Positions 1 to 64,000 of a stretch of DNA of 64,000 nucleotides are shown one piece after another. The DNA comes from Candidatus Saccharimonadales bacterium. Its GTDB lineage: Bacteria > Patescibacteriota > Saccharimonadia > UBA4664 > SCTI01. The notes beneath the pieces were generated by a model. That model made no database searches. It was not told where the DNA came from and saw nothing but the letters and a program-made list of their open reading frames with translations. The translations under genes and the position numbers were made by a program. How positions within the stretch are numbered: the stretch's first letter is position 1; each line of letters opens with the position of its first letter. The stretch lies in contig DATIII010000004.1 of NCBI GenBank assembly GCA_035479795.1, positions 15,668 through 79,667 on the forward strand, in the 5' to 3' direction.

Positions 1-2
1 CT

Positions 3-189
3 TCCGCTGTAGTGATTAGCGACCGCGAAACCGGCCGTTCTAAAGGTTTCGGATTCGTTGAGTATGAAAACGATGAAGAGGCCAAGGCAGCTATTGCTGC
101 TCTGGACGGCAGTGAAATGGACGGACGTAAAATCACCGTTAATGAAGCTCGGCCCATGGCCGAACGGCCTCCGCGCCGCGACTTCTAAA
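3..189 (+). CDS. RRM-domain RNA-binding protein, C-terminal fragment (5' end outside window)
   Basis: Open frame from window edge to TAA at 187-189. Translation ...RSKGFGFVEYENDEEAKAAIAALDGSEMDGRKITVNEARP contains the RNP-1 octamer KGFGFVEY. Confidence 0.7.
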
Positions 190-190
190 T

Positions 191-218
191 AAAAAAGCGC
201 CCTTTTAGGGCCTTTTTT
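191..218. terminator. Hairpin plus T/A runs between convergent genes (bidirectional intrinsic terminator)
   Basis: aaaaaaGCGCCCttttaGGGCCttttttatttg; short GC stem followed by a T-run on + and an A-run on -. Confidence 0.45.
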
Positions 219-771
219 ATTTGAGTCCTAATTTCGATAATACGGCCAGGTAGCCACCGGTAATGGCACCGAGCAGACTGGTTATTAGATCGGTCATGGT
301 ATCGGTGTTGCCGTGCTGCAGCGGAATGTGAAATTCTCGTTCCACCGTAAACTCCACAATTTCCCAGAGTACAGCGGCCGTTATCGCGGTAAAGGCGGTT
401 ACATAAAAAATCTGCCAACCCCATTTGGGCTGAGACGCATTTGGCTCAAAGATGCGATTTTTAACCAGTAGCAAGTACATCAGTGGCCCCGAAAACACGG
501 GGAGGGTAAAGTGCACCAGCTTGTCGTAATAGGTGTAATGCTGGAAGAGTTCCAAATTGTTGCCGAGGACCTGGAAGATTCCGGCAATCATAAAGCCCAG
601 CTCCAGCCAAACTGGCACTTGCAGCCAGCGAACCACCATTATCAGTATCCAAGCGAGAAAAAACTTCCAGGTGAAGGCAAGGTTGCCAGCAAAGAAGTAA
701 AAGGCTGCAGCTACAAAGAAGCCAGTTCGCAGGTAGTCCATGGGTTTGATGTCGCCCCAATATCTCTTCAT
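217..771 (-). CDS. Integral membrane protein of unknown function
   Basis: 184-aa ORF with several hydrophobic helices (FFVAAAFYFFAGNLAF..., WILIMVVRWLQVPVWLELGFMIAGIF...). Confidence 0.55.
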   Translation of the reverse strand: MKRYWGDIKPMDYLRTGFFVAAAFYFFAGNLAFTWKFFLAWILIMVVRWLQVPVWLELGFMIAGIFQVLGNNLELFQHYTYYDKLVHFTLPVFSGPLMYLLLVKNRIFEPNASQPKWGWQIFYVTAFTAITAAVLWEIVEFTVEREFHIPLQHGNTDTMTDLITSLLGAITGGYLAVLSKLGLK

Positions 772-924
772 CTCTTAAGATCTCCGTAATATACAAATAA
801 TACAGGTGACTAATTAAGATAAGCAATCTGGGAGATAGCTGCCGCGGTTGCGGAAGATCTCTACGAGATAACGAAACACCCCGCCGACACGGCGACGAAG
901 TGTTTCAGTCGCTAGTCAGCGGGG

Positions 925-1694
925 TTAGTTGGGCCGGAACCGGTGGTACCAGCGCTTGGGAACGGAGGTCTGCACTGCTTCGTATAAGTCTTTGATCTGG
1001 TCAAAGACTTGGTCGGATACATTTTGCCAGTCGTAGCGCATTGATAGGCGTTCCTCAAAGGTCATTGGCTTGCCGAAGCTGACGATCACCTTGGGGAATA
1101 GCCAGAGCCGGCGCCAGTGCCGCAGGTACTGGCGCCGTAAACGGCCACCGGGATTACCGGAGCGCCTGTCATCCGGGCGAGTTTGCCGACGCCGGGTTTG
1201 GCCGGCTCCAGAATCTCGTGACTGCGGTCGCGGCCACCCTGAGCGTACATGACCACTGGTTGAGACTTGCTTTCCAGGATTATCCGGGCGGTTGAGAAGG
1301 CGTGGTCGTCGCGCACTCCCCGGGCGACGGGGAAGACCCCGCCGTGCTGGAAAATCCAGCGGCCAGGCTGCTTGTCGAAGAGCTGGGATTTGGCCATGAA
1401 CCGCACTTTGCGCGGTACGAACATGCCCACCACGAAGTGGTCGAAGAACGAGAAATGGTTAGGGACCAAGATGACCATGCCTTCAGCGGGGATGTTCTCG
1501 GTTCCCCTGGCCTCGGCCCGATAGAGCAGCCGCATCAGCGGCACCAAGATGAATTTGATCACGCGATAGACCGGGTACTTGGCGTCTGGGTCGTTTTCCC
1601 GCGCCCACACCTGGTATGGCAGGTAATACTCGGGTGGGTGCTGGCTCTTGTACTTCTGCGGCTTCATGCCGCCGCTGGCTCGCTCGTCGGTCAT
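925..1694 (-). pseudogene. plsC: 1-acyl-sn-glycerol-3-phosphate acyltransferase (PlsC family), split by a frameshift
   Basis: ORF 1086..1694 carries the acyltransferase motif VPNHFSFFDH and ...KLARMTGAPVIPVAVYG, then runs into a stop. The expected C-terminus (RQYLRHWRRLWLFPKVIVSFGKPMTFEERLSMRYDWQNVSDQVFDQIKDLYEAVQTSVPKRWYHRFRPN*) continues in the -1 frame down to TAA at 925-927. Confidence 0.6.
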
Positions 1695-1846
1695 TTGCGG
1701 CCCCAGTTGTCGGAGTCCTTGGCGATGGCGATCGTCACTACGAGGAAAGCCACGAATAGAGCTATGAGCAAGGCAGCCCCGATCCAGAATCCGGCATTCG
1801 ATTCATGAGCCGGGGGGAGCTGATGGACGACAATCGTGCCAGTCAT
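1691..1846 (-). CDS. Small single-TM protein (51 aa), third gene of a GC-rich mini-operon
   Basis: MTGTIVVHQLPPAHESNAGFWIGAALLIALFVAFLVVTIAIAKDSDNWGRK. Its ATG overlaps the stop of the upstream gene (ATGA). Confidence 0.4.
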   Translation of the reverse strand: MTGTIVVHQLPPAHESNAGFWIGAALLIALFVAFLVVTIAIAKDSDNWGRK

Positions 1847-2040
1847 CGCCTGGCCTCCAGCAAGCCGCACTCTTCGAGTAGCGCCCTGCCTCTGGCTCGC
1901 CAGATGTCGTACACCGGGCTTTGGAACCCGGGCTCCCACAACCTGGGGATACTCATGGCAACTGGAGACCATCTGACATGGTTGTTGTAGAGCCATCCGG
2001 AGACGCTCTCCACGAGCTCGTCTTCTTCTTCGGTAGTCAT
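1843..2040 (-). CDS. Small soluble protein (65 aa), hypothetical
   Basis: MTTEEEDELVESVSGWLYNNHVRW...; overlaps both neighbours by ATGA. Confidence 0.4.
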   Translation of the reverse strand: MTTEEEDELVESVSGWLYNNHVRWSPVAMSIPRLWEPGFQSPVYDIWRARGRALLEECGLLEARR

Positions 2041-2315
2041 CGCCGGCCTCGGTTCTTCTCCTGCTTGCGCTCATCGAGGATCGGCTGGACCTGCAGCCAG
2101 CGGACCCAGACGATGGGCGCGGAGATGATCAGCCCGACGGCAACCAGTGCAAAGCCCTCAGCGATGTGCCCTGATGCAACAATCATTCCGCAAGGGAAGA
2201 TGATGCCCAGAGGCATGATCAGCGCCCAAAGCTTGAGACGCCAGCTCGCGAGAAGACGCAATCCATTCGGCGATCGGAACTGAGATCGGCCCAGTTCTTG
2301 TAGGAACTTCCTCAC
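2037..2315 (-). CDS. Small two-TM membrane protein (92 aa), hypothetical
   Basis: Hydrophobic segments LWALIMPLGIIFPCGMIVASG and FALVAVGLIISAPIVWV; first gene of the three-gene overlapping set. Confidence 0.45.
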   Translation of the reverse strand: MRKFLQELGRSQFRSPNGLRLLASWRLKLWALIMPLGIIFPCGMIVASGHIAEGFALVAVGLIISAPIVWVRWLQVQPILDERKQEKNRGRR

Positions 2316-2383
2316 TTTGCTACCTCCAGATTGGGTAGGGTGTGGTCGGCCTAATTTATAACTGTATAAGCGAATAATTGCAA

Positions 2384-2460
2384 TGGCGGGCCCGACCGGA
2401 TTCGAACCGGCGATCTCCTCCGTGACAGGGAGGCATGTTAGGCCTCTACACCACGGGCCC
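2384..2460 (-). tRNA. tRNA-Asp (anticodon GTC)
   Basis: Reverse complement folds as GGGCCCG/CGGGCCC acceptor, anticodon arm CCTCC-CTGTCAC-GGAGG, T-loop GGTTCGAATCC, discriminator G and encoded CCA. Confidence 0.9.
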
Positions 2461-2571
2461 GCGTCAAAAGAACTGACTCATACTAGCAGATTCCATCTGT
2501 TGACGCAATCAAGGGGAAGTCGTTTTGCGCAGGTTGAATACCGCTAATGGTTAGCCTATAATGGCCTACAT

Positions 2572-2943
2572 ATGGATCCGATCCGGAAGCGTGGAAATAC
2601 TCTAGATCTCAGCCAGGCCAAGCCTAAGGCACCGGCTGGTCCGGCCATGCCTAAACGCCCTTATACTCCTGAGGTAAAGGCTCAAGCTCCACGGGTGGCA
2701 CCAGTCCCAACTCATTCACTCGAGGTGGCAGAAGCCATTGATGCGGCTCGAGCCGAAAAGGCCCAAGCCCAAGCCCAAGCCCCAGCCCCAGCCCCAACCG
2801 CACCGGCACCTGCGCCAGCCGCCTCGCCCAACCGCAGCCGTTTTTGGCCGGCCTTCATGAAGTTTTTGGGCCTGCTAATTATTTTTGGGCTGATTGTCGC
2901 CGGCGGCCTCTACATCTACATCCATTTTTACACTCAGCAGTAA
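2572..2943 (+). CDS. Pro/Ala-rich low-complexity protein with C-terminal membrane anchor
   Basis: 123 aa; AQAQAQAPAPAPTAPAPAPAASP repeat region and C-terminal TM FLGLLIIFGLIVAGGLYIYIHF. Confidence 0.5.
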   Translation: MDPIRKRGNTLDLSQAKPKAPAGPAMPKRPYTPEVKAQAPRVAPVPTHSLEVAEAIDAARAEKAQAQAQAPAPAPTAPAPAPAASPNRSRFWPAFMKFLGLLIIFGLIVAGGLYIYIHFYTQQ

Positions 2944-2944
2944 T

Positions 2945-3349
2945 ATGCAGATTCAAACCTCCAAGCAATCCGTCCTCGACATCTTTGTCCTGGTGCTGTT
3001 TATTTGTCTCCTTGCCGGAGGAGTTACTTATCTGGAGGTAGTCAGGCCCAGTATCAAAGACCTCGATGGCCTCATGAACCGCTTGACCGCCATGCAAACC
3101 CCGGCTCCGGCAGCCCCACCCGTGCAGACCAAACCAAAGGCCGCGCCAGCGTCCGCATCAGTAATTAAAACTGCCAGTACAAATCAAACTGTTCATTTTC
3201 GGACGGCAAAAGACACCAGTAGCCAGATTATTCAAGACTTGGCACCGGGTACAACCGTGCAGCTACGCGATGATAGCGACGCCAAATGGCAGGGGGTAAG
3301 CTACCAGGGCAAGCAAGGCTACATCTTTAAAGAATATCTTTCATATTAG
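2945..3349 (+). CDS. Membrane-anchored protein with C-terminal bacterial SH3-like domain
   Basis: Starts 2 nt after the upstream stop. N-terminal TM VLDIFVLVLFICLLAGGV. C-terminus TVHFRTAKDTSSQIIQDLAPGTTVQLRDDSDAKWQGVSYQGKQGYIFKEYL resembles SH3b domains. Confidence 0.55.
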   Translation: MQIQTSKQSVLDIFVLVLFICLLAGGVTYLEVVRPSIKDLDGLMNRLTAMQTPAPAAPPVQTKPKAAPASASVIKTASTNQTVHFRTAKDTSSQIIQDLAPGTTVQLRDDSDAKWQGVSYQGKQGYIFKEYLSY

Positions 3350-3479
3350 CTTTGGTCAGCACAAGCGCTATATTCCAAAATTAACATTACTAACATAGCT
3401 GCCTTTGGTATTTACACTAATGCCGCCTAGGGGGTTTAAAGCGATACTTAGGGCACATAAAAACTAAGGGGTGCAGCCA

Positions 3480-3653
3480 ATGAGCAATTCACGCGGCAGA
3501 AAATTTAAGGCTCTAGGACAGGATCGGTACGATGCTGATGTGTTCTACATGAGTTTGGAGGAAGCCAAAAACTTCATAGCCGACAAATACGAATTTCTCG
3601 CCGAGCGCATAGAGCGCCAAAAACCAAAACAGATCAAGCCCAACCGAGGGTAA
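3480..3653 (+). CDS. Small hypothetical protein (57 aa)
   Basis: AAGGGG Shine-Dalgarno 9 nt upstream of ATG 3480; followed by a strong terminator. Confidence 0.4.
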   Translation: MSNSRGRKFKALGQDRYDADVFYMSLEEAKNFIADKYEFLAERIERQKPKQIKPNRG

Positions 3654-3659
3654 ACCAAG

Positions 3660-3688
3660 AAGACCGGATGCGAGACCGGTCTTTTTTA
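3660..3688 (+). terminator. Rho-independent terminator
   Basis: AGACCGGatgcgaGACCGGTCTTTTTT. Confidence 0.6.
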
Positions 3689-3719
3689 ATTGCCACATTT
3701 TTGCTTGAATAGATGGAGC

Positions 3720-3796
3720 GCCGAAGTAGCTCAGCTGGCCAGAGCAATGCTTTCGTAAAGCAGAGGTCGCGGGTTCAAATCCCGCCTTCGGCTCCA
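3720..3796 (+). tRNA. tRNA-Thr (anticodon CGT)
   Basis: Acceptor GCCGAAG/CTTCGGC, D-arm GCTCAGCTGGCCAGAGC, anticodon loop TTCGTAA, T-loop GGTTCAAATCC, encoded CCA. Confidence 0.9.
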
Positions 3797-3798
3797 TT

Positions 3799-3872
3799 GC
3801 GGGTATAGTTCATCGGTAGAACGCGACCTTCCCAAGGTTGAGAGAGGGGTTCGATTCCCCTTACCCGCTCCA
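3799..3872 (+). tRNA. tRNA-Gly (anticodon CCC)
   Basis: Acceptor GCGGGTA/TACCCGC, anticodon loop TTCCCAA, T-loop GGTTCGATTCC, CCA encoded; only 2 nt after tRNA-Thr. Confidence 0.9.
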
Positions 3873-3906
3873 GCAATTATTAAACAGCTAGTGCTATAAT
3901 TACTCC

Positions 3907-4308
3907 ATGGCTGTATCTGATACCGCAAAGGGGATGGGGCGGTGGAGTATAAATACTAAGGCAATTCGCCAGCATCCGATGATGAGCGATCGGATTTCGG
4001 TGCCCGTTCTCGGCGCGGCCGTAGTTTTGAATATTTGTAATCTTTTAGTTCTAATCTTTCGGGTACATCGAGCAACCTATCCGGTGCCGGTGCACTACTC
4101 CAGTCTAGTTGGCTTCGATCAGGTAGGGAGTTGGCTGGCTATCTGGCGAATTGGTCTATTTGCGCTGGCCGTCACTCTCATCAATGGTGTATTGGCGGCC
4201 AAGGCCTTCCAGCGTAATCGGCTGGCCAGCTTCTTTCTGCTGCTCGGCAGTGTTGTCGTCGGCTTGCTTTGCCTTATTATCACCTCAGCCTTTGCGGTTA
4301 TTGTCTAA
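3907..4308 (+). CDS. Integral membrane protein, hypothetical
   Basis: 133 aa, multiple TM helices; stop overlaps the start of the downstream GT2 gene (TAATG). Confidence 0.55.
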   Translation: MAVSDTAKGMGRWSINTKAIRQHPMMSDRISVPVLGAAVVLNICNLLVLIFRVHRATYPVPVHYSSLVGFDQVGSWLAIWRIGLFALAVTLINGVLAAKAFQRNRLASFFLLLGSVVVGLLCLIITSAFAVIV

Positions 4309-5996
4309 TGGCAACCAGCGCCTACCAATACATCACTGATCGTCGTTGGTTTGAACGTTTTCTAGAAATTCTGCCGGGGGCCCTGACTTGGCTGTTTTTA
4401 ATCGCGCCGATTGGCCTGAGCTTTATTAAGCCTCTCTGGGTGGCTTATTTTATCATTGCATTTGACCTTTATTGGCTTCTCAAAGCCTTTCGTCTGAGTA
4501 TTTTTCTTGTTCGCGGTTATTCGCAACTGCATCGTACCCAAAGGATTAATTGGGCTCATCGGCTGGATTGGCTTGAGGATCCCAAGCCGCATTTGGCCAA
4601 GGTCGAGCGACGGATGCGCGACCTAGTTAGCGCCTATCCCAGCGTCAAGCGGCGGCTGCAGTTTAGTGCCAGCGGCCTAAAAGCGCATCAAAAGTACCTG
4701 GGCATTGCGAACGAAATTGATACGCTGCGCGACATTGAGCAGCACGAAGCAGCCATTATCAAACCGAGCGAGTTATATCATTTGGTAATTATTGCCACCT
4801 ACAATGAGTCCTACGAAATCCTGCGTTCATCAATAGAGGCTCTGCTGCATTCTGAATATCGTCGTGACAGGCTGATGGTAGTGATTGCCTATGAAGAGAG
4901 GGGAGGCCAGGCAACTAAAGAGACAGCCGAGTCGCTGGTAGCCGAATTCGGCCCAAAGTTCCGTCATGCTCAGGCTATTATGCATCCCGATGGGATCGTC
5001 GGTGAACTGCAAGGAAAGGGTGCTAACCTAACCTTTGCGGGACGCCAGATGGCCAAGATTATCGGTGGAGATGGGATGAACCCCGAAAACATTATCGTCA
5101 CCACTCTTGATAGCGATCACCGCGTGGACAAGCAATACTTCTCGCGGCTGAGCTATGTTTATGCCACCAATCCGAATCGCTTACATAAAAGCTATCAGCC
5201 GGTGCCGATGTTCTATAACAACATTTGGGACGCGCCGGCTCCCATGCGCGTGATTGCTACCAACAACTCGTTTTGGGTATTAATCGAAGCCATGCGTCCG
5301 CACCGACTGCGTAACTTTGCGGCTCATGCCCAGAGTTTTAAGGCGCTTCTGGATACTGATTTCTGGAGCGTGACTAGTCCGGTGGAAGATGGCCATCAGT
5401 ACTGGCGCAGCTGGTTTGCATTTGATGGCGACCACGAGGTTTTGCCGCTTTATATTCCGGTTTACCAGGACGCCGTGCTGGATAAGACCTATCTAAAAAC
5501 CTTTGTAGCCCAGTACAAGCAGATGCGGCGTTGGGCGTTTGGCGTTTCCGATTTTCCCTACGTGGTGCGACATGCTATTCGTAATAAACACATTCCATTT
5601 CTAGAGAAGGTAATTCAGATCTTTAGGTTGTTTGAAGGCCATTTTTCCTGGGCGACGGCCGCTTTGGTGGTCAGTTTTGTGGCCTGGCTGCCATTATTTT
5701 TAAACCCGCACTTTGCCCGCCAGGAGCTAGCCCACCAGCTACCCATCATTGCCAGCCGGCTCATGAATGTGGCCACAATTGGGTTGGTTATCACGGTGGC
5801 CGTTAGTATGATTTCGCTGCCGCCGCGGCCCCCACACCATGGCCGGACTCGCAGCCTGGGCATGCTCATTCAATGGGCTTTGCTGCCGGTGGTGGCCATA
5901 TTGTTTGGGTCGTTTGCGGCCATTGATTCGCAAACCCGATTAATGTTAGGTAAACATCTCGGCTTCTATGTCACCCCAAAGGCCCGACGCGAATGA
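4308..5996 (+). CDS. Processive family-2 glycosyltransferase (cellulose/chitin-synthase-like), membrane-integrated
   Basis: D,D motif TLDSDH and Q-x-x-RW motif QYKQMRRWAFG, plus N- and C-terminal TM helices. Start assigned to ATG 4308 (MATSAYQY...) overlapping the upstream stop. Confidence 0.7.
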   Translation: MATSAYQYITDRRWFERFLEILPGALTWLFLIAPIGLSFIKPLWVAYFIIAFDLYWLLKAFRLSIFLVRGYSQLHRTQRINWAHRLDWLEDPKPHLAKVERRMRDLVSAYPSVKRRLQFSASGLKAHQKYLGIANEIDTLRDIEQHEAAIIKPSELYHLVIIATYNESYEILRSSIEALLHSEYRRDRLMVVIAYEERGGQATKETAESLVAEFGPKFRHAQAIMHPDGIVGELQGKGANLTFAGRQMAKIIGGDGMNPENIIVTTLDSDHRVDKQYFSRLSYVYATNPNRLHKSYQPVPMFYNNIWDAPAPMRVIATNNSFWVLIEAMRPHRLRNFAAHAQSFKALLDTDFWSVTSPVEDGHQYWRSWFAFDGDHEVLPLYIPVYQDAVLDKTYLKTFVAQYKQMRRWAFGVSDFPYVVRHAIRNKHIPFLEKVIQIFRLFEGHFSWATAALVVSFVAWLPLFLNPHFARQELAHQLPIIASRLMNVATIGLVITVAVSMISLPPRPPHHGRTRSLGMLIQWALLPVVAILFGSFAAIDSQTRLMLGKHLGFYVTPKARRE

Positions 5997-6018
5997 TTTC
6001 TTATAAGGGCCCAGAGAG

Positions 6019-7056
6019 ATGAGTTATCTGGTTGCTTTTGCCATAGCCTTTGCATTGTCGCTGGCAATCACGCCGCTGGTTCGGCGGTTTGCGATTGCCA
6101 GAGGTATTCTAGATCTGCCGGCGGAACGTAAGGTTCATGTCGAGCCAGTTGCCCGCATGGGTGGTCTGGCCATTGTGGCTAGCTTTATGGCGGTCACTCT
6201 CGCAGTAGTGCCAGCAACCCGCCAGCTTAGTGCGCTGCTGGGTGGAGTTGTCATCTTGGCCGTGGTTGGAATAATCGATGACGTGCGAGGACTGGCCCCA
6301 GGTGTCAAATTTGCCTGGCAGATTGTGGCAGCCATGGTCGCCCTGGCCGGCGGGATCGGCATTACGGCCATTACCAATCCGCTAGGCGGTTCTATTGATC
6401 TGCAATGGGGGAGATTCCCCGTGGATGTTTGGGGTTGGCATTTTCATATTGCCCCAATTGCTAACTTAATCAGTATTCTATGGATGGTTGGTATGGTTAA
6501 CGTCATTAATTTTCTCGATGGTCTCGACGGTTTGGCCTGTGGGGTTTCAACCATCACCGCCCTGGTAATGTTTGTGTTGGCCCTAAATGTCGACCAGCCA
6601 ATTGTGGCGCTGCTGGCCATTATTACCGCTGGCTCGGCGCTGGGCTTTCTACCATATAACTTCTTTCCGGCTCGGATATTCATGGGCGATACCGGAGCTT
6701 ACTTCCTGGGGTTGATCATTGCTATGCTGGCCATTTACTCTGGAGGCAAGCTGGCTACGGCTCTGTTGGTGGTCGGTTTTACTATCATCGATTCGCTTTG
6801 GGCCGTGATTCGCCGGCTGCGGCGCGGCAGCCATCCCTTTAAGGCTGATCGCGAGCATCTGCATCATTTGCTACTCGAAGCCGGTTTGAGCCAGCGGGTA
6901 GCAGTACTATTGCTGTATCTGCTGGCTGTTATATTTGGGTTAATCGCCTTGGCTTCAGGTAGTTTTTCCAAGCTAGTGGCCCTAATTGTCTTGATAGTGG
7001 TAACCGTAACTTTAATAGCTACTTTGCTCCGTTTAGCGGGTCGTCGACGGGTTTAA
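6019..7056 (+). CDS. Polyprenyl-phosphate N-acetylhexosamine-1-phosphate transferase (MraY/WecA family)
   Basis: Multi-TM protein with GIIDDVRGL and NVINFLDGLDGLACG motifs typical of the MraY/WecA/TagO family. Confidence 0.8.
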   Translation: MSYLVAFAIAFALSLAITPLVRRFAIARGILDLPAERKVHVEPVARMGGLAIVASFMAVTLAVVPATRQLSALLGGVVILAVVGIIDDVRGLAPGVKFAWQIVAAMVALAGGIGITAITNPLGGSIDLQWGRFPVDVWGWHFHIAPIANLISILWMVGMVNVINFLDGLDGLACGVSTITALVMFVLALNVDQPIVALLAIITAGSALGFLPYNFFPARIFMGDTGAYFLGLIIAMLAIYSGGKLATALLVVGFTIIDSLWAVIRRLRRGSHPFKADREHLHHLLLEAGLSQRVAVLLLYLLAVIFGLIALASGSFSKLVALIVLIVVTVTLIATLLRLAGRRRV

Positions 7057-7107
7057 ATCACTCGGCCGCTGCGCTATAATTAAACCTGTAAGGAAGGGAT
7101 ACGCCAT

Positions 7108-7437
7108 ATGAGTCGGATGAATTTGCAGGAGCTGATTAAGAACCTCCAGCAGTTTTATAAGTGCCCCTCCTGCGATGCCAGTTACTATCTGGATGATATC
7201 AACTTTCTAGGCGAGCTAAATCACTTCTATTTTGTGCAGATGAATTGTCACGAATGCTCATTGCCGATGCTGGCCACCGTTTCAACCAGCGGCAAGACGA
7301 TTAATCGTAGCAAGACGGACCTAAAGCAAGCCGAGGAAGCTAAGTTTGCTGCCATGGGCGCTATCTCGGCCAGCGAGATAGCCGACTTCCACCGCTTTCT
7401 GAGTCGTAAAAAAGGCGGCTTCACCAAGAAAAAGTAA
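7108..7437 (+). CDS. Small zinc-ribbon-like protein (two CxxC pairs), hypothetical
   Basis: CPSC...CHEC spacing; lysine-rich tail. Confidence 0.45.
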   Translation: MSRMNLQELIKNLQQFYKCPSCDASYYLDDINFLGELNHFYFVQMNCHECSLPMLATVSTSGKTINRSKTDLKQAEEAKFAAMGAISASEIADFHRFLSRKKGGFTKKK

Positions 7438-7447
7438 CCTGCCTGAG

Positions 7448-7475
7448 TTGCAATATCGAACAAAAAAAGTATACT
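7448..7475 (+). promoter_or_regulatory. Candidate sigma70 promoter for rplY
   Basis: TTGCAA, 16-nt spacer, TATACT; followed by hairpin GATGGGTC...GACCCATC at 7489-7515. Confidence 0.4.
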
Positions 7476-7530
7476 GTTAGGCATAGATGGGTCGTTTGTG
7501 TTTGGACCCATCTTTTAAATGGCAATTTTT

Positions 7531-8241
7531 ATGGATAAAATAATTCTTAATCTGGAAAATCGTGCCGAAAAGGGCAAGCAAAACCGTCGCCTGCGCGCCA
7601 GCGGCAAGGTGCCGGCAGTTGTGTACGGCCATGGTTCTGACCCTCAGGCTGTGGCGGCTGATGCCAAAATGATTGAAAAGGTGTATAGCCAGGCCGGTGG
7701 CAACAAGATTGTTGGTATCAAGATAGGCGACGACAAGCAGAAGAATGCCTTATTCCAAGATATTCAGATCGATAGTCGCACCGGCCATCTAACTCATGCC
7801 GATTTATATCTAGTCCGGATGGATGAAAAGATTAAGACCGAAGTGCCAGTACATATGGTGGGTGAGTCGACGGCTGTCTACCAGCAAGAAGGCACATTGA
7901 TTCGGCCCATCGAAACCGTGGAGGTGGAGGCACTACCAGCTGATTTGCCAGAAAACTTTGAAATTGATATCTCAGTTATCGATGACTTTGATAAAACTAT
8001 TACAGTCGGTGATTTAAAGGTCCCGCAAGGCGTCGAAATTTTGACTGCCCCGGAGGAAGTTTTAGCAAAAGTTGAGCCGCCACGTAGTGATGCCGAGCTG
8101 GAAGAGCTCGATAGTGAGGTCACCGAAGAGCTGCCCGAGGGTGTTGCGGAAGATGATGAGGCCGCCCGTGAAGATGGTCCCCAGACCGACAAAGAACCTC
8201 AGAATAAAGACGCCGGCGCCAACCCTGAAGGCGCTAAATAA
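7531..8241 (+). CDS. rplY: 50S ribosomal protein L25 / general stress protein Ctc
   Basis: KGKQNRRLRASGKVPAVVYGHG N-terminal signature of bL25, with acidic C-terminal extension. The ORF also opens at 7519; the later ATG fits family N-termini better. Confidence 0.85.
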   Translation: MDKIILNLENRAEKGKQNRRLRASGKVPAVVYGHGSDPQAVAADAKMIEKVYSQAGGNKIVGIKIGDDKQKNALFQDIQIDSRTGHLTHADLYLVRMDEKIKTEVPVHMVGESTAVYQQEGTLIRPIETVEVEALPADLPENFEIDISVIDDFDKTITVGDLKVPQGVEILTAPEEVLAKVEPPRSDAELEELDSEVTEELPEGVAEDDEAAREDGPQTDKEPQNKDAGANPEGAK

Positions 8242-8259
8242 TTCATTTCTAATCTGTAA

Positions 8260-8284
8260 AACGGCCCCAAGCGGGCCGTTTTTT
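8260..8284. terminator. Bidirectional intrinsic terminator
   Basis: CGGCCCcaagcGGGCCGTTTTTT between convergent rplY and nrdR. Confidence 0.55.
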
Positions 8285-8726
8285 AGTATTTCTTAAGTTC
8301 TTTTTTAAGGGCGGCTTCGTTGGCTGGACTTGCCTGAAATGCCAGGAAGCGCATGAAGGCTGGGGTGTTGAAGTGCTTCAAAGTAGTCAGCACAATCTCG
8401 GCGATTTTGGCCGAACTAATTTCTTGTGCCTTAGTGTCTAAAATTTTAGCTTCGATGGTATCGGTCACGGCATCGACCGTAGTTTCTTTGGCCGGGATGG
8501 AGAGGAAGGCGCCATGGATGCCGCTGTAGAGCTTGGCGCGGCTGTAGCGCTGCTTACGTCCAGATTTTTTAAGTACCTTCACAAAGGCGAGGTCGGGGGC
8601 TTCGTAGGTTGTGAAGCTTTCTTTGCACGATAGGCAGCGCCGCCGCCGCCAGATCTGGGTACCAAACTTGGTTGGGCGAGTATTAAACACGTCCGTAGTA
8701 TCTTCGCGACAAAAAGGACATTTCAT
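8283..8726 (-). CDS. nrdR: Transcriptional repressor NrdR
   Basis: MKCPFCREDTTDVFNTRP...IWRRRRCLSCKESFTTYE zinc ribbon followed by an ATP-cone region. Confidence 0.85.
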   Translation of the reverse strand: MKCPFCREDTTDVFNTRPTKFGTQIWRRRRCLSCKESFTTYEAPDLAFVKVLKKSGRKQRYSRAKLYSGIHGAFLSIPAKETTVDAVTDTIEAKILDTKAQEISSAKIAEIVLTTLKHFNTPAFMRFLAFQASPANEAALKKELKKY

Positions 8727-9054
8727 GAGTAATTACCAGGTTTTACAGGTGTAAGGGCTAAAAATAAAAGGACTTCCGGCGCCCTCACGTCCTGGAGGGG
8801 TAACCGGAAGTATTCCTTACCACAAAAAGAATTGTAAGAAACTCCGCCTTGGCTGTAAACCCTTTTTTTGAATTCCATGACTACATATTGTCATGTGACT
8901 ATAAAAATCTCTAGTGGAAAAGTTAGGCCAAATGGGGAGAAAGGGTCGGCTAATCTGTTGGCCGGATTTAGAGATGACAATATATGCGGCTATGATTTGT
9001 CTGCAGCTCGGTATACTATGCCTTCACCTGAGGAAATCTACCAAGGGAGCACCT

Positions 9055-9846
9055 ATGAGCACCTATGTCGCACAACCATACGTGGGCATTACCGGTATCT
9101 CGACTCCCTGGGAGATCGAGGCCATTACTAGCAAATGGTTTGAGGTCTTTGATTGGACGGAGACTGATCGCCGGTTTATGAATGGCATCTTGGTGTCCTC
9201 CAAGTCGCTAAGAGGGGAAGCGCCTAGTGATCCGCAGCAGTATCCCGACCTCGGGAGAGCTCGCCACCTGATGGTTGATGACCCGCGAGTCATGAACACG
9301 GTTCATTTCAACATCAGCGGGCTGACTGAGCGCCCCTCGCGGGTCCTAAAGCTGGGGAGTTACCTCAGCCGGGTGGTCGAGCGGCTGCCGGCAACCGAAG
9401 CCATCCAAATCAACCTGGCGTGGCCCAGTGTGGATCTATTGAAAGGCTTCAGGGAGGATCATTCACAGCTGATAATCCTCCAAATCGGAGCAGCGGCTTA
9501 CGAGGCGCTGGGGCACGACCCAGGGCGACTGGTGGCGGTTCTGGAGCACTACTGCGGAGTGGCTGACTACGTCTTGATTGACCCCAGCGGAGGCACGGGC
9601 CAGCCGTTTAACCTCAGCTTGGCGCTGCGGACCCTCGATGCACTGGCGGGTTCAGATCTGCCGATGTTGTGGGGGATCGCCGGCGGCCTGGGGCCAAACA
9701 GCCTGGGCCGGCTTAAGAAGCTGGTCGAGCTGTATCCCAATCTGAGCTGGGACGCCCAGGGCCGATTGCGCGACGGCGAGGGTCACCTGGGCTGGGCGGA
9801 GACCTTTGCCTACCTGAAGGGGAGCTTGGCCTTGGCTCGGCGCTAG
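9055..9846 (+). CDS. Phosphoribosylanthranilate isomerase-like (TrpF/PRAI family) TIM-barrel protein
   Basis: AAGGGAG Shine-Dalgarno 7 nt upstream of ATG 9055. YVGITGIST N-terminus and YVLIDPSGGTGQPFNLSL...LWGIAGGLGPNSL resemble the TrpF termini. No other trp genes seen. Confidence 0.45.
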   Translation: MSTYVAQPYVGITGISTPWEIEAITSKWFEVFDWTETDRRFMNGILVSSKSLRGEAPSDPQQYPDLGRARHLMVDDPRVMNTVHFNISGLTERPSRVLKLGSYLSRVVERLPATEAIQINLAWPSVDLLKGFREDHSQLIILQIGAAAYEALGHDPGRLVAVLEHYCGVADYVLIDPSGGTGQPFNLSLALRTLDALAGSDLPMLWGIAGGLGPNSLGRLKKLVELYPNLSWDAQGRLRDGEGHLGWAETFAYLKGSLALARR

Positions 9847-9884
9847 AGGTGGAGACAGGGGCTGGATCGCAAGATCCGGCCCCT

Positions 9885-11204
9885 TTAGGCACCGCCCACA
9901 ATATCGAAGTACTTGGTGGAGTAGAAGGGTACTTTATCCTTCATGGGGTTCTTCGACATGGCAACATCGGCTGAGGCCACGATCAGTTCGCCATAACGGT
10001 CGTAGAGCTGGTCGATGGCGTCCTGAACCTGGGATTTCTTGGTGTATTCATCTACGAATAGGGCTGGCTGCTCCTGGCGAATCGGCGCTAGACCGTAGGC
10101 AGTCAGGTCGAAGGCTGTGACAACTTCGCCCGAAGGACTGTGTTCGAACAGCCATTTAGCACGATTATAAAGCTCGTCGGGTCGGTGAGCCGGAGCCGGC
10201 CACTTATGGCGGTCGCGCCAGCGCTGTGAGTAGAAGCTCTCGTCTGGAGACGCGGCCCTGTAACGCAGCCCCAGGGCCAGGCCGCGGGCCTCAAGACCGG
10301 CCATCCTCAGCTTACGGCTGACTTTAAATGAAGCCTTGTGCAGCAGGGCTAGAATTTGCTCAGGATCAGCTGTGCGGTGCTCTAATACATACTGCCGGCC
10401 AGCTGTCCTGGTGGCGTCCTGCCAGGTCTCGGTTTCGTAGCCACGTAGTTTGAAGTACCAGTGGTGACCAAGCACACTGCCAAATACCTGGCGGAATAGC
10501 ACCCAGTAGGGAGCCCTAAGGAAGTCCACCGGGGTGCGGATGCCAGCCATATTCAATCGCACTTGGTTGCGCCGCTTAATGTAGGGCAGATCAGTCAGCC
10601 GCAGGCTGCCGTAGACCTCCCGGAGATTGTCGGCCGAGATCACATCCAGACCGTTTGGCTTATTCAGGCCCGCGGCGACCTTGGCCAGCCAGAGGTTTTG
10701 GCCAATGCCGACATTGACCGTCATATAATCGCCAACTTCCTCGCGCACTCGTTGCTTGATTTCGCGGCCGATGTCTTCGAGAGGTCGACCTTTTAGCAGC
10801 TGGCGCATACCTCGAAAATCAATCACGCCTTCATCGATCGACTTCATAAAGGCAGTGGGCGAGTAATCCTGGAAAATGCCTTTAAGCTTGCGGTGGACGT
10901 GAATGTATTTAGCTGGGTCGCTTTCCACCATCACAAAGCTGGGGTCGATCAGCCGAGCGTCACGCTGGCGGGTGCCAATCACAATGCCTTGGCGCTTGGC
11001 CTCGTAGGAACTGGTGATGCAGATTGAATAGTCGGCCAGGCGCTCGGTGCCAGCCACCTTCACTCGGTTACTAACGCCCACGGGCCGGCCACGTAAGTGC
11101 GGTCGCCACTGCTGCTCGGTCATGGCAAAGGCACCATTGAGGTCGATGTGCATGACCTCCGGCGGCTCGGGGCTGATAGGCACATCGATGCCGTTAAGAG
11201 CCAT
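9885..11204 (-). CDS. Y-family DNA polymerase (DinB/UmuC-like)
   Basis: VMHIDLNGAFAMTE...RPVGVS N-terminal motif and palm/fingers-like region IDEGVIDFRG. Confidence 0.7.
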   Translation of the reverse strand: MALNGIDVPISPEPPEVMHIDLNGAFAMTEQQWRPHLRGRPVGVSNRVKVAGTERLADYSICITSSYEAKRQGIVIGTRQRDARLIDPSFVMVESDPAKYIHVHRKLKGIFQDYSPTAFMKSIDEGVIDFRGMRQLLKGRPLEDIGREIKQRVREEVGDYMTVNVGIGQNLWLAKVAAGLNKPNGLDVISADNLREVYGSLRLTDLPYIKRRNQVRLNMAGIRTPVDFLRAPYWVLFRQVFGSVLGHHWYFKLRGYETETWQDATRTAGRQYVLEHRTADPEQILALLHKASFKVSRKLRMAGLEARGLALGLRYRAASPDESFYSQRWRDRHKWPAPAHRPDELYNRAKWLFEHSPSGEVVTAFDLTAYGLAPIRQEQPALFVDEYTKKSQVQDAIDQLYDRYGELIVASADVAMSKNPMKDKVPFYSTKYFDIVGGA

Positions 11205-11457
11205 AGAACACCTCCACTAAAGTCCATTCAAATGTTTCTGGGTCGAACTCTAGGGTGAAGTCGTTCGAGCCCGATGAAAAGCCACAGACCAGTACGCGTT
11301 TTTGACCGCGTTTGGCGAAGTGGTGCCCACCCATGACATCTATTTTGTAGCGTCTACCTTTCCATTGCATCAGGTAAGGGCGGACATAGACGGACTGCTT
11401 TGACTGTGGGCTAAAGGTGGCCAGCACGCCGACTTTATCGTGTAAGTTTTCGAACAC
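11194..11457 (-). CDS. Small protein overlapping the Y-family polymerase start by 11 nt (possible accessory subunit)
   Basis: 87-aa ORF translationally coupled to the polymerase; no confident family assignment. Confidence 0.4.
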   Translation of the reverse strand: MFENLHDKVGVLATFSPQSKQSVYVRPYLMQWKGRRYKIDVMGGHHFAKRGQKRVLVCGFSSGSNDFTLEFDPETFEWTLVEVFYGS

Positions 11458-11475
11458 GCTGGCCCCCAGAGCTAT

Positions 11476-11916
11476 TTAGACGCGGGCGGCGACTAGTTCG
11501 TCGCTGGCGTTGATTTGGGCTTCTTGCCGTCGCTCGTCTAAGCGTTGTTTGAAGTATTTAATCAAGCCCCAGGATTGCTTGATTACGGCCAGGGCTTCTT
11601 CCTGCAGCTCCCGTGTATCGCCTAGGCCGGCTTCGGTGTAGGCAGCCAACTGCTTTTGGAGGCTTTCGGCGCTGGTGCGAGCTAGGTGTAATGATCCCAG
11701 CTTGCGGCTGTAGCTTAGTGCCTTATGAGACTCGGAAATAAAGTGGGCAATGGCCGCGGATTCGCGGCGTAGATCATTACCTAATGGATATTGTTGCTCT
11801 TCGGGTAGGCTAGATACTAGCCCGTGGACGGCATCTTCCAGCTTTCGGGCAGTTTGGTAAATGCGTAACCCCTCAATGCTCTTCTTTACGTTTTGCTGTG
11901 TTGGTTCGTGTGACAT
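11476..11916 (-). CDS. Four-helix-bundle protein (23S rRNA intervening-sequence protein family)
   Basis: LRIYQTARKLEDAVHGLVSSLPEEQQYPLGNDLRRESAAIAHFISES matches the four-helix-bundle family signature. Confidence 0.55.
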   Translation of the reverse strand: MSHEPTQQNVKKSIEGLRIYQTARKLEDAVHGLVSSLPEEQQYPLGNDLRRESAAIAHFISESHKALSYSRKLGSLHLARTSAESLQKQLAAYTEAGLGDTRELQEEALAVIKQSWGLIKYFKQRLDERRQEAQINASDELVAARV

Positions 11917-12020
11917 GACTCCTCCTGTGCACTTAGAAAATATCCCCTCTAACAGATAAGATACCGAACAAAAACCGAACTGTCAAGTCAAAAAGTAAGA
12001 CCCCGATGGAGCCTTATTCT

Positions 12021-12221
12021 TTAGCGCATAGGGTTAGTGGTTTGCGCTGGTGTTTTGATCGGCGACTGCAAGTCTTGGCTAAGAGCCGAAATTTGATCCT
12101 CGCTTAAGGCCGTGGCCGCTTCGTAACGGTCTTGGTCTGAATCGGAGGATGGATTTTTGCTGTCGGGGCCAATCTCCTCGAAAAAAAGCGGGTAATCTTC
12201 GAGCCTATCAGACTTTCTCAT
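12021..12221 (-). CDS. Small hypothetical protein
   Basis: 66-aa ORF, acidic/Ser-rich; weak evidence. Confidence 0.25.
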   Translation of the reverse strand: MRKSDRLEDYPLFFEEIGPDSKNPSSDSDQDRYEAATALSEDQISALSQDLQSPIKTPAQTTNPMR

Positions 12222-12476
12222 GGGCCTCCCCTGTTACGACATTTTCCGCCACAGTTGTGGCATACGAAGACCAAGATACCGGGGGAGTGGGGGTGTGTCA
12301 AACGGCCAAACCGCCAAAGAATTCGCTTTTAAAACAGTTACGATTTGTAAAATTGCTACTCATTAAATAATGGTCTTGCCGAGCTGTGGAAATGTAGGGT
12401 AAACTTTGGCAACGAATCGGCGTTAAGCCGTTTTTGTACCAGTGGCTTACTAAGAGCCGCATAACAAACAAACGAG

Positions 12477-13208
12477 GTGGTTATGGACTTGGTCCGGATG
12501 AAGTTTGGTGAGCCTGACCACGTCGGGCGGAAGCATCAGTTCTACAAGGTGCCGGGACGGCCAGAGATGGTCGTTCAGCGCCAGTCGGATCTGCCGGATT
12601 CGGCCGAATGGTTCGAAGTGGCCTGCTCCATCTATGAGCTGTGGCAGCAGACGGGTGCGCCTGTTCGGTTCATGCATCGCTATCAGGGCGACGATCTGGA
12701 CTTGGCCTTCGTGGGTCGCGAGATCGAGCGCGTCCGGCCCAAGATTGCCGTGAGCCACAGGCAGGTTCGCACCGAGCGTCGCACCGAGGCAGTGTTGCTC
12801 GACGAGACAGGGGAACTCATGCTCGTTCCGGACATCATCAATGGCCGGGTTGTACAGCTCGACCGGACTCATCGCGCGGAGGTGGGCTGGATGGAGTGGG
12901 TTGATTTCAAGCTCACCGATAGGCCGATCGAACCCGCGGACGACGTTAGGTCTCAGTTGGCGGAGATGGGGCAAATCGCCCATGAAGCCTTCGACGCGCT
13001 CGCTGGTCAGCTCGAGAAGTCCGGCATACAGCTGGGCCGAATGGTGCTGGAGTTTGGGCTGGACGTCGAAACCGGTGACTTGCTGATCGCCACCTCAATG
13101 GACATCGATTCGTTCGTCGGCTACAGCCACGACGGCGAGCTTCACTTGAGGTCACCAGAGTGGCCAAATGCCTTGGTGGCGGCAACAGCGGCGGTTCAAG
13201 CCGCGTAA
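12477..13208 (+). CDS. SAICAR-synthetase-like (PurC family) protein, divergent
   Basis: GIQLGRMVLEFGLDVETGDLLIATSMDIDSFV resembles the PurC L-x-D-x-K-x-EFG...DEISPD region. GC-rich; no other pur genes in the window. Confidence 0.4.
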   Translation: MVMDLVRMKFGEPDHVGRKHQFYKVPGRPEMVVQRQSDLPDSAEWFEVACSIYELWQQTGAPVRFMHRYQGDDLDLAFVGREIERVRPKIAVSHRQVRTERRTEAVLLDETGELMLVPDIINGRVVQLDRTHRAEVGWMEWVDFKLTDRPIEPADDVRSQLAEMGQIAHEAFDALAGQLEKSGIQLGRMVLEFGLDVETGDLLIATSMDIDSFVGYSHDGELHLRSPEWPNALVAATAAVQAA

Positions 13209-13311
13209 CGTCGCAGAGGGTGGTGGTCTGGAGTAATCCGGGCCACCATGAAGCAATTATTAATATGAAGAACCCCGGCAAAGAGGTCCTTCGTCGGGGT
13301 TGTTGGCTGAT

Positions 13312-13896
13312 CTAGGTGGTGCTATCACGGCGTTTGGGGAAGGCTGTGACGACTGGCGGGCCAGGTGGCATCCGCAGCCTGGGATGGAACCTCAGGGTTT
13401 CCAAAACACCGAACTCCAGGGCCATCCGGGGTGTGACTCGTCCTCGGGGAAAGTAGATGGTGTCGTCGGCCTTCAGGTCCGCGCGCACCAGGGCCGGCTT
13501 CCAGCGGCCGGACTCGCGATCCTTGGCCTGGAAAACGCCGTCCTTGATCCGGGCAGCGAGTGCCCAGCGTGGGTTGACCTTGCTGGAATTGGCCTGGCAT
13601 GCCTTACAGGCGGGGAAGACATTGCTGGGCTTGGGGACGGTTTTGGCCGGGTAGTTGTATATGTTCCGCGGCTCATAGAAAAGCTTGAGATCGCCGATCG
13701 GTCGGTAGTTACCACAGGTGTAGCAGCGGCCCTGGCCGAGCACGCGGAGCACCTCATGGACCTCTTCCAGTCTGCGACGGTTTTCATCCCGGATCTCTTC
13801 CTCGAGATCGGCATATGCCACGGCTGCCAATTCATACGCGTTGGTGGCTTCCTTCAGCAGCAGCTCGATCTCTCGTGGGATTTGCAGATCGGTCAT
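13312..13896 (-). CDS. Hypothetical protein with CxxC...CxxC zinc-binding pair
   Basis: CYTCGN and CKAC pairs. Chosen over the antisense ORF 13300..13935, which has Gly/Ala/Leu-rich composition typical of a GC-rich wrong frame. Start could be 13941. Confidence 0.4.
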   Translation of the reverse strand: MTDLQIPREIELLLKEATNAYELAAVAYADLEEEIRDENRRRLEEVHEVLRVLGQGRCYTCGNYRPIGDLKLFYEPRNIYNYPAKTVPKPSNVFPACKACQANSSKVNPRWALAARIKDGVFQAKDRESGRWKPALVRADLKADDTIYFPRGRVTPRMALEFGVLETLRFHPRLRMPPGPPVVTAFPKRRDSTT

Positions 13897-13947
13897 GATC
13901 ACCTCAGTGGAGCTTTCATCAGAACACGGCCATGATACCATTAGCTC

Positions 13948-14109
13948 ATGAATAAGTCAGCCATCTGGGTTGGAGCTGGAGTTGGTGGAGTGGTCGGTGG
14001 CTATATCCCTAGCTTGTGGCATGCTGATTTTCTTTCGCCCGCCAGTATTCTGGGAAGCACTGTGGGTGGCTTGGCTGGAATATGGGTGATTTACAAGCTC
14101 TACAAATAA
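13948..14109 (+). CDS. Small glycine-zipper membrane protein (GlsB/YeaQ/YmgE-like)
   Basis: MNKSAIWVGAGVGGVVGGYIPSLWHADFLSPASILGSTVGGLAGIWVIYKLYK, 53 aa; not in the ORF track because it is under 60 aa. Confidence 0.4.
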   Translation: MNKSAIWVGAGVGGVVGGYIPSLWHADFLSPASILGSTVGGLAGIWVIYKLYK

Positions 14110-14179
14110 GCGCTTATGCTTGCAGTAATCATTTAGAAACTCAATAATCCTCCCATCGTCTACCAAGAAGGACGTTGAA

Positions 14180-14455
14180 ATGGAAATTCCAACTAGCGGC
14201 TGGCCAAAGAAGGCCTACGACGCCATGTTGGCCAAAGACAAGGATGAGTTCGACTATGCCATGACTCGTTACTGCATTTACCGTGGTGAGGCAGAGGCGA
14301 ACCAACTGGTATTCGATCTTTACGATCTGATGCCGGACGACATCAAGCTCTGGTGGCTCGAGGAAGACGCGTCCCTGCCGCCGGTGGAGGAGACGGGCGA
14401 GCGTAACTTCCAGCGCGCGATCATCGAAATGAACGCCGAGAGGAGGCGTAACTGA
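14180..14455 (+). CDS. Hypothetical protein (91 aa), first of three overlapping genes
   Basis: Stop overlaps the next start (TGATG). Confidence 0.45.
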   Translation: MEIPTSGWPKKAYDAMLAKDKDEFDYAMTRYCIYRGEAEANQLVFDLYDLMPDDIKLWWLEEDASLPPVEETGERNFQRAIIEMNAERRRN

Positions 14456-14916
14456 TGGGAAATCTGGGGCAGTTTCCGCAGCTTCAAGATCAAGCGCGGG
14501 CAGAGCAGCCCAATCGGGACCTGGTGAAGGCGCGGCGGGCGTTGTTCGACCGTTTCGACCAGTTCAACCACCGCAGCCCAGTACTGGCCGTAGAGCATCT
14601 AACTGAAGTGGCCGTGGCGCTGGAGGCCACCTTGGAGCTGCTGCCGCATCACCCGGGATTTGCCAGGTACGTCGCGGAGGCCGATCTATATCGGGGCTTC
14701 GATATGCCGCGCGGCTGGGTCAGCGACGACTTGCACTTCTTGGCCATCGTCGAAGCCGGCCATTACCTGTGGTGTATGCACGAAAGTCGGCTTCGTGAGT
14801 TCTTCTTGCACGAGCTGCGTGAGTTGGTGACGATGCCCCAGACCTTCGATGGGGACTTCAAGGACATCGCCGGGGCCATCATGGCCTGGACGGCCGACCC
14901 CGACGAAGACAAATGA
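14455..14916 (+). CDS. Hypothetical protein (153 aa)
   Basis: ATGA overlap with the downstream gene; no recognisable motif. Confidence 0.45.
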   Translation: MGNLGQFPQLQDQARAEQPNRDLVKARRALFDRFDQFNHRSPVLAVEHLTEVAVALEATLELLPHHPGFARYVAEADLYRGFDMPRGWVSDDLHFLAIVEAGHYLWCMHESRLREFFLHELRELVTMPQTFDGDFKDIAGAIMAWTADPDEDK

Positions 14917-15350
14917 CCGACCGATGGGTGGCATATTCGGCCGGTCAGGTGGTGACCTTGATGGTCGAAGTGCCGCTAGAGCAGCCTCGCCGCCAATTGT
15001 GGGAGGTGTTGAGCAGTATCGACCTTTCGGCCATAACGATGGCCATGAGAATCACTGGCGGGGAGTACGAGCAAACTGTGGCTTACTGGATGCTCATCTG
15101 TATCGTCGAGCCCCGGACCAGGCACGGCACCTTTTACGGCCTTCTAATGGACGAAATCGACCACTTGGAAAGTGACCTGCGCCAGGCTGGCCTGGTAATC
15201 CGTCGTTACTCGAAGTTCGGCAACGAGCTGCTCGACGCTGAAGGTCTGGCCGATTACGCTCGGCGCATAGTCTGCTCCGGCGAGCCGGCTGAAAACCAAG
15301 GACAGCAAGAGCTGGAAGAGCGCGCCGACGATGGCGGCCGCGGGGACTAA
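14913..15350 (+). CDS. Hypothetical protein (145 aa)
   Basis: Third gene of the overlapping set; acidic C-terminus. Confidence 0.45.
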   Translation: MTDRWVAYSAGQVVTLMVEVPLEQPRRQLWEVLSSIDLSAITMAMRITGGEYEQTVAYWMLICIVEPRTRHGTFYGLLMDEIDHLESDLRQAGLVIRRYSKFGNELLDAEGLADYARRIVCSGEPAENQGQQELEERADDGGRGD

Positions 15351-15372
15351 CCCTGCGGCCGCCGTTTTGCTT

Positions 15373-16548
15373 TTAAGCCGGCTGGTAGAACATTAGCCCG
15401 AGCTTGATTTGCAGGGCGTCGTCAAACACTCGTGGGTCAAGCCCAATGACTTTCTTGGTCTTATCTAATCTGTAAATTAAGGTGTTGCGGTGGACATGGA
15501 GTTTCTCAGCGGCTTCCGTTAGATTTAGCCCAGCCTGCAGGAATGTCTGAACGGTCTTATATAACTGCTCATCTTTTAACAAAGGATAGAGAATCTGGTG
15601 GGCCAGCTCGGCTTTGCGCTCCTGGGCCACATTGGCCAGGGTCACAAACATGCCGACTTGCTTGATGTGATAAACCCGGCCGGTGCCCCACACCTTGGTG
15701 CCGACCGTCAGGCTGAGCTTGGCTTCCTGAAAGCTCTTGCGCAGGCCACCGAGCTCGGGATAATACTGGCCGACACCGACAGAAACCTTTTTATTTGGGA
15801 ACCGCTTGGCTAGTAAATCGTGCTCATAATGACCCTTTTCAATCATGAAACGCATGGTGTTGCGTAGGGTTAGACCCTCGCCGCCGATGCCTTTGGAGAG
15901 CACGAAGATGTTGTTGCCGATGTAGCAGGCCAGATTGCCAGTGTGATTGTTAAAGCTGGCCTGAATCGCGTTGGTAATCTCGCTGGCGGCTCGAGCTACT
16001 TCCTGCTCCTGTTCGTCCGGTGTGAGCGGGGCGTGTTCGAGCCGAATGTCTTGTTCGAAGCGCTCGATTTCAATCAAGATAATGGCTTGCGGCTGGCGCA
16101 GGTTGATCTGCAGGATGTCGGCCTGACGGTAAGCCTCGGCCGCTTCAATTTTGGTGGAGGTCAGTACTTGTTTGATAAAGTTGGCCCGGATTTTTTCTGA
16201 TGGCTGGACGTGCTCGAGTAGGAAATGTTGGTGGGTAATAACCTCGGCTAGGCCTTGGAGCAGGCTGATGGCTTCGGGGGTGGTATGGGCACCTTCTTCC
16301 ACCACACCAAAGGCACCAACGGTTTGGTTTTCATACACAAACGGGCACCAGGCCACTGAAGCGTCACCCAAGCCAGTGCGAACCACCCGTCCCTCCTGGC
16401 AGGCCCTAAGGGCATCAACCAGGATCTGCCCATTATAGTTGCCTTGGGAAAGCACCAAGCCCTTGGCGTCGGCCACTAGCACACTGCGCTTCAATACGGT
16501 TTTGGCGCGCTCGGTGATTTGACCGGCGACGGCAGGATTTAATCGCAT
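15373..16548 (-). CDS. CdaR/PucR-family transcriptional regulator
   Basis: C-terminal HTH LHVHRNTLIYRLDKTKKVIGLDPRVFDDALQIKLGLMF typical of PucR/CdaR C-terminal domains. Confidence 0.75.
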   Translation of the reverse strand: MRLNPAVAGQITERAKTVLKRSVLVADAKGLVLSQGNYNGQILVDALRACQEGRVVRTGLGDASVAWCPFVYENQTVGAFGVVEEGAHTTPEAISLLQGLAEVITHQHFLLEHVQPSEKIRANFIKQVLTSTKIEAAEAYRQADILQINLRQPQAIILIEIERFEQDIRLEHAPLTPDEQEQEVARAASEITNAIQASFNNHTGNLACYIGNNIFVLSKGIGGEGLTLRNTMRFMIEKGHYEHDLLAKRFPNKKVSVGVGQYYPELGGLRKSFQEAKLSLTVGTKVWGTGRVYHIKQVGMFVTLANVAQERKAELAHQILYPLLKDEQLYKTVQTFLQAGLNLTEAAEKLHVHRNTLIYRLDKTKKVIGLDPRVFDDALQIKLGLMFYQPA

Positions 16549-16552
16549 AGCG

Positions 16553-16637
16553 GCTCCGGGATGCGGGATACGGGATGCAGAATACAGAAATAACTATGAG
16601 CTTCTCCGAATCCTGAATCCTGAATCCTGAATCCTGT
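16553..16637. repeat. Inverted arrays of tandem heptamers (CGGGATR x3-4 ... GAATCCT x4) immediately upstream of the regulator start
   Basis: ccgggatgcgggatacgggatgcagaatacag ... ccgaatcctgaatcctgaatcctgaatcctg. Confidence 0.8.
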
Positions 16638-16639
16638 TC

Positions 16640-17758
16640 TCACGATTGTTCCACAAACTTAGTAAATAGAATGGCTAGTTTTATCTGCACCGCATCATCA
16701 AAGCTACGCGGGTCCAGATTAAGTGTTTCGGCTATGCGGTCCAGTCGATATACCAGGGTGTTGCGGTGAATCCCCAGTTCGTCGGCCGTCTGCGTCAGAC
16801 CCATGTTGTTTTTAAAGAAGCTCTCAAGCGTTTGAATCACGCCGTCGTTTTCGCCCAGCTTCTCGAGCAGCTCGCGGGAAAAGTAGATGTTGCTTTCATC
16901 AATACCAGATAGCAAGGGAGCCACCACACCAAAGTCGTCGATGTGATACACCCGGTCTTTATCCCAGTTTTGCGCGCCCAGCTCGATGGCCGAAATAGCC
17001 TCGGAGTAGCTAGTGCGCAGGCCGTCCACCCCGGGGTGGTAGTTGCCAATACCGACAGTGGTGGGGCTTTTGAGCTCACCTCGGAAGATTTGGTAGATGG
17101 TGTGGATTGATTTTTTGAACCGGTCCAGTGATTCTTCCAGCGAAGTTTCGCCGCCATTTAGGTCCTTTAAAATGCAGAAGGCATTATTGCCAAGGTAGGC
17201 GATAATGTTTGATTTACTCGAGGTGTAATAAGAGTTCAAGCCGCGGCTAATGCCGAATTTGTAGCGCGTGATGCGCATTTCGCGGTCGCCTTCGTCGCGG
17301 GTCTCGCCGGTTAATACCGGATCGTCGACGGTTACTACAATGGCAATGCGCGGCACGCTCAGGTCGATGTCGAACAGCCGAGCCTCGGCGGTGATCAGTC
17401 GATCGTCGGTGGAGTGCCCGGCCAATAGGTCGTATACAAATTTATCCAGCCGTTCTTCCTGGTGGGGGAGCTGCTCAATCAGGATGGTTTGGTGCAGCAG
17501 TAGCTCGGCTATTGATCGAATCAGCGGGGCGATTTCTTCATGATTCGGCATCTGCCGGCTGAGTAAGACATAGCCCGTGGGCTTGGCGCTGTGCTGGACC
17601 ACGATGGCCCATGGATAATTGCTAATATCCAGGCTCTCCTGGACGTTGGGATCGTTTGTGGATAAAACAGTCCCCTCGGTGTCTACCACCGAAAGTGGCT
17701 GATTAACCAGGGCGCCGACCTTATCTTGGATGCGCTCCGCGATATGCTGGTTTAGCAC
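16640..17758 (-). CDS. CdaR/PucR-family transcriptional regulator (paralog)
   Basis: C-terminal HTH LGIHRNTLVYRLDRIAETLNLDPRSFDDAVQIKLAILF. Confidence 0.75.
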   Translation of the reverse strand: MLNQHIAERIQDKVGALVNQPLSVVDTEGTVLSTNDPNVQESLDISNYPWAIVVQHSAKPTGYVLLSRQMPNHEEIAPLIRSIAELLLHQTILIEQLPHQEERLDKFVYDLLAGHSTDDRLITAEARLFDIDLSVPRIAIVVTVDDPVLTGETRDEGDREMRITRYKFGISRGLNSYYTSSKSNIIAYLGNNAFCILKDLNGGETSLEESLDRFKKSIHTIYQIFRGELKSPTTVGIGNYHPGVDGLRTSYSEAISAIELGAQNWDKDRVYHIDDFGVVAPLLSGIDESNIYFSRELLEKLGENDGVIQTLESFFKNNMGLTQTADELGIHRNTLVYRLDRIAETLNLDPRSFDDAVQIKLAILFTKFVEQS

Positions 17759-17941
17759 CGATCCTACCTCCTCACGTAAATCACTTTTGTGATCTTGCCT
17801 AACAAGATTACCTTGCGAACCTTAAGCGTAGCAAGCACAAGCAGGATGCGTTTTTGGATAATTGCAGCATAAGCGCTAAAGGTAATAATGGCCGGGTACG
17901 ATCTCTCGCACCCGGCCATTCACGCCGGCCTGTCACGGCTG

Positions 17942-18529
17942 TCAGCTGTCGATGCCGTCCGTCTCCGGTGGCTCCGTCTTGAGCTTGGTGTCGGACTTGA
18001 GCTTGATGGCAGCCGGCTTGATCTGGAACTGCTCCTCCGGATCGTTGACGGTGATGCCCTTGATCTTGCGGGCGTCGCGCAGAGCATCATCATCGTCTTT
18101 GAGTCTGTCCTTGACGATGATCCGCTTGGGTTCGGTGAACCGTTCGCTCCAGCCCCTCCGAGCAATGTCAGCTAGAGCCTTGTCTTCGTCATCGATACTG
18201 ACGGAGAGGGTGGTGGGCTTGAAGACCAGTTCGCCGTTAGGCAGTCGGATCGTCTTGGTCTCGCCGCGACCCTTCGCCAGCTCATCGCGGTAGTCATCGG
18301 CGAAGAGCTCCAGATCGGCTTCAAGTGCCGGAATGGCTTCGATGTCAGCCTGGATGTCAGCCTGGGCAGCCGCTACCAGGGTTGCCACTGTGGCATCGAG
18401 CTCGGCTTGCCGTCTGGCCACAGCGGCGTAAATACGCCGCAGCTCGCCGAGGTTGTTGTTGGCTTGGGTGATCTCCCCTGGAGGCACATTTGGATGTGCC
18501 GGGAGAGCGGGTGCTGCGTTAGCTCCCAT
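17942..18529 (-). CDS. Phage Mu Gam-like protein (host-nuclease inhibitor family)
   Basis: N-terminal coiled coil, then KTIRLPNGELVFKPTTLSVSIDDEDKALADIARRGWSERFTEPKRIIVKDRL...GITVNDPEEQFQIKP, matching the Gam-like family. GC-rich islet. Confidence 0.55.
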   Translation of the reverse strand: MGANAAPALPAHPNVPPGEITQANNNLGELRRIYAAVARRQAELDATVATLVAAAQADIQADIEAIPALEADLELFADDYRDELAKGRGETKTIRLPNGELVFKPTTLSVSIDDEDKALADIARRGWSERFTEPKRIIVKDRLKDDDDALRDARKIKGITVNDPEEQFQIKPAAIKLKSDTKLKTEPPETDGIDS

Positions 18530-18602
18530 GGTGCTCCAGTCTCTCGAATTTGGACTAGACTAGTTTGCCAGATTAGGTTCAGATTGGCAAGCATAAGAGG
18601 CA

Positions 18603-18631
18603 GCATTACGCATTGAAAATAGCAGGGATAT
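18603..18631 (+). promoter_or_regulatory. Candidate sigma70 promoter for the tRNA-Val pair
   Basis: TTGAAA, 17 nt, TATATT; about 25 nt upstream of the tRNA. Confidence 0.45.
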
Positions 18632-18655
18632 AAGCTATATTCTTATCTGTTGCGC

Positions 18656-18732
18656 GGATCCTTAGCTCAGTTGGCTAGAGCACTTCATTGACGTTGAAGG
18701 GGTCAGAGGTTCGAGTCCTCTAGGATCCACCA
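18656..18732 (+). tRNA. tRNA-Val (anticodon GAC)
   Basis: GGATCCT/AGGATCC acceptor, anticodon loop TTGACGT, T-loop GGTTCGAGTCC, CCA encoded. Confidence 0.9.
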
Positions 18733-18845
18733 TTTTAAAAAGACGAATTTTAGAACCAAGCGAAGCTGTTCGGAAATTCGACAGGAACAGCGATGTGGAA
18801 GCTGAAGCAATGAGATTGCGTAAGCTGGAAGTGCCGCTGTGACGA

Positions 18846-18922
18846 GGATCTGTAGCTCAGTTGGTTAGAGCGCTTGATTCACATTCAAGAGGTCACAGGT
18901 TCGAGTCCTGTCAGATCCACCA
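18846..18922 (+). tRNA. tRNA-Val (anticodon CAC)
   Basis: GGATCTG/CAGATCC acceptor, anticodon loop TTCACAT, CCA encoded. Confidence 0.9.
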
Positions 18923-18923
18923 T

Positions 18924-18950
18924 TTCACCCGCTAGGGTGATTTTTTGTCA
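18924..18950 (+). terminator. Intrinsic terminator after the tRNA-Val pair
   Basis: TCACCCgctaGGGTGATTTTTTG. Confidence 0.6.
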
Positions 18951-19089
18951 CAGGACGTGGCGGTCATCTGGCGGATGATGTGCTTGCCGCGTCGATTGAC
19001 TGGGAGGTGCCAGAATGGGCCAAGGGCTGGCTGGCCTGAACGGTGTCGGGCCCGGAGATAAATCTGAGCCGGACACTCGACCTTTAATC

Positions 19090-19288
19090 CGGATTTGGTT
19101 ATTATGTATAGGTTGAGAGTTCAATAGAGCCCAAGCGAGAGTACCGCCTCGCCAGCTCCGTTACCGGTGACGTCACATCGGCCAAGAGTGCCTCGGCAAT
19201 GTCCGGGGAAGTTTGGTGGAACCGCTCGCTGTATAGTGAGTCCGAACGCGCAAGTATTTGCGTGTTTTTTGTTTTTTAAGCGAGGTAT
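19090..19288 (+). promoter_or_regulatory. T-box riboswitch leader (Thr specifier) controlling thrS
   Basis: T-box sequence AAGTTTGGTGGAACCGCTCG (UGGA complementary to the ACCA end of tRNA-Thr, whose discriminator is U). Stem-I-like AGAGA elements and an ACC codon in the GTTACCGGTGA loop. Terminator AACGCGCAAgtatTTGCGTGTTTTTTGTTTTTT ends 15 nt before the thrS start. Confidence 0.55.
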
Positions 19289-19291
19289 CAG

Positions 19292-21136
19292 ATGGCTGAA
19301 GTCAAAAAAACCAAAGAAAATGATTTGCATGCCATGCGGCATTCCATGTCTCATATACTGGCCACGGCTATGCAGTCATTATATAAGGGCGTTAAGTTTG
19401 GTGTGGGTCCGGTCATCGAAAACGGTTTTTATTATGATTTCGACCTCGGCGAGACAACTCTAAGTCCGGAGGACCTACCCAAGGTTGAGGCTGAGATGCG
19501 GGAGGTGATTAAGGCGGACTATCCGTTTGAGAGCCGCGAACATAGTCTGGAAGAAGCGATTGGTTACTTCGAAAAGCATGAGCAGCCGTATAAAGTTGAG
19601 CTTGTTCGCGACATCAAAAAGCATGGTACGACTGTAATGAGTGAGATTGAAGGTGGAGTGGCAGCAGGTGGTGATGTAGATAAAATCACAACAGTAACCT
19701 TCTACAAAATTGGTCCGTTCATTGATCTTTGCCGTGGCGGCCATCTGAAAAGCACCGGTGGGGCGGGTGCATTTAAGCTCACAAAAGTCTCGAGTGCGTA
19801 TTGGCGGGGTGATGAGAAAAACCCCCAGCTTCAGCGCATTTATGGAGTGGCCTTTGCCACCGAAGCCGAATTGAACAAATATTTGGAGCAAGTTGAAGAA
19901 GCCGAGAAGCGCGACCATCGTAAGCTAGGTTCGCAGTTGGATATCTTTGTTCAAAGTGAGATCGTCGGTGCTGGCTTGCCGCTCTTTACTCCAAATGGTA
20001 CCGCGATGATTAATGCCATGATGAACCTGGTGCGCGACATCAATACACCTGATGGATATGAGGAAGTCCGGACCGGCCACGTGACTCGAACTGAGCTCTA
20101 CAAGATATCTGGTCACCTCGATAAATTTGGCGACGACCTGTTTGTGGTGGAGGCCGGCGAAGACAAGCTTGCCATGAAGCCAATGAACTGCCCGCATCAT
20201 ACTCAGCTGTATGACCGAGAAATGCGCAGCTACCGCGACCTGCCGATCAAGTATGCCGAGTTTTCGACTCTGCATCGTAATGAGGTCAAGGGTGCGCTGG
20301 GGGGTCTGACCCGAGTACGGGCTCTAACCCAAGATGATGCCCACGCCTTCGTGCGGCCGGATCAGGTGGAGGGCGAGATTGAGATGGTGGTAAAACAGGT
20401 TGATCGACTTCTCAGCACGTATCATCTGGACTACCATGTGCGCCTAAGTTTGCGCGACCCGAAGGATATGAAGGCCTATCTCGGTGACGCCAAGGTGTGG
20501 GATAAGGCCGAAGCCATGCTCCGCGACCTGGCGGGTAAGTTCAAGATGAAGTTCGTGGAGGCGCAAGGCGAAGCGGCCTTCTACGGTCCAAAAATGGACT
20601 TCATGGCCGTCGATGCCATCGGCCGCGAGTGGCAGGTTTCGACTATCCAGCTGGATTTCCAGCAGCCGGAACGGTTTGATCTTAGCTTTGTGGATGAGAA
20701 GGGCGTTAAGCAAAGGCCGGTGATGATCCACCGCGCCTTGAATGGCACCTTTGAACGCATGCTGGGCATTTTGATCGAGCATTACGCCGGTAATTTCCCG
20801 GTTTGGCTCGCACCAGAGCAGGTGCGGCTGGCCACGGTCAATGATTCCAAGGAAATTACCGATAAAGCCTATGAAATGCGAGATGCGTTGAAGATTGCGG
20901 GCCTGCGCACGGAGCTGGATGTGTCCAGCGAATCAGTGGGCAAGAAGATCCGCGCCGCCAGTCTGGCCAAGGTGCCGTATACGATCGTGGTGGGCGAGCG
21001 CGAGGCGGCCGGCGAGCCGGTGTCTGTTCGATTACGCGCCGATATGGGTGAGAAGGATGTGAAAGTGAAGTTTGATAAATTCATCGAAACCGTAAAGCAG
21101 GAGGTCGCCGACCGTGTCGGCCAAAGCTCACTCTGA
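19292..21136 (+). CDS. thrS: Threonyl-tRNA synthetase
   Basis: 614 aa; class II aaRS core with C-terminal anticodon-binding domain; GAGG Shine-Dalgarno. Confidence 0.9.
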   Translation: MAEVKKTKENDLHAMRHSMSHILATAMQSLYKGVKFGVGPVIENGFYYDFDLGETTLSPEDLPKVEAEMREVIKADYPFESREHSLEEAIGYFEKHEQPYKVELVRDIKKHGTTVMSEIEGGVAAGGDVDKITTVTFYKIGPFIDLCRGGHLKSTGGAGAFKLTKVSSAYWRGDEKNPQLQRIYGVAFATEAELNKYLEQVEEAEKRDHRKLGSQLDIFVQSEIVGAGLPLFTPNGTAMINAMMNLVRDINTPDGYEEVRTGHVTRTELYKISGHLDKFGDDLFVVEAGEDKLAMKPMNCPHHTQLYDREMRSYRDLPIKYAEFSTLHRNEVKGALGGLTRVRALTQDDAHAFVRPDQVEGEIEMVVKQVDRLLSTYHLDYHVRLSLRDPKDMKAYLGDAKVWDKAEAMLRDLAGKFKMKFVEAQGEAAFYGPKMDFMAVDAIGREWQVSTIQLDFQQPERFDLSFVDEKGVKQRPVMIHRALNGTFERMLGILIEHYAGNFPVWLAPEQVRLATVNDSKEITDKAYEMRDALKIAGLRTELDVSSESVGKKIRAASLAKVPYTIVVGEREAAGEPVSVRLRADMGEKDVKVKFDKFIETVKQEVADRVGQSSL

Positions 21137-21947
21137 ATCGGCCCTGCTGACGAGCCTGGTTGACCAATACCAGCTTGAGGTTGATGGCGTTAAGTTCTGG
21201 ACGCCGTATTTCATCAATTCTCAAACCAGCGATACAGTCAAAAGGCCAAATATGCCGGCGCCCTATCTAGGGAAGGGCACTCCCGAGCAAATTAAATTTG
21301 CACTGGCTGAAGCGCTCAAAAATGAGAACGCCCACTTTAGCACAGGCGAAGAGTACAGGACCTTTATGCACGATCAATTGATTGGCGTGGAGTGCTCGGG
21401 ATTTGCTTACTATGTTTATGACGAGCTTCTCAAAGCCACTCGAGGTACTGAGTTGGCCAATCATCTTTTTTGGAGTCGCGAGGAGCTACTTGATGCCTTC
21501 GACAAAGGAATTCCTTGGCACAGGCCGGAGCTGGCTCGTTCAACGGTAGAGGCGTATCCGAATGTCATCTCGTTGGCAGACGTCTGCAAAGACTGGGGAT
21601 GGAAAGAACCGCGGCGAATGGTAAGGGGTGATCGTTATTGGCAGCCAGCCGGAGTTATTGATCTGTATGGCTTTAGTGACTTGCGTTCGGGAGATATGAT
21701 CACCATGAGGGAGAAGGGCAGTGAGATAGGACATTTGGTGATAGTGGTTGAAATCAATGGTGCGCGAATTACTTACGCCCATTCAAGTCGGATTAAGAGC
21801 ACCGATAACGGTGGAGTCCACTACGGCTCATTTGAAGTTACAGTTCCAGAAAGCTCCGTCGAGAAGCAAAAGTGGGAGGAGACTGAATTTCTGAAGACGC
21901 ATTATCGCTATCGTCTACAGCGCCTCAAAGTGCTAGGCGCCCGGTGA
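21114..21947 (+). CDS. Hypothetical protein with NlpC/P60-like (papain-fold) Cys/His motifs
   Basis: GVECSGFAYYVYDEL resembles the NlpC/P60 DCSGFV catalytic Cys context and IGHLVIVVE the His. No signal peptide. Overlaps the thrS end by 23 nt. Confidence 0.4.
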   Translation: MSAKAHSESALLTSLVDQYQLEVDGVKFWTPYFINSQTSDTVKRPNMPAPYLGKGTPEQIKFALAEALKNENAHFSTGEEYRTFMHDQLIGVECSGFAYYVYDELLKATRGTELANHLFWSREELLDAFDKGIPWHRPELARSTVEAYPNVISLADVCKDWGWKEPRRMVRGDRYWQPAGVIDLYGFSDLRSGDMITMREKGSEIGHLVIVVEINGARITYAHSSRIKSTDNGGVHYGSFEVTVPESSVEKQKWEETEFLKTHYRYRLQRLKVLGAR

Positions 21948-22267
21948 CACAGCGACAGGTTAATCAGTTTAGTCAGGATGTTTACGACATCGTTGCCCAG
22001 ATTCCCAAAGGTCGGGTGATGACATATGGGCAGATTGCTGCTCTGTGTGGCAGTCCACGGTCGGCACGGATTGTTGGGCAGGTGGCACACTGGGGGCCGC
22101 TGGAGCTGCCATGGCAACGGGTGGTTAATAAGAGTGGCGGCTTAGCAGGCGGGTATACCACAGGTGGCCGCGAAGCCCACAAACGTGACTTGGAGGCCGA
22201 TGGAGTTGTGGTGAATGATTATCGGGTGGATGTCGATCGTTTGATCTGGTGGCCGACCGATGTCTAA
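21944..22267 (+). CDS. MGMT-family DNA-binding domain protein (alkyltransferase-like)
   Basis: IPKGRVMTYGQIAALCGSPRSARIVGQV matches the methylated-DNA-protein-cysteine methyltransferase C-terminal domain. Confidence 0.65.
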   Translation: MTQRQVNQFSQDVYDIVAQIPKGRVMTYGQIAALCGSPRSARIVGQVAHWGPLELPWQRVVNKSGGLAGGYTTGGREAHKRDLEADGVVVNDYRVDVDRLIWWPTDV

Positions 22268-23120
22268 GCCCATAATCGCTATTGTCGGACCGACGGCCAG
22301 TGGCAAAACGGCTCTGGGGATTGAGATCGCCAAGCGCCATAGCGGCGAAATAATCTGTGCCGACAGCCGCACGGTCTATAAGGGAATGGATATCGGAACG
22401 GCTAAGCCGACGGCCGAGGAGCGGGCTGAGGTGCCTCATCATTTGCTGGATGTGGTGACGCCCGATCAGGTTTTTACGGCGTCCGAGTTTCAGAACCTTG
22501 CACGTGATGCCATCTCCGATATTGAGAGTCGAGGTAAGCTGGCGATCATAGTCGGTGGGACTGGTCTGTACGTTGATGCGGTGTTGTATGATTACAACTT
22601 TCCGCCGGAAAACCAAAAACTGCGGGCCGAAGTGAAGGCTTTATCTAAGACTGAGCTTCAGGAAAGGGCGCGAGAACTGGAGATAGAGCTCAACGGCAGT
22701 GATTTTAATAACCCGCTACGGCTGGCGCGAGCCATCGAGACAGTCGGCCAGCCGAAGGGCAAGTCAGCACTGAGACCCCAGGCCTTAGTAATTGGCTTGG
22801 ACATCAATCGGCCAGAGCTTGAGAAACGAATTCGGGCACGTATCACCCAAATGTTGAAGGCGGGTTTTATGGCTGAGGTTAACGAGCTGCTTGCGAAATA
22901 CGGATCCGATGCCCCAGGGTTAAACGGTATTGGCTATCGGGCATTTGCTAAGGAGCAGGCTACTAAAGATGCGGTTGAGGAATTTGTGCGCGGCGATTTG
23001 AACTTGGCCAAGAGGCAAATGACTTGGTTTAAGCGTAATGGCGACATTCATTGGGTGGAGTCTCCGGCCGAAGGGCTCAAGCTAGCAGAGGAGTTTTTGT
23101 CATCGCGAGGAATAGCATGA
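22260..23120 (+). CDS. miaA: tRNA dimethylallyltransferase
   Basis: IIAIVGPTASGKTALGIEIAK P-loop and DSRTVYKGMDIGTAKP motif. Confidence 0.85.
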   Translation: MSKPIIAIVGPTASGKTALGIEIAKRHSGEIICADSRTVYKGMDIGTAKPTAEERAEVPHHLLDVVTPDQVFTASEFQNLARDAISDIESRGKLAIIVGGTGLYVDAVLYDYNFPPENQKLRAEVKALSKTELQERARELEIELNGSDFNNPLRLARAIETVGQPKGKSALRPQALVIGLDINRPELEKRIRARITQMLKAGFMAEVNELLAKYGSDAPGLNGIGYRAFAKEQATKDAVEEFVRGDLNLAKRQMTWFKRNGDIHWVESPAEGLKLAEEFLSSRGIA

Positions 23121-23187
23121 CGCGGCGATCTCAAATGCTGGATTGCCGCACTCGCTCTAGGGTGACGGATGAGGGTATAATTTTCAT

Positions 23188-24543
23188 ATGCCCATAAGCT
23201 TTACCATTTTTGTGGCCAAAACCTTATCCGTACTTAGTCGCGGCCTGGGGAGGGGGAGCGGGTCGGCCTTGCCCGGACTGATCGCTGAACGGCTCGACCC
23301 CGGGATCGGCCGCAAGCTGGCTCGGCGTCTGCCGCATGGCAGTATTATTGTCACAGGCACCAACGGCAAGACCACCACTTCAAGATTACTAGCTGGAATT
23401 ATGACCGACAGCGGCGACAGGCTAGTTACTAATCGGGCAGGTTCGAACTTAAGCCGGGGAGTGGTCTCGGCCTTAATTGATCATGCCGGTCTAAGTGGCA
23501 GATTTAAAGAAACTGCTGGGCTGTTTGAGGTTGATGAGGCAGCTATGCCGGCTGTGGCTAGGATGTTGCAGCCCCGTGCCATTATTGTCCTGAATCTGTT
23601 TCGTGACCAGTTGGATCGCTACGGTGAGCTAGATACCACGGCGAACCTGGTAGGTCAGGGCATTGAGGCCACCAAGGCCGAAGTCTATCTGAATGCCGAC
23701 GATCCGCTGGTGGCCACCTTGGCTAAATACGCGGCCGGCAGGGTTAAGTTTTTTGGGATCGATAAGGTTCCGATTAAAAAGCTTGAACATGACCATAGTG
23801 CCGACTCGGCACATTGCCCCGTTGATGGCCGAGCTCTTAAGTTTAGCCAGAACTTCTTTGGTCACATTGGCCACTACAAGTGTCCCAACGGAGATTTTGC
23901 CAGGCCTCGCCCAGATGTATCGGCTAATCATTTAAAGCTTGGTGATTCGACAACGTTTCGGCTAGAAAATGGTGAATCCGAAGCTATCAAATTGAATTTG
24001 CCAGGCATTTACAACGTTTACAATGCATTAGCGGCCGGGGCGCTGGCCGTTGACCATTTAGGACTCGAGCCAGCCTCGGTGGCGCGGTCAATTGAGAACG
24101 TTAAAGCCGCCTTTGGGAGGGTCGAGCAACTGGAGTGGATGGGCAAAAAGCTCAATCTGCTGCTGGTTAAAAATCCGACCGGCTTTAATCAGGTAATTCA
24201 AACCTTTATGTTGAAGAAAAAACAACAAAAAGTTCTATTTATTATCAATGATAACTTTGCAGACGGTCGTGATGTCTCCTGGCTGTGGGATGTGGCCTTT
24301 GAGGAGCTTGTAGGCATGAAACACCACATTACGACCTCGGGAATTCGCTCAGCCGATATGGCCTTGCGCCTCAAATACGCAGAAGTTAAGGCCGAGCTGG
24401 GTGACGTAGGGATTCGCCGAGCATTGAAACATTTTTGTGCTCAACTTGATGAAAATGAAGTTGGATTAGTTGTCCCAACCTACACTGCAATGCTGGAAAC
24501 CCGACAGATTATGGCTGGCTCAAAGCTGGAGGAACCGGTATGA
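23188..24543 (+). CDS. murT: Lipid II isoglutaminyl synthase, Mur-ligase-like subunit MurT
   Basis: VTGTNGKTTT Mur ligase P-loop; Cys-rich CPVDGRALKF...HYKCPNG insert; MurT-like C-terminal domain. Confidence 0.75.
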   Translation: MPISFTIFVAKTLSVLSRGLGRGSGSALPGLIAERLDPGIGRKLARRLPHGSIIVTGTNGKTTTSRLLAGIMTDSGDRLVTNRAGSNLSRGVVSALIDHAGLSGRFKETAGLFEVDEAAMPAVARMLQPRAIIVLNLFRDQLDRYGELDTTANLVGQGIEATKAEVYLNADDPLVATLAKYAAGRVKFFGIDKVPIKKLEHDHSADSAHCPVDGRALKFSQNFFGHIGHYKCPNGDFARPRPDVSANHLKLGDSTTFRLENGESEAIKLNLPGIYNVYNALAAGALAVDHLGLEPASVARSIENVKAAFGRVEQLEWMGKKLNLLLVKNPTGFNQVIQTFMLKKKQQKVLFIINDNFADGRDVSWLWDVAFEELVGMKHHITTSGIRSADMALRLKYAEVKAELGDVGIRRALKHFCAQLDENEVGLVVPTYTAMLETRQIMAGSKLEEPV

Positions 24544-25262
24544 GTCAGCAATCGATTACTATCCTGCATCTCTACCCTCGTGAACTAAATATTTACGGTG
24601 ATAGGGGTAATATCCAGACACTGGTGCGCCGGCTGGAGTGGCGAGGTATCAGCGCCAAGGTAGTTGAGTTAGGTATCGGCGACGAATTTGATATGGAGAA
24701 GGCTGATATTATCTTTGGCGGCGGCGGCCAGGACCGTGGTCAGATTGCCGTGGGCCATGACTTGCAGCGACATAAGCGGGCACTTACCAAGGCCGCCGAA
24801 GCCTTGGTGCCGATGCTGACCATTTGTGGCACCTATCAGCTGTTTGGCCGCGGCTTCACCACTCTAGATGGCGACACCATCCCGGGGATTGGCATCTTCA
24901 AGGCTCATACCACGGGATCCCGGCTGCGCATGATTGGGAATGCCATTGTCGAAACTGAGTTTGGACGCTTGGTTGGCTTCGAAAACCACAGTGGCCGAAC
25001 TCATTTAGAGTCAGGGCAGGAAGCCCTAGGAAGACTTAAGCAGGGTTATGGTAATGACGGCCGCAGCGGCAAAGAAGGGGCTCGGGCCCACAATGTCTTT
25101 GGCACCTATTTGCATGGGCCGATCCTGCCCAAGAATCCAGCACTGGCTGATGAACTAATCCTAGCCGCCATGCGAAACAAATACGGCGTGACCGAGCTGT
25201 CTCCTGTGGAAGACAGCCTGGAGTTATTGGCAGCTAAGTCCGCGGCTAAAAGACCACAATAG
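24540..25262 (+). CDS. gatD: Lipid II isoglutaminyl synthase, glutaminase subunit GatD (class-I glutamine amidotransferase-like)
   Basis: ATGA overlap with murT; TICGTYQLFG catalytic Cys context and HG..L GATase-like region. Confidence 0.7.
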   Translation: MSQQSITILHLYPRELNIYGDRGNIQTLVRRLEWRGISAKVVELGIGDEFDMEKADIIFGGGGQDRGQIAVGHDLQRHKRALTKAAEALVPMLTICGTYQLFGRGFTTLDGDTIPGIGIFKAHTTGSRLRMIGNAIVETEFGRLVGFENHSGRTHLESGQEALGRLKQGYGNDGRSGKEGARAHNVFGTYLHGPILPKNPALADELILAAMRNKYGVTELSPVEDSLELLAAKSAAKRPQ

Positions 25263-25310
25263 TCTGACCCACTGGCAACAAGTCACCATAAGCGGTAAGA
25301 TTAGGCCAAG

Positions 25311-26681
25311 ATGAAGGATGAGGTCCCAGTGGAGCCTGCCCCGAACCCGGTAAAGAAGATTCTCGATACCGAAGTAAATCTGCGCCCTGTCGTCGATAAG
25401 CTGGGCTTCAACCGCTTCCTGCGCATTCTCGGCCCCGGCATTATCACCGGCGCAGCCGACGACGATCCATCGGGCATCGCCACCTACTCGCAAGCCGGTG
25501 CCCAGTTTGGCTACGGTTTAGCCTGGACCATGTTATTCACCTTCCCGTTGATGACAGCCGTGCAGGAGGCTTGCGCTCGGATCGGCGCGGTAACCGGCAA
25601 AGGGCTGGCCGCCGTTTTACGTGATAATTACAGCCGCAAAGTGCTTTACCCGGTCGTCGCTCTTGTCGTGGCTGCCAACACCTTTAATATAGGCTCCGAT
25701 ATTGGAGCTTTAGGTGCCGGAGTGCAATTATTCGCCCCCCAGATTCCTTTTGCCGTCATTGCCATTGCCTTTACCGTTTTAATGATTGGCCTGGAGGTAA
25801 TGCTTTCCTATAAAACCTATACCAAGCTACTAAAATGGTTGGCGCTGGCCCTGCTTTCATACACCGTTACAGCTTTAATTGTGAACCTGCCATGGGGGAC
25901 GGTGGTGCGCGCAACCTTCGTGCCGCACATCCAGCTGAATGCCGACTATCTGTTTATCATCGTTGGGGTTCTCGGCACCACTATTTCACCTTATTTATTT
26001 TTCTGGGAAACCTCGGCAGTGGTAGAGGAGGAGATTTCTGAACACCGCCTCGCCCAGAAGGGCGGCATTCCACGTTTGTCGCGACGGTTTTTAAAAAATA
26101 TGCGCCTGGATAATGCCATTGGTATGGCCTTCTCCAATATCACGGCTTGGTTTATCATCCTCACCGCCGCCGCCGTATTGAACTCTCACGGCATCACCCA
26201 AATCAACAGCGCGGCTGATGCGGCCAAGGCGCTGGAGCCATTAGTTCAAGGCTTCCCTAATGCCGGTTTGGTTGCCAAGGTCATCTTTGCCATTGGCATG
26301 ATTGGTGTTGGCCTACTTTCGGTGCCAGTTTTGGCCGGTTCATCATCTTACGCGCTGAGTGAAGTTTTTGGTTGGCGGGAGGGTTTGTACCGCAAGGCGT
26401 CAAAGGCCCGAGGTTTCTACGCTGTGATTGCCATTGGCACCCTGCTTGGCTTGTTTATGAACTTCGTTGGCTTTGACCCAATAAAGGCACTGGTGTTAAC
26501 TGCTGTTTTTAATGGTATTGCGGCCGTGCCGCTCATATTTCTAATTCTGAAAGTTGGCGGTAATCGCGAGATCATGGGGGACTACCGCCACGGTGGTGTT
26601 TCTCGAGCCTTATTATGGATAACTTTTCTTGTCATGGGCGCCGCCGCTCTAGCCTTATTTGCTTCATTTATACACTTTTAA
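25311..26681 (+). CDS. mntH: NRAMP-family divalent metal transporter
   Basis: LGPGIITGAADDDPSGIATYSQAGAQFGY signature and about 11 TM helices. Confidence 0.8.
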   Translation: MKDEVPVEPAPNPVKKILDTEVNLRPVVDKLGFNRFLRILGPGIITGAADDDPSGIATYSQAGAQFGYGLAWTMLFTFPLMTAVQEACARIGAVTGKGLAAVLRDNYSRKVLYPVVALVVAANTFNIGSDIGALGAGVQLFAPQIPFAVIAIAFTVLMIGLEVMLSYKTYTKLLKWLALALLSYTVTALIVNLPWGTVVRATFVPHIQLNADYLFIIVGVLGTTISPYLFFWETSAVVEEEISEHRLAQKGGIPRLSRRFLKNMRLDNAIGMAFSNITAWFIILTAAAVLNSHGITQINSAADAAKALEPLVQGFPNAGLVAKVIFAIGMIGVGLLSVPVLAGSSSYALSEVFGWREGLYRKASKARGFYAVIAIGTLLGLFMNFVGFDPIKALVLTAVFNGIAAVPLIFLILKVGGNREIMGDYRHGGVSRALLWITFLVMGAAALALFASFIHF

Positions 26682-26777
26682 AGCCGAATAAACAGCTGAA
26701 CACAAAAGTTAGTGGCACATCGCTCCAGCTTTGCTATAATGCTGTACAGATATAATCACAGTAGTGAGGCATGAAGA

Positions 26778-27446
26778 GTGTTCGAAAGCTTGTTCGGGTC
26801 AAAGACCCGAGTAAAATTACTAAGTCTGTTTTTAAATAATCCCAATCGCCAGTACTATGTGCGGGAAATCACCCGCATTATTGATGAGCAGATTAATTCG
26901 GTTCGCCGTGAGCTATCCAATCTTCTGGCCATCGGTATTATTAGCTCCGATTCCAACAATAACCGGCTTTATTACGAGGTTAACCAGGACTATCAGTTCT
27001 ACGCACCGTTGCGATCGATCTTCACCAATATCGCGGCCGAAGAGCCGCAGCTTCAGGAGACCCGTGAAGAAGATATGGTGGCCAAAAAGCTCCGCACCAC
27101 GGGTAAGATTGAGCTAGCCTTTTTAACTGGCTCCTTCACCCGCGACCCACTGGCCGAAACTGATCTTTTCATCATGGGTGATGTAAATCGTTCCAAGGTG
27201 GCCAAGACAGTGAGCGAGATCGAAGGCGATATGAATCGTGGAATTAACTACACAATCATGACGCCGGAAGATTTTGCTTACCGGCAGCGGATGAATGACC
27301 GTTTCCTCATGGGTGTGCTCGATGCCAAGCGGGTGCCGTTGATTGACGAGTCGGCCAAGCGCGTCAAGAAGGCACCGGCTAAGCTGGTGGATGACATTCC
27401 TGAGGTATCGGTGCCGGTAGAAGTAGAAATCAAGGCGGAGGGTTAG
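26778..27446 (+). CDS. Winged-helix-like putative regulator with C-terminal domain of unknown function
   Basis: N-terminal wHTH-like region KLLSLFLNNPNRQYYVREITRII...; moderate support only. Confidence 0.4.
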   Translation: MFESLFGSKTRVKLLSLFLNNPNRQYYVREITRIIDEQINSVRRELSNLLAIGIISSDSNNNRLYYEVNQDYQFYAPLRSIFTNIAAEEPQLQETREEDMVAKKLRTTGKIELAFLTGSFTRDPLAETDLFIMGDVNRSKVAKTVSEIEGDMNRGINYTIMTPEDFAYRQRMNDRFLMGVLDAKRVPLIDESAKRVKKAPAKLVDDIPEVSVPVEVEIKAEG

Positions 27447-27448
27447 AG

Positions 27449-28057
27449 ATGGAAGTAACATATTTAGGCATGAACTGTGTCCGGCTGACCGGCAGGGATA
27501 TTGCAGCTTTATGCGACCCGGCCGAGGGGATTAAGCAGGGAGCCGAGGCTACGCTTCTTAGCCAAGAAGATATTAAAGTTCCTGAAAAAGCAGGGATGGT
27601 GATTGACGGTCCGGGCGAATATGAGATTAAAGGTGCCATGATTACCGGGGTACCAGCCCGGCTACATGTCGATGAAGAGGGGGATCGGGGGACGATTTAT
27701 TCCGTCATGATCGATGGTATTAATGTGGCTTATCTTGGTAACATAGCTCCCGAATTATCAAACAATCAGATTGAGGCCTTGGGCCAGGTTGATGTCTTAA
27801 TTATTCCAGTCGGCGGCCATGGTCTGACATTAGACAGTGTTTCGGCGTCTAAAATTATTAGTCAGCTTGAACCTAAGTACGTGGTGCCGACGCATTATGA
27901 TGATGGCAAAACCAAATACGCCGCACCACAGGACAAGCTCGAGGTTTTCCTAAAAGAAATAGGCTCCAATCCTGAGCCCATGGCTAAGTTGAAGGTTTCT
28001 AGCCGCGATATGCCGCTGGAGACTACCATTGCGGTGCTGCAGCGAGCCGGAGCTTAG
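27449..28057 (+). CDS. MBL-fold metallo-hydrolase
   Basis: Metallo-beta-lactamase-like His/Asp pattern (VLIIPVGGHG, PTHYDDG). Confidence 0.6.
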   Translation: MEVTYLGMNCVRLTGRDIAALCDPAEGIKQGAEATLLSQEDIKVPEKAGMVIDGPGEYEIKGAMITGVPARLHVDEEGDRGTIYSVMIDGINVAYLGNIAPELSNNQIEALGQVDVLIIPVGGHGLTLDSVSASKIISQLEPKYVVPTHYDDGKTKYAAPQDKLEVFLKEIGSNPEPMAKLKVSSRDMPLETTIAVLQRAGA

Positions 28058-28065
28058 CCTAAGCC

Positions 28066-28491
28066 ATGGCTTTTAGCGATAAAGCCGCAAAGTTTTTGGC
28101 TCAAGTTAAGATGGGCGTGATCTCAAGTATTGGCCCGGATGGCGCGCCGCAGTCGGCGTATGTCGGAGTCACAACGTTGTTTGAAACGGGCGAGCTAATG
28201 GTCGGGACCTCGGTTAAAACCCGAAAGTATGCCAACCTCAAGGCTAACCCTAAGTCCAGCATTACGATGTGGGAGGGCGCCACGACAATTCAGACCGAGG
28301 GCGCCGTTGAAATTATAGAGCGCGGCGATTCGCGCTTTGCCGATTACGAGGGCCGAATCCTAAAGGTTGACCCTAGTAAGCAGCGGTTTGTCGGAGATTC
28401 CGATCAAATCTGGATGGTATTTAAGCCCACCTGGATCCGCTACACCGATATAGCTGCAAAGCCATGGGTGATCGAGGAAAATAAGTACTAA
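28066..28491 (+). CDS. Pyridoxamine 5'-phosphate oxidase-like FMN-binding split-barrel protein
   Basis: 141 aa; PNPOx/general-stress-protein-26-like pattern. Confidence 0.55.
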   Translation: MAFSDKAAKFLAQVKMGVISSIGPDGAPQSAYVGVTTLFETGELMVGTSVKTRKYANLKANPKSSITMWEGATTIQTEGAVEIIERGDSRFADYEGRILKVDPSKQRFVGDSDQIWMVFKPTWIRYTDIAAKPWVIEENKY

Positions 28492-28520
28492 AAAACCGCC
28501 TGTTGGGCGGTTTTTGATTT
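28492..28520. terminator. Bidirectional intrinsic terminator
   Basis: AAAAAACCGCCtgttgGGCGGTTTTTGATTT between convergent genes. Confidence 0.55.
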
Positions 28521-28785
28521 AAGCGCCGGCCGGAGCCTTTTCGGCCGTTTGCTTTTCGGCCTTCTTTGTTTCTTGGGCCTCAAGTTTCGCCGCTTCCTCG
28601 CGCTTGTACTTGGCCAGGGTGCGCATGCACTGGGTGCAGAGCTTGGCGCGGACTTTGGAGCCGTCGATATCTAGGCGGGTACGCTGAAGATTCGGCTTCC
28701 ACACTTTGTTCGTCTTCTTTTGAGAGAAGGGAACATTGTGGCCGAATTGCTTTCCTTTGCCGCAAATTTCGCAGGCGTACGACAC
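28519..28785 (-). CDS. rpmB: 50S ribosomal protein L28 (zinc-ribbon form)
   Basis: MSYACEICGKGKQFGHNVPFSQKKTNKVWKPNLQ...CTQCMR matches bL28 with CxxC...CxxC. Confidence 0.7.
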   Translation of the reverse strand: MSYACEICGKGKQFGHNVPFSQKKTNKVWKPNLQRTRLDIDGSKVRAKLCTQCMRTLAKYKREEAAKLEAQETKKAEKQTAEKAPAGA

Positions 28786-28851
28786 TTATCGACTCCTTAA
28801 TAACCAAGGTAATATACCTGAAAACGCTCGGATCGTCAACAGATAGAGCGG

Positions 28852-29490
28852 GTGGTACAATTGCTAGCAATGGATTTGGTTTACATCATATTTGCCCTGG
28901 TAATGGCGCTTACCCTGCACGAATTTGCCCATGCCTGGATGAGCGACTACCTGGGCGACCGCACAGCTCGCTCACATGGTCGCCTAAGTATAAACCCACT
29001 AGTGCATATTGACCCGATTATGACGGTGCTGCTGCCTATCGCTCTGATTGTGGCGCACTCGCCGGTCCTGTTTGGCGCAGCCCGCCCAGTCCCGTTTAAC
29101 CCTTGGGCCGTGCGCTATGGCCGGTGGGGAGCTGCCTTGGTGGCGGCTGCTGGGCCGTTAATGAACCTACTTTTGGCCTGCTTCTTCGCTTTGTGGCTAC
29201 AGCTTTTCCCCGTTGGCGCTTTAGCTCAACTATTTATCGCCATCATTGCCGTCAATGTCGGCTTCATGGTCTTTAACCTGATGCCGATTCCGCCTCTGGA
29301 TGGGTCTCGTGTGGTTTATGCGGCCATCCCCCAGATTCGGGGCCTGTTCGACGCCATAGAGCAGAACGGACTGATTTTAATATTCGTGTTGTTAATCTTT
29401 GCAGGCCCGCTGCTGACAGGCATAATCGGCCCGATCGTCGCTGCAATTTTGTCTCTGCTAATCCCGGGCCTGACTGGTTTATCGACCTAG
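28852..29490 (+). CDS. Site-2 protease family (M50) membrane zinc metalloprotease
   Basis: HEFAHA HExxH motif within a TM helix and FNLMPIPPLDG second motif. Confidence 0.75.
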   Translation: MVQLLAMDLVYIIFALVMALTLHEFAHAWMSDYLGDRTARSHGRLSINPLVHIDPIMTVLLPIALIVAHSPVLFGAARPVPFNPWAVRYGRWGAALVAAAGPLMNLLLACFFALWLQLFPVGALAQLFIAIIAVNVGFMVFNLMPIPPLDGSRVVYAAIPQIRGLFDAIEQNGLILIFVLLIFAGPLLTGIIGPIVAAILSLLIPGLTGLST

Positions 29491-29493
29491 GCC

Positions 29494-29523
29494 TGGATCC
29501 CGAATACTCAATCCTGTATCCTG
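29494..29523. repeat. Short AATCC/ATCCT heptamer-like array
   Basis: GGATCCCGAATACTCAATCCTGTATCCTG. Confidence 0.5.
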
Positions 29524-29821
29524 TAACTAGCTCTGCATGTTGTGGTAGTCCGGTATATTTTTTTCTGTATGACTTTTTACCTCGGGAGCTCGAGATTGTC
29601 CTTGGCCTTGGCCAAGGAACTGAGAGCACCCACCTAGCTTAGGACGGGAAGAAGTTGTCCGGATACCCAACAGCGGAGATTTTTTTGTTAAAGCCTCAAT
29701 CTCGGCTCATTTCAGCGTTAACCTTGCGTCTTCGTCCTCACCGTACTAATGTGTACGTCTCGGTTGAAGTACTCGGTTTGCCTTGAAATGCGCTCGAGCT
29801 AGAGGCTTTAATGTAAAAGAA

Positions 29822-29898
29822 CGGGGTGTGGCGCAGTTGGCTAGCGCGTACGGCTGGGGGCCGTGAGGTCGCAGGTTCAAGTCCTGTCACCCCGACCA
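29822..29898 (+). tRNA. tRNA-Pro (anticodon GGG)
   Basis: CGGGGTG/CACCCCG acceptor, anticodon loop CTGGGGG, T-loop GGTTCAAGTCC, discriminator A, CCA. Confidence 0.9.
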
Positions 29899-30023
29899 GG
29901 TATTATTACAACTGACTTGAACCTGGCATTGTCGAGCGAAGCCCTGACAAAGAGGGTCATTTGAGTAGGCGCGCGCAGAAGCTACCTCCTAGTTTCGAGC
30001 ACGGCGACGAAATTGGCCTGCCA

Positions 30024-30058
30024 AAGTCCTGTCACCCCGACCAAGAATTATTACCAAT
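30024..30058 (+). repeat. Direct repeat of the tRNA-Pro(GGG) 3' end (att-like scar)
   Basis: AAGTCCTGTCACCCCGACCA is identical to 29879-29898. The next ~13 nt are also similar (GGTATTATTACAA vs AGAATTATTACCA). Abuts the stop of the dcd-like gene. Confidence 0.7.
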
Positions 30059-30581
30059 CTCCGGACTGAAAGTTTTTGTGCGAAAGCGATGCCATTGGGC
30101 CGCGGGCGTTCTGGTATTTTCCGGTATACAACTGAGGCTGGCCGATCGGTACCCAGAAGGTCATCTGCCCAATCGACATCCCCGGATAAATCTTAACCGG
30201 CTGGACTGCATGCATCTGGAGTGTCCATTGCCCAAAGGCGCCTTGATCAATTAAATCAGCTGTAATATTGATGAATAAACCGAGCCGGCCGATAGAGGAG
30301 CGGCCTTTCATGATTGGCACGTAGTTATTGCTGCCAATACGCTCCTCTATATGCCCGAGGTAGAGTCGGTTCGGCTCTAAGACCATGCCCTCCGGAGATA
30401 TTTTGATAGTCCGGGTTGCATTTGAGCGCTTAGCGTCCAGAACCGCTGGCTCGTACACCTTGATGGTTTGACCGATATGAAAGTTGTATGAGTTTGGGTT
30501 AATGTGCCGTGGGTCAAAGGGGGAAATTTGAATCCTTCCCGATTTAACCTCACTGGCTATTTCGGGCCCGGTTAGTATCAC
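30051..30581 (-). CDS. dCTP deaminase/dUTPase-superfamily protein, paralog 2 (catalytic Glu replaced by Gln)
   Basis: GRSSIGRLGL and ADLIDQGAFGQWTLQMHAV. Aligns to Dcd, but the position of the deamination Glu (E138 in E. coli Dcd) is Q. Confidence 0.65.
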   Translation of the reverse strand: MILTGPEIASEVKSGRIQISPFDPRHINPNSYNFHIGQTIKVYEPAVLDAKRSNATRTIKISPEGMVLEPNRLYLGHIEERIGSNNYVPIMKGRSSIGRLGLFINITADLIDQGAFGQWTLQMHAVQPVKIYPGMSIGQMTFWVPIGQPQLYTGKYQNARGPMASLSHKNFQSGDW

Positions 30582-31093
30582 AGCTCGAATCTTATCCGAC
30601 TAGGCTCGGCAGATGTATCACGGGCGTATTTACCTTGGTAGCTCGACCCGTGGCCCTGGACCTTCCAGAAAGTAATCTGGCCAATCTGCATACCCGCATA
30701 AATTCTCAGGGGTTGGACCACTTTTAGCTCGAGAGTCCAGTGATGGTTGGCGCCCATGTGGCCTAGATCGGCCGTGATCTGCAGCCATAATCCCAGCCGA
30801 CCCATTGTTGACCGGCCAATCAAGCTTGTAACGAAGTGGAGGCTGCCGATTCGCTCAAGCGTATGAGCTAAGTAGATTCGCCCGGGCTTTAGTACAAAGC
30901 CGTGTTGTGAAATTGTATGCCGGCTCGTCTTAAAAGGCTGCTTAGGGTCGATCAGCCCAGGTCCGAATTCAATAATTTCATTTCCTAATCGGTAGTTGTA
31001 GCTATTTGGGTTAATTTGGTCTGAGCTAAACGGCTCGATCCATATATTCCCACGGCGACGTTGCTGAATAATTTCAGGTCCGGATAGAATCAT
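30578..31093 (-). CDS. dcd: dCTP deaminase (Dcd family), paralog 1
   Basis: GRSTMGRLGL and ...WTLELKVVQP retain the catalytic Glu, but the I-D-x-G motif reads GHMG. ATGA overlap with paralog 2. Confidence 0.65.
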   Translation of the reverse strand: MILSGPEIIQQRRRGNIWIEPFSSDQINPNSYNYRLGNEIIEFGPGLIDPKQPFKTSRHTISQHGFVLKPGRIYLAHTLERIGSLHFVTSLIGRSTMGRLGLWLQITADLGHMGANHHWTLELKVVQPLRIYAGMQIGQITFWKVQGHGSSYQGKYARDTSAEPSRIRFEL

Positions 31094-31592
31094 GGCTTAG
31101 CTCGGCTTTAATCGCGGCAACTAATTGCTCCAGCTCGTCCCAGTTTTGGCCGCGGTAGGTCGCTATTCTGCTAGAGCTCGGCAGTTTGGCGATAAACTCA
31201 TCAAAGTAGCCAATCATTTTTTCTAACTGCGCTACATTCACAACCTGATGTACGCCGGGTCGATCGTGAAGTCTACTTTTTGCCAGTTCCAAGTTGGGTG
31301 CGGCGTAGATGATGATCATTTGTTCACAAATAATTGAATTAAGAATGGTCTGCTGGAGTGGGGTAAAGGGCTGAGTCCGGCCAAATATCTGGCTATATAC
31401 TACTTCGCTGATATGACCCCTCTCAATAACGGTCTGGCTGCATTGGGCGTACTCGCTAAGATACCGGTCGAACTGATCACCGCCTCGATGACCCAGCGCC
31501 TTGTGGTCCCAACCGAGGCGATTTTTAAGCTCTTTGGCAAGCGTTGACTTGCCGCCACCGTCAATACCCTCGATGAGAATATTCTTTATCAT
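31074..31592 (-). CDS. Deoxynucleoside/nucleoside-monophosphate kinase-like P-loop protein
   Basis: ILIEGIDGGGKSTLAKEL Walker A of the dNK/dTMP-kinase type; ERGHISEVVYSQIF resembles the dNK ERS motif. Overlaps dcd paralog 1 by 20 nt. Confidence 0.6.
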   Translation of the reverse strand: MIKNILIEGIDGGGKSTLAKELKNRLGWDHKALGHRGGDQFDRYLSEYAQCSQTVIERGHISEVVYSQIFGRTQPFTPLQQTILNSIICEQMIIIYAAPNLELAKSRLHDRPGVHQVVNVAQLEKMIGYFDEFIAKLPSSSRIATYRGQNWDELEQLVAAIKAELSHDSIRT

Positions 31593-31692
31593 CTTTCCCT
31601 TGAATGATGATAGTTCTTAAGCATAGTCATAACTAGTCGAAACAGTTTGACTCAAATGCTAATTGCAGTATCTTAGAAGTCTAGGAGTTTTT

Positions 31693-32355
31693 ATGCATCG
31701 TTTGCAGCAACACATTCTGCAGAGGCTGATTCTTAACCCCGAGCAGCGTTATGCCGACCTCAAGCCGGTGGAAGTGGAGGGGAATCTCTTCATGTACCAT
31801 CTGCGCTGTTTGATGAAGGATGGCTATGTTGAGAAGCGGGCGAATGGCCGTTACAGCTTAAGTGCCGCTGGTAAGCTCTATGTCGACCGTCTTAGTCTTA
31901 AATCTCTGACTCCCCGCATTCAGCCGCGGATTGTGACATTAATGGCGGTGGAGCAGGGCGGCAAGTGGTTGGTTTATCTGCGTAAACGCCAGCCACTCAT
32001 CAATCTAATCGGCTTTCCCTATGGCAAGATCCATTTAGGAGAGAGCATTAAGGCCGCGGCTGAGCGCGAGCTTAAAGAAAAGACCGGGTTAATCGCTGAC
32101 CTCACTCACGTTGGTGATGGATATGCTACAACATCCGAGGCCGGTGAGCCGGTTAGCCAAATAATGTTTCATATGTTTTATGGTAAGGATCCAAAGGGCG
32201 AGATTCTGGAGCACTCAGACATCGGCGAGCCCATGTGGGTCGATGAGTTGGCTATTGGTGGGCAGGGCTTTATGCCCAATGTCGCCGACCTACTGGCCTT
32301 GGTAAAAAATCGATCAGCCGAACGCTTCTTCGCGCAACTCGAACATCGAATTTAG
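31693..32355 (+). CDS. Winged-helix plus NUDIX hydrolase domain protein
   Basis: AGGAG Shine-Dalgarno 6 nt upstream. Nudix box GKIHLGESIKAAAERELKEKTGL. Divergent from the kinase-dcd operon. Confidence 0.65.
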   Translation: MHRLQQHILQRLILNPEQRYADLKPVEVEGNLFMYHLRCLMKDGYVEKRANGRYSLSAAGKLYVDRLSLKSLTPRIQPRIVTLMAVEQGGKWLVYLRKRQPLINLIGFPYGKIHLGESIKAAAERELKEKTGLIADLTHVGDGYATTSEAGEPVSQIMFHMFYGKDPKGEILEHSDIGEPMWVDELAIGGQGFMPNVADLLALVKNRSAERFFAQLEHRI

Positions 32356-32414
32356 ATAACGCGCCGCTAACAAGAAGTAGCTTTCCGGTCTCAACTAGCC
32401 TATAATCCATCCTT

Positions 32415-32846
32415 ATGACTTTAATTAATGCCGTCTCTCCTCAGAAAGAATTGGTGATTCACACGGACGGTGGATCGCGCGGAAACCCCGGGCATTCGGC
32501 CATCGGCGTGGTTATTACAACGCCTGAGGGTGAACATCTCGAATCCTTTGGCAATTACATTGGCATTACCACTAACAACCAGGCTGAGTATGCGGCGGTA
32601 GTGGCGGCTCTTAAGTCGGCTGAAAAATATGACCCCCAAAAGATCGATTTCTATCTCGATAGCGAACTAGTCGTCAAACAACTTAAAGGCGAATATCGAG
32701 TTAAGAATGCGGAACTGGCTTCAATATTTACGGATATTCAGAAGCGTACTGAGAATCTCGAAGTTAGCTTTCAGCACGTATTGCGCGAGCATAATCAGCT
32801 GGCCGATATAGAGGTCAATAAAGCCCTGGACGAAGAGCTGGCTTAA
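32415..32846 (+). CDS. rnhA: Ribonuclease HI
   Basis: IHTDGGSRGNPGHSAIGVV, TNNQAEYAAVVAAL and REHNQLAD motifs. Confidence 0.8.
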   Translation: MTLINAVSPQKELVIHTDGGSRGNPGHSAIGVVITTPEGEHLESFGNYIGITTNNQAEYAAVVAALKSAEKYDPQKIDFYLDSELVVKQLKGEYRVKNAELASIFTDIQKRTENLEVSFQHVLREHNQLADIEVNKALDEELA

Positions 32847-33008
32847 TTTAGGCGCATATTTCGGCGTCTAAAGTGCGTTTTTATCATCACCGTACGCTTT
32901 GTACGCTTCTTCGAAAAACTTGCTTATCCTAGAAATCTGCTGCCCAAATTAACCCAGTACATCTGTTAAACCCTTGAAAAAGTGGCAATTTTCAGGTATA
33001 TTTACCGG

Positions 33009-33384
33009 GCTAAGGCTGCTGGATGGCTGCTCGCCAGAGGCGAGAGGAAAGTCCGGACAGCACAGAGTAAGGACGGTTGCTAACGGCAACCGGGACCAGG
33101 GAATGTGTTTCTCTCGAGAAAACATAGGCCCAAAGCCTAGGGAAAGTGCCACAGAAACGATACCGCTCACCATTTTGTGAGTAAGGGTGAAACGAGCAGG
33201 GTAAGAGCCTGCAGCCCCTCCGGGTGACCGGCGGGGGAGGTAAACCCCGTCTGCTGCAAGGCTGCTGGCAATCAGAGAGTACTCGCTCCTGCCAGCGTTC
33301 GCGCCGCACGACCCCGACGGTGACGTCGGGGCTAGATAGATGGCCATCCAATCCGCCAGCTGGCGGAGGGACAGAATCCGGCTT
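33009..33384 (+). ncRNA. rnpB: RNase P RNA (bacterial type A)
   Basis: P1 helix GCTAAGGCTGC (33009-19) pairs with GCAGCCTTAGC (33370-80). Conserved GAGGAAAGTCCGG, ACAGAAACGATACCGC and GGGTGAAACGAGCAGGGTAAGAGC blocks. Overlapping track ORFs are spurious. Confidence 0.85.
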
Positions 33385-33477
33385 ATAGGCAGCCTTAGCT
33401 TAGAATAATTATCCTTCCCGAGGGGAGGGTTTTTATTTTTCAACCTGATAAAATAGTTATGTAAAAAGTGTGAGTTT

Positions 33478-34932
33478 TTGAGAAAAAGAAGCGAGTTAAT
33501 ATTTAGCCTACTGCAGCTGCCAATTGATTTCGTGGCAATTTTGACAGCCTTTGTGGCGGCCTACGCCCTGCGCGTGAAGATTGATGCCCGTCCGGTAGCT
33601 CATCCGCTGGGCTTTATGTTCTTTTTGAAGATTTTCCTGCTGATCATCCCGGTTTGGGTCATACTTTTCGCCCTGAGCGGATTGTACAACCTTTCGAGTC
33701 TACGGGGTCGGCTTAAGGAAATTAGTCGAGTATTTGTGGCCGTTTCGGCCGGAGTCATGTTTATGATTGTGGTCGATTTTCTTTCCAAAGATCCGTTATT
33801 CCCTTCAAAGTCGGTACCGATTTACGCCTATGGCTTGAGCTTAATAACCGTAATCGCGGCGAGAGAGATTATGAGGGCTGTGCAACGCAGCTTGTTTCGT
33901 AAGGGCATTGGGGTTTATCAGGCGGTTTTGATTGGCAGCGGGCCCATTGCTCAGAAGATCGCCGAATCACTCAAATCGGCTAGACACTCGGGCTATAAGA
34001 TCATCGGGGTTATCGATAGTGCCAGGGGGGCTCAGAAGCGAATGACGCCTTTGCGAGTCGATAGTAATTTTCAAAACCTGCTTAACCGACTCAAAAACAA
34101 ACAGATTGATGAGTTTATTCAAGCCGACTCATCGCTAGAGCCCGATGAGGTTTATGAAGTGGTGGAGTATGCCGCCAACCATCATCTTACCTACCGATTT
34201 GTGCCTAATCAGCTTGGTATTTTCGCCACACATTCCGAGGTGGGTACGATGGCGGGTATGCCCATGATCGGCATAAAGCCAACTCCGCTAGACGGATGGG
34301 GGAGGATTGTGAAACGACTGTTCGATATGACAGCTTCACTTTTAGGCTTGCTGGTTCTGTCACCATTTTTCTTGGTCATTGCCGTTATTATTCGAGTTAC
34401 CGATCCCGGGCCAGTGTTATTCAAGCATCGTCGATTGAGTCGAGTGGGCAAGGAGATTTATGTGTATAAGTTTCGCACGATGAAGGTCAGGTTCTCGAAA
34501 GGCGAGTTTGCCGGCAAATCGGATATTCAAGTTTTTCAGATACTGGGTCGTGACAACTTGGTAGAGGAGTTTAAGCGCGACCAAAAGGTACGGCGTGATC
34601 CAAGAGTCAGTAAAATAGGGGACCTTCTCCGCCGCTCGAGCTTGGATGAGCTACCGCAGCTTTGGAATATTTTCAAAGGTGATATTAGCCTGGTGGGGCC
34701 GCGACCGGTCGTCCAGGCAGAGCTGGAAAAATACGGCAGTGGGCGATCGACACTGCTATCCTTAAAGCCCGGCCTAACTGGTTTGTGGCAGGTTTCCGGT
34801 CGCAACGACGTGAGTTATGAGGAAAGGGTCAAGCTAGACCTGTTCTATATTGAAAATTGGAGTCTGTGGCTGGATATTCGGATTATCCTGCGTACACTCT
34901 TGATTCTGGTGACGCGCCGAGGAGCTTACTAG
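33478..34932 (+). CDS. Polyprenyl-phosphate sugar phosphotransferase (WbaP/CpsE family)
   Basis: N-terminal TM helices and C-terminal bacterial sugar-transferase domain with DELPQLWNIFKGDISLVGPRP. Confidence 0.8.
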   Translation: MRKRSELIFSLLQLPIDFVAILTAFVAAYALRVKIDARPVAHPLGFMFFLKIFLLIIPVWVILFALSGLYNLSSLRGRLKEISRVFVAVSAGVMFMIVVDFLSKDPLFPSKSVPIYAYGLSLITVIAAREIMRAVQRSLFRKGIGVYQAVLIGSGPIAQKIAESLKSARHSGYKIIGVIDSARGAQKRMTPLRVDSNFQNLLNRLKNKQIDEFIQADSSLEPDEVYEVVEYAANHHLTYRFVPNQLGIFATHSEVGTMAGMPMIGIKPTPLDGWGRIVKRLFDMTASLLGLLVLSPFFLVIAVIIRVTDPGPVLFKHRRLSRVGKEIYVYKFRTMKVRFSKGEFAGKSDIQVFQILGRDNLVEEFKRDQKVRRDPRVSKIGDLLRRSSLDELPQLWNIFKGDISLVGPRPVVQAELEKYGSGRSTLLSLKPGLTGLWQVSGRNDVSYEERVKLDLFYIENWSLWLDIRIILRTLLILVTRRGAY

Positions 34933-35017
34933 TGCCAGGATTCAGGATTCAGGATTCAGGGTTCAGGATTTTCAAGCTTCTCCTAAATTCTAAACTCCAC
35001 ACTCTAAACCCTGGCAC
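34924..35017. repeat. Inverted heptamer arrays (CAGGATT x5 ... degenerate TAAAYTC) upstream of the GT4 gene
   Basis: GTGCCAGGATTCAGGATTCAGGATTCAGGGTTCAGGATTTTC ... CTCCTAAATTCTAAACTCCACACTCTAAACCCTGGCAC, with flanking 8-bp inverted ends GTGCCAGG/CCTGGCAC. Confidence 0.75.
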
Positions 35018-35023
35018 TACCCT

Positions 35024-36130
35024 ATGAAGGTGGCGATTGTTCATGACTGGTTGGTCAGCCCGGGAGGCGCCGAGCAAGTGGTTCTTGAGTTGCACAAGCT
35101 ATGGCCGAAAGCTCCGATCTATACAGCAGCTTATGAGCCGTCAAAATTTCCGGAATTTAAAGATGCCGATGTGCGCCCAACCTGGCTAAACAAAATCGGT
35201 TTGGCAAAGCGAAAACATCAGCTCTTTTCGATTCCGCGAGCCTGGGCCTTTAAGGGTCTAGATTTATCGGAATATGATGTAGTTATTTCATCATCCAGCG
35301 CTGAGTCTAAATATGTTAAGACCGGTCCAAATACTCTACATATCTGTTACTGTCATACACCAATTCGGTATTATTGGAGCGATTTTGACTGGTATCGCCA
35401 GCATCCACCATTTGGAAAGCTCAATTGGTTAGCATCACTTATCCTGCCGTTTATCATCGGACCTTTAAGGCGAATGGATTACAAAGCCGCTCAAAAGATC
35501 GATTTGTATGTCGCCAACTCCGAAAATGTTCGCAAGCGTATTAAGAAATACTACAATCGCGATGCCGTGGTCATATATCCCCCGGTAGCCACGGGTAAGT
35601 TTAAGGTGAAGCGAGAGCCACAGGACTTTTATTTGATTGTGGGTCGGCAGGTCGCCTACAAACGGCTGGACTTAGCCGTGGATGCTTTTAATGATCTTGA
35701 ACTGCCGCTCAAAGTGGCTGGGGCGGGGGAGGAGATTGGCAGGCAGAGGTCTCGGTCAAAATCGAATATTGAGTATCTGGGGCGGGTCAACGACGAAGAA
35801 TTAGCTGTTTTGTACGCTCAGGCCAAGGCCTTTATATTCCCACCTGAAGAAGACTTTGGAATTGTGCCCGTCGAGGCCCAGTCGGCCGGCTGCCCGGTGG
35901 TGGCCTATGGCAAAGGCGGGGCGCTGGAGACGGTAGTGGACGGCGAAACTGGCGTGTTCTTTACCAAGCAAACGCCCGAAGCGTTGGCTGATGCGGTTAA
36001 GCTGGCCGCTAAAACCAAGTTTGATGAAGCCAAAATCCGCCATCATGCAAAGCAGTTCGATGCAGCCGTTTTTGCTCGAAAGATTAGCCATTTGGTAGAC
36101 AGTGAATGGCAAAAATTTTCAAAAAAATAG
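35024..36130 (+). CDS. Family-4 (GT-B) glycosyltransferase
   Basis: E-x7-E motif EDFGIVPVEAQSAGCPVVA. Confidence 0.75.
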   Translation: MKVAIVHDWLVSPGGAEQVVLELHKLWPKAPIYTAAYEPSKFPEFKDADVRPTWLNKIGLAKRKHQLFSIPRAWAFKGLDLSEYDVVISSSSAESKYVKTGPNTLHICYCHTPIRYYWSDFDWYRQHPPFGKLNWLASLILPFIIGPLRRMDYKAAQKIDLYVANSENVRKRIKKYYNRDAVVIYPPVATGKFKVKREPQDFYLIVGRQVAYKRLDLAVDAFNDLELPLKVAGAGEEIGRQRSRSKSNIEYLGRVNDEELAVLYAQAKAFIFPPEEDFGIVPVEAQSAGCPVVAYGKGGALETVVDGETGVFFTKQTPEALADAVKLAAKTKFDEAKIRHHAKQFDAAVFARKISHLVDSEWQKFSKK

Positions 36131-36199
36131 AATAAATACAGATCGGTTACAATAAAAAATCTACTTTTTAGTGGTTTTTTAATTCAAGAAATATGCTGC

Positions 36200-36550
36200 T
36201 TACTTAGCGGTTTTGACTTGGTCGACGATGGCCTTGAAGGCGGCTGGTTCATTGACTGCCAGCTCGGCAAGCACTTTGCGGTCGACTTCAATGCCGGCCT
36301 TCTTCATTCCGCCCATGAATTTGGAGTAGCTTATGCCCTCAGCGACGACTGCCGCGTTGATGCGGGTGATCCAGAGCGAACGGAAGTCTCGCTTTTTGTT
36401 GCGCCGGTCGCGATAAGCATAGGACAGAGCTTTAAGGATGGCCTGCTTGGCCATGCGAACGCTGGCCCGGCGCATATGGCTCATACCTTTGGTTTGTTGG
36501 CGGATTTTCTTATGTCGCTTATGGGTGGTTACACCACGCTTAACACGCAT
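36200..36550 (-). CDS. rplT: 50S ribosomal protein L20
   Basis: [22 protein letters not shown]... classic bL20. Confidence 0.9.
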
Positions 36551-36750
36551 TACTTATAAGTCCCTAGCATCTTACGTACGTTCGCTGCATCTCCAGATGA
36601 AACCTCAAATTCCTGCACATAGGTGCGTTTGGTCTTGGTTTGCTTATGGCCGAGCAGGTGAGAACGATACGCCTTGCGGCGCAACATCTTTCCGCCAGCG
36701 CTTAGCTTGATGCGCTTGGCCATTCCTTTATGAGTTTTCATCTTAGGCAT
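36550..36750 (-). CDS. rpmI: 50S ribosomal protein L35
   Basis: [21 protein letters not shown]... Confidence 0.85.
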
Positions 36751-37294
36751 TGGATTCTCTAACTTCTTCCTTCGCTTCTTCTACTTCGGCGGTCCGCTTG
36801 GACTCCTTGCTCTGGGCGACAACCAAGCTCATTTCTCGTCCGGAAAGCTGAGCAGCTTGCTCGATATGGGCCATTGGTCCGATATTTTCGACAAACTTAT
36901 GTAAAACTCCCTGGCCCAAATCGGGGTGGGTAATCTCACGTCCACGAAATCGCAGACTGACCTTTACCTTGGCTCCGTCTTCTAAAAATTCACGGGCCTT
37001 GCGGGCTTTCACATCGATATCGTGTTGCCCAATTTTAAGGCCCAGGCGGATTTGCTTAATCTCTTGGTTGCGCTGATTTTTACGGTTCTTCTGAAGCTGC
37101 TTGGTCTGCTCGTAGCGATACTTGCCCCAATCGAGAATTTTAACCACCGGCGGAGTAGCGTTTGGCGCTATTTCCACTAGATCGGATCCCGCGGCGTTAG
37201 CCCGCTCGAGAGCCTCGGCAATCGGCACAATCCCAGCTTGGCTACCATCAAAATCCACTAGGCGCACCTGAGGTGCAGTGATTTCTTGGTTCAA
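36743..37294 (-). CDS. infC: Translation initiation factor IF-3
   Basis: INAPQVRLVD-like N-terminus and the conserved infC-rpmI-rplT order. Confidence 0.85.
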   Translation of the reverse strand: MNQEITAPQVRLVDFDGSQAGIVPIAEALERANAAGSDLVEIAPNATPPVVKILDWGKYRYEQTKQLQKNRKNQRNQEIKQIRLGLKIGQHDIDVKARKAREFLEDGAKVKVSLRFRGREITHPDLGQGVLHKFVENIGPMAHIEQAAQLSGREMSLVVAQSKESKRTAEVEEAKEEVRESNA

Positions 37295-37356
37295 ACGGGG
37301 TTGCCCGGCTATTGCTGTACTCCTTAAAGCTTCGAAGAGAGTGTATCAGATGGGGC

Positions 37357-37390
37357 CAATCTGGTCAATAAGTCGGGATTCAGTATTTAG
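37357..37390. repeat. Single-copy palindromic GGATTC...GAATCC motif upstream of infC
   Basis: GGGATTCAGTATTTAGAATCCAGAATGCAGG. Confidence 0.45.
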
Positions 37391-37411
37391 AATCCAGAAT
37401 GCAGGAGAAAA

Positions 37412-38269
37412 CTAAAAATTGGATTGCTTTTCGGTGATGAATCGCACCCGGCGATCGGTTAACCGGATGGCAATCGGGGTACGGCCGGAGACTTTGCCAT
37501 CAATCATCATGCCGGTCTGGGGGTCGGTCTCAATTACAACTCGATCTGCCTTAAAACGAGTGGTACCTTCTTCCAGCTGGTTCTTCTTGAGCATGCCCCA
37601 GAGGTAGGTGGTTAGCTGTTTACGTCCCGGTTTTTCAAAGATGGTGACCACTAACTTGTTTTCAGCCAGCGGATTATCAAATTTTTGGTTGGAAACAGTC
37701 AGGCTAAATAGGGGGCTTTCTAGCTCGTAGCGGCCGTCGACCTTGATATGACACTTCAATGGCGCATATTCTCGGGCCTGGCCAAATGCGCTCACAAATT
37801 GGCCAACTCTGGCCTTCACTGTGCTGTCGGGTGCGGTCTCCATCTGTTTATCGATATCAGTTTCAAAGCCGAGTGTAAGGGTGGAGAGAAAGACTTTCTG
37901 GCCGGCAGCAATCAATCCGTAGCTGGCTAGTCGCCGAGCTGCTAGGACCTCACAAGCTTGCTGCCAGCTATTGATCCCCATGTGGTGGGCTAGCAGATTT
38001 GAAGTACCAATCGGTATGATACCAACGGCTACATTTTCTTTAGTAATACCATTTATAGCTTCGTTAACCGTACCGTCACCACCGACAACCACGATTGTGT
38101 TGTAGCCCTTCTCGATGGCAGCTTTGGTCATCTTGGTGGCATCACCCAGCCCTGTAGTCTTAGCAAATTCGCCATCAATGCCGAGTTCACGCAGCCGCTC
38201 ACGGAGTTTTTCCTGGAGCCGGTTGATGGCTCCCTTGCCAGCGGCAGGGTTTATTACGTAGTAATACAA
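37412..38269 (-). CDS. Diacylglycerol-kinase-catalytic-domain lipid kinase (YegS/BmrU-like)
   Basis: TIVVVGGDGTVNEAING motif. Confidence 0.75.
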   Translation of the reverse strand: MYYYVINPAAGKGAINRLQEKLRERLRELGIDGEFAKTTGLGDATKMTKAAIEKGYNTIVVVGGDGTVNEAINGITKENVAVGIIPIGTSNLLAHHMGINSWQQACEVLAARRLASYGLIAAGQKVFLSTLTLGFETDIDKQMETAPDSTVKARVGQFVSAFGQAREYAPLKCHIKVDGRYELESPLFSLTVSNQKFDNPLAENKLVVTIFEKPGRKQLTTYLWGMLKKNQLEEGTTRFKADRVVIETDPQTGMMIDGKVSGRTPIAIRLTDRRVRFITEKQSNF

Positions 38270-38270
38270 G

Positions 38271-38660
38271 TCAACCCTCGACTTCGGTGCGGGCTTGGAC
38301 TTCGGTGGCCTCCGCGGCCTTCATCCGATTAGCCCCAATAAACACTGCGCCCAGTGAAATTTCCAGCGTCCCGGTGCTAATATCGCCATTAACCTGGGCG
38401 GTTTCCAATAGAGAAGTGTTGTCGGTTGCCTTGATGTTGCCTTCGAGTCGGCCGGTAACTGAAACATTCGTTCCAGTTACGTCGCCAGAAATGCGAGCAT
38501 TCATTCCAATAGTTACATTGCCCCCGCTCTTAATGTTTCCTACCAGCTGCCCATCGATGGCAATATCGCCGTCGCTGGCTACATTTCCTTTCAGTCGAAC
38601 ACTCGATCCAATAACCGTGTCCGCCGTGGCTACTCCTAATAAATCTTGCTTGCGGGCCAT
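38271..38660 (-). CDS. Bactofilin
   Basis: Repetitive beta-helical GNV/GDI pattern (IGSSVRLKGNVASDGDIAIDGQLVGNIKSGGNVTIG...). Confidence 0.75.
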   Translation of the reverse strand: MARKQDLLGVATADTVIGSSVRLKGNVASDGDIAIDGQLVGNIKSGGNVTIGMNARISGDVTGTNVSVTGRLEGNIKATDNTSLLETAQVNGDISTGTLEISLGAVFIGANRMKAAEATEVQARTEVEG

Positions 38661-38662
38661 AA

Positions 38663-39133
38663 TTACTCCTTGTTTATGCCTCTGGCTACTGCACCAGGAA
38701 CGCGTTTAGATGCCTGAGCCAGGGCCTGCTTCTCCTCGGTGGAAAGCGGATACTTACTTTTACCATAATCAATCGGCTTAACGTAGACCCGAGTGCCTTC
38801 GCGGCCATGGATGCTGGTTAAAACGTACCCAGAGTTGTGGGCATCAAGAGCCGCTAGCACGAAACTTTGATCACCGCCGGTATCCCCAAATGGGTTGAAA
38901 CGGACGATTGAAAACTTCTGCGAGGCCAAGCTCCCAGTATTGGCGAGATGTCTATAGGCATCATCCAGTCTAACTAGGTGGTGATCGACTGATTCAACCT
39001 TTTTAATATGACTGGCTAGCACCGATTCGAGAGAAGCTCCTTCAGTACTGGTCAAAGCAGCAGTAAAGCGTCGTCGAAGCCAAAGTACTTGGCCAAGACA
39101 GGCGAGGGCCACGACCAAACTAATGGACGCCAT
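38663..39133 (-). CDS. Membrane-anchored DUF4446-like protein
   Basis: FNPFGDTGGDQSFVLAALDAHNSGYVLTSIHGREGTRVYVK. The ORF opens at 39241, but a later start (MASISLV..., 39133) avoids a 5'-5' overlap with the neighbour. Confidence 0.5.
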   Translation of the reverse strand: MASISLVVALACLGQVLWLRRRFTAALTSTEGASLESVLASHIKKVESVDHHLVRLDDAYRHLANTGSLASQKFSIVRFNPFGDTGGDQSFVLAALDAHNSGYVLTSIHGREGTRVYVKPIDYGKSKYPLSTEEKQALAQASKRVPGAVARGINKE

Positions 39134-39227
39134 AATGATGGGTATGTTCAAACAGCACCTTCTATTAGCTTTATTTAGTATACTGACGGCCCCCGAAGGC
39201 ATCAACTTGTTCGTGACGTAGTATAAT

Positions 39228-39524
39228 TTGGTTATGGCCAAGCGGAAAAAAACTAAAAAGAAGGTGACTCACAAGAACCGACCAGTTAGCCAGAGTAATA
39301 CTGCTAGCTCCAAGGCTTTTAGCGATGTGGTAACTAATCCTGAGCCAGAAGTTGAGGTAAAAAAACCGATAACTGTGGCTAATTCGACAACAAACTATGT
39401 CATAAGTGACGTTGTAAGAATTGGGGCACTAGTAGTCTTCTTTGTCGTCCTCCAGCTTGGGCTATGGTTAGCATTTAATCATTCTGATCTGGGAAAGTCA
39501 GTTTACGGACTAATTAAAATCTAG
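39228..39524 (+). CDS. Small lysine-rich protein with C-terminal TM helix, hypothetical
   Basis: MVMAKRKKTKKKVTHK... ...IGALVVFFVVLQLGLWLAF. Confidence 0.4.
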   Translation: MVMAKRKKTKKKVTHKNRPVSQSNTASSKAFSDVVTNPEPEVEVKKPITVANSTTNYVISDVVRIGALVVFFVVLQLGLWLAFNHSDLGKSVYGLIKI

Positions 39525-39527
39525 TTT

Positions 39528-40991
39528 TTATAGTTTTGGGCGGTACTGTAGGGCTTCGGCGATGTGATTCGGGACGATGGAGGGAGCTTTATCAAGAGCC
39601 GCGATTGTGCGCGCAATCTTTAATACTTTGACATGGGCGCGGGTTGAAAGTTGCAGCCGCCGAACAGCTTCTTTAAGTAGGGAATTGGCTTCTTCTTGGA
39701 CGGAGGCTTCGGGGTTTTGGAACAAGTATTCTTGGGCAATAGCCACCCGCTTGGCGACCCTTACTGTCGGTTCGGCTGGATCGCCGTCGAGTAGCTCGGG
39801 TGCAATTCGACTGACATTGACTCGCATATCAATGCGATCGAGGAGCGGGCCGGATACTCTCTGTCCATATCGGACGATTTGAGCTTGAGTGCAGGTACAG
39901 TCACGAGCGATATCGCCGGCAAAACCACAGGGGCAAGGGTTTTGGGTGGCGATCATCATGAACTTAGCCGGGTAGGTGACGGCTCCTGCGGCGCGAGCGA
40001 TGCTGACTTCGCCGTCTTCGAGCGGCTGACGCAGTGAATCGAGCACATGGCGCGGAAACTCAGGCAGCTCGTCGAGAAACAGGACACCATTGTGACTCAG
40101 GCTGACTTCGCCTGGTCGGGGATGACGGCCACCTCCGATTAAGGCGATACTCGAAGCGGTGTGATGCGGGCTGCGGAATGGTCGATGCCATATCGGTTGG
40201 GTGGTTAGTCCAGCTAGGCTGTGGAGCTGTGTAATTTCAAAAACTTGGTCTAAGGTTGGGGGTGGCAGAATCCCGGCTGTAGCCTTGGCCAGCATCGTTT
40301 TGCCGACTCCGGGCGGACCAGACAGCAAAATGTTGTGCCCGCCAGCCGCTGCAATCTCTAGGGCTCGCTTTGCCTCGGGCTGTCCAGCGATGGCGGCGAA
40401 ATCGGGGTAATTTGGTGGCGTTTCAGGCGCCTCAATTCGCCCACAGTACGGACTAATCGGTTCCTCTCCCGCTAGATGGCGATAAACCTGGCGTAGATTC
40501 TTAGCCGGCAAAATCGTCACCCCGTCCGCAATGGCGGCCTCAGGGGCATTTTCTTCTGGTAGAAAGATTTGCTTCAAGCCGTGCGATTTAGCCAGCTGAG
40601 TAAAAGTTAAAGTGCCACGGACTGGCCTCAGGCTGCCGTCCAGCGCTAGCTCGCCGACAAATAGGCTAGCAGTGACAACTTTAACCTGCTCGGTGGCGGC
40701 TAGGATGGCGACAGCAATGCTTAAATCGTAAGCCGTGCCGTCCTTTGGGAGGTCGGCCGGGGCTAAGTTTAAGGTGACTTTCTTGGGCGGCATGACTAGG
40801 CCGCTATTCTTCAGGGCACTACGTACGCGATCACGAGCCTCCTTGACAGCTTCATCGCCTAGGCCGACTACCACGAAGGAAGGGAGGCCATTGGAGATAT
40901 CGCATTCGACATTTATGAGGCGGCCATGAATACCCACGGCGGCAGGTGCATCAACTTTTGCCAACATATCTGTAATTATTCCTTTCTGCAC
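39528..40991 (-). CDS. YifB/ComM-family Mg-chelatase-like AAA+ ATPase
   Basis: Lon-like N-terminal domain, Walker A LLSGPPGVGKTMLA, C-terminal Mg-chelatase subunit ChlI-like region. Confidence 0.8.
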   Translation of the reverse strand: MQKGIITDMLAKVDAPAAVGIHGRLINVECDISNGLPSFVVVGLGDEAVKEARDRVRSALKNSGLVMPPKKVTLNLAPADLPKDGTAYDLSIAVAILAATEQVKVVTASLFVGELALDGSLRPVRGTLTFTQLAKSHGLKQIFLPEENAPEAAIADGVTILPAKNLRQVYRHLAGEEPISPYCGRIEAPETPPNYPDFAAIAGQPEAKRALEIAAAGGHNILLSGPPGVGKTMLAKATAGILPPPTLDQVFEITQLHSLAGLTTQPIWHRPFRSPHHTASSIALIGGGRHPRPGEVSLSHNGVLFLDELPEFPRHVLDSLRQPLEDGEVSIARAAGAVTYPAKFMMIATQNPCPCGFAGDIARDCTCTQAQIVRYGQRVSGPLLDRIDMRVNVSRIAPELLDGDPAEPTVRVAKRVAIAQEYLFQNPEASVQEEANSLLKEAVRRLQLSTRAHVKVLKIARTIAALDKAPSIVPNHIAEALQYRPKL

Positions 40992-41038
40992 CCACTAAAA
41001 ATTAGTTTAGCGAACAAAAACCGAACAGTCAAGCATTA

Positions 41039-41878
41039 TTGTTGTCAATGGTTATTTACAAAAATGCGAAGATTTGCTACCCTGGTTTGGTGAACGAGCA
41101 ATTAATAGCCCAAGTTGAAGAGCTAGGCCTGAGTAATAAAGAGGCTCGGGTATATGTTGCCAACCTGATGATTGGCCCGTCTGGTGTGCAGCAGATTGCC
41201 GATGCCAGCGGCATTAAGCGCGTTACCACCTATGTCATTTTGGAATCATTAGTCAGTCTCGGCCTGGTCAGCCAGACCAATCAGGGCAAGAAGACCTTAT
41301 TTAACGCTGAATCACCGGAAAACCTCCGACGCCTTCTTGAGAAGAAGGAGGAGTCGCTGAAGGAACAGAAGTCCCAGTTGGATGAGCTGTTGCCAGAGCT
41401 AAAGAATCTGAGATCTCTACCAAAGGAGGCCCCGACTGTGAAGTTTTACGATGGAGCCGATGCCATCATGAGCATATATCAAGAGCTTCCGGCAATTATC
41501 AAAAAGTACAACGTGAGAGAAAGTATGGGAATAAGTAATCTGGAAAAACTTTATAAATTCTTCCCAGAGATTGACTATGCGAAAGCAAACCCTAGACGAG
41601 TTGAAGCTAAGGTTCATAGTCGATTCATATACACTACACAGGAAGGGCCCGTCTTAAAGGACTCGGATAAAGAGAAGTTACGGGAGTCTAGATTTATTCC
41701 CTCTGCCAAGTTTCCATTTAGCAGCGACATCGGTGTTATTGGCAATTTCATTACCATTCTTTCGCTGGAGGGGGCTAGGCCGACAGGCGTAACTATTGAA
41801 AGTGAATCTATCGCCAAAGATTTTGGAGTTATTTTCGATCTGGCTTGGGAAGCTTCAAAAAAGTATAATCGTAATTAG
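41039..41878 (+). CDS. TrmB-family transcriptional regulator
   Basis: N-terminal HTH LGLSNKEARVYVANLMIGPSGVQQIADASGIKRVTTYVILESLVSLGLV. Confidence 0.6.
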   Translation: MLSMVIYKNAKICYPGLVNEQLIAQVEELGLSNKEARVYVANLMIGPSGVQQIADASGIKRVTTYVILESLVSLGLVSQTNQGKKTLFNAESPENLRRLLEKKEESLKEQKSQLDELLPELKNLRSLPKEAPTVKFYDGADAIMSIYQELPAIIKKYNVRESMGISNLEKLYKFFPEIDYAKANPRRVEAKVHSRFIYTTQEGPVLKDSDKEKLRESRFIPSAKFPFSSDIGVIGNFITILSLEGARPTGVTIESESIAKDFGVIFDLAWEASKKYNRN

Positions 41879-41890
41879 TAATTTTCTCGA

Positions 41891-41919
41891 TTGACTTACG
41901 CATTTATGTAGGGTAATAT
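41891..41919 (+). promoter_or_regulatory. Near-consensus sigma70 promoter
   Basis: TTGACT (41891-96), 17-nt spacer, TAATAT (41914-19). Confidence 0.55.
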
Positions 41920-41925
41920 TGTCCT

Positions 41926-42413
41926 GTTCTTCGGCGCCCGCAGGGACGTGCCGAGGACTGTACCGACAGCAACCAAGGAGAGTCATGTCATGGTCACGCA
42001 CTAGCGTGAAGACCCATGACGCTCCGTCGGAGCCGGCCTCGGGTTAGAGTCCGCTTCGGCGGGCGTCAAAAACTTCTTTCCGGCGGGCAACTTGACGCCC
42101 GCCCGTCCGGATCGAAGACAAGTACCAGGTCTGGCAGTCGACAGCCATTGACCTGAAAACATGGGATAGAGCCGAGGGCGTTGATCCGTCCAGCGGGGAT
42201 CGTCCTCGGCCTACTCCTGACAGACTTCAGTCCCAGCCGTTAAAACTTCGGACCATGGATGGTCCGCTCGTGGTGATCCGCCATCCCTGGATCACACGCA
42301 TGGCGCCGGGCCCGGGCACACAACTCAACCGCTTTCATCGGGCGGTGCGAGGTGCTCGGGCCGCGGCCCAACCCCAGTTTTCGAATCCCGAAAGCTGGGG
42401 ATTCTTTTTTTTA
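41926..42413 (+). ncRNA. Candidate structured noncoding RNA of unknown class (about 490 nt, GC-rich)
   Basis: Bounded by the promoter above and a 12-bp-stem terminator (CCCCAGTTTTCG-aatcc-CGAAAGCTGGGG + T9 at 42372-42413). No M-started ORF of 60 aa or more in any frame. Contains an AAGGAG-led 20-codon ORF and strong alternative hairpins. Confidence 0.4.
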
Positions 42414-42466
42414 GGCTTTCGAATTAAGAATTAGGCTTTCAGCTTTAAGCTTTGGGCTTTCGTCCT
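42405..42466. repeat. GGCTTTC heptamer repeat cluster
   Basis: AGGCTTTCgaattaagaattAGGCTTTCAGCTTTAAGCTTTGGGCTTTCG. Confidence 0.6.
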
Positions 42467-43719
42467 GCCGCGGCGTAGCCTTTTAGAACATTCTCATATA
42501 AATGCTCGAGCTCGTGGGCTTGGTGATCTACCGAGTATTTTGCCGCCAGCTTGATACTGGCCTTGCCCATGGCTTTACGCTTGTCATTATCTTCTAAAAT
42601 CAGGCCAATCTTTTTAGCGAAGTCGCGAGCCGAATTACGAGCAATGTAGCCATTAACTCCATTCTTCACTATTTCGGTAATTTCTTTATCAATCATCACA
42701 ATCGGCAGGCCAGCCGAAGCCGCCTCGTGGATCACCAGACCCTGAGTATCAGTGCGAGAAGGGAAGGCAAATACGTCGGCGCTGGCGTAGGCGGCACCTA
42801 GGCGTTCATGGCTGACATAGCCGGTAAATATAACTCGGTCAGCAATGCCGAGCTCATGTGCCATGGCAGCTAGCTTGCCTTGATGCTCGTGTCGGCCGAC
42901 TAGCAGTACAACCAAATCGGAGTTGGTATGAGCTAGAATGGCGGCTGCCGACAAAAGTAGTTCAATATTCTTTTCACTGCCCAGGCGGCCTGCAAACATT
43001 ACTACTTGATGATGAGGTTTAATGCCAAAACGCTTCTTAAAACTGATGACTCCCTGGTGGGATGTTGTGATTTCATCTACACCAGTCGGCAAAATTCGGA
43101 TTGGTGCCTTAGTGCCCCAGGATTTGAGTTGGCGTTCAATTTTGCGCGATGGGGCAATGATGCGATCACATTGGTTGTGCAGCATAGTGACGCCGCGGAC
43201 GACCATTTTCTTATTCCATTTATCAATATTGCGCTCGGGTTTAATACTGGATATGGCCGATCGTAGGTCGCCAATGCCGCCGCGCGTAATAAAGGGTGCG
43301 AGGATGGATAGGGCAATGGTGCCCGGCAGTACCTGTGGGTAGTGTGAAACATATTCATAAAGATCGGTATGGTAGGTGGCCATGAGCGGTACATTGTTGC
43401 GCAGGGCAAAGTAGGCACCGAGCAGCCCGATCTGGCTCGGTGTATGGAAGTGAATTACATCCAGCTTCTTATTTTTAATCATCTGCAGGGCCTGAGGGGG
43501 GAAGAAGATACTGGTCAGATAGTCGTCGTAGAACAGTCCCTTGACGGCCGGGAAACGGATAATGTTTTTGGTGCGCTCCTTGTAACGGATGCTGGGAGCT
43601 GGTGCGAAGACAAACACCTCGTGTCCCATAGACTCTAGCGCCACTCGGAAAGATTCTATGGAATAGGAAATTCCGTCGAGAGACGGAAGGTAGGAATCGC
43701 TAAACAAGCCGATACGCAT
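42445..43719 (-). CDS. Family-4 (GT-B) glycosyltransferase, possibly glycolipid synthase
   Basis: E-x7-E motif FPSRTDTQGLVIHEAASAGLPIV. Confidence 0.7.
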   Translation of the reverse strand: MRIGLFSDSYLPSLDGISYSIESFRVALESMGHEVFVFAPAPSIRYKERTKNIIRFPAVKGLFYDDYLTSIFFPPQALQMIKNKKLDVIHFHTPSQIGLLGAYFALRNNVPLMATYHTDLYEYVSHYPQVLPGTIALSILAPFITRGGIGDLRSAISSIKPERNIDKWNKKMVVRGVTMLHNQCDRIIAPSRKIERQLKSWGTKAPIRILPTGVDEITTSHQGVISFKKRFGIKPHHQVVMFAGRLGSEKNIELLLSAAAILAHTNSDLVVLLVGRHEHQGKLAAMAHELGIADRVIFTGYVSHERLGAAYASADVFAFPSRTDTQGLVIHEAASAGLPIVMIDKEITEIVKNGVNGYIARNSARDFAKKIGLILEDNDKRKAMGKASIKLAAKYSVDHQAHELEHLYENVLKGYAAAGRKPKA

Positions 43720-43722
43720 ACT

Positions 43723-43832
43723 CGAAGGATACAGGATTGAGGATACAGGATCCAGAATATGGAGATCGATAAGTCCTTAGCGAAGCCTAAAACGTGTGCT
43801 GTATCCCGAATCCCGAATCCTGTATTCTGTTG
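43723..43832. repeat. Inverted heptamer arrays (GGATWCA x4 ... TGWATCC x4) in a divergent promoter region
   Basis: AAGGATACAGGATTGAGGATACAGGATCCAGAATATGG ... GCTGTATCCCGAATCCCGAATCCTGTATTCTG. Confidence 0.8.
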
Positions 43833-43834
43833 GT

Positions 43835-44848
43835 ATGCATAAGCGTTTGCGGGTGAATGTGGTTTCCGAATCGGCCTTTACGGTGCAAGGCCACGGCGTG
43901 CATACGGCTTTTGAAGAGACGGTGCGGATGCTGCAGTGGGCAAAGAATATGACTGTGGCCTCTAATTCCAACCTGCCAGCCGATATCGTGCACATCCATA
44001 CGGTTGGCGTCTACTCATTATGGAAGTTACTTTTCAGCCGAGGTCGCAAAGTTATATCGGCGCATGTTACGCCGGATTCGTTTGTGGGCAGCCTGGTGGG
44101 TGCTCGCACTTGGTACCCATTGGCTCGTTGGTACCTACGGTGGTTCTATAATCGGGCCGACGGAGTTTTGGCTGTCAGCCACGAAGTTCAAGATGAGCTG
44201 AAGGAGTTAGGCATTACCAAGCCGGTTTATCTAATGCCCAACACCATTGATGTTAGGCCATATAAATCGACTCCGGCTATCAAAAAGGCGGCGCGTAAGC
44301 ATTTGGGCATTGGCGAATCCGAGTTTGTAGTAATCTGTTGTGGCCAAGTCCAGCCCCGCAAGCGGGTTGATACATTTATTCAATGCGCTCGCGATCTGCC
44401 TGATGTTAAGTTCGTTTGGGTTGGCGGAGTGCCCTTTAAGCGAGTAGCTGCCGATTACGGCCATATGAAGCATCTAATGGCCGATCATCCGGTAAATGTT
44501 ACCTTCACCGGAGTGATTAGCCATGCCGACGTGGTGGCCTATTATCAGGCGGCTGATCTCTTCTTTTTACCGTCTGTCCAGGAAACCTTCGGTATCGTCG
44601 TTATCGAAGCAGTGGCGGCGGGGTTGCCGGTACTCTTGCGTGACATCGACCAGTACGAGAAGACCTTCAAGGGCTGGTATTTGAAGGGCGATGAACGTAG
44701 CTTCACCGGGATCATTCATCATTTACAGCATGATAAGAAAGCCTATGCCACGGCCGTGAAGCAGTCGGCACCCATAGCCGAAGAGTACAGCAGTGAACGT
44801 GGGCGCCAGCTGTTGCTTGATATCTACACCCAAGTTTTGCAGCGCTAA
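43835..44848 (+). CDS. Family-4 (GT-B) glycosyltransferase
   Basis: E-x7-E motif FFLPSVQETFGIVVIEAVAAGLPVLL. ORF opens at 43796 inside the repeat array; ATG 43835 preferred. Confidence 0.7.
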   Translation: MHKRLRVNVVSESAFTVQGHGVHTAFEETVRMLQWAKNMTVASNSNLPADIVHIHTVGVYSLWKLLFSRGRKVISAHVTPDSFVGSLVGARTWYPLARWYLRWFYNRADGVLAVSHEVQDELKELGITKPVYLMPNTIDVRPYKSTPAIKKAARKHLGIGESEFVVICCGQVQPRKRVDTFIQCARDLPDVKFVWVGGVPFKRVAADYGHMKHLMADHPVNVTFTGVISHADVVAYYQAADLFFLPSVQETFGIVVIEAVAAGLPVLLRDIDQYEKTFKGWYLKGDERSFTGIIHHLQHDKKAYATAVKQSAPIAEEYSSERGRQLLLDIYTQVLQR

Positions 44849-44863
44849 GCTATAATTAAGCTC

Positions 44864-46132
44864 GTGGAATACCTACGCGCTATTCGCCAGACCGACTTCG
44901 CCAAACTGTGGGTGGCGCAGATTGCCTCACAGGTAGCTGCCAACCTGCTGAATTTCGCCCTTATTATTGTCGTCTATGATCTGACCCAGCAGACTCGATT
45001 TGCCAGCTTTGCGGTGAGTTTACTGGTTCTGTCCTTCGCCATACCCTCGATCTTTGCGGCACCCTTGGCTGGCCAATATGTGGACTATTGGGATCGTAAA
45101 AAGATAATGGTGGCGGCCAATGCGTTGCGAGCGGTGCTAACGATCCTGTACTTGTTTGCCGCCCATAGCTTCTGGTTGATCCTGCTCCTGACCTTTGTCT
45201 CCGCCACCGTAACGCAATTCTTCCTGCCGGCCGAAGCCGCTACAATCCCGAAAGTTGTATCTCCACACAACCTGCTGGCAGCTAACTCGATGTTTGTGTT
45301 TAGTATGTACGCTGCCTTCATGGTGGGGTACTCGGCATCAGGTCCGGTGATTAGTTGGTTTGGGGAGAATGGACCCTTCTACACGGTGATTTTTCTCTAC
45401 GTAATTGCGACCATGCTGGTAACGCTAATTCCGAAGCAGAAGGTAGGGAATGAAGCCGCGGAACGCCCCAAGCTGCATTTGGTGCGACAGTTGAGACACA
45501 ATTGGCAGGTTATCTCAGAGCATCCTGATCGTTATTTTGCCCTAATGCAACTGGCGACCATTCAGGGGGTGGTATTTGTGCTTATAACGCTAGCTCCGGC
45601 GCTCAGCCAGTCGCTCTTGCATGTACCACTGCAGCAGGCCAGCCATGTTTTAATCATCCCCGTGGGCATAGGCATGGTTCTCGGTGTGCTGCTAGTCCAT
45701 TCGGTGGTACGGCAGATTAGCAAGCTGCGCGCTCTACAGGTTTCATTGGTTATATCGGCTGTGGCCTTGGTCTTTTTAGGGCTGACCGGCCAGCTCTACC
45801 GGGACTTTCATGGCAATCCGCTGGTGCCAGTTGCGCAGGTTGGCTTTATTGTGGCTAGCATTATGCTTATTCTCGGGGTGATGAATGCCATGATTAGTTC
45901 GCTGGCTCAAACTCTGCTCCAAGAAACTACTACCGATGAGAATCGTGGTAAGGTCTTTGGATCATTACAGATGATGATTAACCTGGCATCGACACTGCCA
46001 ATCATCTTCACCGGGATTCTGGCCGACCTGCTGAGCGTGACCAAAGTGATTGTCCTGATTGGCGTCCTGCTAGGCGCCTACGGCATTTATTCGATCACTC
46101 AGTATCGCAAGATCCAGCGCCGTTGGGCATAA
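44864..46132 (+). CDS. Major facilitator superfamily transporter
   Basis: 12 predicted TM helices; MFS-like loop G-x-Y-V-D-Y-W-D-R-K-K. Confidence 0.7.
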   Translation: MEYLRAIRQTDFAKLWVAQIASQVAANLLNFALIIVVYDLTQQTRFASFAVSLLVLSFAIPSIFAAPLAGQYVDYWDRKKIMVAANALRAVLTILYLFAAHSFWLILLLTFVSATVTQFFLPAEAATIPKVVSPHNLLAANSMFVFSMYAAFMVGYSASGPVISWFGENGPFYTVIFLYVIATMLVTLIPKQKVGNEAAERPKLHLVRQLRHNWQVISEHPDRYFALMQLATIQGVVFVLITLAPALSQSLLHVPLQQASHVLIIPVGIGMVLGVLLVHSVVRQISKLRALQVSLVISAVALVFLGLTGQLYRDFHGNPLVPVAQVGFIVASIMLILGVMNAMISSLAQTLLQETTTDENRGKVFGSLQMMINLASTLPIIFTGILADLLSVTKVIVLIGVLLGAYGIYSITQYRKIQRRWA

Positions 46133-46178
46133 AGTAAGGGCTTCAGTCAGGAGCCCTTACATCCGATTATTAAAGGTA

Positions 46179-46391
46179 CTAGTCTTCGTCTTGTTCAAAG
46201 CTGCCGATGTCTTCGCCAAAGCCGGCCTCGTAGCTAGTTTCCGGCTTATCACTGTCGGCAATGGCTGCACGATCGGCTTCCATCATATCCTCATTGAGCT
46301 CGACCTCACTCTGGTCCTTCTGATCCAGGGTTTCTCCAAAGCCCTTCATATCCTCTCTGGCGGCCAAATCTGACCAATCTTCCTGTGCCAT
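46179..46391 (-). CDS. Small highly acidic protein, hypothetical
   Basis: MAQEDWSDLAAREDMKGFGETLDQKDQSEVELNEDMMEADRAAIADSDKPETSYEAGFGEDIGSFEQDED. Confidence 0.4.
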   Translation of the reverse strand: MAQEDWSDLAAREDMKGFGETLDQKDQSEVELNEDMMEADRAAIADSDKPETSYEAGFGEDIGSFEQDED

Positions 46392-46879
46392 AATACCTCC
46401 AATTAATGCTTTGATTTTCACAACAAAGCCGGCAGCAACCTACCACCAAGATCGAAAAAATCTGTCATTGGCGGGCATGATTTTTTGTTAGTTCGGCGCA
46501 CCCTTATGCTTTATTTCTTATCTGTAAAATGGTATTCTTTCCAAGCTGCATCGAGTATACTTTCATGCAGTTTGGACTAGGGGCTGACAAGCTTCGACGA
46601 TTGGACTTTTACAACTCGCGCCAGCAAGCCGCAGCCATGCGTTAATTGCACCAATCAACAAATCAGAACTTTGTTGCTCGGGTAAAGAGTCTGTTTCAGG
46701 CTCCCACGCTCGTACCTGCTTACGCTTAAGTAAGCCATCGGTACCTGACTCCAGATGGGGGTTCACCGGTGTCATTTATCTGGATGCTGCCGGCGGGACG
46801 CCAGACCCGCGGGTTTAAGACAGTTGGCTGCTCTAGTCGTTATTTTGTTTGTTTCAAGACGACTAGCTAAGCTTTAAAA

Positions 46880-46993
46880 CGAACTAAGCTTGTAGAAGGA
46901 CGAGAGGTAACCATTCGGACCGGGGTGCAATTCCCCGCAGCTCCACCAAAAGGGCGCCAGTAGCAACTGGTGCTTTTTTGTTATGATGAAGCC
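46880..46993 (+). promoter_or_regulatory. Structured 5' leader with terminator-like hairpin directly upstream of the hydrolase gene (candidate riboswitch or attenuator)
   Basis: CGGGGtgcaattCCCCG hairpin, then GCGCCAGTagcaaACTGGTGCTTTTTT ending 25 nt before ATG 46994. Confidence 0.3.
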
Positions 46994-48013
46994 ATGAAAC
47001 GACAAGCGCTCGTCTGGGCCATGTTGATAGTCACGACGATTGCTGCCATGGGTGTATTTATGGAGGTACACGCTCCAAAGTCGAGCCAAAAAGCAGCTGT
47101 CGAGAAAGCTGAGCCAAAGGAGTTGGATCGGTTAACCATTGAGTCTATTCGAAATCGGACTTATACGCCTAGTTCTCTCGATGTCGAGCAGAATTTGGGT
47201 AACCAAGGAGGCTATAGCAATCAAATAGTTTCTTATACCTCCGATGGCCTGAAGATCTATGCATTGAAAAGCACGCCGGCCGGAACCGCTCCGGCAGGTG
47301 GCTGGCCGGTGATAATCTTTGACCATGGCTACATTTATCCGCCGGATTACCGCACTAATGACGGCTCGTACCAACAGTTCATCGCCGCCTTTGCGTGCGC
47401 CGGCTATATAGTTATAAAGCCAGATTACCGCGGGCATGGTCAGAGCCAAGGAGTGCCGGAAGGTGGCCATTTTTCGCCGGTCTATGCCTACGATAACCTG
47501 AATTTAATTGCCAGTCTCAAGCAGCAGCCCGATGTTAATGCGGCGCGGATTGGCCAGTTCGGCCACAGCCTGGGCGGGCATGTAGCCCTGCGCACGATCG
47601 TGGCGTCTAAAGATGTAAAGGCGACAGTATTGGCGGCCGGAGTGGTCGGCTCGTTCAATGATTTCTTCTATAACTGGCCGCACAGCCCCATGCCTTATGA
47701 TCGGCCGCAGATTGTCCAAAGTCTCAAGGCTCAGTATGTTGCGAAGTACGGCGAGCCCAAGGCTAATCCAAATTTCTGGAACAGCGTCACCTCGCTGAAC
47801 TACGTCAATTACATTAGCGGTGCAGTGCAGGTGGATCACGACGCCGGTGATTCAACAGTCCCAGCCTTGTTCTCGCAGCATTTAGTGTCGGCGTTGCAGA
47901 AGGCTGGCAAGACAGTGGAATACAATGAGTATCCCGGTGACGATCATCAGTTTAGCGCTAACCGCCAGCGCATTCTGGCCGATGCCCTGACTTTTTATCG
48001 CAAGTATCTTTAG
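46994..48013 (+). CDS. Secreted or membrane-anchored alpha/beta hydrolase (S9/dienelactone-hydrolase-like)
   Basis: N-terminal hydrophobic anchor; GHSLGG nucleophile elbow; C-terminal D...H. Confidence 0.65.
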   Translation: MKRQALVWAMLIVTTIAAMGVFMEVHAPKSSQKAAVEKAEPKELDRLTIESIRNRTYTPSSLDVEQNLGNQGGYSNQIVSYTSDGLKIYALKSTPAGTAPAGGWPVIIFDHGYIYPPDYRTNDGSYQQFIAAFACAGYIVIKPDYRGHGQSQGVPEGGHFSPVYAYDNLNLIASLKQQPDVNAARIGQFGHSLGGHVALRTIVASKDVKATVLAAGVVGSFNDFFYNWPHSPMPYDRPQIVQSLKAQYVAKYGEPKANPNFWNSVTSLNYVNYISGAVQVDHDAGDSTVPALFSQHLVSALQKAGKTVEYNEYPGDDHQFSANRQRILADALTFYRKYL

Positions 48014-48092
48014 AACGGGCAAGGCCCGGCTTATGCCAGGCCTCTAACAATCCCTGCCCTTCCTGCCGGCCTACTTGCCGGCGTCTCCGTTG

Positions 48093-48725
48093 CTAGCTGG
48101 CCGAGATGCCGCCGCGCAGCAGGATGTCCTGCATGGGCGTGGTGACCGGCGTTCCCATGGACGCAAAGCCGTAGGTCCGGAACAGCCGGATGGCCTTGCG
48201 GCTGTGGCGCTCGGCGCTCTCGAAGTCGTGCTCCAGCGCGTCGGCGGCCGTCAGCAGGGCGTAGACCGGAGCCAGGTCCTGCTGCCGACGGTTCTTGATG
48301 AAGATCTCCTTGGCCCGCTCGAGGCGCTCGAGGATCTTGTCCGTCTGGATGCCCTTCTTCGTAATGGCCATCTTGGCCCAGGTGATGACGGCGTCGGCCC
48401 AGGCCACGATCTGCTCGGGGTCCCTCTCGAGCGTGGTCAGGTCCTTCTCCAGCAGCGAGGCCGTCTGCTCGTACGAGACGGGCAGCTGGCTGCGCAGCAG
48501 GGTGGCCTGGTAGGTGGCGGTGCCGCGATCGATCTCGCCGAAGTCTGAGAACTGGCTCAGCCCCTCGAAGATCGCCAGCGCCACCTCCGGCTGGGCGATG
48601 TCCGGCTGAACGAACTGGACCGCTCGGTCCATGACGGTCAGCAGCTGGTCGCTCTGTACCTGCGTGGAGGGCATGTGTCTCCTTTGGTGTGGTGTGCGGG
48701 ATTGCACGGTTTCGTATGTTAGCAA
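48093..48725 (-). CDS. Hypothetical protein in GC-rich islet
   Basis: 210-aa ORF with balanced composition. The overlapping ORF 48031..48732 in another frame is Arg/Pro/Gly-rich and judged spurious. Confidence 0.45.
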   Translation of the reverse strand: MLTYETVQSRTPHQRRHMPSTQVQSDQLLTVMDRAVQFVQPDIAQPEVALAIFEGLSQFSDFGEIDRGTATYQATLLRSQLPVSYEQTASLLEKDLTTLERDPEQIVAWADAVITWAKMAITKKGIQTDKILERLERAKEIFIKNRRQQDLAPVYALLTAADALEHDFESAERHSRKAIRLFRTYGFASMGTPVTTPMQDILLRGGISAS

Positions 48726-48864
48726 AGCGCACCGGGCGCTAGCGACCGCGTCCCTGACAAATATTTACGATTATTTTCGGCTAAATTCGTGGGAATGAAA
48801 AAGCTTTCCTGTTATAAGCGAACGCCCCACCAGCCGGGCCAGCGGTTTGTTCGCTTGGTGTTGG

Positions 48865-49410
48865 TCAGTGGGGCAGTTTGGCGATGAAGCCGGGCAGCCG
48901 CTCCAGCAGTTCTTCGAGCGAAACTACTACTATGCCTGGGCTGCGTCGAACGGCGGATGCGGGCATGAGGTTGTACGGCAAACCATCTTCGCCGCAGGTT
49001 CGCAGGTCGTTGCGGTAGCCGATGACGGGGACGTTATGAGCGGCAGCCCAAACGACTTCGCAGACCGTACCGTTGTCTGGTGGTTCTCCGTCCAGGATGG
49101 CAATCAACATCTGCGCGTGGTCGCGGATGGTGTCATAGTGGTGGTCGCCCAGATCTAGCCACATCTCTGGCTGGTCGGTCTCGTCCGCCTCCTCAATACG
49201 AGAGACATCGACGCTCCATGGGTCCAGAATATGTACATGAGGCTCCAGGGCGGGGAGTAGTACATGGTCGTACCAGTACTTGGTCCCCTCAGCGAATCCG
49301 TTGGGATTGGCAATGTAGCAAGCCGGCTTATCAAGTTCCATTTCTATCCTTGTATTGGGGCTACAGGAACGCCAATATAATGTCGCTTTAGCAGACCCGC
49401 AACAAGTCAA
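48865..49410 (-). CDS. Nucleoside 2-deoxyribosyltransferase-like protein
   Basis: ACYIANPNGF...PDNGTVCEVVWAAAHNVPVIGY matches the NDT family (catalytic Glu in a DxGTxxExG context). Start may be 49341 (MELDK...). Confidence 0.6.
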   Translation of the reverse strand: MTCCGSAKATLYWRSCSPNTRIEMELDKPACYIANPNGFAEGTKYWYDHVLLPALEPHVHILDPWSVDVSRIEEADETDQPEMWLDLGDHHYDTIRDHAQMLIAILDGEPPDNGTVCEVVWAAAHNVPVIGYRNDLRTCGEDGLPYNLMPASAVRRSPGIVVVSLEELLERLPGFIAKLPH

Positions 49411-49952
49411 TTCTTTTTGATCAGGGCCGAAAGTTTGGCTACAAACTGCTGCTCGCGCCAGTAGCCTGGGTAGTCAATTAAGCCTTGGTTCACCACATTG
49501 ATCTTGGCTTCTTTGAGTGTCTCGGCTGCCATTTTATATGTCGTTGATTTGATCAAAATAATCTCCGTATCAGGTTCGGCAAGCTTATTTATTTTTACAA
49601 CAAGCTCTGGCAAACCAGCCTTGATAGCGGCGTGGCGTTCGCTGGTTTTGGTGCCGTGAGGCAATGATTGCTCCAGTGATTCGATTAGGTAGAATCCGTC
49701 GGCGGCAAAGCGTTCCAGCCATTTAACTTTGTCGCGGGCCAGTACCATCTCGGTGACCTCATGGGCTTCGGGGTAGATGGCGCGCATAGTATTCCAGAAC
49801 AGCCGGTCGTTTTCGGGGCGGCCGTCTTCATAAAAGTGCCGGGTACCTTTGTCCGATCCGCCGGCAGGAGGGGGCGACTCAGTCACCAGCAGCCATTTAA
49901 TATGCTTTGGCTTATATTTGGAACGTAACTTTTCGTAAGTGGCGTCGGCCAT
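49407..49952 (-). CDS. Hypothetical protein
   Basis: ATGA overlap with the NDT-like gene; start taken at MADATYEK (49952) to avoid the DUF2061 gene. Confidence 0.4.
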   Translation of the reverse strand: MADATYEKLRSKYKPKHIKWLLVTESPPPAGGSDKGTRHFYEDGRPENDRLFWNTMRAIYPEAHEVTEMVLARDKVKWLERFAADGFYLIESLEQSLPHGTKTSERHAAIKAGLPELVVKINKLAEPDTEIILIKSTTYKMAAETLKEAKINVVNQGLIDYPGYWREQQFVAKLSALIKKN

Positions 49953-49956
49953 AGGC

Positions 49957-50184
49957 CTATTGTACTTTCTGGCGCTTGGTTTTGCCCCAGTGGATCTGGT
50001 TCCAGACTCGTTCATGAAAATAATAGAGCGCGGCGCTCGCCAGGTTGGTGAGAACGATGATCGGCAGGGCGGTTTCAAGCCTGTGGGTGAATAGGAGGAT
50101 AATCGTTAAATCGGAACAGATGACGACCATCCGGAAGCTAAGAGACTTAACCAGTGATCGACTAGCGGCCTCATGGAAGGCCAC
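49957..50184 (-). CDS. DUF2061-family small membrane protein
   Basis: YYFHERVWNQIHWG motif characteristic of DUF2061. Confidence 0.55.
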   Translation of the reverse strand: MAFHEAASRSLVKSLSFRMVVICSDLTIILLFTHRLETALPIIVLTNLASAALYYFHERVWNQIHWGKTKRQKVQ

Positions 50185-51761
50185 TAGCTGGCCTCCAGCT
50201 GAATGATTTCCTCAACCGTCGTGATGCCAGCCAAAACTTTGTTTAGGCCGTCTTCCAGCAAAGTGGCCATGCCGTTTTTAACCGCCAAGGATTCAATGTC
50301 TTGAGCCGTGGTGCGATCGGGGGCCGTCATTAGCTTCTCGATATCCGGAGTAATGGCCATCATCTCAACTATGGCAATCCGGCCTTTATAGCCTAGGCCG
50401 TGGCATTCTTTACAGCCCTCACCTTTTTTAAGCTTTACGGTCTGCGGATTTATCTTGGGCTGTCGGTCAGGGGTGATTGTGGCCAAAGCCCGTTTTAAGA
50501 AGGCCTGCTCCTCTGCGGTGGCTGGTATTTCTTTGGCACAATTATCACAGATGCGGCGAGCTAGGCGCTGGGCAATAATCATCCGAATCGCAGATGGGAA
50601 TAGGGGGTTGGAGCCAATCATGTCCAGCATGCGGCTGATGGCCGTCGAAGCATTAGTGGCGTGGAAGGTAGAGAGCAAGAGGTGGCCGGTCAGGGCGGCC
50701 TGAAGAGCGGTTTTGGCAGTGTCGACGTCGCGAATTTCGCCGATCATGATGACATTCGGGTCTTCGCGCAGGACGGCCCGTAGCTTTTCAATAAACAGCT
50801 CCTTGTCATCACTTTTAACCGGTACTTGGCTAATGCCAGCGATGTCGTATTCTACCGGATCCTCTAGAGTAATGATCTTGGTCTCGGGATTATTTAGGCG
50901 ATTGATGATGGCGTATAGGGTCGAGGTCTTGCCCGAGCCGGTTGGGCCGACGGTTAGCATCATGCCGTTAGGGTGAGCGGTAACTTCGTCAATCCGCTGG
51001 ACCTGTGGCGGTGAGAATCCCATTTCTTCCAAGTGTAAGTTGCGGGTTTCGGCGTTAAATATCCGCACGACGATTTCTTCGCCGTGGAAGGAGGGAATGG
51101 TCTCAATCCGCATGTCCACCCGGCCAATTTCGGCGTGATTGTCCATAAGATCGTAGCTGATACGGCCAGTTTGGGGTTCATCTGAACCCCACTTTATCTC
51201 CGCCCGGGTCTGAAGATCGCTCAAGAATATCTTGTAGGCATCAGTCGCTACTTCGGTAATAGGGTGGAGAACGCCATCCAGCCGGAACCTGACCCGAGCC
51301 GAGTCGGTTTGGGGTTCGATGTGGATGTCGGAGGCCCCCAGCCAAAAGGCCAGTTGGGCAATTAAGCCAAAGGCGTCTTTAGGTGCGGCAATCTTAAGTT
51401 TGTTGCCAAAGGCCTTAAAGTCGCCGTCGCGTTCTGGTTGAAACTGGCGATAGTAAATATGATTGAGAATGTAATTGAAACCGCTCCGGGATATGGTTTT
51501 AAAGGTTAGTTGGGTATGGGCCACAGCCTGCTGCAGCTGGGGTAAGCGAGTTCGATCTGTCTGAGCTGTAATCCCCAGCTCGATGGCATGGTTGCCAGAC
51601 ACCTGCAGTGGCGCCACTTGGTATTCCCGAAGCTGCGCCAGGGACAATACGCCACCGGTGTCAGCCGCCTCCACGATATCAGTGGTGTCGGCGTAGGGGA
51701 TGCCGCTTTTGGTGGCTTCCGCCTGGGTTTTTAATTCTTCAACCGCCCTCGCATCACTCAT
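50184..51761 (-). CDS. Type II secretion/type IV pilus assembly ATPase (GspE/PilB family)
   Basis: Walker A VGPTGSGKTSTLYA, Asp box, His box, CxxC...CxxC tetracysteine. Confidence 0.85.
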   Translation of the reverse strand: MSDARAVEELKTQAEATKSGIPYADTTDIVEAADTGGVLSLAQLREYQVAPLQVSGNHAIELGITAQTDRTRLPQLQQAVAHTQLTFKTISRSGFNYILNHIYYRQFQPERDGDFKAFGNKLKIAAPKDAFGLIAQLAFWLGASDIHIEPQTDSARVRFRLDGVLHPITEVATDAYKIFLSDLQTRAEIKWGSDEPQTGRISYDLMDNHAEIGRVDMRIETIPSFHGEEIVVRIFNAETRNLHLEEMGFSPPQVQRIDEVTAHPNGMMLTVGPTGSGKTSTLYAIINRLNNPETKIITLEDPVEYDIAGISQVPVKSDDKELFIEKLRAVLREDPNVIMIGEIRDVDTAKTALQAALTGHLLLSTFHATNASTAISRMLDMIGSNPLFPSAIRMIIAQRLARRICDNCAKEIPATAEEQAFLKRALATITPDRQPKINPQTVKLKKGEGCKECHGLGYKGRIAIVEMMAITPDIEKLMTAPDRTTAQDIESLAVKNGMATLLEDGLNKVLAGITTVEEIIQLEAS

Positions 51762-51769
51762 TGCTTATA

Positions 51770-51890
51770 GAATATAGGATTCAGGATTCAGGATCCAGGA
51801 AAGAAGTGGCCAATCTAAGGAGACAGGATCTCGCATTGAGGATCAAAAGAGGGAATTTAAATCCTAGATCCTAAATCCTAGATCCTGTAA
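51770..51890. repeat. Inverted heptamer arrays (GGATTCA x3 ... AATCCTAGATCCT x2) in a divergent promoter region
   Basis: GAATATAGGATTCAGGATTCAGGATCCAGG ... GACAGGATCTCGCATTGAGGATC ... TTAAATCCTAGATCCTAAATCCTAGATCCTG. Confidence 0.8.
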
Positions 51891-51900
51891 TGTTTCTAGT

Positions 51901-53214
51901 GTGAACGACGAAATTATTATTCATCAGCACGAGCTTGATAAGCAGCCAGAGGTGAAGTCTCCCAGTCCGTGGCCCTCACGATTAAAGAAAATCGGAATTG
52001 CTCTGGCGATTATTCTGCTCGCGGCAGGCATTTTTGTCGTTATTAATTTATTTAAAGTGTCGGTTAACCCCTTTGGTTTCGGTCATCTTAAGGGAGAGTC
52101 GGACGGTCGGGTTAATATCCTGATGCTGGGGGTAGGTGATCCCGGCCATGCCGGCGAGAACCTGACCGACACCAATATTATCTTGAGTGTAAATACCAGG
52201 ACTCATCAGGTAGCGACGATTGGTGTGCCTCGCGATTTACGGGTCAGATTGCACGGCGACGGTTATGCCAAGGTTAATACGGCTTATTCCAGTGGCGGGA
52301 TCGATGGGGCTAAAAAGACCTTCGAAGACTCTTTTGGTTTGCCGATCCATTACTACGTAAAGGCCAACTTCACGGGCTTAAAAGAAGTTGTCGATGCTGT
52401 TGGGGGCGTGGACATCGACAATCAGTATGCTTTGAGCGATCCTGAGTATCCTTGTGACAAGAACGAGAACCGCAGCTGTGGGTTTCGGCTAACCGCCGGC
52501 CAGCATCATTTAGATGGAGCCACGGCTCTTAAATACGTCCGCTGCCGTAAAGGTACCTGTGGCGACGACTTTGGACGGGCGGAGCGGCAGCAGCAGGTGA
52601 TGCAGTCGATTCGCGATCACGCCACTTCGGCTGGTACGCTAGCCAATCCTCTTGCGCTGGGCCGCCTGGTAGCTGCGGCTGGCAGCAATATTAAAACCGA
52701 TTTGAGCATAAACAACCTGCAGCGGTTAAATGAACTGACCAAGGGTGGCGATGTTATTCGGGTAGTATTTAATCTTCAACCTGACGGCTTTCTCACTACA
52801 TCTGGATCCAGCGATCTTGTACCGGCTGGTGGTGACTTTGATGACATTCAGGAGTTTGTCAAAAATATATTTGTGGTTGGTCCAATCTGGAGCGAGCACC
52901 CGACAGTGATGATCGAAAACGGCACCACTACACCTGGTATTGGGGCTAAATTCCAGCAGAAGTTAAAGAGTGATGGTTATGATATCTCGGTTACGGCTGT
53001 GACAAATGCTTTGACCAAGGACTTCGCGACTTCCAAGATTATCGATTACACCAATGGCGCCAAAAACCACACCAAAGGCTACCTCTTGAATTTACTAGGG
53101 CTGAAGGAAGTCAGCGCGCCGGAAAAGCCAACCAAGTATCCGCCAGCCGACTTTGTGATAATCCTCGGATCGGATTACGCCGCTAGTTCTACAAGTACTA
53201 AATCAAACCAGTAG
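51901..53214 (+). CDS. LytR-CpsA-Psr (LCP) family cell-envelope phosphotransferase
   Basis: GTG start; N-terminal TM; NILMLGVGDPGHAGENLTDTNIILSVN...IGVPRD LCP core. Confidence 0.8.
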   Translation: MNDEIIIHQHELDKQPEVKSPSPWPSRLKKIGIALAIILLAAGIFVVINLFKVSVNPFGFGHLKGESDGRVNILMLGVGDPGHAGENLTDTNIILSVNTRTHQVATIGVPRDLRVRLHGDGYAKVNTAYSSGGIDGAKKTFEDSFGLPIHYYVKANFTGLKEVVDAVGGVDIDNQYALSDPEYPCDKNENRSCGFRLTAGQHHLDGATALKYVRCRKGTCGDDFGRAERQQQVMQSIRDHATSAGTLANPLALGRLVAAAGSNIKTDLSINNLQRLNELTKGGDVIRVVFNLQPDGFLTTSGSSDLVPAGGDFDDIQEFVKNIFVVGPIWSEHPTVMIENGTTTPGIGAKFQQKLKSDGYDISVTAVTNALTKDFATSKIIDYTNGAKNHTKGYLLNLLGLKEVSAPEKPTKYPPADFVIILGSDYAASSTSTKSNQ

Positions 53215-53276
53215 GCTTGCATGGCTAGATCTGTTCGCTAGACTGGTACTACGGTCCAAGCGACGACGGGAGAATA

Positions 53277-53825
53277 ATGTCTGAGGCACGCGAGATCGAG
53301 TACCTACGCGCCAGGCTTGAGGCGGCAGAGTCAAGGAGTGACCGATACCGCGCTGAGCGTGATCGTTATCGTACGGAGAGTCTGCACGATCCATTGACCA
53401 ACCTGTGGAACCGGCGAGCGTTCAAACTGGCCGAAATAGCTGCTCTGTCTATGGGCTTCGCCGTGGTACTGCTAGACGTCGATGATTTCAAGGAGGTTAA
53501 TGATGAGCTGGGCTACGCCGTCGGTGACGAGCTGCTCGTCCAAACGGCCCACCTGATTCGCCGCGAAGCCACTCGCCTGGGTTACCCCACTAGTTGTCGG
53601 ATAGGGGGCGACGAGTTTGCCGTCTACACCTCATCTCGCGATGCCAAGAAGCTGCTGTATCGAGTAATGACTATGGCGGTACGCGTCGAAGCGAGCGGCC
53701 GCAAGTTGTCTATCTCTGGCGGCAGCGGATTGACCGTTGAGTTCGCAAATCAAGACCTACGTATCAGCAAGCAGGCGGGCGATCTGCTGGGTCAGCAGCT
53801 TCGCCGCAAGGGTCTGGAGGCATAA
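53277..53825 (+). CDS. GGDEF-domain diguanylate cyclase (stand-alone, coiled-coil N-terminus)
   Basis: DPLTNLWNRRAF, VLLDVDDFKEVND and RIGGDEFAV motifs. Confidence 0.7.
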   Translation: MSEAREIEYLRARLEAAESRSDRYRAERDRYRTESLHDPLTNLWNRRAFKLAEIAALSMGFAVVLLDVDDFKEVNDELGYAVGDELLVQTAHLIRREATRLGYPTSCRIGGDEFAVYTSSRDAKKLLYRVMTMAVRVEASGRKLSISGGSGLTVEFANQDLRISKQAGDLLGQQLRRKGLEA

Positions 53826-53863
53826 GACGCCTCCAGACCCATTAAGTTTGGTATCATATCTGT

Positions 53864-54226
53864 ATGGCAGCTTTAGCGCTATTGAGGTGGTGGTACAGTG
53901 AGGGTTTGGTCGCACTTATCAACCGGTTACGGCAATATTTAGTCGATATTGCTCAAAGTTTTTCGGTACCGATTCTGCTGGGCACCTTATTCGCACCATG
54001 GCGGCAGGTAGTCAGCTATAACCATCAATCAGCCGCCGACAGCCTCAGATCAATGTTGGATAATGCCGTTTCACGGTTTGTTGGGTTCTGGGTACGGCTG
54101 CTGACTTTGCTGGCAGCCTGCATTATATTGGTGTTCACGGCTCTAGGCGGGCTAATATTGTTGATTTCCTGGCCACTTTTACCGTTGGCGGCCGTGGCGC
54201 TTCTAGTCGCGGGTCTGCTGCCATGA
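53864..54226 (+). CDS. Small membrane protein, hypothetical
   Basis: Three hydrophobic helices; ATGA overlap with the downstream ATPase. Confidence 0.45.
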   Translation: MAALALLRWWYSEGLVALINRLRQYLVDIAQSFSVPILLGTLFAPWRQVVSYNHQSAADSLRSMLDNAVSRFVGFWVRLLTLLAACIILVFTALGGLILLISWPLLPLAAVALLVAGLLP

Positions 54227-56601
54227 GCCCAACCCTAAATTTAGCTAGCAACCGCTCTCAAAATGCTCGTTATGGAGTATGGTTTACATCTCTAAAACAG
54301 ATGTTTGTTGTAATTATTTCATCAGTCTGCGTCAGTGGTGGAATTATCTTAGAAATAGCCGGATTCAAGGTCGGTTTATCGCTGGTCGGGCTATCAATAA
54401 TTGGTCTTATGCTGTTTTTCTGGCGGCGCTGGCTACTGGAGGCTATGCCGGTATCAAGTTTAACGAAGGCGGCCACCGTCGATGCGGTGATGGAAACGAA
54501 GCTGCTGGGTCAGATCCGGTCGGCTGCCGATTCCGCCGCTATCTGGAAGGCAGCTTTAGCCACCTGGGAGGGGGTGTTTATAGCTCAAAGACTTCTATTG
54601 CCAGCTGAGGTGATTGGAAGCTTACTTACCAGGGTGGATCAAGTAACTCAAATCTGGCAGACGGCTATTGCGCTGCGCGCAGAGCGCCAGCTATCTGAGA
54701 TTGATGGCGGGGTGGTGGTGGCTGCAATTCTCCTTCAGCCTGAGATGAAGGCTTTAAAGGCTGAGATTAAGCTCAGCGATAAAGATATTAACCAGGTACT
54801 GGGGTGGCAACAGGATGCTAAGCAGGCGGTTCGCAGTTTAGAGCGCCAGCCTTATTTCGGGGGCTTGGCTCGGGATTGGGCCAGTGGCTATACGCCGACC
54901 CTGAATCGACTGGCTCACAACCTGAGTCAGTCGATCGAAGAAGGCTATTATCGGCACCTTCCACCTGTTCATGAGGCTGTAGTAGACCAAATGGTTACGC
55001 AATTGTCGGGCAATCGTCCGCGAGTGGCCCTGGTGGGGAGCGTTGGGGTTGGCAAAACTTCGTTGGCCTACGATCTAGCTGAGCGCTTACTCCGTGGAGA
55101 AGGCGGGGCACTACGGTATTACAAAGTAATAGCGCTCGATGCATCTGTACTGGTAACAGCAAAAGGCGATCTGGAAGCCTTATTGCTTCAGATGCTTCAG
55201 GAGGCAGCGGCTGCGCGGAATGTTATTTTGTTTATGGATGAGGCCCAGCTGTTTTTCACGGCCGATGCGGGGGCGGTTAATCTGAGCAATCTTCTGCTTA
55301 ACGCCTTGCAGCAGACCAACATCAAGCTGGTTTTGGCCTTTAATAACAATGCCTGGCAGAGCTTTGCGGCGGCTAACCCTAGTTTGGCGGGCTTGATGCA
55401 GAAGTTGGTGGTAACTGAGCCAACTAGAGACGGGTCGCTGCGGGTGATGCAAGATGCGGCCATTGGCATCGAGCATTCCACATCCACCATCATTACGTTG
55501 TCGGCTGTCACCGAAGCCTACAGGTTGGCCGAACGCTATCTGCCGGAAGTGGCCTTCCCCGGTAAGGCCATTACCTTGCTGGAGCAAGCAGCCCATCTGC
55601 CAGTGGCCGGCAAGCTGGTCACTGATCTTTCCGTCCAGCAGGCGGTTGAGCAGGTGACGGGTGCCAAGGTGGTGGCGGCCGGCGCACGGGAGCAGAAGCA
55701 GCTATTAGACCTAGAGTCGGCCATTCATGAGCGGATGGTGGATCAGGATCGAGCGGTAAGGGTGGTGGCTGATGCGCTTAGACGATCTCGGGCTGGAGTT
55801 AGCAGCCCAGGAAGACCAGTTGGCAGTTTTCTTTTCCTTGGACCGACCGGCGTAGGCAAGACTGAGCTGGCCAAGAGTCTGGCAGCGGTTTACTTTGGGG
55901 GCGAATCTAACCTGATACGACTTGATATGAGTGAATATCAACAAGCTGCTGATGTCGGCCGCCTGCTGGCTCCCACGCCTCCTCATAGCGTCGGCGCTAG
56001 CTTGGTGTCGGCGATTCGCCAGAGGCCATTCAGCGTCGTGCTCTTGGATGAGATTGAGAAGGCGCATCCGGATATCCTTAACCTACTCCTCCAGATTCTT
56101 GACGAGGGCAACTTAACTGATAGCGACGATCGCCAAGTCTCATTTAAGGAAGCCATTGTGATCGCCACCTCCAATGCTGGGGCCAATGAGATTGTTCAGC
56201 ACATTGAATCGGGTGATAGCCCAGCGGCCTTCGAGAAGCAGGTGGTAGATGGACTGCTCAAAGGAGGCCCATTTAGGCCGGAGCTCCTCAACCGCTTTGA
56301 TGAGATAGTTATGTTCCAGCCACTGGGCCAGAAGGAACTGCGCCAGATCGTGGACCTGATGATAGTCCAGGTTAACGCCAACCTGGAATCTCAAGGCATC
56401 TCGGTTGAGTTAGATGCTACCGCCGTGGAGTTTCTGCTGGCCCATGGTTATGATCCACGCCTAGGGGCCCGCCCGATGCGTCGCGCCATCCAGGCCGGTG
56501 TTGAAAATGTGGTGGCTAGGCGAATTCTGTCCGGTAGCGTTAGCCCCGGCACCAAGTTGGCCTTGAGCGCCGCAGACCTCCAGAACGAGCAAGCTAACTA
56601 G
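54223..56601 (+). CDS. Membrane-anchored double-AAA+ ATPase of the ClpA/ClpB family
   Basis: N-terminal TM helices (MFVVIISSVCVSGGIILEIAGF; VGLSLVGLSIIGLMLFFW). D1 GSVGVGKTS/FMDE. D2 LFLGPTGVGKTE / VVLLDEIEKAHPDILNLLLQILDEG / sensor-2 GARPMRRAIQ. Confidence 0.7.
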   Translation: MSPTLNLASNRSQNARYGVWFTSLKQMFVVIISSVCVSGGIILEIAGFKVGLSLVGLSIIGLMLFFWRRWLLEAMPVSSLTKAATVDAVMETKLLGQIRSAADSAAIWKAALATWEGVFIAQRLLLPAEVIGSLLTRVDQVTQIWQTAIALRAERQLSEIDGGVVVAAILLQPEMKALKAEIKLSDKDINQVLGWQQDAKQAVRSLERQPYFGGLARDWASGYTPTLNRLAHNLSQSIEEGYYRHLPPVHEAVVDQMVTQLSGNRPRVALVGSVGVGKTSLAYDLAERLLRGEGGALRYYKVIALDASVLVTAKGDLEALLLQMLQEAAAARNVILFMDEAQLFFTADAGAVNLSNLLLNALQQTNIKLVLAFNNNAWQSFAAANPSLAGLMQKLVVTEPTRDGSLRVMQDAAIGIEHSTSTIITLSAVTEAYRLAERYLPEVAFPGKAITLLEQAAHLPVAGKLVTDLSVQQAVEQVTGAKVVAAGAREQKQLLDLESAIHERMVDQDRAVRVVADALRRSRAGVSSPGRPVGSFLFLGPTGVGKTELAKSLAAVYFGGESNLIRLDMSEYQQAADVGRLLAPTPPHSVGASLVSAIRQRPFSVVLLDEIEKAHPDILNLLLQILDEGNLTDSDDRQVSFKEAIVIATSNAGANEIVQHIESGDSPAAFEKQVVDGLLKGGPFRPELLNRFDEIVMFQPLGQKELRQIVDLMIVQVNANLESQGISVELDATAVEFLLAHGYDPRLGARPMRRAIQAGVENVVARRILSGSVSPGTKLALSAADLQNEQAN

Positions 56602-56829
56602 CCACTTACGCCCGCATATGAACGTTTTGGATTTTAAAATCAGCCTAAATTTTCATGTCGAAAGGGCACCCAAAATGCTTTGAAATATTAGTGGCCATGG
56701 CGCTCGAATTCATACATTAAATTAGGACATTACTTGTCCGCTTTAGGCCTAATGGCTTCTCAAAATGACCGTTTATTATAAAAGCCAATACCAAGTTTCG
56801 ATTGAAAGCCAGTAAATTTACAGAATAAA

Positions 56830-56860
56830 AATAACGGCTTGGGAAAGCCGTTATTTTCTT
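56830..56860. terminator. Bidirectional intrinsic terminator
   Basis: AATAACGGCTTgggaAAGCCGTTATTTTCTT with an A-run upstream. Confidence 0.5.
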
Positions 56861-57074
56861 GTGTTTGGGTGGGTTTTTGTTTTGAGTACCTTTTTTGTTC
56901 AAGTACCTAAATACAGATTAACTTACCCCTAAAACGACTGTCAATACATTTTTTTAAAAAAAGTTTCAGGTGCACTCACTTTTTTTAAAAACTGAGTGCT
57001 TGTATTGGCGAAATATGAAAGCTAAACTGGCGCCATAACTGTGCGCCATAGGCCGCTATAACGGAGTCAAAAAA

Positions 57075-57713
57075 GTGACTATTACAAAGTACCCGCAATC
57101 GTGTCTCAAAATTGAAAAAGACGGCCGAACCTTGCTCGTCGACGTTGGCACACTAGCCACGGCCGAGTTTGGCCTAAAAGACTTTGGACATTTTGATGCC
57201 GTGCTCTTTACACACAGCCACCCCGACCACTTCGATCCAAAATTTTTGCCTCAATTAATTAAGGCTGGTGCGACTCTTTATGGTAACGGGGATGTGGCGG
57301 CCAGGGCGGACGGCTCCAAGGTGGAGCTGGTCGATGACAATGAGGAGTTAGTAGTGGCTGGTTTTAAGATTAAGGCTCATCCGATGGAGCACTGCCTAAT
57401 GACCGATGGCTCGCCAGCAGGCATCCCTAATACCGGTTATCTGCTTGACGACCATTTGCTTTTACCAGGTGACAGCACCGAGGACGTTGGCATCAAGGCC
57501 AAGGTGGTGGCCATTCCCATCTTTGGGCCAGATATCAGTCCCCATGACGCCTTTAAGCAGTCTACGGATACCGAAGCGGAGATAGTGATTCCAGTTCACT
57601 ATGATGTTGCCCAGATTAATCCAGATGTATTTAAGATCTTTGCTGGTCTCGGATCTGAGAGTCTTAAGGCGAAGATTCACACTTTAGAGAACGGCGAATC
57701 TATCCAGGTGTAA
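57075..57713 (+). CDS. MBL-fold metallo-hydrolase
   Basis: GTG start with GGAG Shine-Dalgarno; LFTHSHPDHFD motif. Confidence 0.65.
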   Translation: MTITKYPQSCLKIEKDGRTLLVDVGTLATAEFGLKDFGHFDAVLFTHSHPDHFDPKFLPQLIKAGATLYGNGDVAARADGSKVELVDDNEELVVAGFKIKAHPMEHCLMTDGSPAGIPNTGYLLDDHLLLPGDSTEDVGIKAKVVAIPIFGPDISPHDAFKQSTDTEAEIVIPVHYDVAQINPDVFKIFAGLGSESLKAKIHTLENGESIQV

Positions 57714-58152
57714 CTTCGCGGGCCGCCTCGCGCTCCTGCGTCCGCCGTTTAATGGTTTCGCGTTTGTCATAATGCTTTTTACCCCGCCCCAAGCCGATCT
57801 CCAATTTCACCAGCCCGCGCTCCTCGAGTAGGGCTAGGGGTACTATCTGTAAACCGCTTTGTTTGCGACCAATTAGTTCGCCCAGTTGTTTGCGGTGCAG
57901 TAGCAATTTACGGCTGCGTGTTGGGTCCAATCGACTCTGGTTACCTGCCGCGTTGTAGGGGGTGAAGTGAGCGTTTGTCAGCCAAGCTTCGCCTCCGGAA
58001 ATGTTTACAAAGCTGCCCTTGAGACTAACCTGCCCCAATTTAGCGCTTTTAACTTCGGCTCCGGACAACACCAACCCAGCTACCAGTTTGTCGTCAATCT
58101 GGTAGTCGAAGTTGGCGCGGCGGTTGCGGGCTAATACTTTCATACCAGGCAT
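57700..58152 (-). CDS. smpB: SsrA-binding protein SmpB
   Basis: NRRANFDYQI...GAEVKS...G.AWLTNAHFTPY...KLLLH signature. The likelier start is MKVLARN at 58143. Confidence 0.85.
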   Translation of the reverse strand: MPGMKVLARNRRANFDYQIDDKLVAGLVLSGAEVKSAKLGQVSLKGSFVNISGGEAWLTNAHFTPYNAAGNQSRLDPTRSRKLLLHRKQLGELIGRKQSGLQIVPLALLEERGLVKLEIGLGRGKKHYDKRETIKRRTQEREAAREVTPG

Positions 58153-58183
58153 TATACAAAGCCTCGGGGCTAACTGATATAAT

Positions 58184-59812
58184 GTGGTTATGATTTTGAG
58201 TCACATATCTAAATTTGTGGCCCAAACTATTGAGCGGGAGTACGGTATCACCGACGTAGAGCCGGCTATAAGCTATCCGGACCCGCGGTTTGGGGATTAT
58301 GCCACTAATGTGGCGTTTAGTCTTTCTGGACGCCTGAAAAAGCCCCCACAAGAAATTGCGGAGCACTTGGCTGGTATGATCAAGGATGAAATAATCCTAT
58401 CGGCCAAGGCTGACCGGGGATTTATTAACCTTCGGATGCAGCCTCTATTCTGGATTGAGCGCCTAACTGAGATCAATAAGTCCTTTGGCGCTACCCACCA
58501 GGGCAACGGGAAGAAGTTGCAGGTAGAGTTTATCTCGGCCAATCCTACGGGGCCGCTGACCCTAGGTAATGCCCGTGGCGGCTATGTCGGTGATGTCCTG
58601 GCCCGGGTGCTCCAGCATGCTGAATATGATGTAACCAAAGAGTACTATTTTAACGACGCTGGTACCCAGATACGAATTCTGGTTGAATCAGTCCGCGCCG
58701 CTGCTGGTTTAGTGCCGGTCGAGGAGAGTCATTACCCTGGCGCATATATTAAAGAACTGGCCGAGAAGTATCGTAGCGACCTAGATACTAAGAGCTATGA
58801 CGAACTGGCCGCCATGCTGACCGAAGATATCTTCGAGCATCAGGTGAAACCAGCCATTGATCAGATGGGTATTATTTACAACGAATGGTTCAATGAGCGC
58901 CAATTAATCACCAGTGGAGAGTTTGATGAGACGATTAAGCTGCTTCAAAGTCATAAGCTGACATACGAAAAGGACGGAGCGCTTTGGCTGGCCAGTGAAC
59001 AGCTTGGTGATGAGCGCGACCGAGTGCTGCGTAAGTCCAATGGGGATGTAACCTATCTTGGTACAGACATTGCCTACCATCACAACATCTTTATAAAACG
59101 TGACTTTGATGAGGCGATTAAGATTTGGGGCGCCGATCATGCCGGACAGGTGCCTTCACTTAATCTCACTATGGACAAGTTAACACCTGGAAAGAAGCTT
59201 AACTTCCTAATCTTGCAGTGGGTGCGCCTAATGAGGGGCGGTAAAGAGGTTAAAATGAGCAAGCGAGCCGGCACCTATGTGACAGTCAGTGATTTGCTGG
59301 CAGAGGTCGATTCGGATGTTGCCCGATTCTTTTTCCTGATGCGCTCAGCTGATAGTCATATGGATTTTGACCTCGATTTAGCCAAAGAGCGCAGTCAGAA
59401 GAACCCGCTGTATTACGTAATGTACTCCTATGCCCGGGCCCATTCGATTCTGCGACAAGCCCAGGATCGCAAACTGGCACCGGTCAGTACGGTCAGCGAG
59501 CTAACTGATCATGAACTGGCGGTGGTTCGCCAGATGGCAATGCTCCCAGAGCTAATTGCTGAGATTGTCAGCAATTACCAGGTCCATAAGTTAGCTTTCT
59601 ATGGCATTGAAACGGCTCGGGCCTTCCATGACCTCTATGAGTCCGAGCGCATTATTGACCTGGATAAGTCGGTGGCCAGCAAACGGCTCTACTTGATCCA
59701 GCAATACGTGGTGTTTATGGAGGTCTATTTCCAGCTGATGGGTATCACACCTATTAGCCGCATGGATCGTGAAGATGAGTCTCGGGGGAGCAATGGATCT
59801 AAGCGGACTTAA
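58184..59812 (+). CDS. argS: Arginyl-tRNA synthetase
   Basis: Class I signature region ANPTGPLTLGNARGGYVGD and KMSK-like MSKRAGTYVTVSDL. Confidence 0.85.
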   Translation: MVMILSHISKFVAQTIEREYGITDVEPAISYPDPRFGDYATNVAFSLSGRLKKPPQEIAEHLAGMIKDEIILSAKADRGFINLRMQPLFWIERLTEINKSFGATHQGNGKKLQVEFISANPTGPLTLGNARGGYVGDVLARVLQHAEYDVTKEYYFNDAGTQIRILVESVRAAAGLVPVEESHYPGAYIKELAEKYRSDLDTKSYDELAAMLTEDIFEHQVKPAIDQMGIIYNEWFNERQLITSGEFDETIKLLQSHKLTYEKDGALWLASEQLGDERDRVLRKSNGDVTYLGTDIAYHHNIFIKRDFDEAIKIWGADHAGQVPSLNLTMDKLTPGKKLNFLILQWVRLMRGGKEVKMSKRAGTYVTVSDLLAEVDSDVARFFFLMRSADSHMDFDLDLAKERSQKNPLYYVMYSYARAHSILRQAQDRKLAPVSTVSELTDHELAVVRQMAMLPELIAEIVSNYQVHKLAFYGIETARAFHDLYESERIIDLDKSVASKRLYLIQQYVVFMEVYFQLMGITPISRMDREDESRGSNGSKRT

Positions 59813-62645
59813 CCCAGCCCAAAAGCAGGTTGTTGAACATGGAAGCGGACCAGTCCTGGTGGTAGCCGGAGCTGGTACCGGTAAAACTCATGTTCTGACA
59901 ATGCGAGTAGCTTATCTGGCAATCGAGCGGAAAGTCCCGGTGGATCAGATTCTGGCCCTGACCTTTACCGATAAGGCGGCTCGAGAGATGGAAGAACGGG
60001 TCGATAAGCTCTTGCCCTACGGCATGTTAGAAACGCGTATAATGACCTTTCACTCCTTTGGCGAGAGAATTTTGAAGGAGTTTGGGCATGACCTTGGGCT
60101 GCCTATCAACATGAATTTGATGTCAAAAGCGCAACAAATGGTGTTTTTAAGGCAGAATCTCGATAATTTAGAACTAGATTACTATGCTCCGATAGGTGAC
60201 CCCGCCAGTTATCTAGGCAGTCTGGCTAGCTATTTCTCACGTTTGAGCGATGAGTTGGTAAGTGAGTCAAAATATGACGAATTTATCAAGAAGCTAAAGA
60301 ATCATTCTCAGGATGAGGCCGATGAGGTCGACAGCAGCCGCCATCAGGAATTGCTGCGCGCCTACCGCCATTATCGGCGACTCAAGAGCGAGGCTGGGCT
60401 GGTGGATTATGACGATCTAATCAGCTTGGTTGTTGAGCTATTTGATCAAAAACCCAATGTCTTGCGCGAAGTGCAGCAGTCGATAGAGCATATCTTGGTG
60501 GATGAATTTCAGGACACCAACCGATCGCAGAATCGATTGCTACAACAGCTGGCTGGGCCCAAGGGCAACCTGATGGTGGTAGGCGATGACGATCAAAGCA
60601 TTTATCGTTTTCGAGGCGCTGCTGTTGCTAATATTTTGGAGTTCACCGATTTCTATCAGGATGTCACAACCATCGTGCTAACCGAAAATTATCGTAGCTC
60701 ACAACAGATTCTGGACAATGCCTACCGCTTGATTCAGCACAACAATCCAGATCGCTTAGAGCCTCAGCAACAGATCAATAAGTATCTGACGGCTCGTACC
60801 AGTGGGCCCGAGCCTCAAGTTTGGGTACTGCCGACCTATAGCCTAGAAGCCGATGCTCTGGCCATCGATATTAAGCGACGGCTTGATGAAGGCCAGCCCG
60901 CTTCGAGTATTGCCGTCCTCTTACGTAAAAAAAATCAGGCCGATATACTGGCTCCGGCGCTGCGGCGTCACAATGTTGAGTACCGGTTGGCCGATCAATT
61001 GAGTTTGTTTGAGCATCCCGAAGTTGCCATCTTGCTACAGGTTTTGCAGGTGGTGGTGGATCCACTGGATTCGGGCAGTCTGTATCACGTTATGGTTAGC
61101 AATCTGTTTGGATTTGATTTGTCCTTCCTGATGGAGCAGGCTTCCTTGGCTCGGCGGCGTAACCTGACACTTGAAGCCCAACTGCGTCAATCGGAGCCAG
61201 TCGGGGAGACGGCGGATAGGCTGGATAGCTTCTTTGAACTCTTAGAAGCTTGGCGTCGGCGCTCGAGTGAATTAACGGCTGGACAACTATTGTTCGAGAT
61301 CTGTGAGCGGACCGGCTACATAAATGACTATGTGAAGCGTAGCCAATCTGATGCCGTGGCGGTTTTGGCCGTCCAGAACATTAGCCGATTGTTTGCCTCG
61401 ATTGCCGAATTTGAACGGGTGGCCACCGATAAGTCGGCCATAGGCTGGGGGGCGGTGGCCGAGAGTTTGCGAGAAGCTGGCGAGAGCCCCGAGGCGGTTG
61501 AACAAGAGGTAGCGCCAAGCGAAATTCAGCTAATGACGATTCATAAAGCTAAGGGGCTGGAGTTCGAGACAGTTTACCTGTTTGATCTAATAAAAGGGTC
61601 TTTCCCGGGGAGCAACCGGCGTGAGGCCATCAGTTTACCGTCGGAGCTAGCTGGTGAACTTGGAGTGCAGCCAGGAGAAAGACACCTGCAGGAAGAGAGG
61701 CGGTTGATGTACGTAGCCATGACCCGGGCTAAGACTAACCTGATAATGACTTATTCACCGGATCATGGGGGTAAATTAAGGCGTAAACCATCACCGTTTA
61801 TCGAAGAAGCGCTGGGCCAGCCGGCCCCTGAGCTGATTGAAGAAAATAAGGTAGCTATAATCCAGCAGGAGTTGGAGCTATTTAGACCAACAGGTAGGAA
61901 GGCATCATATAGTGCTCCTGAGCACATATTTTTAACACCCCATCAAATTGATGATTACTTGAGCTGTCCGGCCAACTTCCATTTCCGCCACATCATGAAA
62001 GTTCCTGAACCCCCGGCTCCGGCTTTGATGTACGGCACATTAATCCACGAGGCCATCAACCGTTACTTTCAGATGAGATCTAAAGGTGGTGTGAGTGAGA
62101 AAGACCTGCTGCTTCTAGTTGATAAACTGTGGGCTAGCGATGGCTTTATATCTGTTGGGCAGGAGCAGAAACGCAGGGAGCAGGCAGTTGCTACGATCAA
62201 GGCCTTTATCAAGCGCCAGGACACCCAAAAAGACTTGCCTATCTCTACTGAGCGGTCATTTGAATTCAATATCGATGATATTAATACAACAGTTAGGGGT
62301 CGTATAGATGCTATTTTCCAGGTTGGAGAGAGCATTGAGATCCGTGACTACAAAACCAGCCCCATCGATGACGTAAAGAAGGCCGATGCTAAGGCCAAGG
62401 GCAGCGTGCAGTTAGCGGTGTATGCCCTGGCCTGGCGGCAGATGACAGGAGTTGTTCCAGATCGTACCGTACTGGATTATGTGGAAACTGGCGTAGAAGG
62501 GGTTTACCAGCCGGCGGCCGGTGATCTGGAGCATACTCTTAAGCAGATCAGGCAGGTTGCTGCGGGCATTAGGTCCGGTAGCTTCCAGCCCAGCGGTAAT
62601 TGTTTCTACTGTTCGCATCCTAAGGAGGTGAAGGTTGCGGCGTGA
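59769..62645 (+). CDS. UvrD/PcrA-like superfamily-1 helicase fused to a C-terminal PD-(D/E)xK (RecB/AddA-like) nuclease domain
   Basis: Walker A AGAGTGKTHVL, motif II VDEFQDTN, VIa YVAMTRAK. C-terminal GRIDAIFQ...EIRDYKT nuclease motif plus Cys residues near the end. Confidence 0.7.
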   Translation: MKMSLGGAMDLSGLNPAQKQVVEHGSGPVLVVAGAGTGKTHVLTMRVAYLAIERKVPVDQILALTFTDKAAREMEERVDKLLPYGMLETRIMTFHSFGERILKEFGHDLGLPINMNLMSKAQQMVFLRQNLDNLELDYYAPIGDPASYLGSLASYFSRLSDELVSESKYDEFIKKLKNHSQDEADEVDSSRHQELLRAYRHYRRLKSEAGLVDYDDLISLVVELFDQKPNVLREVQQSIEHILVDEFQDTNRSQNRLLQQLAGPKGNLMVVGDDDQSIYRFRGAAVANILEFTDFYQDVTTIVLTENYRSSQQILDNAYRLIQHNNPDRLEPQQQINKYLTARTSGPEPQVWVLPTYSLEADALAIDIKRRLDEGQPASSIAVLLRKKNQADILAPALRRHNVEYRLADQLSLFEHPEVAILLQVLQVVVDPLDSGSLYHVMVSNLFGFDLSFLMEQASLARRRNLTLEAQLRQSEPVGETADRLDSFFELLEAWRRRSSELTAGQLLFEICERTGYINDYVKRSQSDAVAVLAVQNISRLFASIAEFERVATDKSAIGWGAVAESLREAGESPEAVEQEVAPSEIQLMTIHKAKGLEFETVYLFDLIKGSFPGSNRREAISLPSELAGELGVQPGERHLQEERRLMYVAMTRAKTNLIMTYSPDHGGKLRRKPSPFIEEALGQPAPELIEENKVAIIQQELELFRPTGRKASYSAPEHIFLTPHQIDDYLSCPANFHFRHIMKVPEPPAPALMYGTLIHEAINRYFQMRSKGGVSEKDLLLLVDKLWASDGFISVGQEQKRREQAVATIKAFIKRQDTQKDLPISTERSFEFNIDDINTTVRGRIDAIFQVGESIEIRDYKTSPIDDVKKADAKAKGSVQLAVYALAWRQMTGVVPDRTVLDYVETGVEGVYQPAAGDLEHTLKQIRQVAAGIRSGSFQPSGNCFYCSHPKEVKVAA

Positions 62646-63102
62646 TGAGCTTTGGCTGCAGCAACTACTCGATGATACCTGGGATAAATACTTCTCGGAT
62701 GTACCGCAAAGTAATACCGTAAAAATTGTGTTCGGTAAGCGGGCTAAACGTCAGCTGGGCTCGATTCGTCTGGATCGCCAAGAGCGCAGCGTCACCATTA
62801 TCACTATGAATGGGCTGTTTCGTGATCCGGAAATCCCGGAGTTTATAGCCTTGGCGACATTGGTTCACGAGCTGACCCACTATGCCCACGGCTTTAGCTC
62901 GCCCCTGCAGCAGAAGCACAGCCACCCTCATGCCGGAGGAGTTATCCGCGCCGAATATCGGGAGCGTGGGCTGGAGGATTTGTACTTGCAGCAACGCAAA
63001 TGGCTGAAGGAAAATTGGCCTTACATCTTAAAAAAGCACTTTCCACCTAAACTTAAAGCGGTTTCTCGCCGGAGCATTCCCAAGCCATTTTGGTTTGTGT
63101 GA
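62635..63102 (+). CDS. DUF45/YgjP-like HExxH metal-dependent hydrolase
   Basis: LATLVHELTHYAHGFSSPLQQKHSHPH with HExxH. Overlaps the helicase-nuclease gene by 11 nt. Confidence 0.55.
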   Translation: MRRDELWLQQLLDDTWDKYFSDVPQSNTVKIVFGKRAKRQLGSIRLDRQERSVTIITMNGLFRDPEIPEFIALATLVHELTHYAHGFSSPLQQKHSHPHAGGVIRAEYRERGLEDLYLQQRKWLKENWPYILKKHFPPKLKAVSRRSIPKPFWFV

Positions 63103-63144
63103 TCTGGAACTCCAATCCAAAATAGGCTAGTATCAATCTGTTGT

Positions 63145-63221
63145 CGGGGTGTGGCGCAGTTGGCTAGCGCGCAGCATTCGGGTTGCTGAGGTCGGAGGTT
63201 CAAGTCCTCTCACCCCGACCA
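63145..63221 (+). tRNA. tRNA-Pro (anticodon CGG)
   Basis: CGGGGTG/CACCCCG acceptor, anticodon loop TTCGGGT, T-loop GGTTCAAGTCC, CCA encoded. Confidence 0.9.
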
Positions 63222-63479
63222 TGGAATCATCTGAGCCCCCTTCCGAAATCGGCAGGGGGCTCATTGGTCGCTCAGTATTAGAGCAACCATGACAAGGTGT
63301 CCTGGTGACACAGCAAGGGGATGGAGGGCAGGTCTGGAGGCTTGGCCGGTGCTTCCTTTGGCGTCGGTATTGGTAGACCGACCTGATCGCCCACCCGGAC
63401 CCATGGTCCGTCCGACTCGTTGTAGCCACTAAGTGGCTTATGGCCCTCGCTTTGAGCTAGTCGGCGGAAGATGAAGTGC

Positions 63480-63740
63480 TCAGGCATTGAGATCGATCGC
63501 GGTTGAGTCTTCGGCGCCGGTGCGGTTGTCACCGCGATCGCTGCGTCGGCCAGATGACTTGGGGCGATTGCCAGACTTGCTCGTCTTGCTGGATCCGTTG
63601 TGAACTACTACGACTCGACCCCTTTCTTTCCGGACGAGCTCGACGGTGGTCATCTCGCCGCAGCCAGTGCAAGGAAAACCCTTGCGCAGGTTGCGGGCGT
63701 GCTCTCCACATTTGGTACATCCAGGGTAGGCTTTCGCCAT
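63480..63740 (-). CDS. Small zinc-ribbon protein with basic disordered tail, hypothetical (GC-rich islet)
   Basis: CTKCGEH...CTGCGE two CxxC pairs; start taken at MAKAYPG. Confidence 0.4.
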   Translation of the reverse strand: MAKAYPGCTKCGEHARNLRKGFPCTGCGEMTTVELVRKERGRVVVVHNGSSKTSKSGNRPKSSGRRSDRGDNRTGAEDSTAIDLNA

Positions 63741-63865
63741 CCGGGAACCTTTCATAGAGCGTGCAGGACGGGGAGAATTTAACATTTTACAGATGTAAAG
63801 TCAATGAACTAGGTACCAAATTAGCATGCTAGCATCGGTAGTTTGAGTTAAGGTACAATACGGCT

Positions 63866-64000
63866 ATGGAATTAGTGCTTGTGCTTGGAGTAGTGCTGCT
63901 CGTTGTCGTCGCCGGGTTTGGTGTCACGATCTATTTCTTGAATCGTCGATTGGCGGCTATGCAAGACAACACCGCTTTGGGGCTGATCAAACAGGACCTG
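63866..64000 (+). CDS. N-terminal fragment of a membrane-anchored protein (3' end outside window)
   Basis: MELVLVLGVVLLVVVAGFGVTIYFLNRRLAAMQDN...; the single N-terminal TM followed by a polar region would fit RNase Y, but that is unproven. Confidence 0.3.
   Translation, partial: MELVLVLGVVLLVVVAGFGVTIYFLNRRLAAMQDNTALGLIKQDL

Follow-up and report, generated by a model that had tools for sequence, protein, structure and literature searches.

The stretch of DNA analysed here (the window, 64,000 nt) came from the MAG of a tiny parasitic bacterium, a Candidatus Saccharimonadales (TM7/Patescibacteria). A sequence-only reading had described a GC-rich block of six genes of unknown function at 12400-15360: a PurC-like gene, a convergent Cys-pair protein, a glycine-zipper peptide, and three overlapping ORFs. 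All six ORFs were found as described, and with the two borders of the slot that they occupy they were arranged as follows.

12222-12482, no strand: intergenic region between the divergent genes g66 (minus) and PurC-like (plus), left border of the slot
12483-13208, plus strand: PurC-like gene, 241 aa
13312-13896, minus strand: Zn194, Cys-pair protein of 194 aa with two CxxC pairs, convergent with the PurC-like gene
13948-14109, plus strand: gz53, glycine-zipper peptide of 53 aa
14180-14455, plus strand: A91, 91 aa, first gene of the overlapping trio
14455-14916, plus strand: B153, 153 aa, overlapping A91 by 1 nt
14913-15350, plus strand: C145, 145 aa, overlapping B153 by 4 nt
15330-15366, no strand: GC-rich hairpin of 16 bp at the point where C145 and CdaR391 converge, right border of the slot

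The genes on both sides were kept across the order. The left flank carried L25, NrdR, a Y-family polymerase, a 23S_rRNA_IVP protein, and g66, and the right flank carried two CdaR regulators, a Mu-Gam-like gene, two tRNA-Val genes, and ThrRS. We compared the locus with 95 fetched loci, most relatives being short contigs that held one flank; five contigs spanned the slot completely, all from outside the closest clade. Unlike the flanks, the content between g66 and CdaR differed among relatives. In the group with CdaR391 identities of 70-72%, the slot was empty in two contigs (L092 and L094), held gz53 alone in a third (L095), and held a lipase-like gene in two more (863 aa with a 56-aa zipper peptide, gz56, in L089; 848 aa in L088). 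At 83% CdaR identity (L086 and L087) it contained gz53, A91, and a remnant of B153; at 86% (L090) gz53 directly adjoined CdaR; and at 91% (L091) a B153-like gene adjoined CdaR and C145 was absent. The PurC-like gene followed g66, in the same position as in the window, in L004 and L005, and was paired with a glycine-zipper peptide on a different backbone in L093.

The composition of the block was then compared to that of the window. GC content of 12400-15360 was 58.4% versus 52.1% for the window, which placed the block at the 99.8th percentile of 2961-bp windows (S.D. 2.2%), and the 2961-bp window with the highest GC in the whole sequence started at 12491. The GC of 60-63% previously estimated by eye for the entire block was overstated, in that 400-bp windows peaked at 0.60-0.62 and dipped to 0.49-0.51 over 13800-14200, where gz53 is located (GC of 0.49, under the average). 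GC3 was 0.72-0.77 in the five larger genes versus a window mean of 0.58 (S.D. 0.074). Tetranucleotide usage deviated by 0.245 compared to 0.177 ± 0.016, approximately 4 S.D. higher, the most deviant 3 kb of the window. Further GC-rich stretches of the window were 8921-11881 (56.8%) and 48001-49000 (62.5%). Since composition was not uniform and the block was not kept with the same neighbours in all relatives, the region was accessory. The strong deviation means that several pieces could be of foreign origin, and together with the patchy distribution it lends partial support to the horizontal acquisition proposed from sequence alone. In its simplest form this would be a single recent genomic island, its six genes having arrived together from a higher-GC donor. 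Such an event would fit a block that exceeds the rest of the window in GC and in tetranucleotide deviation and is missing from relatives at about 70% CdaR identity, and it was contradicted already by the synteny of gz53 and of the PurC-like gene.

The gz53 peptide was predicted to be a two-helix membrane peptide. As noticed by the sequence-only reading, it had been missed by the gene caller here; it is annotated as HSX41368.1 in a sister NCBI assembly. Its homologues were 77% (L086, L087, and L090), 68% (L095), 50% (L089), and 41% (L093) identical, and in five Saccharimonadales contigs, with 50-77% identity, the gene was located beside CdaR. The family had 17 invariant columns, GxxxGxxxG and GGxxG among them, and gz53 showed dN/dS of about 0.06-0.10. 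The best Pfam glycine-zipper match (PF05433) scored 15.9 bits (E = 0.012), short of the gathering score of 24.2, and one of the six homologues had such a match. The family appears specific to Saccharimonadales. We concluded that gz53 is a native, conserved gene of the backbone and not foreign DNA; a native gene of low GC in the middle of the block argues against arrival of the six genes as one unit.

The PurC-like protein had been proposed to be a divergent relative of SAICAR synthetase, and this held. The Pfam SAICAR_synt match reached 13.9 bits (E = 0.046), under the gathering cut-off of PF01259 (20 bits); no SAICAR_synt match was obtained for the homologues P0002, P0003, and P0124, and the first two lacked any Pfam match. 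When 1.84 billion representatives were searched exhaustively with a profile, four proteins were returned, namely the window protein, P0003, P0124, and a true PurC-PurE fusion, the last at E = 2e-5. With P0002 included, the family has only four known members among about 15 billion proteins. Aligned to the bona fide PurC-PurE fusion with hhalign, the protein gave 93.3% probability (E = 2.6e-7) over 204 columns, and its PDB profile matches at E < 0.3 were PurC or PAICS without exception. Similarly, the top 38 Foldseek PDB matches of its AF2 model were all SAICAR synthetases (PurC/PAICS; best E 8.8e-7), with TM-scores of only 0.35-0.44 from a weak model (pLDDT 50.8). The protein is therefore a true remote homologue of PurC with the SAICAR-synthetase fold and full-length homology.

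To examine its active site, the PDB-profile and hhalign alignments were projected onto published residue lists for E. coli PurC (Glu179, Asp175, Arg199, Arg94, and Ser100; PMC3261824), of which Asp175, Arg199, and Ser100 are given as fully conserved in PurC, and for human PAICS (Lys191, Glu193, Asp207, and Arg215; PMC9376930). By this mapping, Lys191 was replaced by Val, and Asp207 by Thr204, which was invariant across the family within an A-T-S-x-D motif. Arg199 (Arg215 in PAICS) was replaced by Val and Asp175 (Asp189) by Arg, both at positions variable in the family, and the segment R-x5-G-S with Ser100 was deleted, as was the TAxN loop. The only catalytic or substrate residue of the tested set that was retained was the Glu corresponding to PAICS E193, the invariant E190. 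The protein has lost the TAxN loop, the lysine for the Asp substrate, the Asp that the A-D motif contributes to the active site, and the arginines that bind substrate, and has kept the glycine of the phosphate loop and, in the EFG motif, the conserved Glu. With most of its catalytic and substrate residues gone, the protein is predicted to be unable to make SAICAR.

The opposite reading, in which the protein is a working SAICAR synthetase or a purine-salvage enzyme kept for nucleotide metabolism, could draw on the fold, the full-length homology, and an EFG motif in which the Glu is conserved. We consider it scarcely credible, in that the three residues given as fully conserved were substituted or deleted, along with Lys191, Asp207, and Arg215 of PAICS, and Pfam scores were under the cut-off or missing. 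Moreover, no purine-pathway gene was found among the window ORFs scanned (Pfam and precomputed gene calls, covering most larger ORFs), in agreement with the earlier remark that none lay nearby, and de novo nucleotide pathways are reported to be incomplete in Saccharibacteria genomes (PMC7786006). The rate of change of the gene also argued against it. Compared to L005, dN of the PurC-like gene was 0.56, versus 0.04-0.12 for neighbouring genes; for this gene and B153, dN exceeded that of flanking genes 5-13-fold when the same genome pairs were compared, with pN < pS. We propose instead that it may be a nucleotide-binding protein, a ligase for a new substrate, or a pseudoenzyme, which may act with small membrane proteins encoded directly 3' of it (gz53/gz54, or a two-TM protein of 85-96 aa in relatives).

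The history of the gene bore on the single island as well. The PurC-like protein was 47-49% identical to its two same-site relatives (L004 and L005), which showed the same GC excess. Presence at the same site with the same GC excess indicated that the gene arrived before these lineages diverged, contrary to a single recent acquisition of the block. The ATG at 12483 was preceded at 3 nt by a Shine-Dalgarno sequence, GAGGTG.

The Cys-pair protein was confirmed as a convergent gene, Zn194, encoding a basic, putative zinc-ribbon protein (pI 9.4) with a CxxC...CxxC arrangement whose Cys pairs were about 35 residues apart. Its start at 13896 was backed by GAGGTG-N3-ATG and, on the minus strand, by a promoter-like site at 13960-13932, and GC3 in the minus frame was 0.74. 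A 211-aa ORF lay antisense to it; high GC keeps antisense frames open. No homologue of Zn194 was found in the 95 fetched loci, phages, plasmids, IMG/VR, Pfam, or PDB, libraries smaller than that used for the PurC-like protein, and the gene was missing from every relative that carried other genes of the block. In L093 only 60 nt separated the PurC-like gene from the glycine-zipper peptide. Zn194 is probably an insertion between the PurC-like gene and gz53.

The three remaining genes had been described as lacking recognisable domains, and A91, B153, and C145 gave no match to Pfam, NCBIfam, PHROG, or PADLOC families at E lower than 0.001 (Pfam returned nothing; the best weak match was that of A91 to a PHROG of unknown function, E = 0.0069). 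Judged from their overlaps, the genes are predicted to be translationally coupled. A91, acidic (pI 4.5) and soluble, was 74% identical to a gene of L086 and L087 that likewise follows gz53, with dN/dS of about 0.1, and was absent from L090. B153 was acidic (pI 5.0) and predicted to be all-helical; its fold search, with a single-sequence AF2 model of pLDDT 48.9, gave no match below E of about 1. It was 38% identical to its homologue in L091, where the adjacent CdaR was 91% identical (dN 0.62 versus 0.057), and only a 24-aa C-terminal remnant of it was retained in L086 and L087. C145 was acidic (pI 4.6) with GC3 of 0.72. It was absent from L091, L086, and L087, in which similarity to the window resumed at 15336, and no homologue was found in any library scanned or fetched locus, the same smaller libraries and 95 loci on which these negatives rest. 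C145 is probably the newest addition to the slot. The trio may represent acidic soluble proteins whose genes came and went one by one at the terminator-proximal end, and its independent presence and absence among close relatives was a further departure from the single island.

The combined features of these proteins would also suit a conflict module (anti-phage defence, anti-defence, or toxin/immunity). In such a module Zn194 would bind DNA or act as an HNH-type ββα-metal nuclease, the acidic proteins would inhibit or confer immunity, and the PurC-fold protein would be a nucleotide-modifying effector. Over its Cys region Zn194 had weak PADLOC matches to PDC-M01B (E = 2.4e-4) and Septu PtuB (E = 0.022); this basic protein sits beside three acidic ones (pI 4.5-5.0), the genes appear translationally coupled, they come and go, and the PurC-like gene and B153 evolve very fast. 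All PADLOC matches were sub-threshold, however, and no Pfam HNH match to Zn194 appeared even at E <= 10. The position of the HNH catalytic His seemed to be substituted in our own reading of the sequence, no known defence architecture had the same gene order, and the absence of Zn194 from relatives with the other genes indicated that it was not an obligatory partner. We regard the conflict module as unlikely.

Since Zn194 and C145 had no homologue found and high GC holds antisense frames open, as opposite Zn194, the block might instead consist of spurious ORFs in GC-rich non-coding DNA or of a chimeric MAG contig. The same sequence was recovered by independent assembly in two NCBI MAGs and in contigs of two or three Logan runs, and both flanks were syntenic with relatives. 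All block genes followed the codon-position pattern GC3 > GC1 > GC2, as did the other genes of the window, and Shine-Dalgarno sequences and ATGA-type overlaps were present. For the PurC-like gene, gz53, A91, and B153, homologues with pN < pS refuted the artefact outright; overall it is highly improbable.

The borders of the slot were inspected for signs of mobility. On the left, nucleotide similarity to L005 (77% over 9537-12419) ended at about 12419, approximately 60 nt before the PurC-like start; such an abrupt loss would be expected equally from cassette replacement by recombination and from fast evolution in situ. The intergenic region 12222-12482 matched no Rfam family, and its RNA fold was unremarkable (z = -1.25). 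On the right, a terminator-like scan gave the hairpin at 15330-15366 with 16 pairs, 12 of them G-C, and the sequence from 15336 on was conserved in L086, L087, and L091; the hairpin is probably a bidirectional terminator. The ORFs located at 8.9-18.5 kb contained no integrase, recombinase, or transposase domain, and the Mu-Gam-like gene (17942-18529) belongs to the conserved backbone. The nearest tRNA genes (Val at 18656 and 18846) were 3.3 kb away, past conserved genes. No direct repeats bracketed the block (only chance-level repeats of 14-27 nt were seen), no relative of it was found in phages, plasmids, or IMG/VR, and no donor was identified for any of its genes. A diversity-generating retroelement was considered as well, the neighbouring 23S_rRNA_IVP protein being Avd-like and the PurC-like gene fast-diverging, and was rejected, with no reverse transcriptase among the scanned ORFs, no repeat pair of at least 50 nt involving the block, and the divergence of the PurC-like protein distributed along its whole length, indels included. 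A mobile integrative island was likewise rejected: the block has the atypical composition of one, without an integrase, insertion at a tRNA or direct repeat, or joint presence and absence of its genes. Single acquisition of all six genes is thus very unlikely, although some of the deviant composition may come from several pieces of foreign origin.

Together, these results led us to favour, with reasonable confidence, a composite slot for accessory genes, a hotspot at which genes turn over and which would have been assembled stepwise. The slot lies between the divergent promoter region beside g66 and the probable hairpin terminator, which it shares with the convergent CdaR gene, and its parts would have different histories: a PurC-like gene of a very small clade, the native gz53, the inserted Zn194, and the trio. 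Accessory roles in the envelope, in host interaction, or in conflict are our preferred guess for its functions. Saccharimonadales rely on bacterial hosts, and their genomes are small and reduced. Genes are still gained, lost, or rapidly changed at a few sites, which are good candidates for host-interaction or conflict functions, and this slot displays such turnover at single-gene resolution. A bolder proposal, distinctly doubtful at present, is that the PurC-fold protein with its invariant EFG...ATSxD founds a new family of enzymes or pseudoenzymes derived from SAICAR synthetase, partnered by glycine-zipper or two-TM peptides in a host-interaction or conflict locus. If true, in these epibionts, which reportedly cannot make purines de novo, the protein might be a sensor of nucleotides derived from the host, or its action at the envelope might be to ligate or phosphorylate a substrate that is new; with the fast-turnover acidic proteins it would form an unrecognised locus of this kind. 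On its own the slot is a small set of hypothetical proteins and modestly interesting; what it offers is a lead to new enzyme families and to charting plasticity hotspots in Patescibacteria, together with a rare case of a core purine-biosynthesis fold that persists, its active site altered, in a lineage for which the complete pathway is reported to be lacking.

Several known systems resemble parts of this locus. With SAICAR synthetase (PurC, EC 6.3.2.6; PF01259; including the N-terminal domain of PAICS-type PurC-PurE), the PurC-like protein shares the fold, the glycine-rich N-terminal loop (G-x-K-x), and the EFG motif with its conserved Glu followed by an LL[IV]A strand, whereas it falls under the Pfam threshold and lacks purine-pathway context. 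Compared to the HNH (ββα-metal) proteins Septu PtuB and PDC-M01B, Zn194 has the Cys pairs and a C-terminal half resembling N-x4-AC-x2-C-x2-N-x2-K. It differs in a catalytic His position that appears to be Tyr or Glu (read by eye, with no tested alignment), in extra N-terminal helical and C-terminal beta-rich regions, and in having no ATPase partner such as PtuA beside it. Like glycine-zipper two-TM proteins (PF05433 Rick_17kDa_Anti, PF13441 YMGG-like, and PF13488), gz53 pairs two hydrophobic helices in a hairpin and carries GxxxGxxxG and GGxxG, but it scores below all curated thresholds and stands alone at 53 aa, with no lipoprotein signal or OmpA domain. The locus as a whole is comparable to regions of genomic plasticity, or flexible islands without mobility genes, in its conserved flanks, variable content, atypical composition, richness in orphans, and addition of genes beside a convergent terminator. 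It differs from them in that the slot is only 3 kb long and located in a reduced epibiont genome, that the native and conserved gz53 is embedded in it, and that several of its genes diverge in place.

All six open reading frames between g66, the gene at the left border, and the regulator gene CdaR391 were confirmed where the sequence-only reading had placed them. They made up the 12400-15360 block as follows:

12483-13208, +, PurC-like protein, 241 aa, with a GAGGTG Shine-Dalgarno sequence 3 nt before the ATG
13312-13896, -, Zn194, convergent, with two CxxC pairs and the start context GAGGTG-N3-ATG
13948-14109, +, gz53, glycine-zipper peptide, 53 aa
14180-14455, +, A91, start/stop overlap of 1 nt with B153
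14455-14916, +, B153, start/stop overlaps of 1 nt with A91 and 4 nt with C145
14913-15350, +, C145, start/stop overlap of 4 nt with B153
between C145 and CdaR391, 16-bp terminator-like hairpin common to both

The same block was present in a second NCBI MAG (proteins HSX41366-71, each labelled 'hypothetical') and in Logan contigs, and was thus not an assembly artefact. It was also found in contig CAZQMU010000002.1 (assembly GCA_964594805.1), where gz53, rightly described as missed by the ORF track, was again uncalled, yet it was annotated as HSX41368.1 in the sister MAG. The block genes had no paralogues among themselves or elsewhere in the window.

The GC and tetranucleotide computation showed that the composition of the block was atypical. 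Its GC was 58.4% versus 52.1% in the window, the highest of any 3-kb stretch (99.8th percentile among 2961-bp windows, S.D. 2.2%), and its tetranucleotide usage was the most deviant (0.245 versus 0.177 ± 0.016). GC3 was 0.72-0.77 in the five larger genes versus a mean of 0.58 (S.D. 0.074), and GC dropped to 0.49 across gz53. The 60-63% GC estimated by eye throughout the block therefore held for some 400-bp windows only. The GC-rich observation was real, but the block was compositionally heterogeneous. Moreover, the PurC-like gene lay 5-8 GC points above its neighbours in all three lineages compared (window, L004, and L005), so that its GC excess was an old property of the gene rather than a sign of recent arrival. 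A further GC spike (62.5-65%) was observed at 48000-48750, with three mutually overlapping long ORFs on both strands that had no Pfam match, the longest having an Arg/Gly/Pro/Ala-rich translation that did not look genuine.

Homologue searches with the flanking CdaR regulator and the PurC-like protein yielded the relatives, most of which were short contigs spanning one flank of the slot only. Among GTDB species representatives, the left-flank 23S_rRNA_IVP protein (IVP) had no match and ThrRS matched at ≤47% identity in mixed phyla, indicating a lineage without a close GTDB representative; IVP and PurC-like profiles had no match in JGI metagenomes. We found that the backbone was conserved order-wide, as L25 - NrdR - x - Y-family polymerase - (87-aa gene) - 23S_rRNA_IVP - g66 to the left of the slot and CdaR391 - CdaR372 - Mu-Gam-like - ... 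- tRNA-Val x2 - ThrRS to the right. The slot contents, with CdaR391 identity as the measure of relatedness, were:

L092 and L094 (CdaR391 ~70%), slot empty, spacer 118-167 nt
L095 (70%), gz53 homologue alone, 68% identity, uncalled in that assembly
L089 (70%), lipase-like 863-aa gene and gz56
L088 (72%), lipase-like 848-aa gene
L090 (86%), gz53 adjoining CdaR; right flank only
L086/L087 (83%), gz53, A91 (74%), and B153 reduced to a C-terminal remnant of 24 aa, without C145; right flank only
L091 (91%), B153-like gene (38%) adjoining CdaR, without C145; right flank only
L005 and L004, PurC-like gene (47-49%) directly after g66, then an overlapping two-TM gene of 85-96 aa, not Zn194; left flank only

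Neither Zn194 nor C145 had a homologue in any fetched locus, C145 being seen in the window only. The block was thus not carried as one unit: the neighbours were conserved, but the content differed relative by relative. Since it varied piecewise, the 'island' is a slot, each component of which has a history of its own.

The flanking backbone showed variation of its own. At 9885-11457 (Y-family polymerase and overlapping 87-aa gene), the relatives had one of two different polymerase cassettes in this position. The window-type cassette was found in L005 (88% / 93%), L094 (60% / 41%), and L088 (66%), and the other one, of ~30% identity and without the 87-aa gene, in L004, L089, L092, and L095. Such alternation resembles xenologous replacement, with the locus beside the Avd-like 23S_rRNA_IVP protein staying fixed. 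A second variable slot, from NrdR to the polymerase (8727-9884; ORF 8914/9055-9846, +), held an orphan of 263-310 aa with high GC3 (0.70) in the window, a 132-aa gene in L004, a dCMP deaminase in L089, and homologues at 31-35% in L092 and L094. The gene at 17942-18529 (-) encoded an end-protection protein resembling Mu Gam (PHROG 491, E = 1e-17); it formed part of the Saccharimonadales backbone, being conserved in L086, L089, and L092, and did not belong to a prophage. Between the two CdaR genes (16560-16635) lay two heptamer arrays, one of GAATCCT x4 (16608-16635) and one GGGATRC-like x3 (~16560-16582), which may serve as binding sites for a regulator or be repeats prone to slippage.

By sequence search, the PurC-like protein belonged to a tiny family. 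A word-indexed search of 5.8 billion clusters returned 3 members including the window protein, and P0124 (E = 2.8e-20) was added when 1.84 billion representatives were searched exhaustively with an HMMER profile, P0125 (E = 2e-5) being the sole further match. P0125 was a genuine PurC-PurE fusion (Pfam SAICAR_synt 1.4e-33 plus AIRC). A profile-profile alignment of the PurC-like protein with it covered 204 columns, beginning at the N-terminal glycine loop and extending to the C-terminal motif, at 93.3% probability. PDB profile matches at E < 0.3 were exclusively PurC or PAICS. The AF2 model was poor (pLDDT 50.8, pTM 0.53); with this low-confidence model, the top 38 PDB matches in Foldseek were all SAICAR synthetases (best E 8.8e-7). 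The by-eye call of 'PurC-like' was therefore correct as remote homology.

We further mapped the active site by our own alignments onto the published residue lists of human PAICS (PMC9376930) and of E. coli PurC, whose contacts are described as fully conserved (PMC3261824). E190, the Glu of 'EFG', was invariant, and the loop glycine was retained in a G-x-K-x arrangement. The Lys191 position was Val, the Asp207 position was an invariant Thr (motif A-T-S-x-D), variable residues replaced Arg215/Arg199 and Asp189/Asp175, and the TAxN loop and G-S segment were deleted. As had been noticed, purine genes were missing nearby, with a pur gene in none of the window ORFs scanned, and de novo nucleotide pathways are reported incomplete in published Saccharibacteria genomes (PMC7786006). 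We concluded that the protein shares the fold of PurC yet is not a SAICAR synthetase.

The PurC-like gene evolves fast. Its dN against L005 was 0.56, compared to 0.04-0.12 for four neighbouring genes, with pN (0.40) below pS (0.65) and dS saturated, as in every dN/dS comparison; identity between L005 and the window was 88-93% for the polymerase, the 87-aa gene, and the IVP protein of the flank. Nucleotide similarity to L005 stopped ~60 nt upstream of the start, a break that fits fast in-situ divergence and cassette replacement equally. DGR hypermutation was rejected, there being neither a reverse transcriptase among the ORFs scanned nor template/variable repeats. The region 5' of the gene had no Rfam match to a riboswitch or structured leader (fold z-score -1.25). 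A viral structure library gave nothing significant against the model, so phage origin was not supported. Tentatively, the protein probably still binds a nucleotide, its chemistry being different or absent, and it may conceivably act with small membrane peptides. A nucleoside 2-deoxyribosyltransferase (48865-49410, -), a dCTP deaminase-like gene (30051-30581, -), and a NUDIX gene (31663-32355, +) were also observed; these three salvage/sanitation genes fit a salvage-dependent lifestyle, in contrast to the lone PurC-like gene.

Of all elements in the block, the peptide gz53 was the best conserved and the least foreign. Across its six homologues, 17 positions were invariant; among these were the motifs GxxxGxxxG and GGxxG, the P-x-LW...SP loop, and the YK-x-Y tail. 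Its dN/dS was ~0.06-0.10 with saturated dS, and glycine-zipper Pfam families matched below threshold only. In L095 (9195-9353, -), the gene calls had a 92-aa antisense ORF in place of the homologue. In L093, which has a different backbone, a gz53 homologue began 60 nt downstream of P0124, the distant PurC-like member. This gene order suggests a PurC-like/gz pairing, with Zn194 inserted between both in the window's lineage. The two-TM protein of 85-96 aa (L004 6680-6970, +; L005 3772-4029, +) overlapped the PurC-like stop codon, was 58% identical between these loci, and had an acidic Gly/Asp-rich tail; it was missing in the window, where Zn194 occupied that position on the opposite strand.

Zn194 was basic (pI 9.4), with a promoter-like site just 5' of it. 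It had no match in Pfam, NCBIfam, PHROG, PDB, phages, plasmids, or IMG/VR. Its CxxC...CxxC segment gave sub-threshold matches to PADLOC PDC-M01B (best E = 2.4e-4) and to PtuB, the HNH nuclease of Septu (E = 0.022), a lead that makes Zn194 a candidate HNH-like zinc finger. IMG/VR scans with the PurC-like protein, B153, and C145 gave no match either, and tblastn of Zn194, B153, and C145 against phages and plasmids returned nothing below E = 0.5.

A91, B153, and C145 were soluble and acidic (pI 4.5-5.0) and, in line with the earlier description of an overlapping trio lacking recognisable domains, had no family or PDB match. The single-sequence AF2 model of B153, of low confidence (pLDDT 48.9), was all-helical, and a fold search with it found nothing below E ~1. 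A91 was moderately conserved across relatives. B153 was hyper-divergent in one relative (dN 0.62 versus 0.057 for the adjoining CdaR) and a remnant in another. The pattern of the trio was consistent with one-gene-at-a-time turnover beside the 16-bp hairpin.

Together, the block was best supported as a composite hotspot of accessory genes within the reduced genome of an epibiont. This hotspot would be bounded by a divergent promoter region at the left and a convergent terminator at the right. No mobile-element hallmarks were found at the block. Horizontal acquisition, proposed for the whole, is plausible for individual pieces, judging by how patchily they are distributed and by their composition, but a donor was identified for none of them and there was no single island. 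The acidic trio and Zn194 might, with low confidence, resemble conflict or host-interaction accessory genes.

Follow-up and report, generated by a model that had tools for sequence, protein, structure and literature searches.

Facing heptanucleotide arrays in intergenic DNA of a Saccharimonadales genome: candidate slippage-generated microsatellite palindromes

Tandem AGGATTC-like heptamers, paired with reverse-complement arrays across a short spacer, occupy several intergenic regions of the window, i.e., the whole 64,000-nt stretch of Saccharimonadales DNA analyzed here. On balance, and with modest confidence, we regard these elements as dispersed heptanucleotide microsatellite palindromes generated by slippage, tolerated and possibly co-opted locally, rather than as operators of a glycan regulon or a phase switch. 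They share an anatomy and a polarity rule, are not random, and abut gene boundaries; one is an insertion, and copy number has changed between species elsewhere. The window arrays belong to a known but unexplained class of bacterial period-7 repeats that includes cyanobacterial STRR, Xanthomonas GGGAATC, and Beggiatoaceae TAACTGA.

Anatomy and Abundance of the Arrays

Four intergenic regions of the window carry 3–5 tandem AGGATTC-like heptamers followed by reverse-complement heptamers (Table 1), confirming period-7 arrays where the preliminary description had placed them. In idealized form, the element consists of (AGGATTC)n followed by (GAATCCT)n on the same strand, with a short unique spacer in between, and fills nearly the whole intergenic gap (87–96% of the four gaps). 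The arms lie 11–55 nt apart, not the 20–50 nt first claimed, and the second arm is present at these four sites but not at every site, since site 5 is a solo array with no partner arm. Under a strict definition (at least three consecutive units with at most two mismatches per unit), the window holds six arrays, whereas 100 dinucleotide-preserving shuffles averaged 0.01 and never gave more than one, an excess far beyond chance. Units are poorly conserved inside arrays, which are short and interrupted, while the second arm is frequently quite degenerate (complementarity 74–86%), and both arm length and unit variants differ from copy to copy.

Table 1. Heptamer arrays of the window, their gene boundaries, and their Pfam neighbors.
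Site	Feature	Units	Positions	Strand	Gene boundary or signal	Pfam neighbors
1	Purine-type arm, degenerate	GGGATGC GGGATAC GGGATGC AGAATAC AGAAATA	16558..16592	+	Starts 9 nt from CAT (16546-16548), start codon of PucR-like gene 15373-16548 (-)	Two PucR/CdaR-like regulators
1	Pyrimidine-type arm, perfect	(GAATCCT)4	16608..16636	+	Ends 3 nt before TCA (16640-16642), stop of PucR-like gene 16640-17758 (-)
2	Purine arm	(AGGATTC)3 AGGGTTC AGGATTT	34937..34971	+	Outer stem TAGTGCCAGG (34930-34939) takes in stop codon of Bac_transf gene	Bac_transf and GT4
2	Pyrimidine arm, degenerate	CTAAATT CTAAACT CCACACT CTAAACC CTGGCACTA	34983..35019	+	Outer stem CCTGGCACTA (35010-35019) ends 4 nt before GT4-gene ATG at 35024
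3	Purine arm	AGGATAC AGGATTG AGGATAC AGGATCC AGAATAT	43726..43760	+	6 nt from CAT (43717-43719), start codon of minus-strand GT4 gene; on minus strand, TATCCT 6 nt ahead of this ATG	GT4/GT4
3	Pyrimidine arm	GTATCCC GAATCCC GAATCCT GTATTCT	43801..43828	+	TATTCT (43823-43828) 6 nt ahead of ATG 43835 of plus-strand GT4 gene (337 aa per source-record annotation)
4	Purine arm	AGAATAT AGGATTC AGGATTC AGGATCC AGGAAAG	51769..51803	+	7 nt from CAT (51759-51761), start codon of minus-strand PilB-like gene	T2SSE (PilB-like)/LytR_cpsA_psr
4	Pyrimidine arm	AAATCCT AGATCCT AAATCCT AGATCCT GTAATGT	51859..51893	+	TAATGT (51888-51893) 7 nt ahead of GTG 51901 of LytR_cpsA_psr gene
5	Solo pyrimidine-type array, degenerate	GGATCCC GAATACT CAATCCT GTATCCT	29495..29522	+	4 nt past M50 peptidase stop codon; orientation opposite to usual rule	M50 peptidase
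infC side	Solo array, degenerate	GGGATTC AGTATTT AGAATCC AGAATGC AG	37373..37402	+	Between DAGK-like gene and promoter-like site upstream of infC

Two further copies had been described as single palindromes. The motif upstream of infC is present, but it is a degenerate four-unit array rather than a single copy. The copy upstream of the thrS leader, AATCCGGATT (19085-19094), is an ordinary 10-bp palindrome and was dropped because ~60 perfect palindromes of this length are expected by chance per 64 kb (64000/4^5).

Position Relative to Genes and Promoters

The elements fill their gaps in every gene arrangement: from stop to start (sites 1 and 2, with a stop codon on one side and the next same-strand start on the other), between divergent starts (sites 3 and 4), and, elsewhere on the contig in DNA flanking the window, directly against a tRNA-Arg gene. 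A second array of this flanking DNA overlaps a stop codon; the TATAAT promoter of the following gene lies downstream of it. Pfam upheld the previously proposed identities of the flanking genes. Outer array edges fall within 10 nt of a gene boundary far more frequently (49 of 171) than inner edges do (5 of 163).

TAnnnT boxes stand 6–7 nt before all four divergent-site starts, versus ~10% of other window genes, and are formed at sites 3 and 4 by the outermost variant repeat unit. This arrangement agrees with the leaderless-type TATAAT-N6-9-ATG layout, a common one in this genome. Thus, the term ‘promoter-region element’ is apt at sites 3 and 4 but not at the stop-to-start sites 1 and 2, at site 5, which follows a stop codon, or at tRNA-Arg.

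Comparison with Relatives and Other Phyla

Site 2 is a lineage-specific insertion of 91 nt, located exactly between stop and start. At the same junction, stop and start overlap (TGATG) in one relative (L124) and abut in a second (L127), while a third (L126) has a different GC-rich hairpin (−77.8 kcal/mol, z −5.2); no heptamer arrays were found in ~31 kb of syntenic DNA from these three relatives. An array in locus L120 is missing at the orthologous place in L043.

A precise insertion is what a non-autonomous REPIN/MITE-type mobile element would give, with heptamer arrays serving as terminal inverted repeats and an enzyme acting in trans to copy it into intergenic DNA. Genomes can hold many dispersed array copies, which have expanded in bursts in certain lineages, the polarity of the hairpin is fixed, and the same arm-type asymmetry recurs in several Gallionella loci, all in keeping with mobility. 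We nevertheless judge this origin very improbable: no conserved core common to the spacers was found, the termini share only repeat units, and no target-site duplication was seen; the outer stems of sites 2 and 3 are locus-specific flank sequence, stop and start codons included; arms vary at every copy in length and units; and no transposase was seen within the window.

AGGATTC-type arrays recur at >120 loci in many phyla, next to genes as diverse as GreA, MFS, LysR, aminotransferase, YicC, AroE/K, RadC, and PntB. The loci examined contain 211 classes of heptamer unit, many of which coexist within the same genomes, and phage contigs with the window-type array number 27, as compared to 12, 27, and 5 for composition-matched control heptamers. 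At an orthologous site in Aliivibrio, two species have 7 and 9 units between flanks that are 93% identical; therefore, slippage is real on evolutionary time.

This two-unit difference would also suit contingency loci, in which slipped-strand gain or loss of heptamers switches surface-polysaccharide and pilus genes, as would a 7-nt unit that is not a multiple of three and the GT4, LCP, and PilB-like genes flanking the window copies. Such a switch, put forward in the preliminary description, is hardly credible, and the data weakly contradict it. Three independent assemblies from two sequencing runs agree exactly at sites 2 and 4, with no difference in array length; arrays have only 3–5 units, interrupted, and lie outside coding sequence and the −35/−10 interval. 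At divergent sites, the array is upstream of the −10 box, so unit gain or loss would leave the sequence and spacing just upstream of the box unchanged. Neighbors in other genomes are housekeeping genes, and gene classes are likewise random in Xanthomonas (PMC4692102).

The arrays could instead be operators for a protein, perhaps one with a global regulatory or nucleoid role, that reads contiguous 7-bp heptads, direct and inverted. Operators of this kind, built at promoters from contiguous WATCACW heptads in both orientations, serve the omega repressor of plasmid pSM19035, a ribbon-helix-helix protein. The window arrays resemble them in their contiguous units, facing orientation, and promoter-proximal placement at sites 3 and 4, but the WATCACW consensus, plasmid context, and cognate protein of pSM19035 were not found here. 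The fixed polarity speaks for an operator, and a preprint suggests an as yet unnamed binding partner for the Nostoc heptamers (10.1101/2022.06.06.494920). Yet we find this reading quite improbable, as the arrays are not in syntenic relatives, AGGATTC occurs in many unrelated phyla and phages beside unrelated genes, many other units share the same genomes, composition-matched heptamers are about equally frequent in phage contigs, half of the window copies lie away from promoters, and units are poorly conserved within arrays. In particular, a global regulator site for envelope-glycan genes, as proposed earlier, finds no support, given that site 2 is absent in three relatives and that neighbors across phyla are housekeeping genes.

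Polarity, Folding, and a Possible Role in RNA

The arm order is fixed, purine then pyrimidine, with counts of 25:0 under strict and 34:3 under relaxed criteria. Sites 2, 3, and 4 fold into long hairpins on one or both strands (z −4 to −6). Site 1 (z −1.3/−1.8) and the L206 element (z −0.76) fold no better than shuffled sequence, an observation that counts against the microsatellite-palindrome reading favored here.

One rationale for the polarity would be a need for the AGGA-rich arm to lie 5' of AUG, as in an adaptive RNA module that acts on mRNA and whose transcript reads purine arm, loop, pyrimidine arm, AUG. Such a module could be a split ribosome-binding site or translational-coupling hairpin, a REP-like stabilizer of 3' ends, or the target of an RNA-binding protein with a 7-nt period, for instance S1, a CsrA-like protein, or a HutP-like reader of NAG-N4 repeats. 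CsrB carries CAGGAUG repeats, and HutP sites have a (NAG-N4)n period; the units CAGGAUU and CAGGAUG resemble the former, and the array period fits the latter. Likewise, phage T4 genes 38 and 25 have split ribosome-binding sites, in which a hairpin brings the Shine-Dalgarno and start codon to working distance. Site 2 has a comparable geometry, predicted from sequence: GAGGAG (34919-34924), which belongs to the end of the upstream gene, is 5 nt from the hairpin base, with another 4 nt from there to the ATG, and loop-out would leave about 9 nt between the Shine-Dalgarno and the ATG, although the T4 hairpins are short and not repeat-built. Among 16 codirectional pairs in other genomes, 5 likewise have GAGG or GGAG no more than 5 nt ahead of the purine arm. 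Moreover, only 1 of 29 array-adjacent starts has a Shine-Dalgarno motif, versus 131 of 639 controls, and TAACTGA repeats behave alike (PMC4679880).

We still consider an RNA module unlikely. Sense strands are not more stable than antisense strands (9 vs. 6 of 18 codirectional pairs); the site 2 element folds much better as antisense. If the −10-like boxes at divergent sites are real, the arrays there lie upstream of the transcription start, outside the mRNA, and one array sits at a tRNA gene, for which translation is irrelevant. The GAGG-like flanks may be decayed repeat units, conservation of the C-terminal residues R-G-A-Y in the upstream protein also fixes the GAGGAG at site 2, and no Rfam family matched the elements, even at E ≤ 1.

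Relation to Known Repeats

Xanthomonas GGGAATC repeats have period 7, a degenerate (GGGANTN)n-like unit, and typically ~4 units; ~90% are intergenic, two convergent arrays on opposite strands are frequent, the 5'-side ORF is much closer than the next one (28 nt vs. 160 nt), gene classes are random, and arrays turn over between related species (Rehm et al. 2015, PMC4692102). The present elements share this pattern. The window differs in its host, a member of the candidate phyla radiation, in having two of five sites in divergent regions, which are under-represented in Xanthomonas (7–8%; PMC4692102), and in a unit with a GG rather than GGG run, except for part of site 1; therefore, a G-quadruplex is not credible. 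Cyanobacterial STRR, GGGGA(T/C)T, are described as tandem heptamers scattered through intergenic DNA, frequently close to start codons or promoters (Mazel et al. 1990, as cited in PMC4692102; 10.1101/2022.06.06.494920). Going by these accounts, the GGATT core is common to GGGGATT and the window unit, but unit and lineage differ, and inverted pairing is not given as a defining trait.

TAACTGA arrays of marine Beggiatoaceae lie a few nucleotides upstream of start codons, in regions where the canonical ribosome-binding site is missing, are scattered across phyla, and have stop codons in all three frames of the repeat strand (MacGregor 2015, PMC4679880); the arrays described here share these traits. 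They form 169 direct sets and one indirect (PMC4679880), whereas inverted pairs are typical here, and window arrays also follow stop codons. Lastly, REP/REPIN elements are, like the present ones, dispersed, tolerated intergenic hairpin doublets of ~100 nt with halves in fixed orientation, but REP units are 20–40-nt imperfect palindromes with a conserved head, mobilized by RAYT transposases; the elements here are tandem heptamers with no head or core.

A Slippage Model and Its Implications

For the microsatellite palindromes that we favor, we infer an origin by slippage and template switching. Arrays would arise and change length through replication slippage, 7 nt at a time, arm-to-arm template switching may keep the two arms loosely alike, and the elements would persist wherever expression signals stay unbroken. 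The arms of one element frequently differ systematically (AGGATTC vs. GCATCCY; Gallionella loci, L104, and window site 1), which frequent switching would erase. A purely neutral version of the model also leaves the strict polarity unexplained, as arms in the opposite order would fold just as well.

Once in place, a palindrome may loop out as a long imperfect hairpin, which at site 2 would leave the old GAGGAG near the downstream ATG. At divergent sites, promoter co-option is conceivable, in that the outermost mutated units would provide, or preserve, the −10-like box of a leaderless-type promoter. Any effect on expression would be local and secondary. The scarcity of Shine-Dalgarno motifs at array-adjacent starts, which counts against the slippage model, could mean that the arrays participate actively in initiating translation.

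Anatomy of the Heptamer Arrays

Period-7 arrays are real at all five intergenic places listed in the preliminary description, both by direct reading and by Tandem Repeats Finder, which reported period 7 at every site, with at least three head-to-tail 7-nt copies. The unit is written here as AGGATTC, which is the identical repeat to the GGATTCA named previously. Under a strict rule (at least three consecutive units, with at most two mismatches per unit), the window holds six arrays; 100 dinucleotide-preserving shuffles averaged 0.01 arrays and never gave more than one. On the plus strand, sites 1–4 are built by a purine-type array, a spacer, and a pyrimidine-type array (GAATCCT-like), and all four pairs obey this convergent order. 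A facing second array had been described for each region at a distance of 20–50 nt; it is present at sites 1–4, with spacers of 11–55 nt, but site 5 has a single arm. Arm complementarity within the elements is imperfect (74–86%), and the ten arms, found at six places in the window, are all intergenic. Two additional copies, reported as single palindromes, are something else: the infC copy is a decayed four-unit array, and the thrS-leader copy is an ordinary 10-bp palindrome, of a kind that chance alone should produce ~60 times in 64 kb.

Coordinates of the arrays and associated features (window positions unless a locus is named)
Feature	Position	Description
Site 1	16558–16636	Paired arms; same-strand gap, stop codon to next start codon
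Site 2	34937–35019	Paired arms; same-strand gap, stop codon to next start codon
Site 2 outer stem halves	34930–34939; 35010–35019	First half includes the Bac_transf stop codon
Site 3	43726–43828	Paired arms; gap flanked by divergent start codons
Site 4	51769–51893	Paired arms; gap flanked by divergent start codons
Site 5	29495–29522	Solo, degenerate, pyrimidine-type array downstream of a stop codon
infC array	37373–37402	Four units, decayed
thrS-leader palindrome	19085	AATCCGGATT
Array at tRNA gene, flanking DNA	L205 14658–14761	Four-unit pyrimidine-type array (GAATCCT GTATTCT AAATCCT GGATCCT); its end is the exact first base of tRNA-Arg(CCT)
Third flanking gap	L205 19800–19831	Different heptamer, (AAAGCYT)~4.6, beside two AATCCTA units
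Hairpin with GCTTTCA array	42372–42461	Terminator-like hairpin and T run (CCCCAGTTTTCGAATCCCGAAAGCTGGGG ATTCTTTTTTTT), then period-7 array (GCTTTCA)~4
PucR/CdaR-like paralogues	15373–16548; 16546–17758	Tandem genes (HTH_30 + GGDEF_2)
RNase P RNA gene	33011–33401	Class A, 241 bits; just upstream of the site 2 Bac_transf gene
tmRNA gene	46580–46948	92 bits
GC-rich hairpin in relative L126	L126 1763–1890	~115 nt; −77.8 kcal/mol, z −5.2
Aliivibrio fischeri array	L113 7195–7245	7 units
Aliivibrio sp. EL58 array	L080 2805–2860	9 units
TATAAT boxes	3895–3900; 23176–23181; 32399–32404; 44851–44856	6–9 nt before start codons, no Shine-Dalgarno motif
thrS leader	19100–19291	Terminator-like hairpin and T run at ~19250–19280; GGTGGAACCGC motif resembling a T-box

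Gene Neighborhood

Pfam searches upheld the neighbor identities given earlier, namely two PucR/CdaR-like regulators, Bac_transf and GT4, GT4/GT4, a PilB-like ATPase with LytR_cpsA_psr, and an M50 peptidase. The elements take up 87–96% of the intergenic gap, and every gene arrangement is represented. The term ‘promoter-region element’ therefore suits some copies, such as those between the divergent starts of sites 3 and 4, but not others, which follow stop codons or lie beside a tRNA gene. The 20 kb of flanking DNA from the same contig contains three further arrays; one of them, a purine array, shares bases with the TAG stop codon of a YkuD-family gene, and the following gene has its own TATAAT box and Shine-Dalgarno sequence downstream of the array. 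Given the GCTTTCA and AAAGCYT arrays, this genome holds several heptamer families. The tandem PucR/CdaR-like paralogues are separated solely by the site 1 element, and a Phage_Mu_Gam-domain gene is found just upstream of this pair in the source contig.

Conservation, Gain, and Loss

Three syntenic relatives of the site 2 region (L124, L126, and L127) share the gene order Bac_transf, GT4, rplT, rpmI, infC, and so on, with GT4 proteins 72–77% identical to that of the window; the best non-self homologue for the site 2 GT4 has 77% identity. NCBI attributes the site 2 GT4 itself to a Candidatus Saccharimonadales MAG, on contig CAZQMU010000002.1 of GCA_964594805.1. The Bac_transf and GT4 genes overlap (TGATG) in L124 and abut in L127, and no heptamer arrays were found in ~31 kb of syntenic DNA of the three relatives; thus, site 2 is a lineage-specific 91-nt insertion, placed exactly stop-to-start. 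In L126 this junction is occupied by another hairpin, GC-rich and unrelated to the heptamers, and it seems open to repeated insertion of long hairpins. The element was probably gained recently in this lineage and would be tolerated through loop-out or local co-option.

Whole-unit changes are also seen between relatives elsewhere. In Aliivibrio, a conserved intergenic palindrome of larger size encloses orthologous arrays whose lengths are exactly two heptamers apart, between flanks that are 93% identical, and a Gallionella MAG lacks, at the orthologous place, the array that a Sideroxyarcus MAG carries. Units are thus gained, lost, and changed in copy number between related genomes. The proposal that the arrays are contingency repeats, switching expression through changes in repeat length, is weakly contradicted. 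Sites 2 and 4 show no length difference, being base-for-base identical in the MAG and two independent Logan assemblies, a weak test since minority variants collapse in assemblies; one Logan contig ends within the site 1 array. Moreover, the arrays lie outside ORFs and, at the divergent sites, upstream of a −10-like box.

Spread across Phyla and Phages

A scan for (GGATTCA)3, using one genome per species, returned at least 120 loci. The matches listed include Acidobacteriota, Armatimonadota, Gemmatimonadota, Bacteroidota, Planctomycetota, Chloroflexota, Cyanobacteria, Patescibacteria, and several Pseudomonadota classes, with cultured Aliivibrio, Pseudomonas, and Pseudoalteromonas among them and several genomes contributing three to five loci apiece.

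Two placement rules emerge among the matches listed. First, the order is purine-then-pyrimidine, at 25:0 against the reverse for strict arrays no more than 200 nt apart and 34:3 under a relaxed rule (partner of at least two units, no more than 150 nt apart). Second, the outer edge, defined as the 5′ end of the purine strand of the array, is no more than 10 nt from a gene boundary for 49 of 171 arrays, compared with 5 of 163 for the inner edge, with median distances of 40 and 124 nt, respectively. For the same listed matches, outer-edge abutment involves stop codons (27/64) and opposite-strand start codons (22/107). At array-adjacent start codons among these matches, a Shine-Dalgarno motif is found in only 1 of 29, compared with 131 of 639 controls. 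The idea that arrays were seeded from Shine-Dalgarno sequences fails, since the start-adjacent strand is pyrimidine and purine arrays ending within 20 nt of a start number just 7 of 104 among the matches listed. Healing of double-strand breaks by telomerase-like addition of G-rich repeats is likewise rejected because the geometry is opposite: it predicts central arrays with unique sequence outside.

Genes next to ten randomly chosen arrays among the listed matches encode GreA, an MFS transporter, LysR, an aminotransferase, YicC, AroE/AroK, PIG-L, DegT, RadC, and PntB, with no surface-glycan theme among the ten. A global-regulator operator for glycan genes, as the envelope-gene neighbors in the window had suggested, is weakly supported, on indirect evidence: the neighbors elsewhere are unrelated in function, and the sites are not conserved in relatives.

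AGGATTC is not uniquely abundant in phage contigs, where control heptamers were compared: 27 AGGATTC-array loci were found there, several with a facing arm, and three composition-matched shuffled-unit controls gave 12, 27, and 5. Inverted pairs were also found for control heptamers in phage contigs; for GATGTCA, 11 of 12 neighboring-array pairs were convergent (L161–L172, phage contigs that may be related), so facing heptamer arrays are not peculiar to AGGATTC. With controls similarly common and paired, AGGATTC is one of many heptamers behaving alike; the examined loci contain at least 211 different period-7 unit classes.

RNA Structure and Translation

Sites 2, 3, and 4 form long imperfect hairpins, with z between −4 and −6 on at least one strand, while site 1 and the L206 copy fold no better than shuffles. 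If G-U versus A-C asymmetry reflected RNA-level selection, a sense-strand advantage would be expected; the sense strand is more stable than the antisense in nine versus six of 18 codirectional pairs, and at site 2 it is the antisense strand that folds better. This lack of a systematic sense-over-antisense difference gives no sign of selection for RNA structure.

The site 2 stem closes with a perfectly paired outer 10 bp, TAGTGCCAGG with CCTGGCACTA, stop codon included. The end of the upstream gene contains GAGGAG, a Shine-Dalgarno-like sequence that the conserved protein C-terminus also dictates; 5 nt separate it from the base of the hairpin, and another 4 nt lie between the hairpin and the ATG. 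Looping out the hairpin would bring the GAGGAG-to-ATG spacing back to 9 nt, compared with 7 nt in the uninterrupted L124. Split ribosome-binding sites of phage T4 have the same geometry. The predicted fold suggests that this loop-out geometry is the reason an insert could be tolerated between coupled genes.

Rfam gave no match at gathering thresholds over the whole window, or at E ≤ 1 for sites 1–4; the T-box-like thrS leader likewise found no Rfam match even at E ≤ 1.

Promoters and Terminators

Many genes in the window have a TATAAT box just before the start codon (see table), the distribution of TAnnnT-to-start gaps peaks at 6–7 nt, and GGAG or GAGG occurs upstream in only 21 of 71 crude gene calls. 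These sequence features suggest that many mRNAs of this Saccharimonadales genome have no leader or almost none.

All four starts at sites 3 and 4 have a TAnnnT 6–7 nt upstream (TATCCT, TATTCT, TATTCT, and TAATGT), formed from the outermost mutated repeat unit, compared with ~10% of other genes. If these putative −10 boxes work, the arrays of sites 3 and 4 would be untranscribed promoter-upstream DNA. Gain or loss of units would then leave the sequence and spacing just upstream of the −10 unchanged, which argues against a phase switch of the spacing type. Leaderless −10 boxes as a general rule are rejected: they are confined to this genome, and in other phyla the count is 2 of 29 versus 34 of 639 among the matches listed. 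Within the elements of sites 2–4, consensus scans placed neither a sigma-70-type promoter nor an intrinsic terminator; the GC-rich stem followed by a U tract is lacking there, while canonical terminators occur elsewhere (e.g., 42372–42410).

Relation to Known Repeats

Intergenic heptamers outnumber every other class of long microsatellite in many bacteria (Mrazek 2007, as cited in PMC4679880 and PMC4692102), and the proposed cause, in the same citing accounts, is that 7 nt corresponds to the polymerase-held segment, favoring slippage. In Xanthomonas, (GGGANTN)n arrays typically have about four units and are ~90% intergenic (Rehm et al., PMC4692102), with 70–75 convergent inverted pairs per genome and a mean distance of 28 nt to the 5′-side ORF and 160 nt to the next (PMC4692102). 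They are transcribed, adjoin random gene classes, and vary between species, with no function found (PMC4692102). TAACTGA arrays lie directly before start codons lacking ribosome-binding sites (MacGregor, PMC4679880), and in Nostoc, heptamer arrays had small, unclear effects in promoter reporters (preprint, 10.1101/2022.06.06.494920). Our literature search found no description of AGGATTC arrays as a bacterial repeat.

The window elements have the defining traits of this heptamer-repeat class, G-quadruplex potential alone missing. As in Xanthomonas, the AGGATTC pairs converge on opposite strands, and the arrays are far closer to the 5′-side than to the 3′-side ORF. Unlike Xanthomonas, the unit has GG only, with no G3 tracts in at least four units. 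A G-quadruplex is accordingly rejected: AGGATTC lacks GGG, and site 1, with three GGG runs, falls one short of four.

Unlike REP/REPIN, the copies share heptamers alone, with no common 20–40-nt palindromic unit, and no RAYT (Y1 transposase) gene was noted among the called genes of ~104 kb of this genome. Unlike a MITE, the outer stems are locus-specific, with no conserved core; the one recurrent feature among the 34 spacers of the matches listed is that the purine arm has a weak AGGGAAA-like tail in 6–7. Site 2 lacks any evident direct duplication.

Interpretation and Significance

The reading with the best support is that these are microsatellite palindromes driven by slippage, akin to the STRR and Xanthomonas repeats. 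Two regularities are outside the reach of such a neutral model: the strict purine-then-pyrimidine polarity and, likewise, the recurrent arm asymmetry, with AGGATTC opposite GCATCCY in several phyla. Along with the lack of Shine-Dalgarno motifs, they leave room for a functional reading, in which boundary-abutting, fixed-polarity heptamer palindromes are a cross-phylum functional module rather than junk, though we consider this improbable. Such a module might be a translation-initiation or coupling device, with the AGGA-rich 5′ arm folded beside an AUG without a Shine-Dalgarno sequence, or else a putative target of a protein reading the 7-nt period; either version would explain both the polarity rule and the Shine-Dalgarno lack at array-adjacent starts.

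Phages and many phyla share AGGATTC arrays, and a reduced genome of the candidate phyla radiation is among the carriers. The arrays follow two Xanthomonas rules, convergent polarity and an outer edge set against a gene boundary, and translationally coupled genes can take up the element as a clean insertion between them. The placement rules are sharp enough for testing, and Aliivibrio fischeri is a genetically tractable bearer. If the rules reflect a mechanism, a widespread genome feature would be explained; if they reflect none, the arrays should be annotated as microsatellites, not as regulatory sites.

Follow-up and report, generated by a model that had tools for sequence, protein, structure and literature searches.

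Convergent heptamer arrays between two PucR/CdaR-family regulator genes of a Saccharimonadales bacterium, a probable recent copy of a dispersed array family

The DNA analysed here, referred to as the window, is a 64,000-nucleotide stretch from a Candidatus Saccharimonadales bacterium. It contains two paralogous, co-directional genes on the minus strand that encode PucR/CdaR-family regulators, both containing the Pfam domains GGDEF_2 and HTH_30. The stop codon of the first gene and the start codon of the second are separated by a gap of 91 nt (window positions 16549-16639, hereafter element A), which is occupied by two arrays of heptamers in opposite orientation. The features of the locus, in transcription order, are as follows.

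16640..17758, minus strand: upstream PucR/CdaR-family regulator gene, 372 aa (open reading frame list; Pfam HTH_30 7e-19 and GGDEF_2 1e-13; present in the MAG gene calls)
16608..16635, minus strand: G-rich arm of element A, four perfect AGGATTC heptads, GAATCCT on the plus strand (sequence, TRF, pattern search)
16578..16607, minus strand: spacer of element A, GGAGAAGCTCATAGTTA followed by two decayed heptads, TTTCTGT and ATTCTGC (sequence, element alignment)
16557..16577, minus strand: C-rich arm of element A, CATCCCG TATCCCG CATCCCG, with GGAT cores on the plus strand (sequence, TRF, pattern search)
16549..16557, minus strand: Shine-Dalgarno sequence GGAG (16557-16554) and the 5 nt CCGCT, followed by ATG (sequence)
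15373..16548, minus strand: downstream PucR/CdaR-family regulator gene, 391 aa, with its ATG at 16548-16546 (open reading frame list, Pfam, MAG gene calls, orthologs)

Read along the minus strand, the stop codon TGA (16642-16640) is followed by GAAC, the four AGGATTC copies (16635-16608), GGAGAAGCTCATAGTTA and the heptads TTTCTGT and ATTCTGC; the rest of the gap consists of ATCCCGT, ATCCCGC and ATCCCGG (core 16577-16557) and AGCCGCT, which leads into the ATG (16548-16546). The G-rich arm begins 4 nt past the TGA and has its G-rich strand as the coding strand, and the C-rich arm, which is C-rich on the coding strand, ends 8 nt before the ATG. TRF described the distal array as GAATCCT in 4.1 copies at 100% (16608-16636) and the proximal array as CGGGATG in 3.1 copies at 86% (16557-16578). 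The two arrays are mutually inverted through their GGAT/ATCC cores, and their GGAT motifs are convergent (16559-16576 on the plus strand and 16610-16634 on the minus strand, 33 nt apart). The arms are only about 5/7 complementary because their units differ (TCA versus GCG/ACG).

A first-pass annotation, made from the letters alone, had described four GAATCCT copies, a 22-nt spacer and an inverted ATCCCG array that ends 8 nt before a start codon and overlaps the leader and ribosome-binding region. Sequence and TRF confirmed the inverted arrays, and the 8-nt distance is as it had stated. The spacer length is correct when the proximal array is taken to include the decayed units and so, at period 14, to reach 16585; with good units alone the spacer measures 29-30 nt. 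The overlap is also real, since the GGAG Shine-Dalgarno sequence lies 5 nt before the downstream ATG over the last unit of the C-rich arm. Because the proximal array abuts or overlaps the ribosome-binding site, this array is part of the downstream gene's leader. The placement of the arrays upstream of the first regulator needs amendment: they do adjoin the start of a PucR/CdaR gene, but this gene is the second in transcription order and lies past the stop codon of the first. As the arrays come after the first regulator gene and before the second, element A is intercistronic.

Arrays of this kind recur in the window. The pattern GGATN3GGATN3GGAT had 10 matches in the 64 kb against 0.01 expected from shuffles, and GGATN3GGAT had 21 against 2.2. 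The remaining GGAT-heptad matches fall in four further intergenic gaps.

34930..35023, plus strand: element D, between a sugar transferase gene and a GT1 gene on the same strand (TRF, element alignment)
43720..43834, unstranded: element B, between divergent GT4 genes (TRF, pattern search, alignment)
51762..51900, unstranded: element C, between divergent PilB-like ATPase and LCP genes (TRF, pattern search, alignment)
29496..29525, plus strand: element E, a lone C-rich array, ATCCCGA ATACTCA ATCCTGT ATCCTGT, just past the stop codon of an M50 peptidase gene

Lag-7 periodicity was strong in three of the 42 intergenic gaps of at least 40 nt, with arrays in two more (43720 and 29491) and decayed traces in another two. 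Element D consists of TAGTGCC, three AGGATTC units, AGGGTTC and AGGATTT, the centre AAGCTT, a decayed C-arm and GGCACTA, and is a decayed 91-nt palindrome whose symmetry, out to TAGTGCC/GGCACTA, takes in the upstream stop codon TAG. Element B has the G-arm AGGATAC AGGATTG AGGATAC AGGATCC AGAATAT, a 41-nt spacer and the C-arm ATCCCGA ATCCCGA ATCCTGT ATTCTGT, and its palindrome extends as far as both start codons. Element C reads AGGATTC AGGATTC AGGATCC AGGAAAG, a spacer, and ATCCTAG ATCCTAA ATCCTAG ATCCTGT. When aligned, the elements follow one layout: about four units of AGGATNC start 4-14 nt from an open reading frame boundary, a spacer of unrelated sequence comes next, and about four units of ATCCYGN end 4-15 nt short of a second open reading frame boundary. 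On the sense strand, the C-rich version stands before every start codon and the G-rich version after every stop codon. The variable triplets of the units differ within this one genome (TCA, ACA, TGA, GCG and CTA in the element alignment). The five array-bearing loci lie beside PucR, GT, PilB, LCP and M50 genes, with no functional theme.

A Shine-Dalgarno core precedes the start codon only at element A, one of the six array-flanked starts examined. The start codons on both sides of elements B and C (B+, B-, C+ and C-) have TAnnnT 6-7 nt ahead of them, and the genome has many starts of the form TATAAT-6..8-ATG. This is suggestive of the outermost heptads of B and C serving as -10 elements for leaderless mRNAs, a role that would not apply to element A, which has a Shine-Dalgarno sequence.

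We searched these elements for known signals and for structure. A consensus scan, which may not fit this phylum, found no sigma-70-like promoter in element A, and no intrinsic terminator was found in 16549-16639, where there is no U-tract and the sequence after the C-rich arm is GGAGCCGCUAUG. The same promoter and terminator scans returned nothing inside elements B and C. No Rfam family reached the gathering score anywhere in the window, and at the locus the hits with E ≤10 were sub-threshold miRNA-precursor hairpin look-alikes with E ≥0.1. The coding-strand RNA of element A is predicted to form an imperfect hairpin in which GGAU and AUCC blocks pair (-33.5 kcal/mol, z -2.3). This hairpin is weak, and element D folds at -27.8 kcal/mol (z -2.3); B and C are more stable, with values of -46.8 and -42.6 kcal/mol (z -5.3 and -4.0) for B and about -43 kcal/mol (z -3.1 and -4.5) for C.

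To place the gap in an evolutionary context, we compared the locus with its relatives, in which the tandem PucR pair itself is conserved. The overlap of the two genes is ATGA in L123 (91% protein identity) and TGATG in L127 (72%), with no gap in either, and it measures 4 nt in L219 and L220 (70%). L124 (86%) and L125/L126 (83%) carry junction inserts of about 135 nt that are homologous to each other and unrelated to element A. The stop/start overlap in L123, L127, L219 and L220 suggests that the pair was ancestrally one operon, and the ancestral junction was presumably translationally coupled. As four of the six distinct sampled junctions, a sample rather than a full phylogeny, are gap-free, we infer a gain rather than a precise loss of element A, which would then be a recent lineage-specific insertion between the TGA and the ATG of a formerly overlapping junction. 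Triple heptads were absent from 90.9 kb of relatives' DNA, as against the 10 matches in the 64 kb of the window. The orthologous loci of L341 and L342 have ordinary DNA without arrays in the gaps that correspond to B and C; in a comparison of growth in situ with replacement of whole elements, the spacers of B and C do not align with the intergenic DNA of relatives, and the relatives' DNA likewise does not align with each other. A scan of metagenome_contigs for population variants of the junction, anchored on the end of the upstream gene, gave no match, and the organism is absent from that collection.

The junction of element A has no target-site duplication by inspection. A 7/9 direct repeat, GGAGAAGCT/GGAGCCGCT, was considered as an insertion mark and set aside as explicable by chance. 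The 9-mer GGAGAAGCT is common to the spacers of A and D, where it occupies mirror positions at the inner edge of an arm (GGAGAAGCT/AGCTTCTCC). A reading of the elements as MITEs or REPs was rejected, as they share no core apart from this 9-mer and element A has no target-site duplication.

These comparisons bear on two functions that the first-pass annotation had assigned to the arrays. A role in promoter geometry does not fit a 91-nt gap between same-strand paralogs of an ancestral operon with neither a sigma-70-like promoter nor a terminator. A role specific to the CdaR gene is not supported either, given the same architecture beside unrelated genes at four loci and the orthologous loci of relatives that lack arrays.

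The annotation had also supposed that changes in repeat number would alter promoter geometry and leader structure. In its full form, this would make the locus a phase-variable contingency locus, in which slippage of the heptads alters promoter spacing or the leader, with tuning or switching of the downstream CdaR regulator as the result. A perfect four-unit simple sequence repeat (SSR) beside a ribosome-binding site is what such a locus would have, and there is a precedent in the heptamer SSR of hmw1A, which acts through a 5'-UTR hairpin and RNase III (PMC12721329). An independent assembly of the organism (L002) breaks its contig within the AGGATTC array, as assemblies often do at repeats. The parts of L002 that can be compared, the proximal array and the spacer, are identical however, and element D does not differ among three assemblies from two sequencing runs, so that no repeat-number polymorphism was seen in what is a low-power test. 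The arrays are also short, with 3-5 units versus at least 11 in hmw, there is no promoter-like site at this intercistronic position of an ancestral operon, and the sibling elements stand beside housekeeping and envelope genes without pattern. Rehm et al. judged phase variation unlikely for the class (PMC4692102), and we likewise consider it very unlikely here.

To determine how widespread the architecture is, we scanned one genome per species for three GGAT heptads, 36-66 nt and three ATCC heptads. This returned at least 120 stretches from more than 10 phyla, against a chance expectation estimated at about 0.1. The hosts listed include Acidobacteriota (many of them Pyrinomonadaceae), Planctomycetota, Gemmatimonadota, Bacteroidota, Chloroflexota, Xanthomonadales, Burkholderiales, Nitrospirota and Verrucomicrobiota, among others. 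An AGGATTC-specific version of the scan returned at least 120 stretches from metagenomes, and the architecture is also present on phage contigs. Scans of the viral collection were equal across cores, periods and arrangements. With the GGAT core at period 7 they gave 30 convergent stretches and 1 divergent stretch, compared to 0 stretches at period 6 and 6 at period 8. At period 7, GGTA gave 4 convergent stretches, and GAGT gave 46 convergent and 0 divergent. Pooled over GGAT and GAGT, convergent outnumber divergent stretches by 76 to 1. GGAT was rejected as a universal core, given that the control core GAGT yielded 46 stretches versus 30 for GGAT and 4 for GGTA. In general terms, the class consists of two paired heptamer arrays, G-rich and C-poor, arranged so that the G-rich arm comes at the 5' side whichever strand is read.

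The matches listed for genomes and metagenomes share several further properties. Convergent pairs outnumber true divergent pairs by 135 to 0 among the genome matches listed and by 133 to 1 among those from metagenomes. The modal arm has four units (127 of 270 arms in the listed genome matches and 133 of 264 in the listed metagenome matches). Arrays begin a median of 9 nt (genomes) or 6 nt (metagenomes) from stop codons among the matches listed. Crude open reading frame calls on these matches placed 59 genome elements between tandem, 25 between divergent and 20 between convergent genes, with 58, 26 and 12 in metagenomes. Among the matches listed, the two arms of an element mostly carry the same unit (for example GGATGAG/CTCATCC, GGATTGC/GCAATCC or GGATTCG/CGAATCC), and they share a unit type, with 75% identity in their variable triplets. 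Strict palindromy of the arms was rejected, as variant units follow only a weakly mirrored order in GGAT arms (0.724 versus 0.676) and an unmirrored one in GAGT arms. An all-versus-all BLAST of 166 spacers found five similar pairs, all within single genomes, and spacers are otherwise mostly unique.

A preference for four units would be expected if the arrays are G-quadruplex/i-motif elements, as has been proposed for GGGAATC and GGGGATT repeats, with the four G-tracts of an array folding into a G-quadruplex that modulates transcription or translation, and Xanthomonas and Nostoc units do form G-quadruplexes in vitro (PMC4692102). AGGATTC and most of the loci found (GGATGAG, GGATTGC, GGATTTC, GAGTGGC) carry only GG, however, which would allow at best weak two-tetrad structures, and the complementary arm would compete for pairing. 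The four-unit mode persists in GG-only units among the matches listed, which weakens this rationale and argues that what unites the class is not a capacity to form G-quadruplexes. We therefore rejected a G-quadruplex reading at element A on unit composition, and regard the explanation as extremely improbable.

The class does form very stable hairpins (median -52.5 kcal/mol and z -9.5 among the matches listed, with the arms paired to each other in 110 of 129). Together with the proximity to stop codons, this could point to a bidirectional hairpin terminator or a 3'-end stabiliser, similar to REP/BIME elements, in which the arrays lengthen the stem. Canonical terminators with T-runs do occur as spacers elsewhere (in L100 and L003), and the Xanthomonas repeats are transcribed (PMC4692102). 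Against this, only 21 of the 129 spacers listed fold better than shuffles, and about one quarter of the listed elements lie between divergent genes (25 of 104 and 26 of 96), as do B and C. Element A itself has no U-tract, no terminator call and a weak stem, and termination there would shut off the downstream paralog in what was ancestrally one operon. We consider this explanation quite unlikely.

Binding by a protein was also considered. The omega repressor of plasmid pSM19035, an RHH protein, is the cognate protein of contiguous 7-bp heptads with the unit WATCACW at plasmid promoters, and it prefers direct and convergent heptad arrangements over divergent ones. By analogy, the arrays could be operators for an omega-like protein that reads heptads and controls a regulon of CdaR, EPS, pilus and LCP genes. 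The heptads are contiguous, the strong orientation preference resembles that of omega, and the arrays of B and C abut the start codons of divergent genes; the sharing of a unit type between arms without a strict mirror order also fits recognition better than rigid base-pairing. However, units differ within one genome and widely between genomes, other cores (GAGT and GGTA) build the same architecture, and elements past stop codons or between convergent genes are as common as those at promoters among the matches listed. A rule that makes one strand G-rich and C-poor is no property of protein operators. Relatives with the same genes lack the arrays, and a candidate binding protein was not identified. 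An operator role thus appears very improbable.

The explanation that we favour, with a probability of roughly 60%, is that element A is a recently gained copy of a dispersed, lineage-specific family of inverted heptamer arrays and not a dedicated promoter or operator of the CdaR gene. An element of this family would consist of a G-rich, C-poor array of about four heptads (RGGATNC here), a spacer of 20-60 nt and a reversed, C-rich array, so that either strand reads the G-arm first and the C-arm second. At the PucR junction, insertion would have abolished the ancestral translational coupling and left the downstream gene dependent on the new GGAG Shine-Dalgarno sequence at the edge of the C-arm. 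The two genes are probably still co-transcribed, and element A would therefore act, if at all, at the RNA level as an intercistronic spacer. Its stem-loop (about -27 to -33 kcal/mol) could serve to process or stabilise the RNA, comparable to the hmw1A hairpin on which RNase III acts. An RNA hairpin cannot be the family-wide role, because at B and C, which separate divergent genes, one RNA is unlikely to include both arms.

The family as a whole would most likely be selfish or near-neutral DNA that is subject to strong structural constraints and has side-effects locally. Slippage and hairpin-templated copying may both build its arms and keep their units alike, and the insertions that persist would be only those that spare open reading frames and keep the G-arm first. 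One possible reason for this polarity is that, with the C-rich arm at the 5' side, a Rho loading site would lie exposed until the partner arm had been made. A purely neutral model does not explain the G-arm-first polarity, the period of 7 or the four-unit mode. A bolder alternative takes these rules as a sequence-independent grammar (the G-rich arm always first on either strand, a period of 7, arms of about four units, arrays flush with the ends of open reading frames) of a portable, pan-bacterial module. Conserved machinery would be its reader, such as RNase III and the degradosome, Rho and RNA polymerase, or a structure-specific DNA enzyme. Such a module would spread by hairpin-templated copying without a dedicated transposase, and could drop into a zero-length ATGA junction and split an operon, for which element A in a minimal CPR genome would be an example. 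We consider this generalisation unlikely.

For the downstream CdaR gene little is at stake, as the arrays are not a conserved control region and no such annotation is warranted. [quoted passage not shown] The junction provides a clean before-and-after example, with an ATGA overlap in relatives and a 91-nt element here, which suggests that such an element arrives whole and adds intergenic DNA within an operon. The quantified rules (76 to 1 polarity, period 7 over 6 or 8, and a distance to stop codons of 6-9 nt) apply to more than 10 phyla, to metagenomes and to phage contigs alike, and constrain any mechanism. The presence of arrays in a reduced CPR genome and their absence from its relatives argue for episodic bursts. 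Together, the before-and-after example, the GG units, the quantified rules and the presence in CPR make the question experimentally approachable. The kind of element was already known from Rehm et al.; the interest here lies less in this locus than in its clean gain event and the quantified class rules.

Literature searches on GGGAATC, heptameric SSRs and STRR turned up no paper that settles what the class does. The closest known system is that of Rehm et al. 2015 (PMC4692102), who described 183-186 GGGAATC/(GGGANTN)n heptamer SSRs per Xanthomonas genome, without establishing their function, and GGGGA(C/T)T repeats in Nostoc. The Xanthomonas repeats prefer four units, form 70-75 convergent pairs per genome, are 89-93% intergenic and lie within 50 bp of open reading frames. 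Their G-rich strand is coding past stop codons and non-coding ahead of start codons, the flanking genes have no functional theme, and both length and sequence change quickly between related species (PMC4692102). The elements described here share the head-to-tail, C-poor heptamers with G-G-A..T, the preference for about four units, the intergenic and ORF-proximal position, the positional rule for the G-rich strand, the convergent pairing, the lack of a flanking-gene theme and the rapid change between relatives. Element A therefore matches the Rehm-type convergent heptameric SSR pairs. It differs in its units, which fall outside the G3-4 unit definition GGGANTN/GGGGAYT: those of the distal arm (AGGATTC) have GG and not GGG, and the proximal arm, read as GGGATGC/GGGATAC, contains no more than three G3 tracts and lacks a T at position 6. 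The arms in the window are only partly complementary, and the host is a CPR bacterium (Saccharimonadales) of the ~1-Mb class and not a large, high-GC genome. Elements between divergent genes make up 24-27% of the genome and metagenome matches listed, compared to 7-8% in Xanthomonas.

The one mechanistically dissected heptamer SSR is that of H. influenzae hmw1A, whose 5'-UTR (ATCTTTC)n forms one arm of a hairpin that RNase III cuts (Rapun-Araiz et al. 2025, PMC12721329). As at element A, a heptamer SSR is an arm of a long imperfect RNA hairpin upstream of a gene, with a G-rich partner arm, and the structure lies in the leader, where in hmw1A it affects expression after transcription. The polarity of hmw1A is opposite, with the pyrimidine arm 5' and the G-rich arm 3', and its array of at least 11 units, copy-number phase variation, single dedicated locus and own promoter are not seen at element A. 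[quoted passage not shown]

REP/BIME elements and MITEs are also short, dispersed, intergenic and hairpin-forming, vary in abundance by lineage and can enter operons. The present elements differ in that no unit or core is conserved across copies and that their arms are tandem SSRs, and, unlike MITEs, they have no terminal inverted repeat with a target-site duplication. Omega operators share with them the contiguous 7-bp units and the direct or convergent arrangement, the divergent one being disfavoured; in the elements described here, however, the units vary and sites lie also past stop codons and between convergent genes.

The junction between the two PucR genes, where element A (the inverted heptamer arrays) lies in this genome, is also occupied in other Saccharimonadales lineages. 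At the identical position, the relatives' loci L124, L125 and L126 carry an insert of about 135 nt that is unlike the window's element, and these inserts are homologous to one another:

L124 1561-1699, junction insert of about 135 nt
L125 2368-2500, junction insert of about 135 nt
L126, junction insert of about 135 nt

In L124 the ORF call for the insert is 48 aa long and has an ATGA overlap at either end. Insertions seem to recur at the PucR-PucR junction. The downstream PucR gene opens with ATG CGA TTA AAT CCT GCC (minus strand; codons 2-6 are window 16531-16545), and these first codons, which adjoin the insertion point of element A, contain a heptad-like ATCCTGN unit, AAATCCTGCC. It is possible that this unit served as microhomology for the insertion of element A.

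Palindromy reaches beyond the arrays, through element-specific flanks, at two sibling elements. At element D, in the gap between a sugar transferase and a GT1 gene, it runs to TAGTGCC...GGCACTA (34930-34939 / 35014-35020) and includes a stop codon, while at element B, between divergent GT4 genes, it runs to GCATAC...GTATGC (43716-43722 / 43832-43838) and includes both start codons. It looks as if both palindromes were lengthened outward by hairpin-templated copying.

In some other genomes (L100, L003, L119, L110 and others) what lies between the arrays is either a perfect hairpin in its own right or an intrinsic terminator of textbook form, T-run included; the heptad arms there thus lengthen a terminator stem. 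Within single genomes, a few elements have 30-40 nt of spacer in common (87-97% identity), sometimes in opposite orientation:

L039 5130 and 7480, and L111 6072, elements sharing a spacer
L082 2305 and 2783, elements sharing a spacer
L151 5290 and 5670, elements sharing a spacer

This identity shows that duplication of whole elements happens now and then.

An SD core was found near any of the first six candidate starts in only 36 of the 64 window ORFs. Many window genes have TATAAT (or TATCAT) 6-8 nt 5' of a start codon without an SD, which is a leaderless-mRNA signature:

3907, 23188, 32415, 44864, 53864 and others, SD-less start codons with TATAAT/TATCAT

The divergent genes flanked by the arrays of elements B and C (the latter between PilB-like ATPase and LCP genes) all have a TAnnnT hexamer 6-7 nt before the start codon (4/4), made up of the outermost, partly decayed heptads:

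43823-43834, TATTCT, B array end
43720-43731, TATCCT, B array end
51762-51774, TATTCT, C array end
51886-51900, TAATGT, C array end

Given this placement at all four starts, co-option of the array ends as -10 elements is a possibility.

The window also contains an ORF-free stretch and other heptamer arrays:

41900-42415, plus strand, about 516 nt without a called ORF, bordered by a TrmB-like gene on one side and a GT4 gene's end on the other
42410-42461, heptamer units of (GGCTTTC/AGCTTTA) type, in overlap with GT4 gene 42445-43719 at its 3' end
37365-37400, decayed heptamer run GGGATTC AGTATTT AGAATCC AGAATGC

The ORF-free stretch has a predicted fold of -249.6 kcal/mol (z -7.35; 0/100 shuffles equally good) and is closed by a canonical terminator, CCCCAGUUUUCGAAUCCCGAAAGCUGGGG + U8; an Rfam search of it returned nothing at gathering and nothing at E <= 1. 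The stretch is put forward as a large structured non-coding RNA candidate in a Saccharimonadales genome. The two sets of heptamer units are of other or decayed types.

A second family, parallel to the GGAT type, has a GAGT core and is found on viral contigs (L163-L208), with the unit pairs GAGTGGC/GCCACTC, GAGTTGA/TCAACTC and GAGTGAG/CTCACTC. The two types share one polarity, with zero divergent GAGT stretches on the viral contigs, where the GAGT type is commoner than the GGAT type (46 versus 30 stretches).
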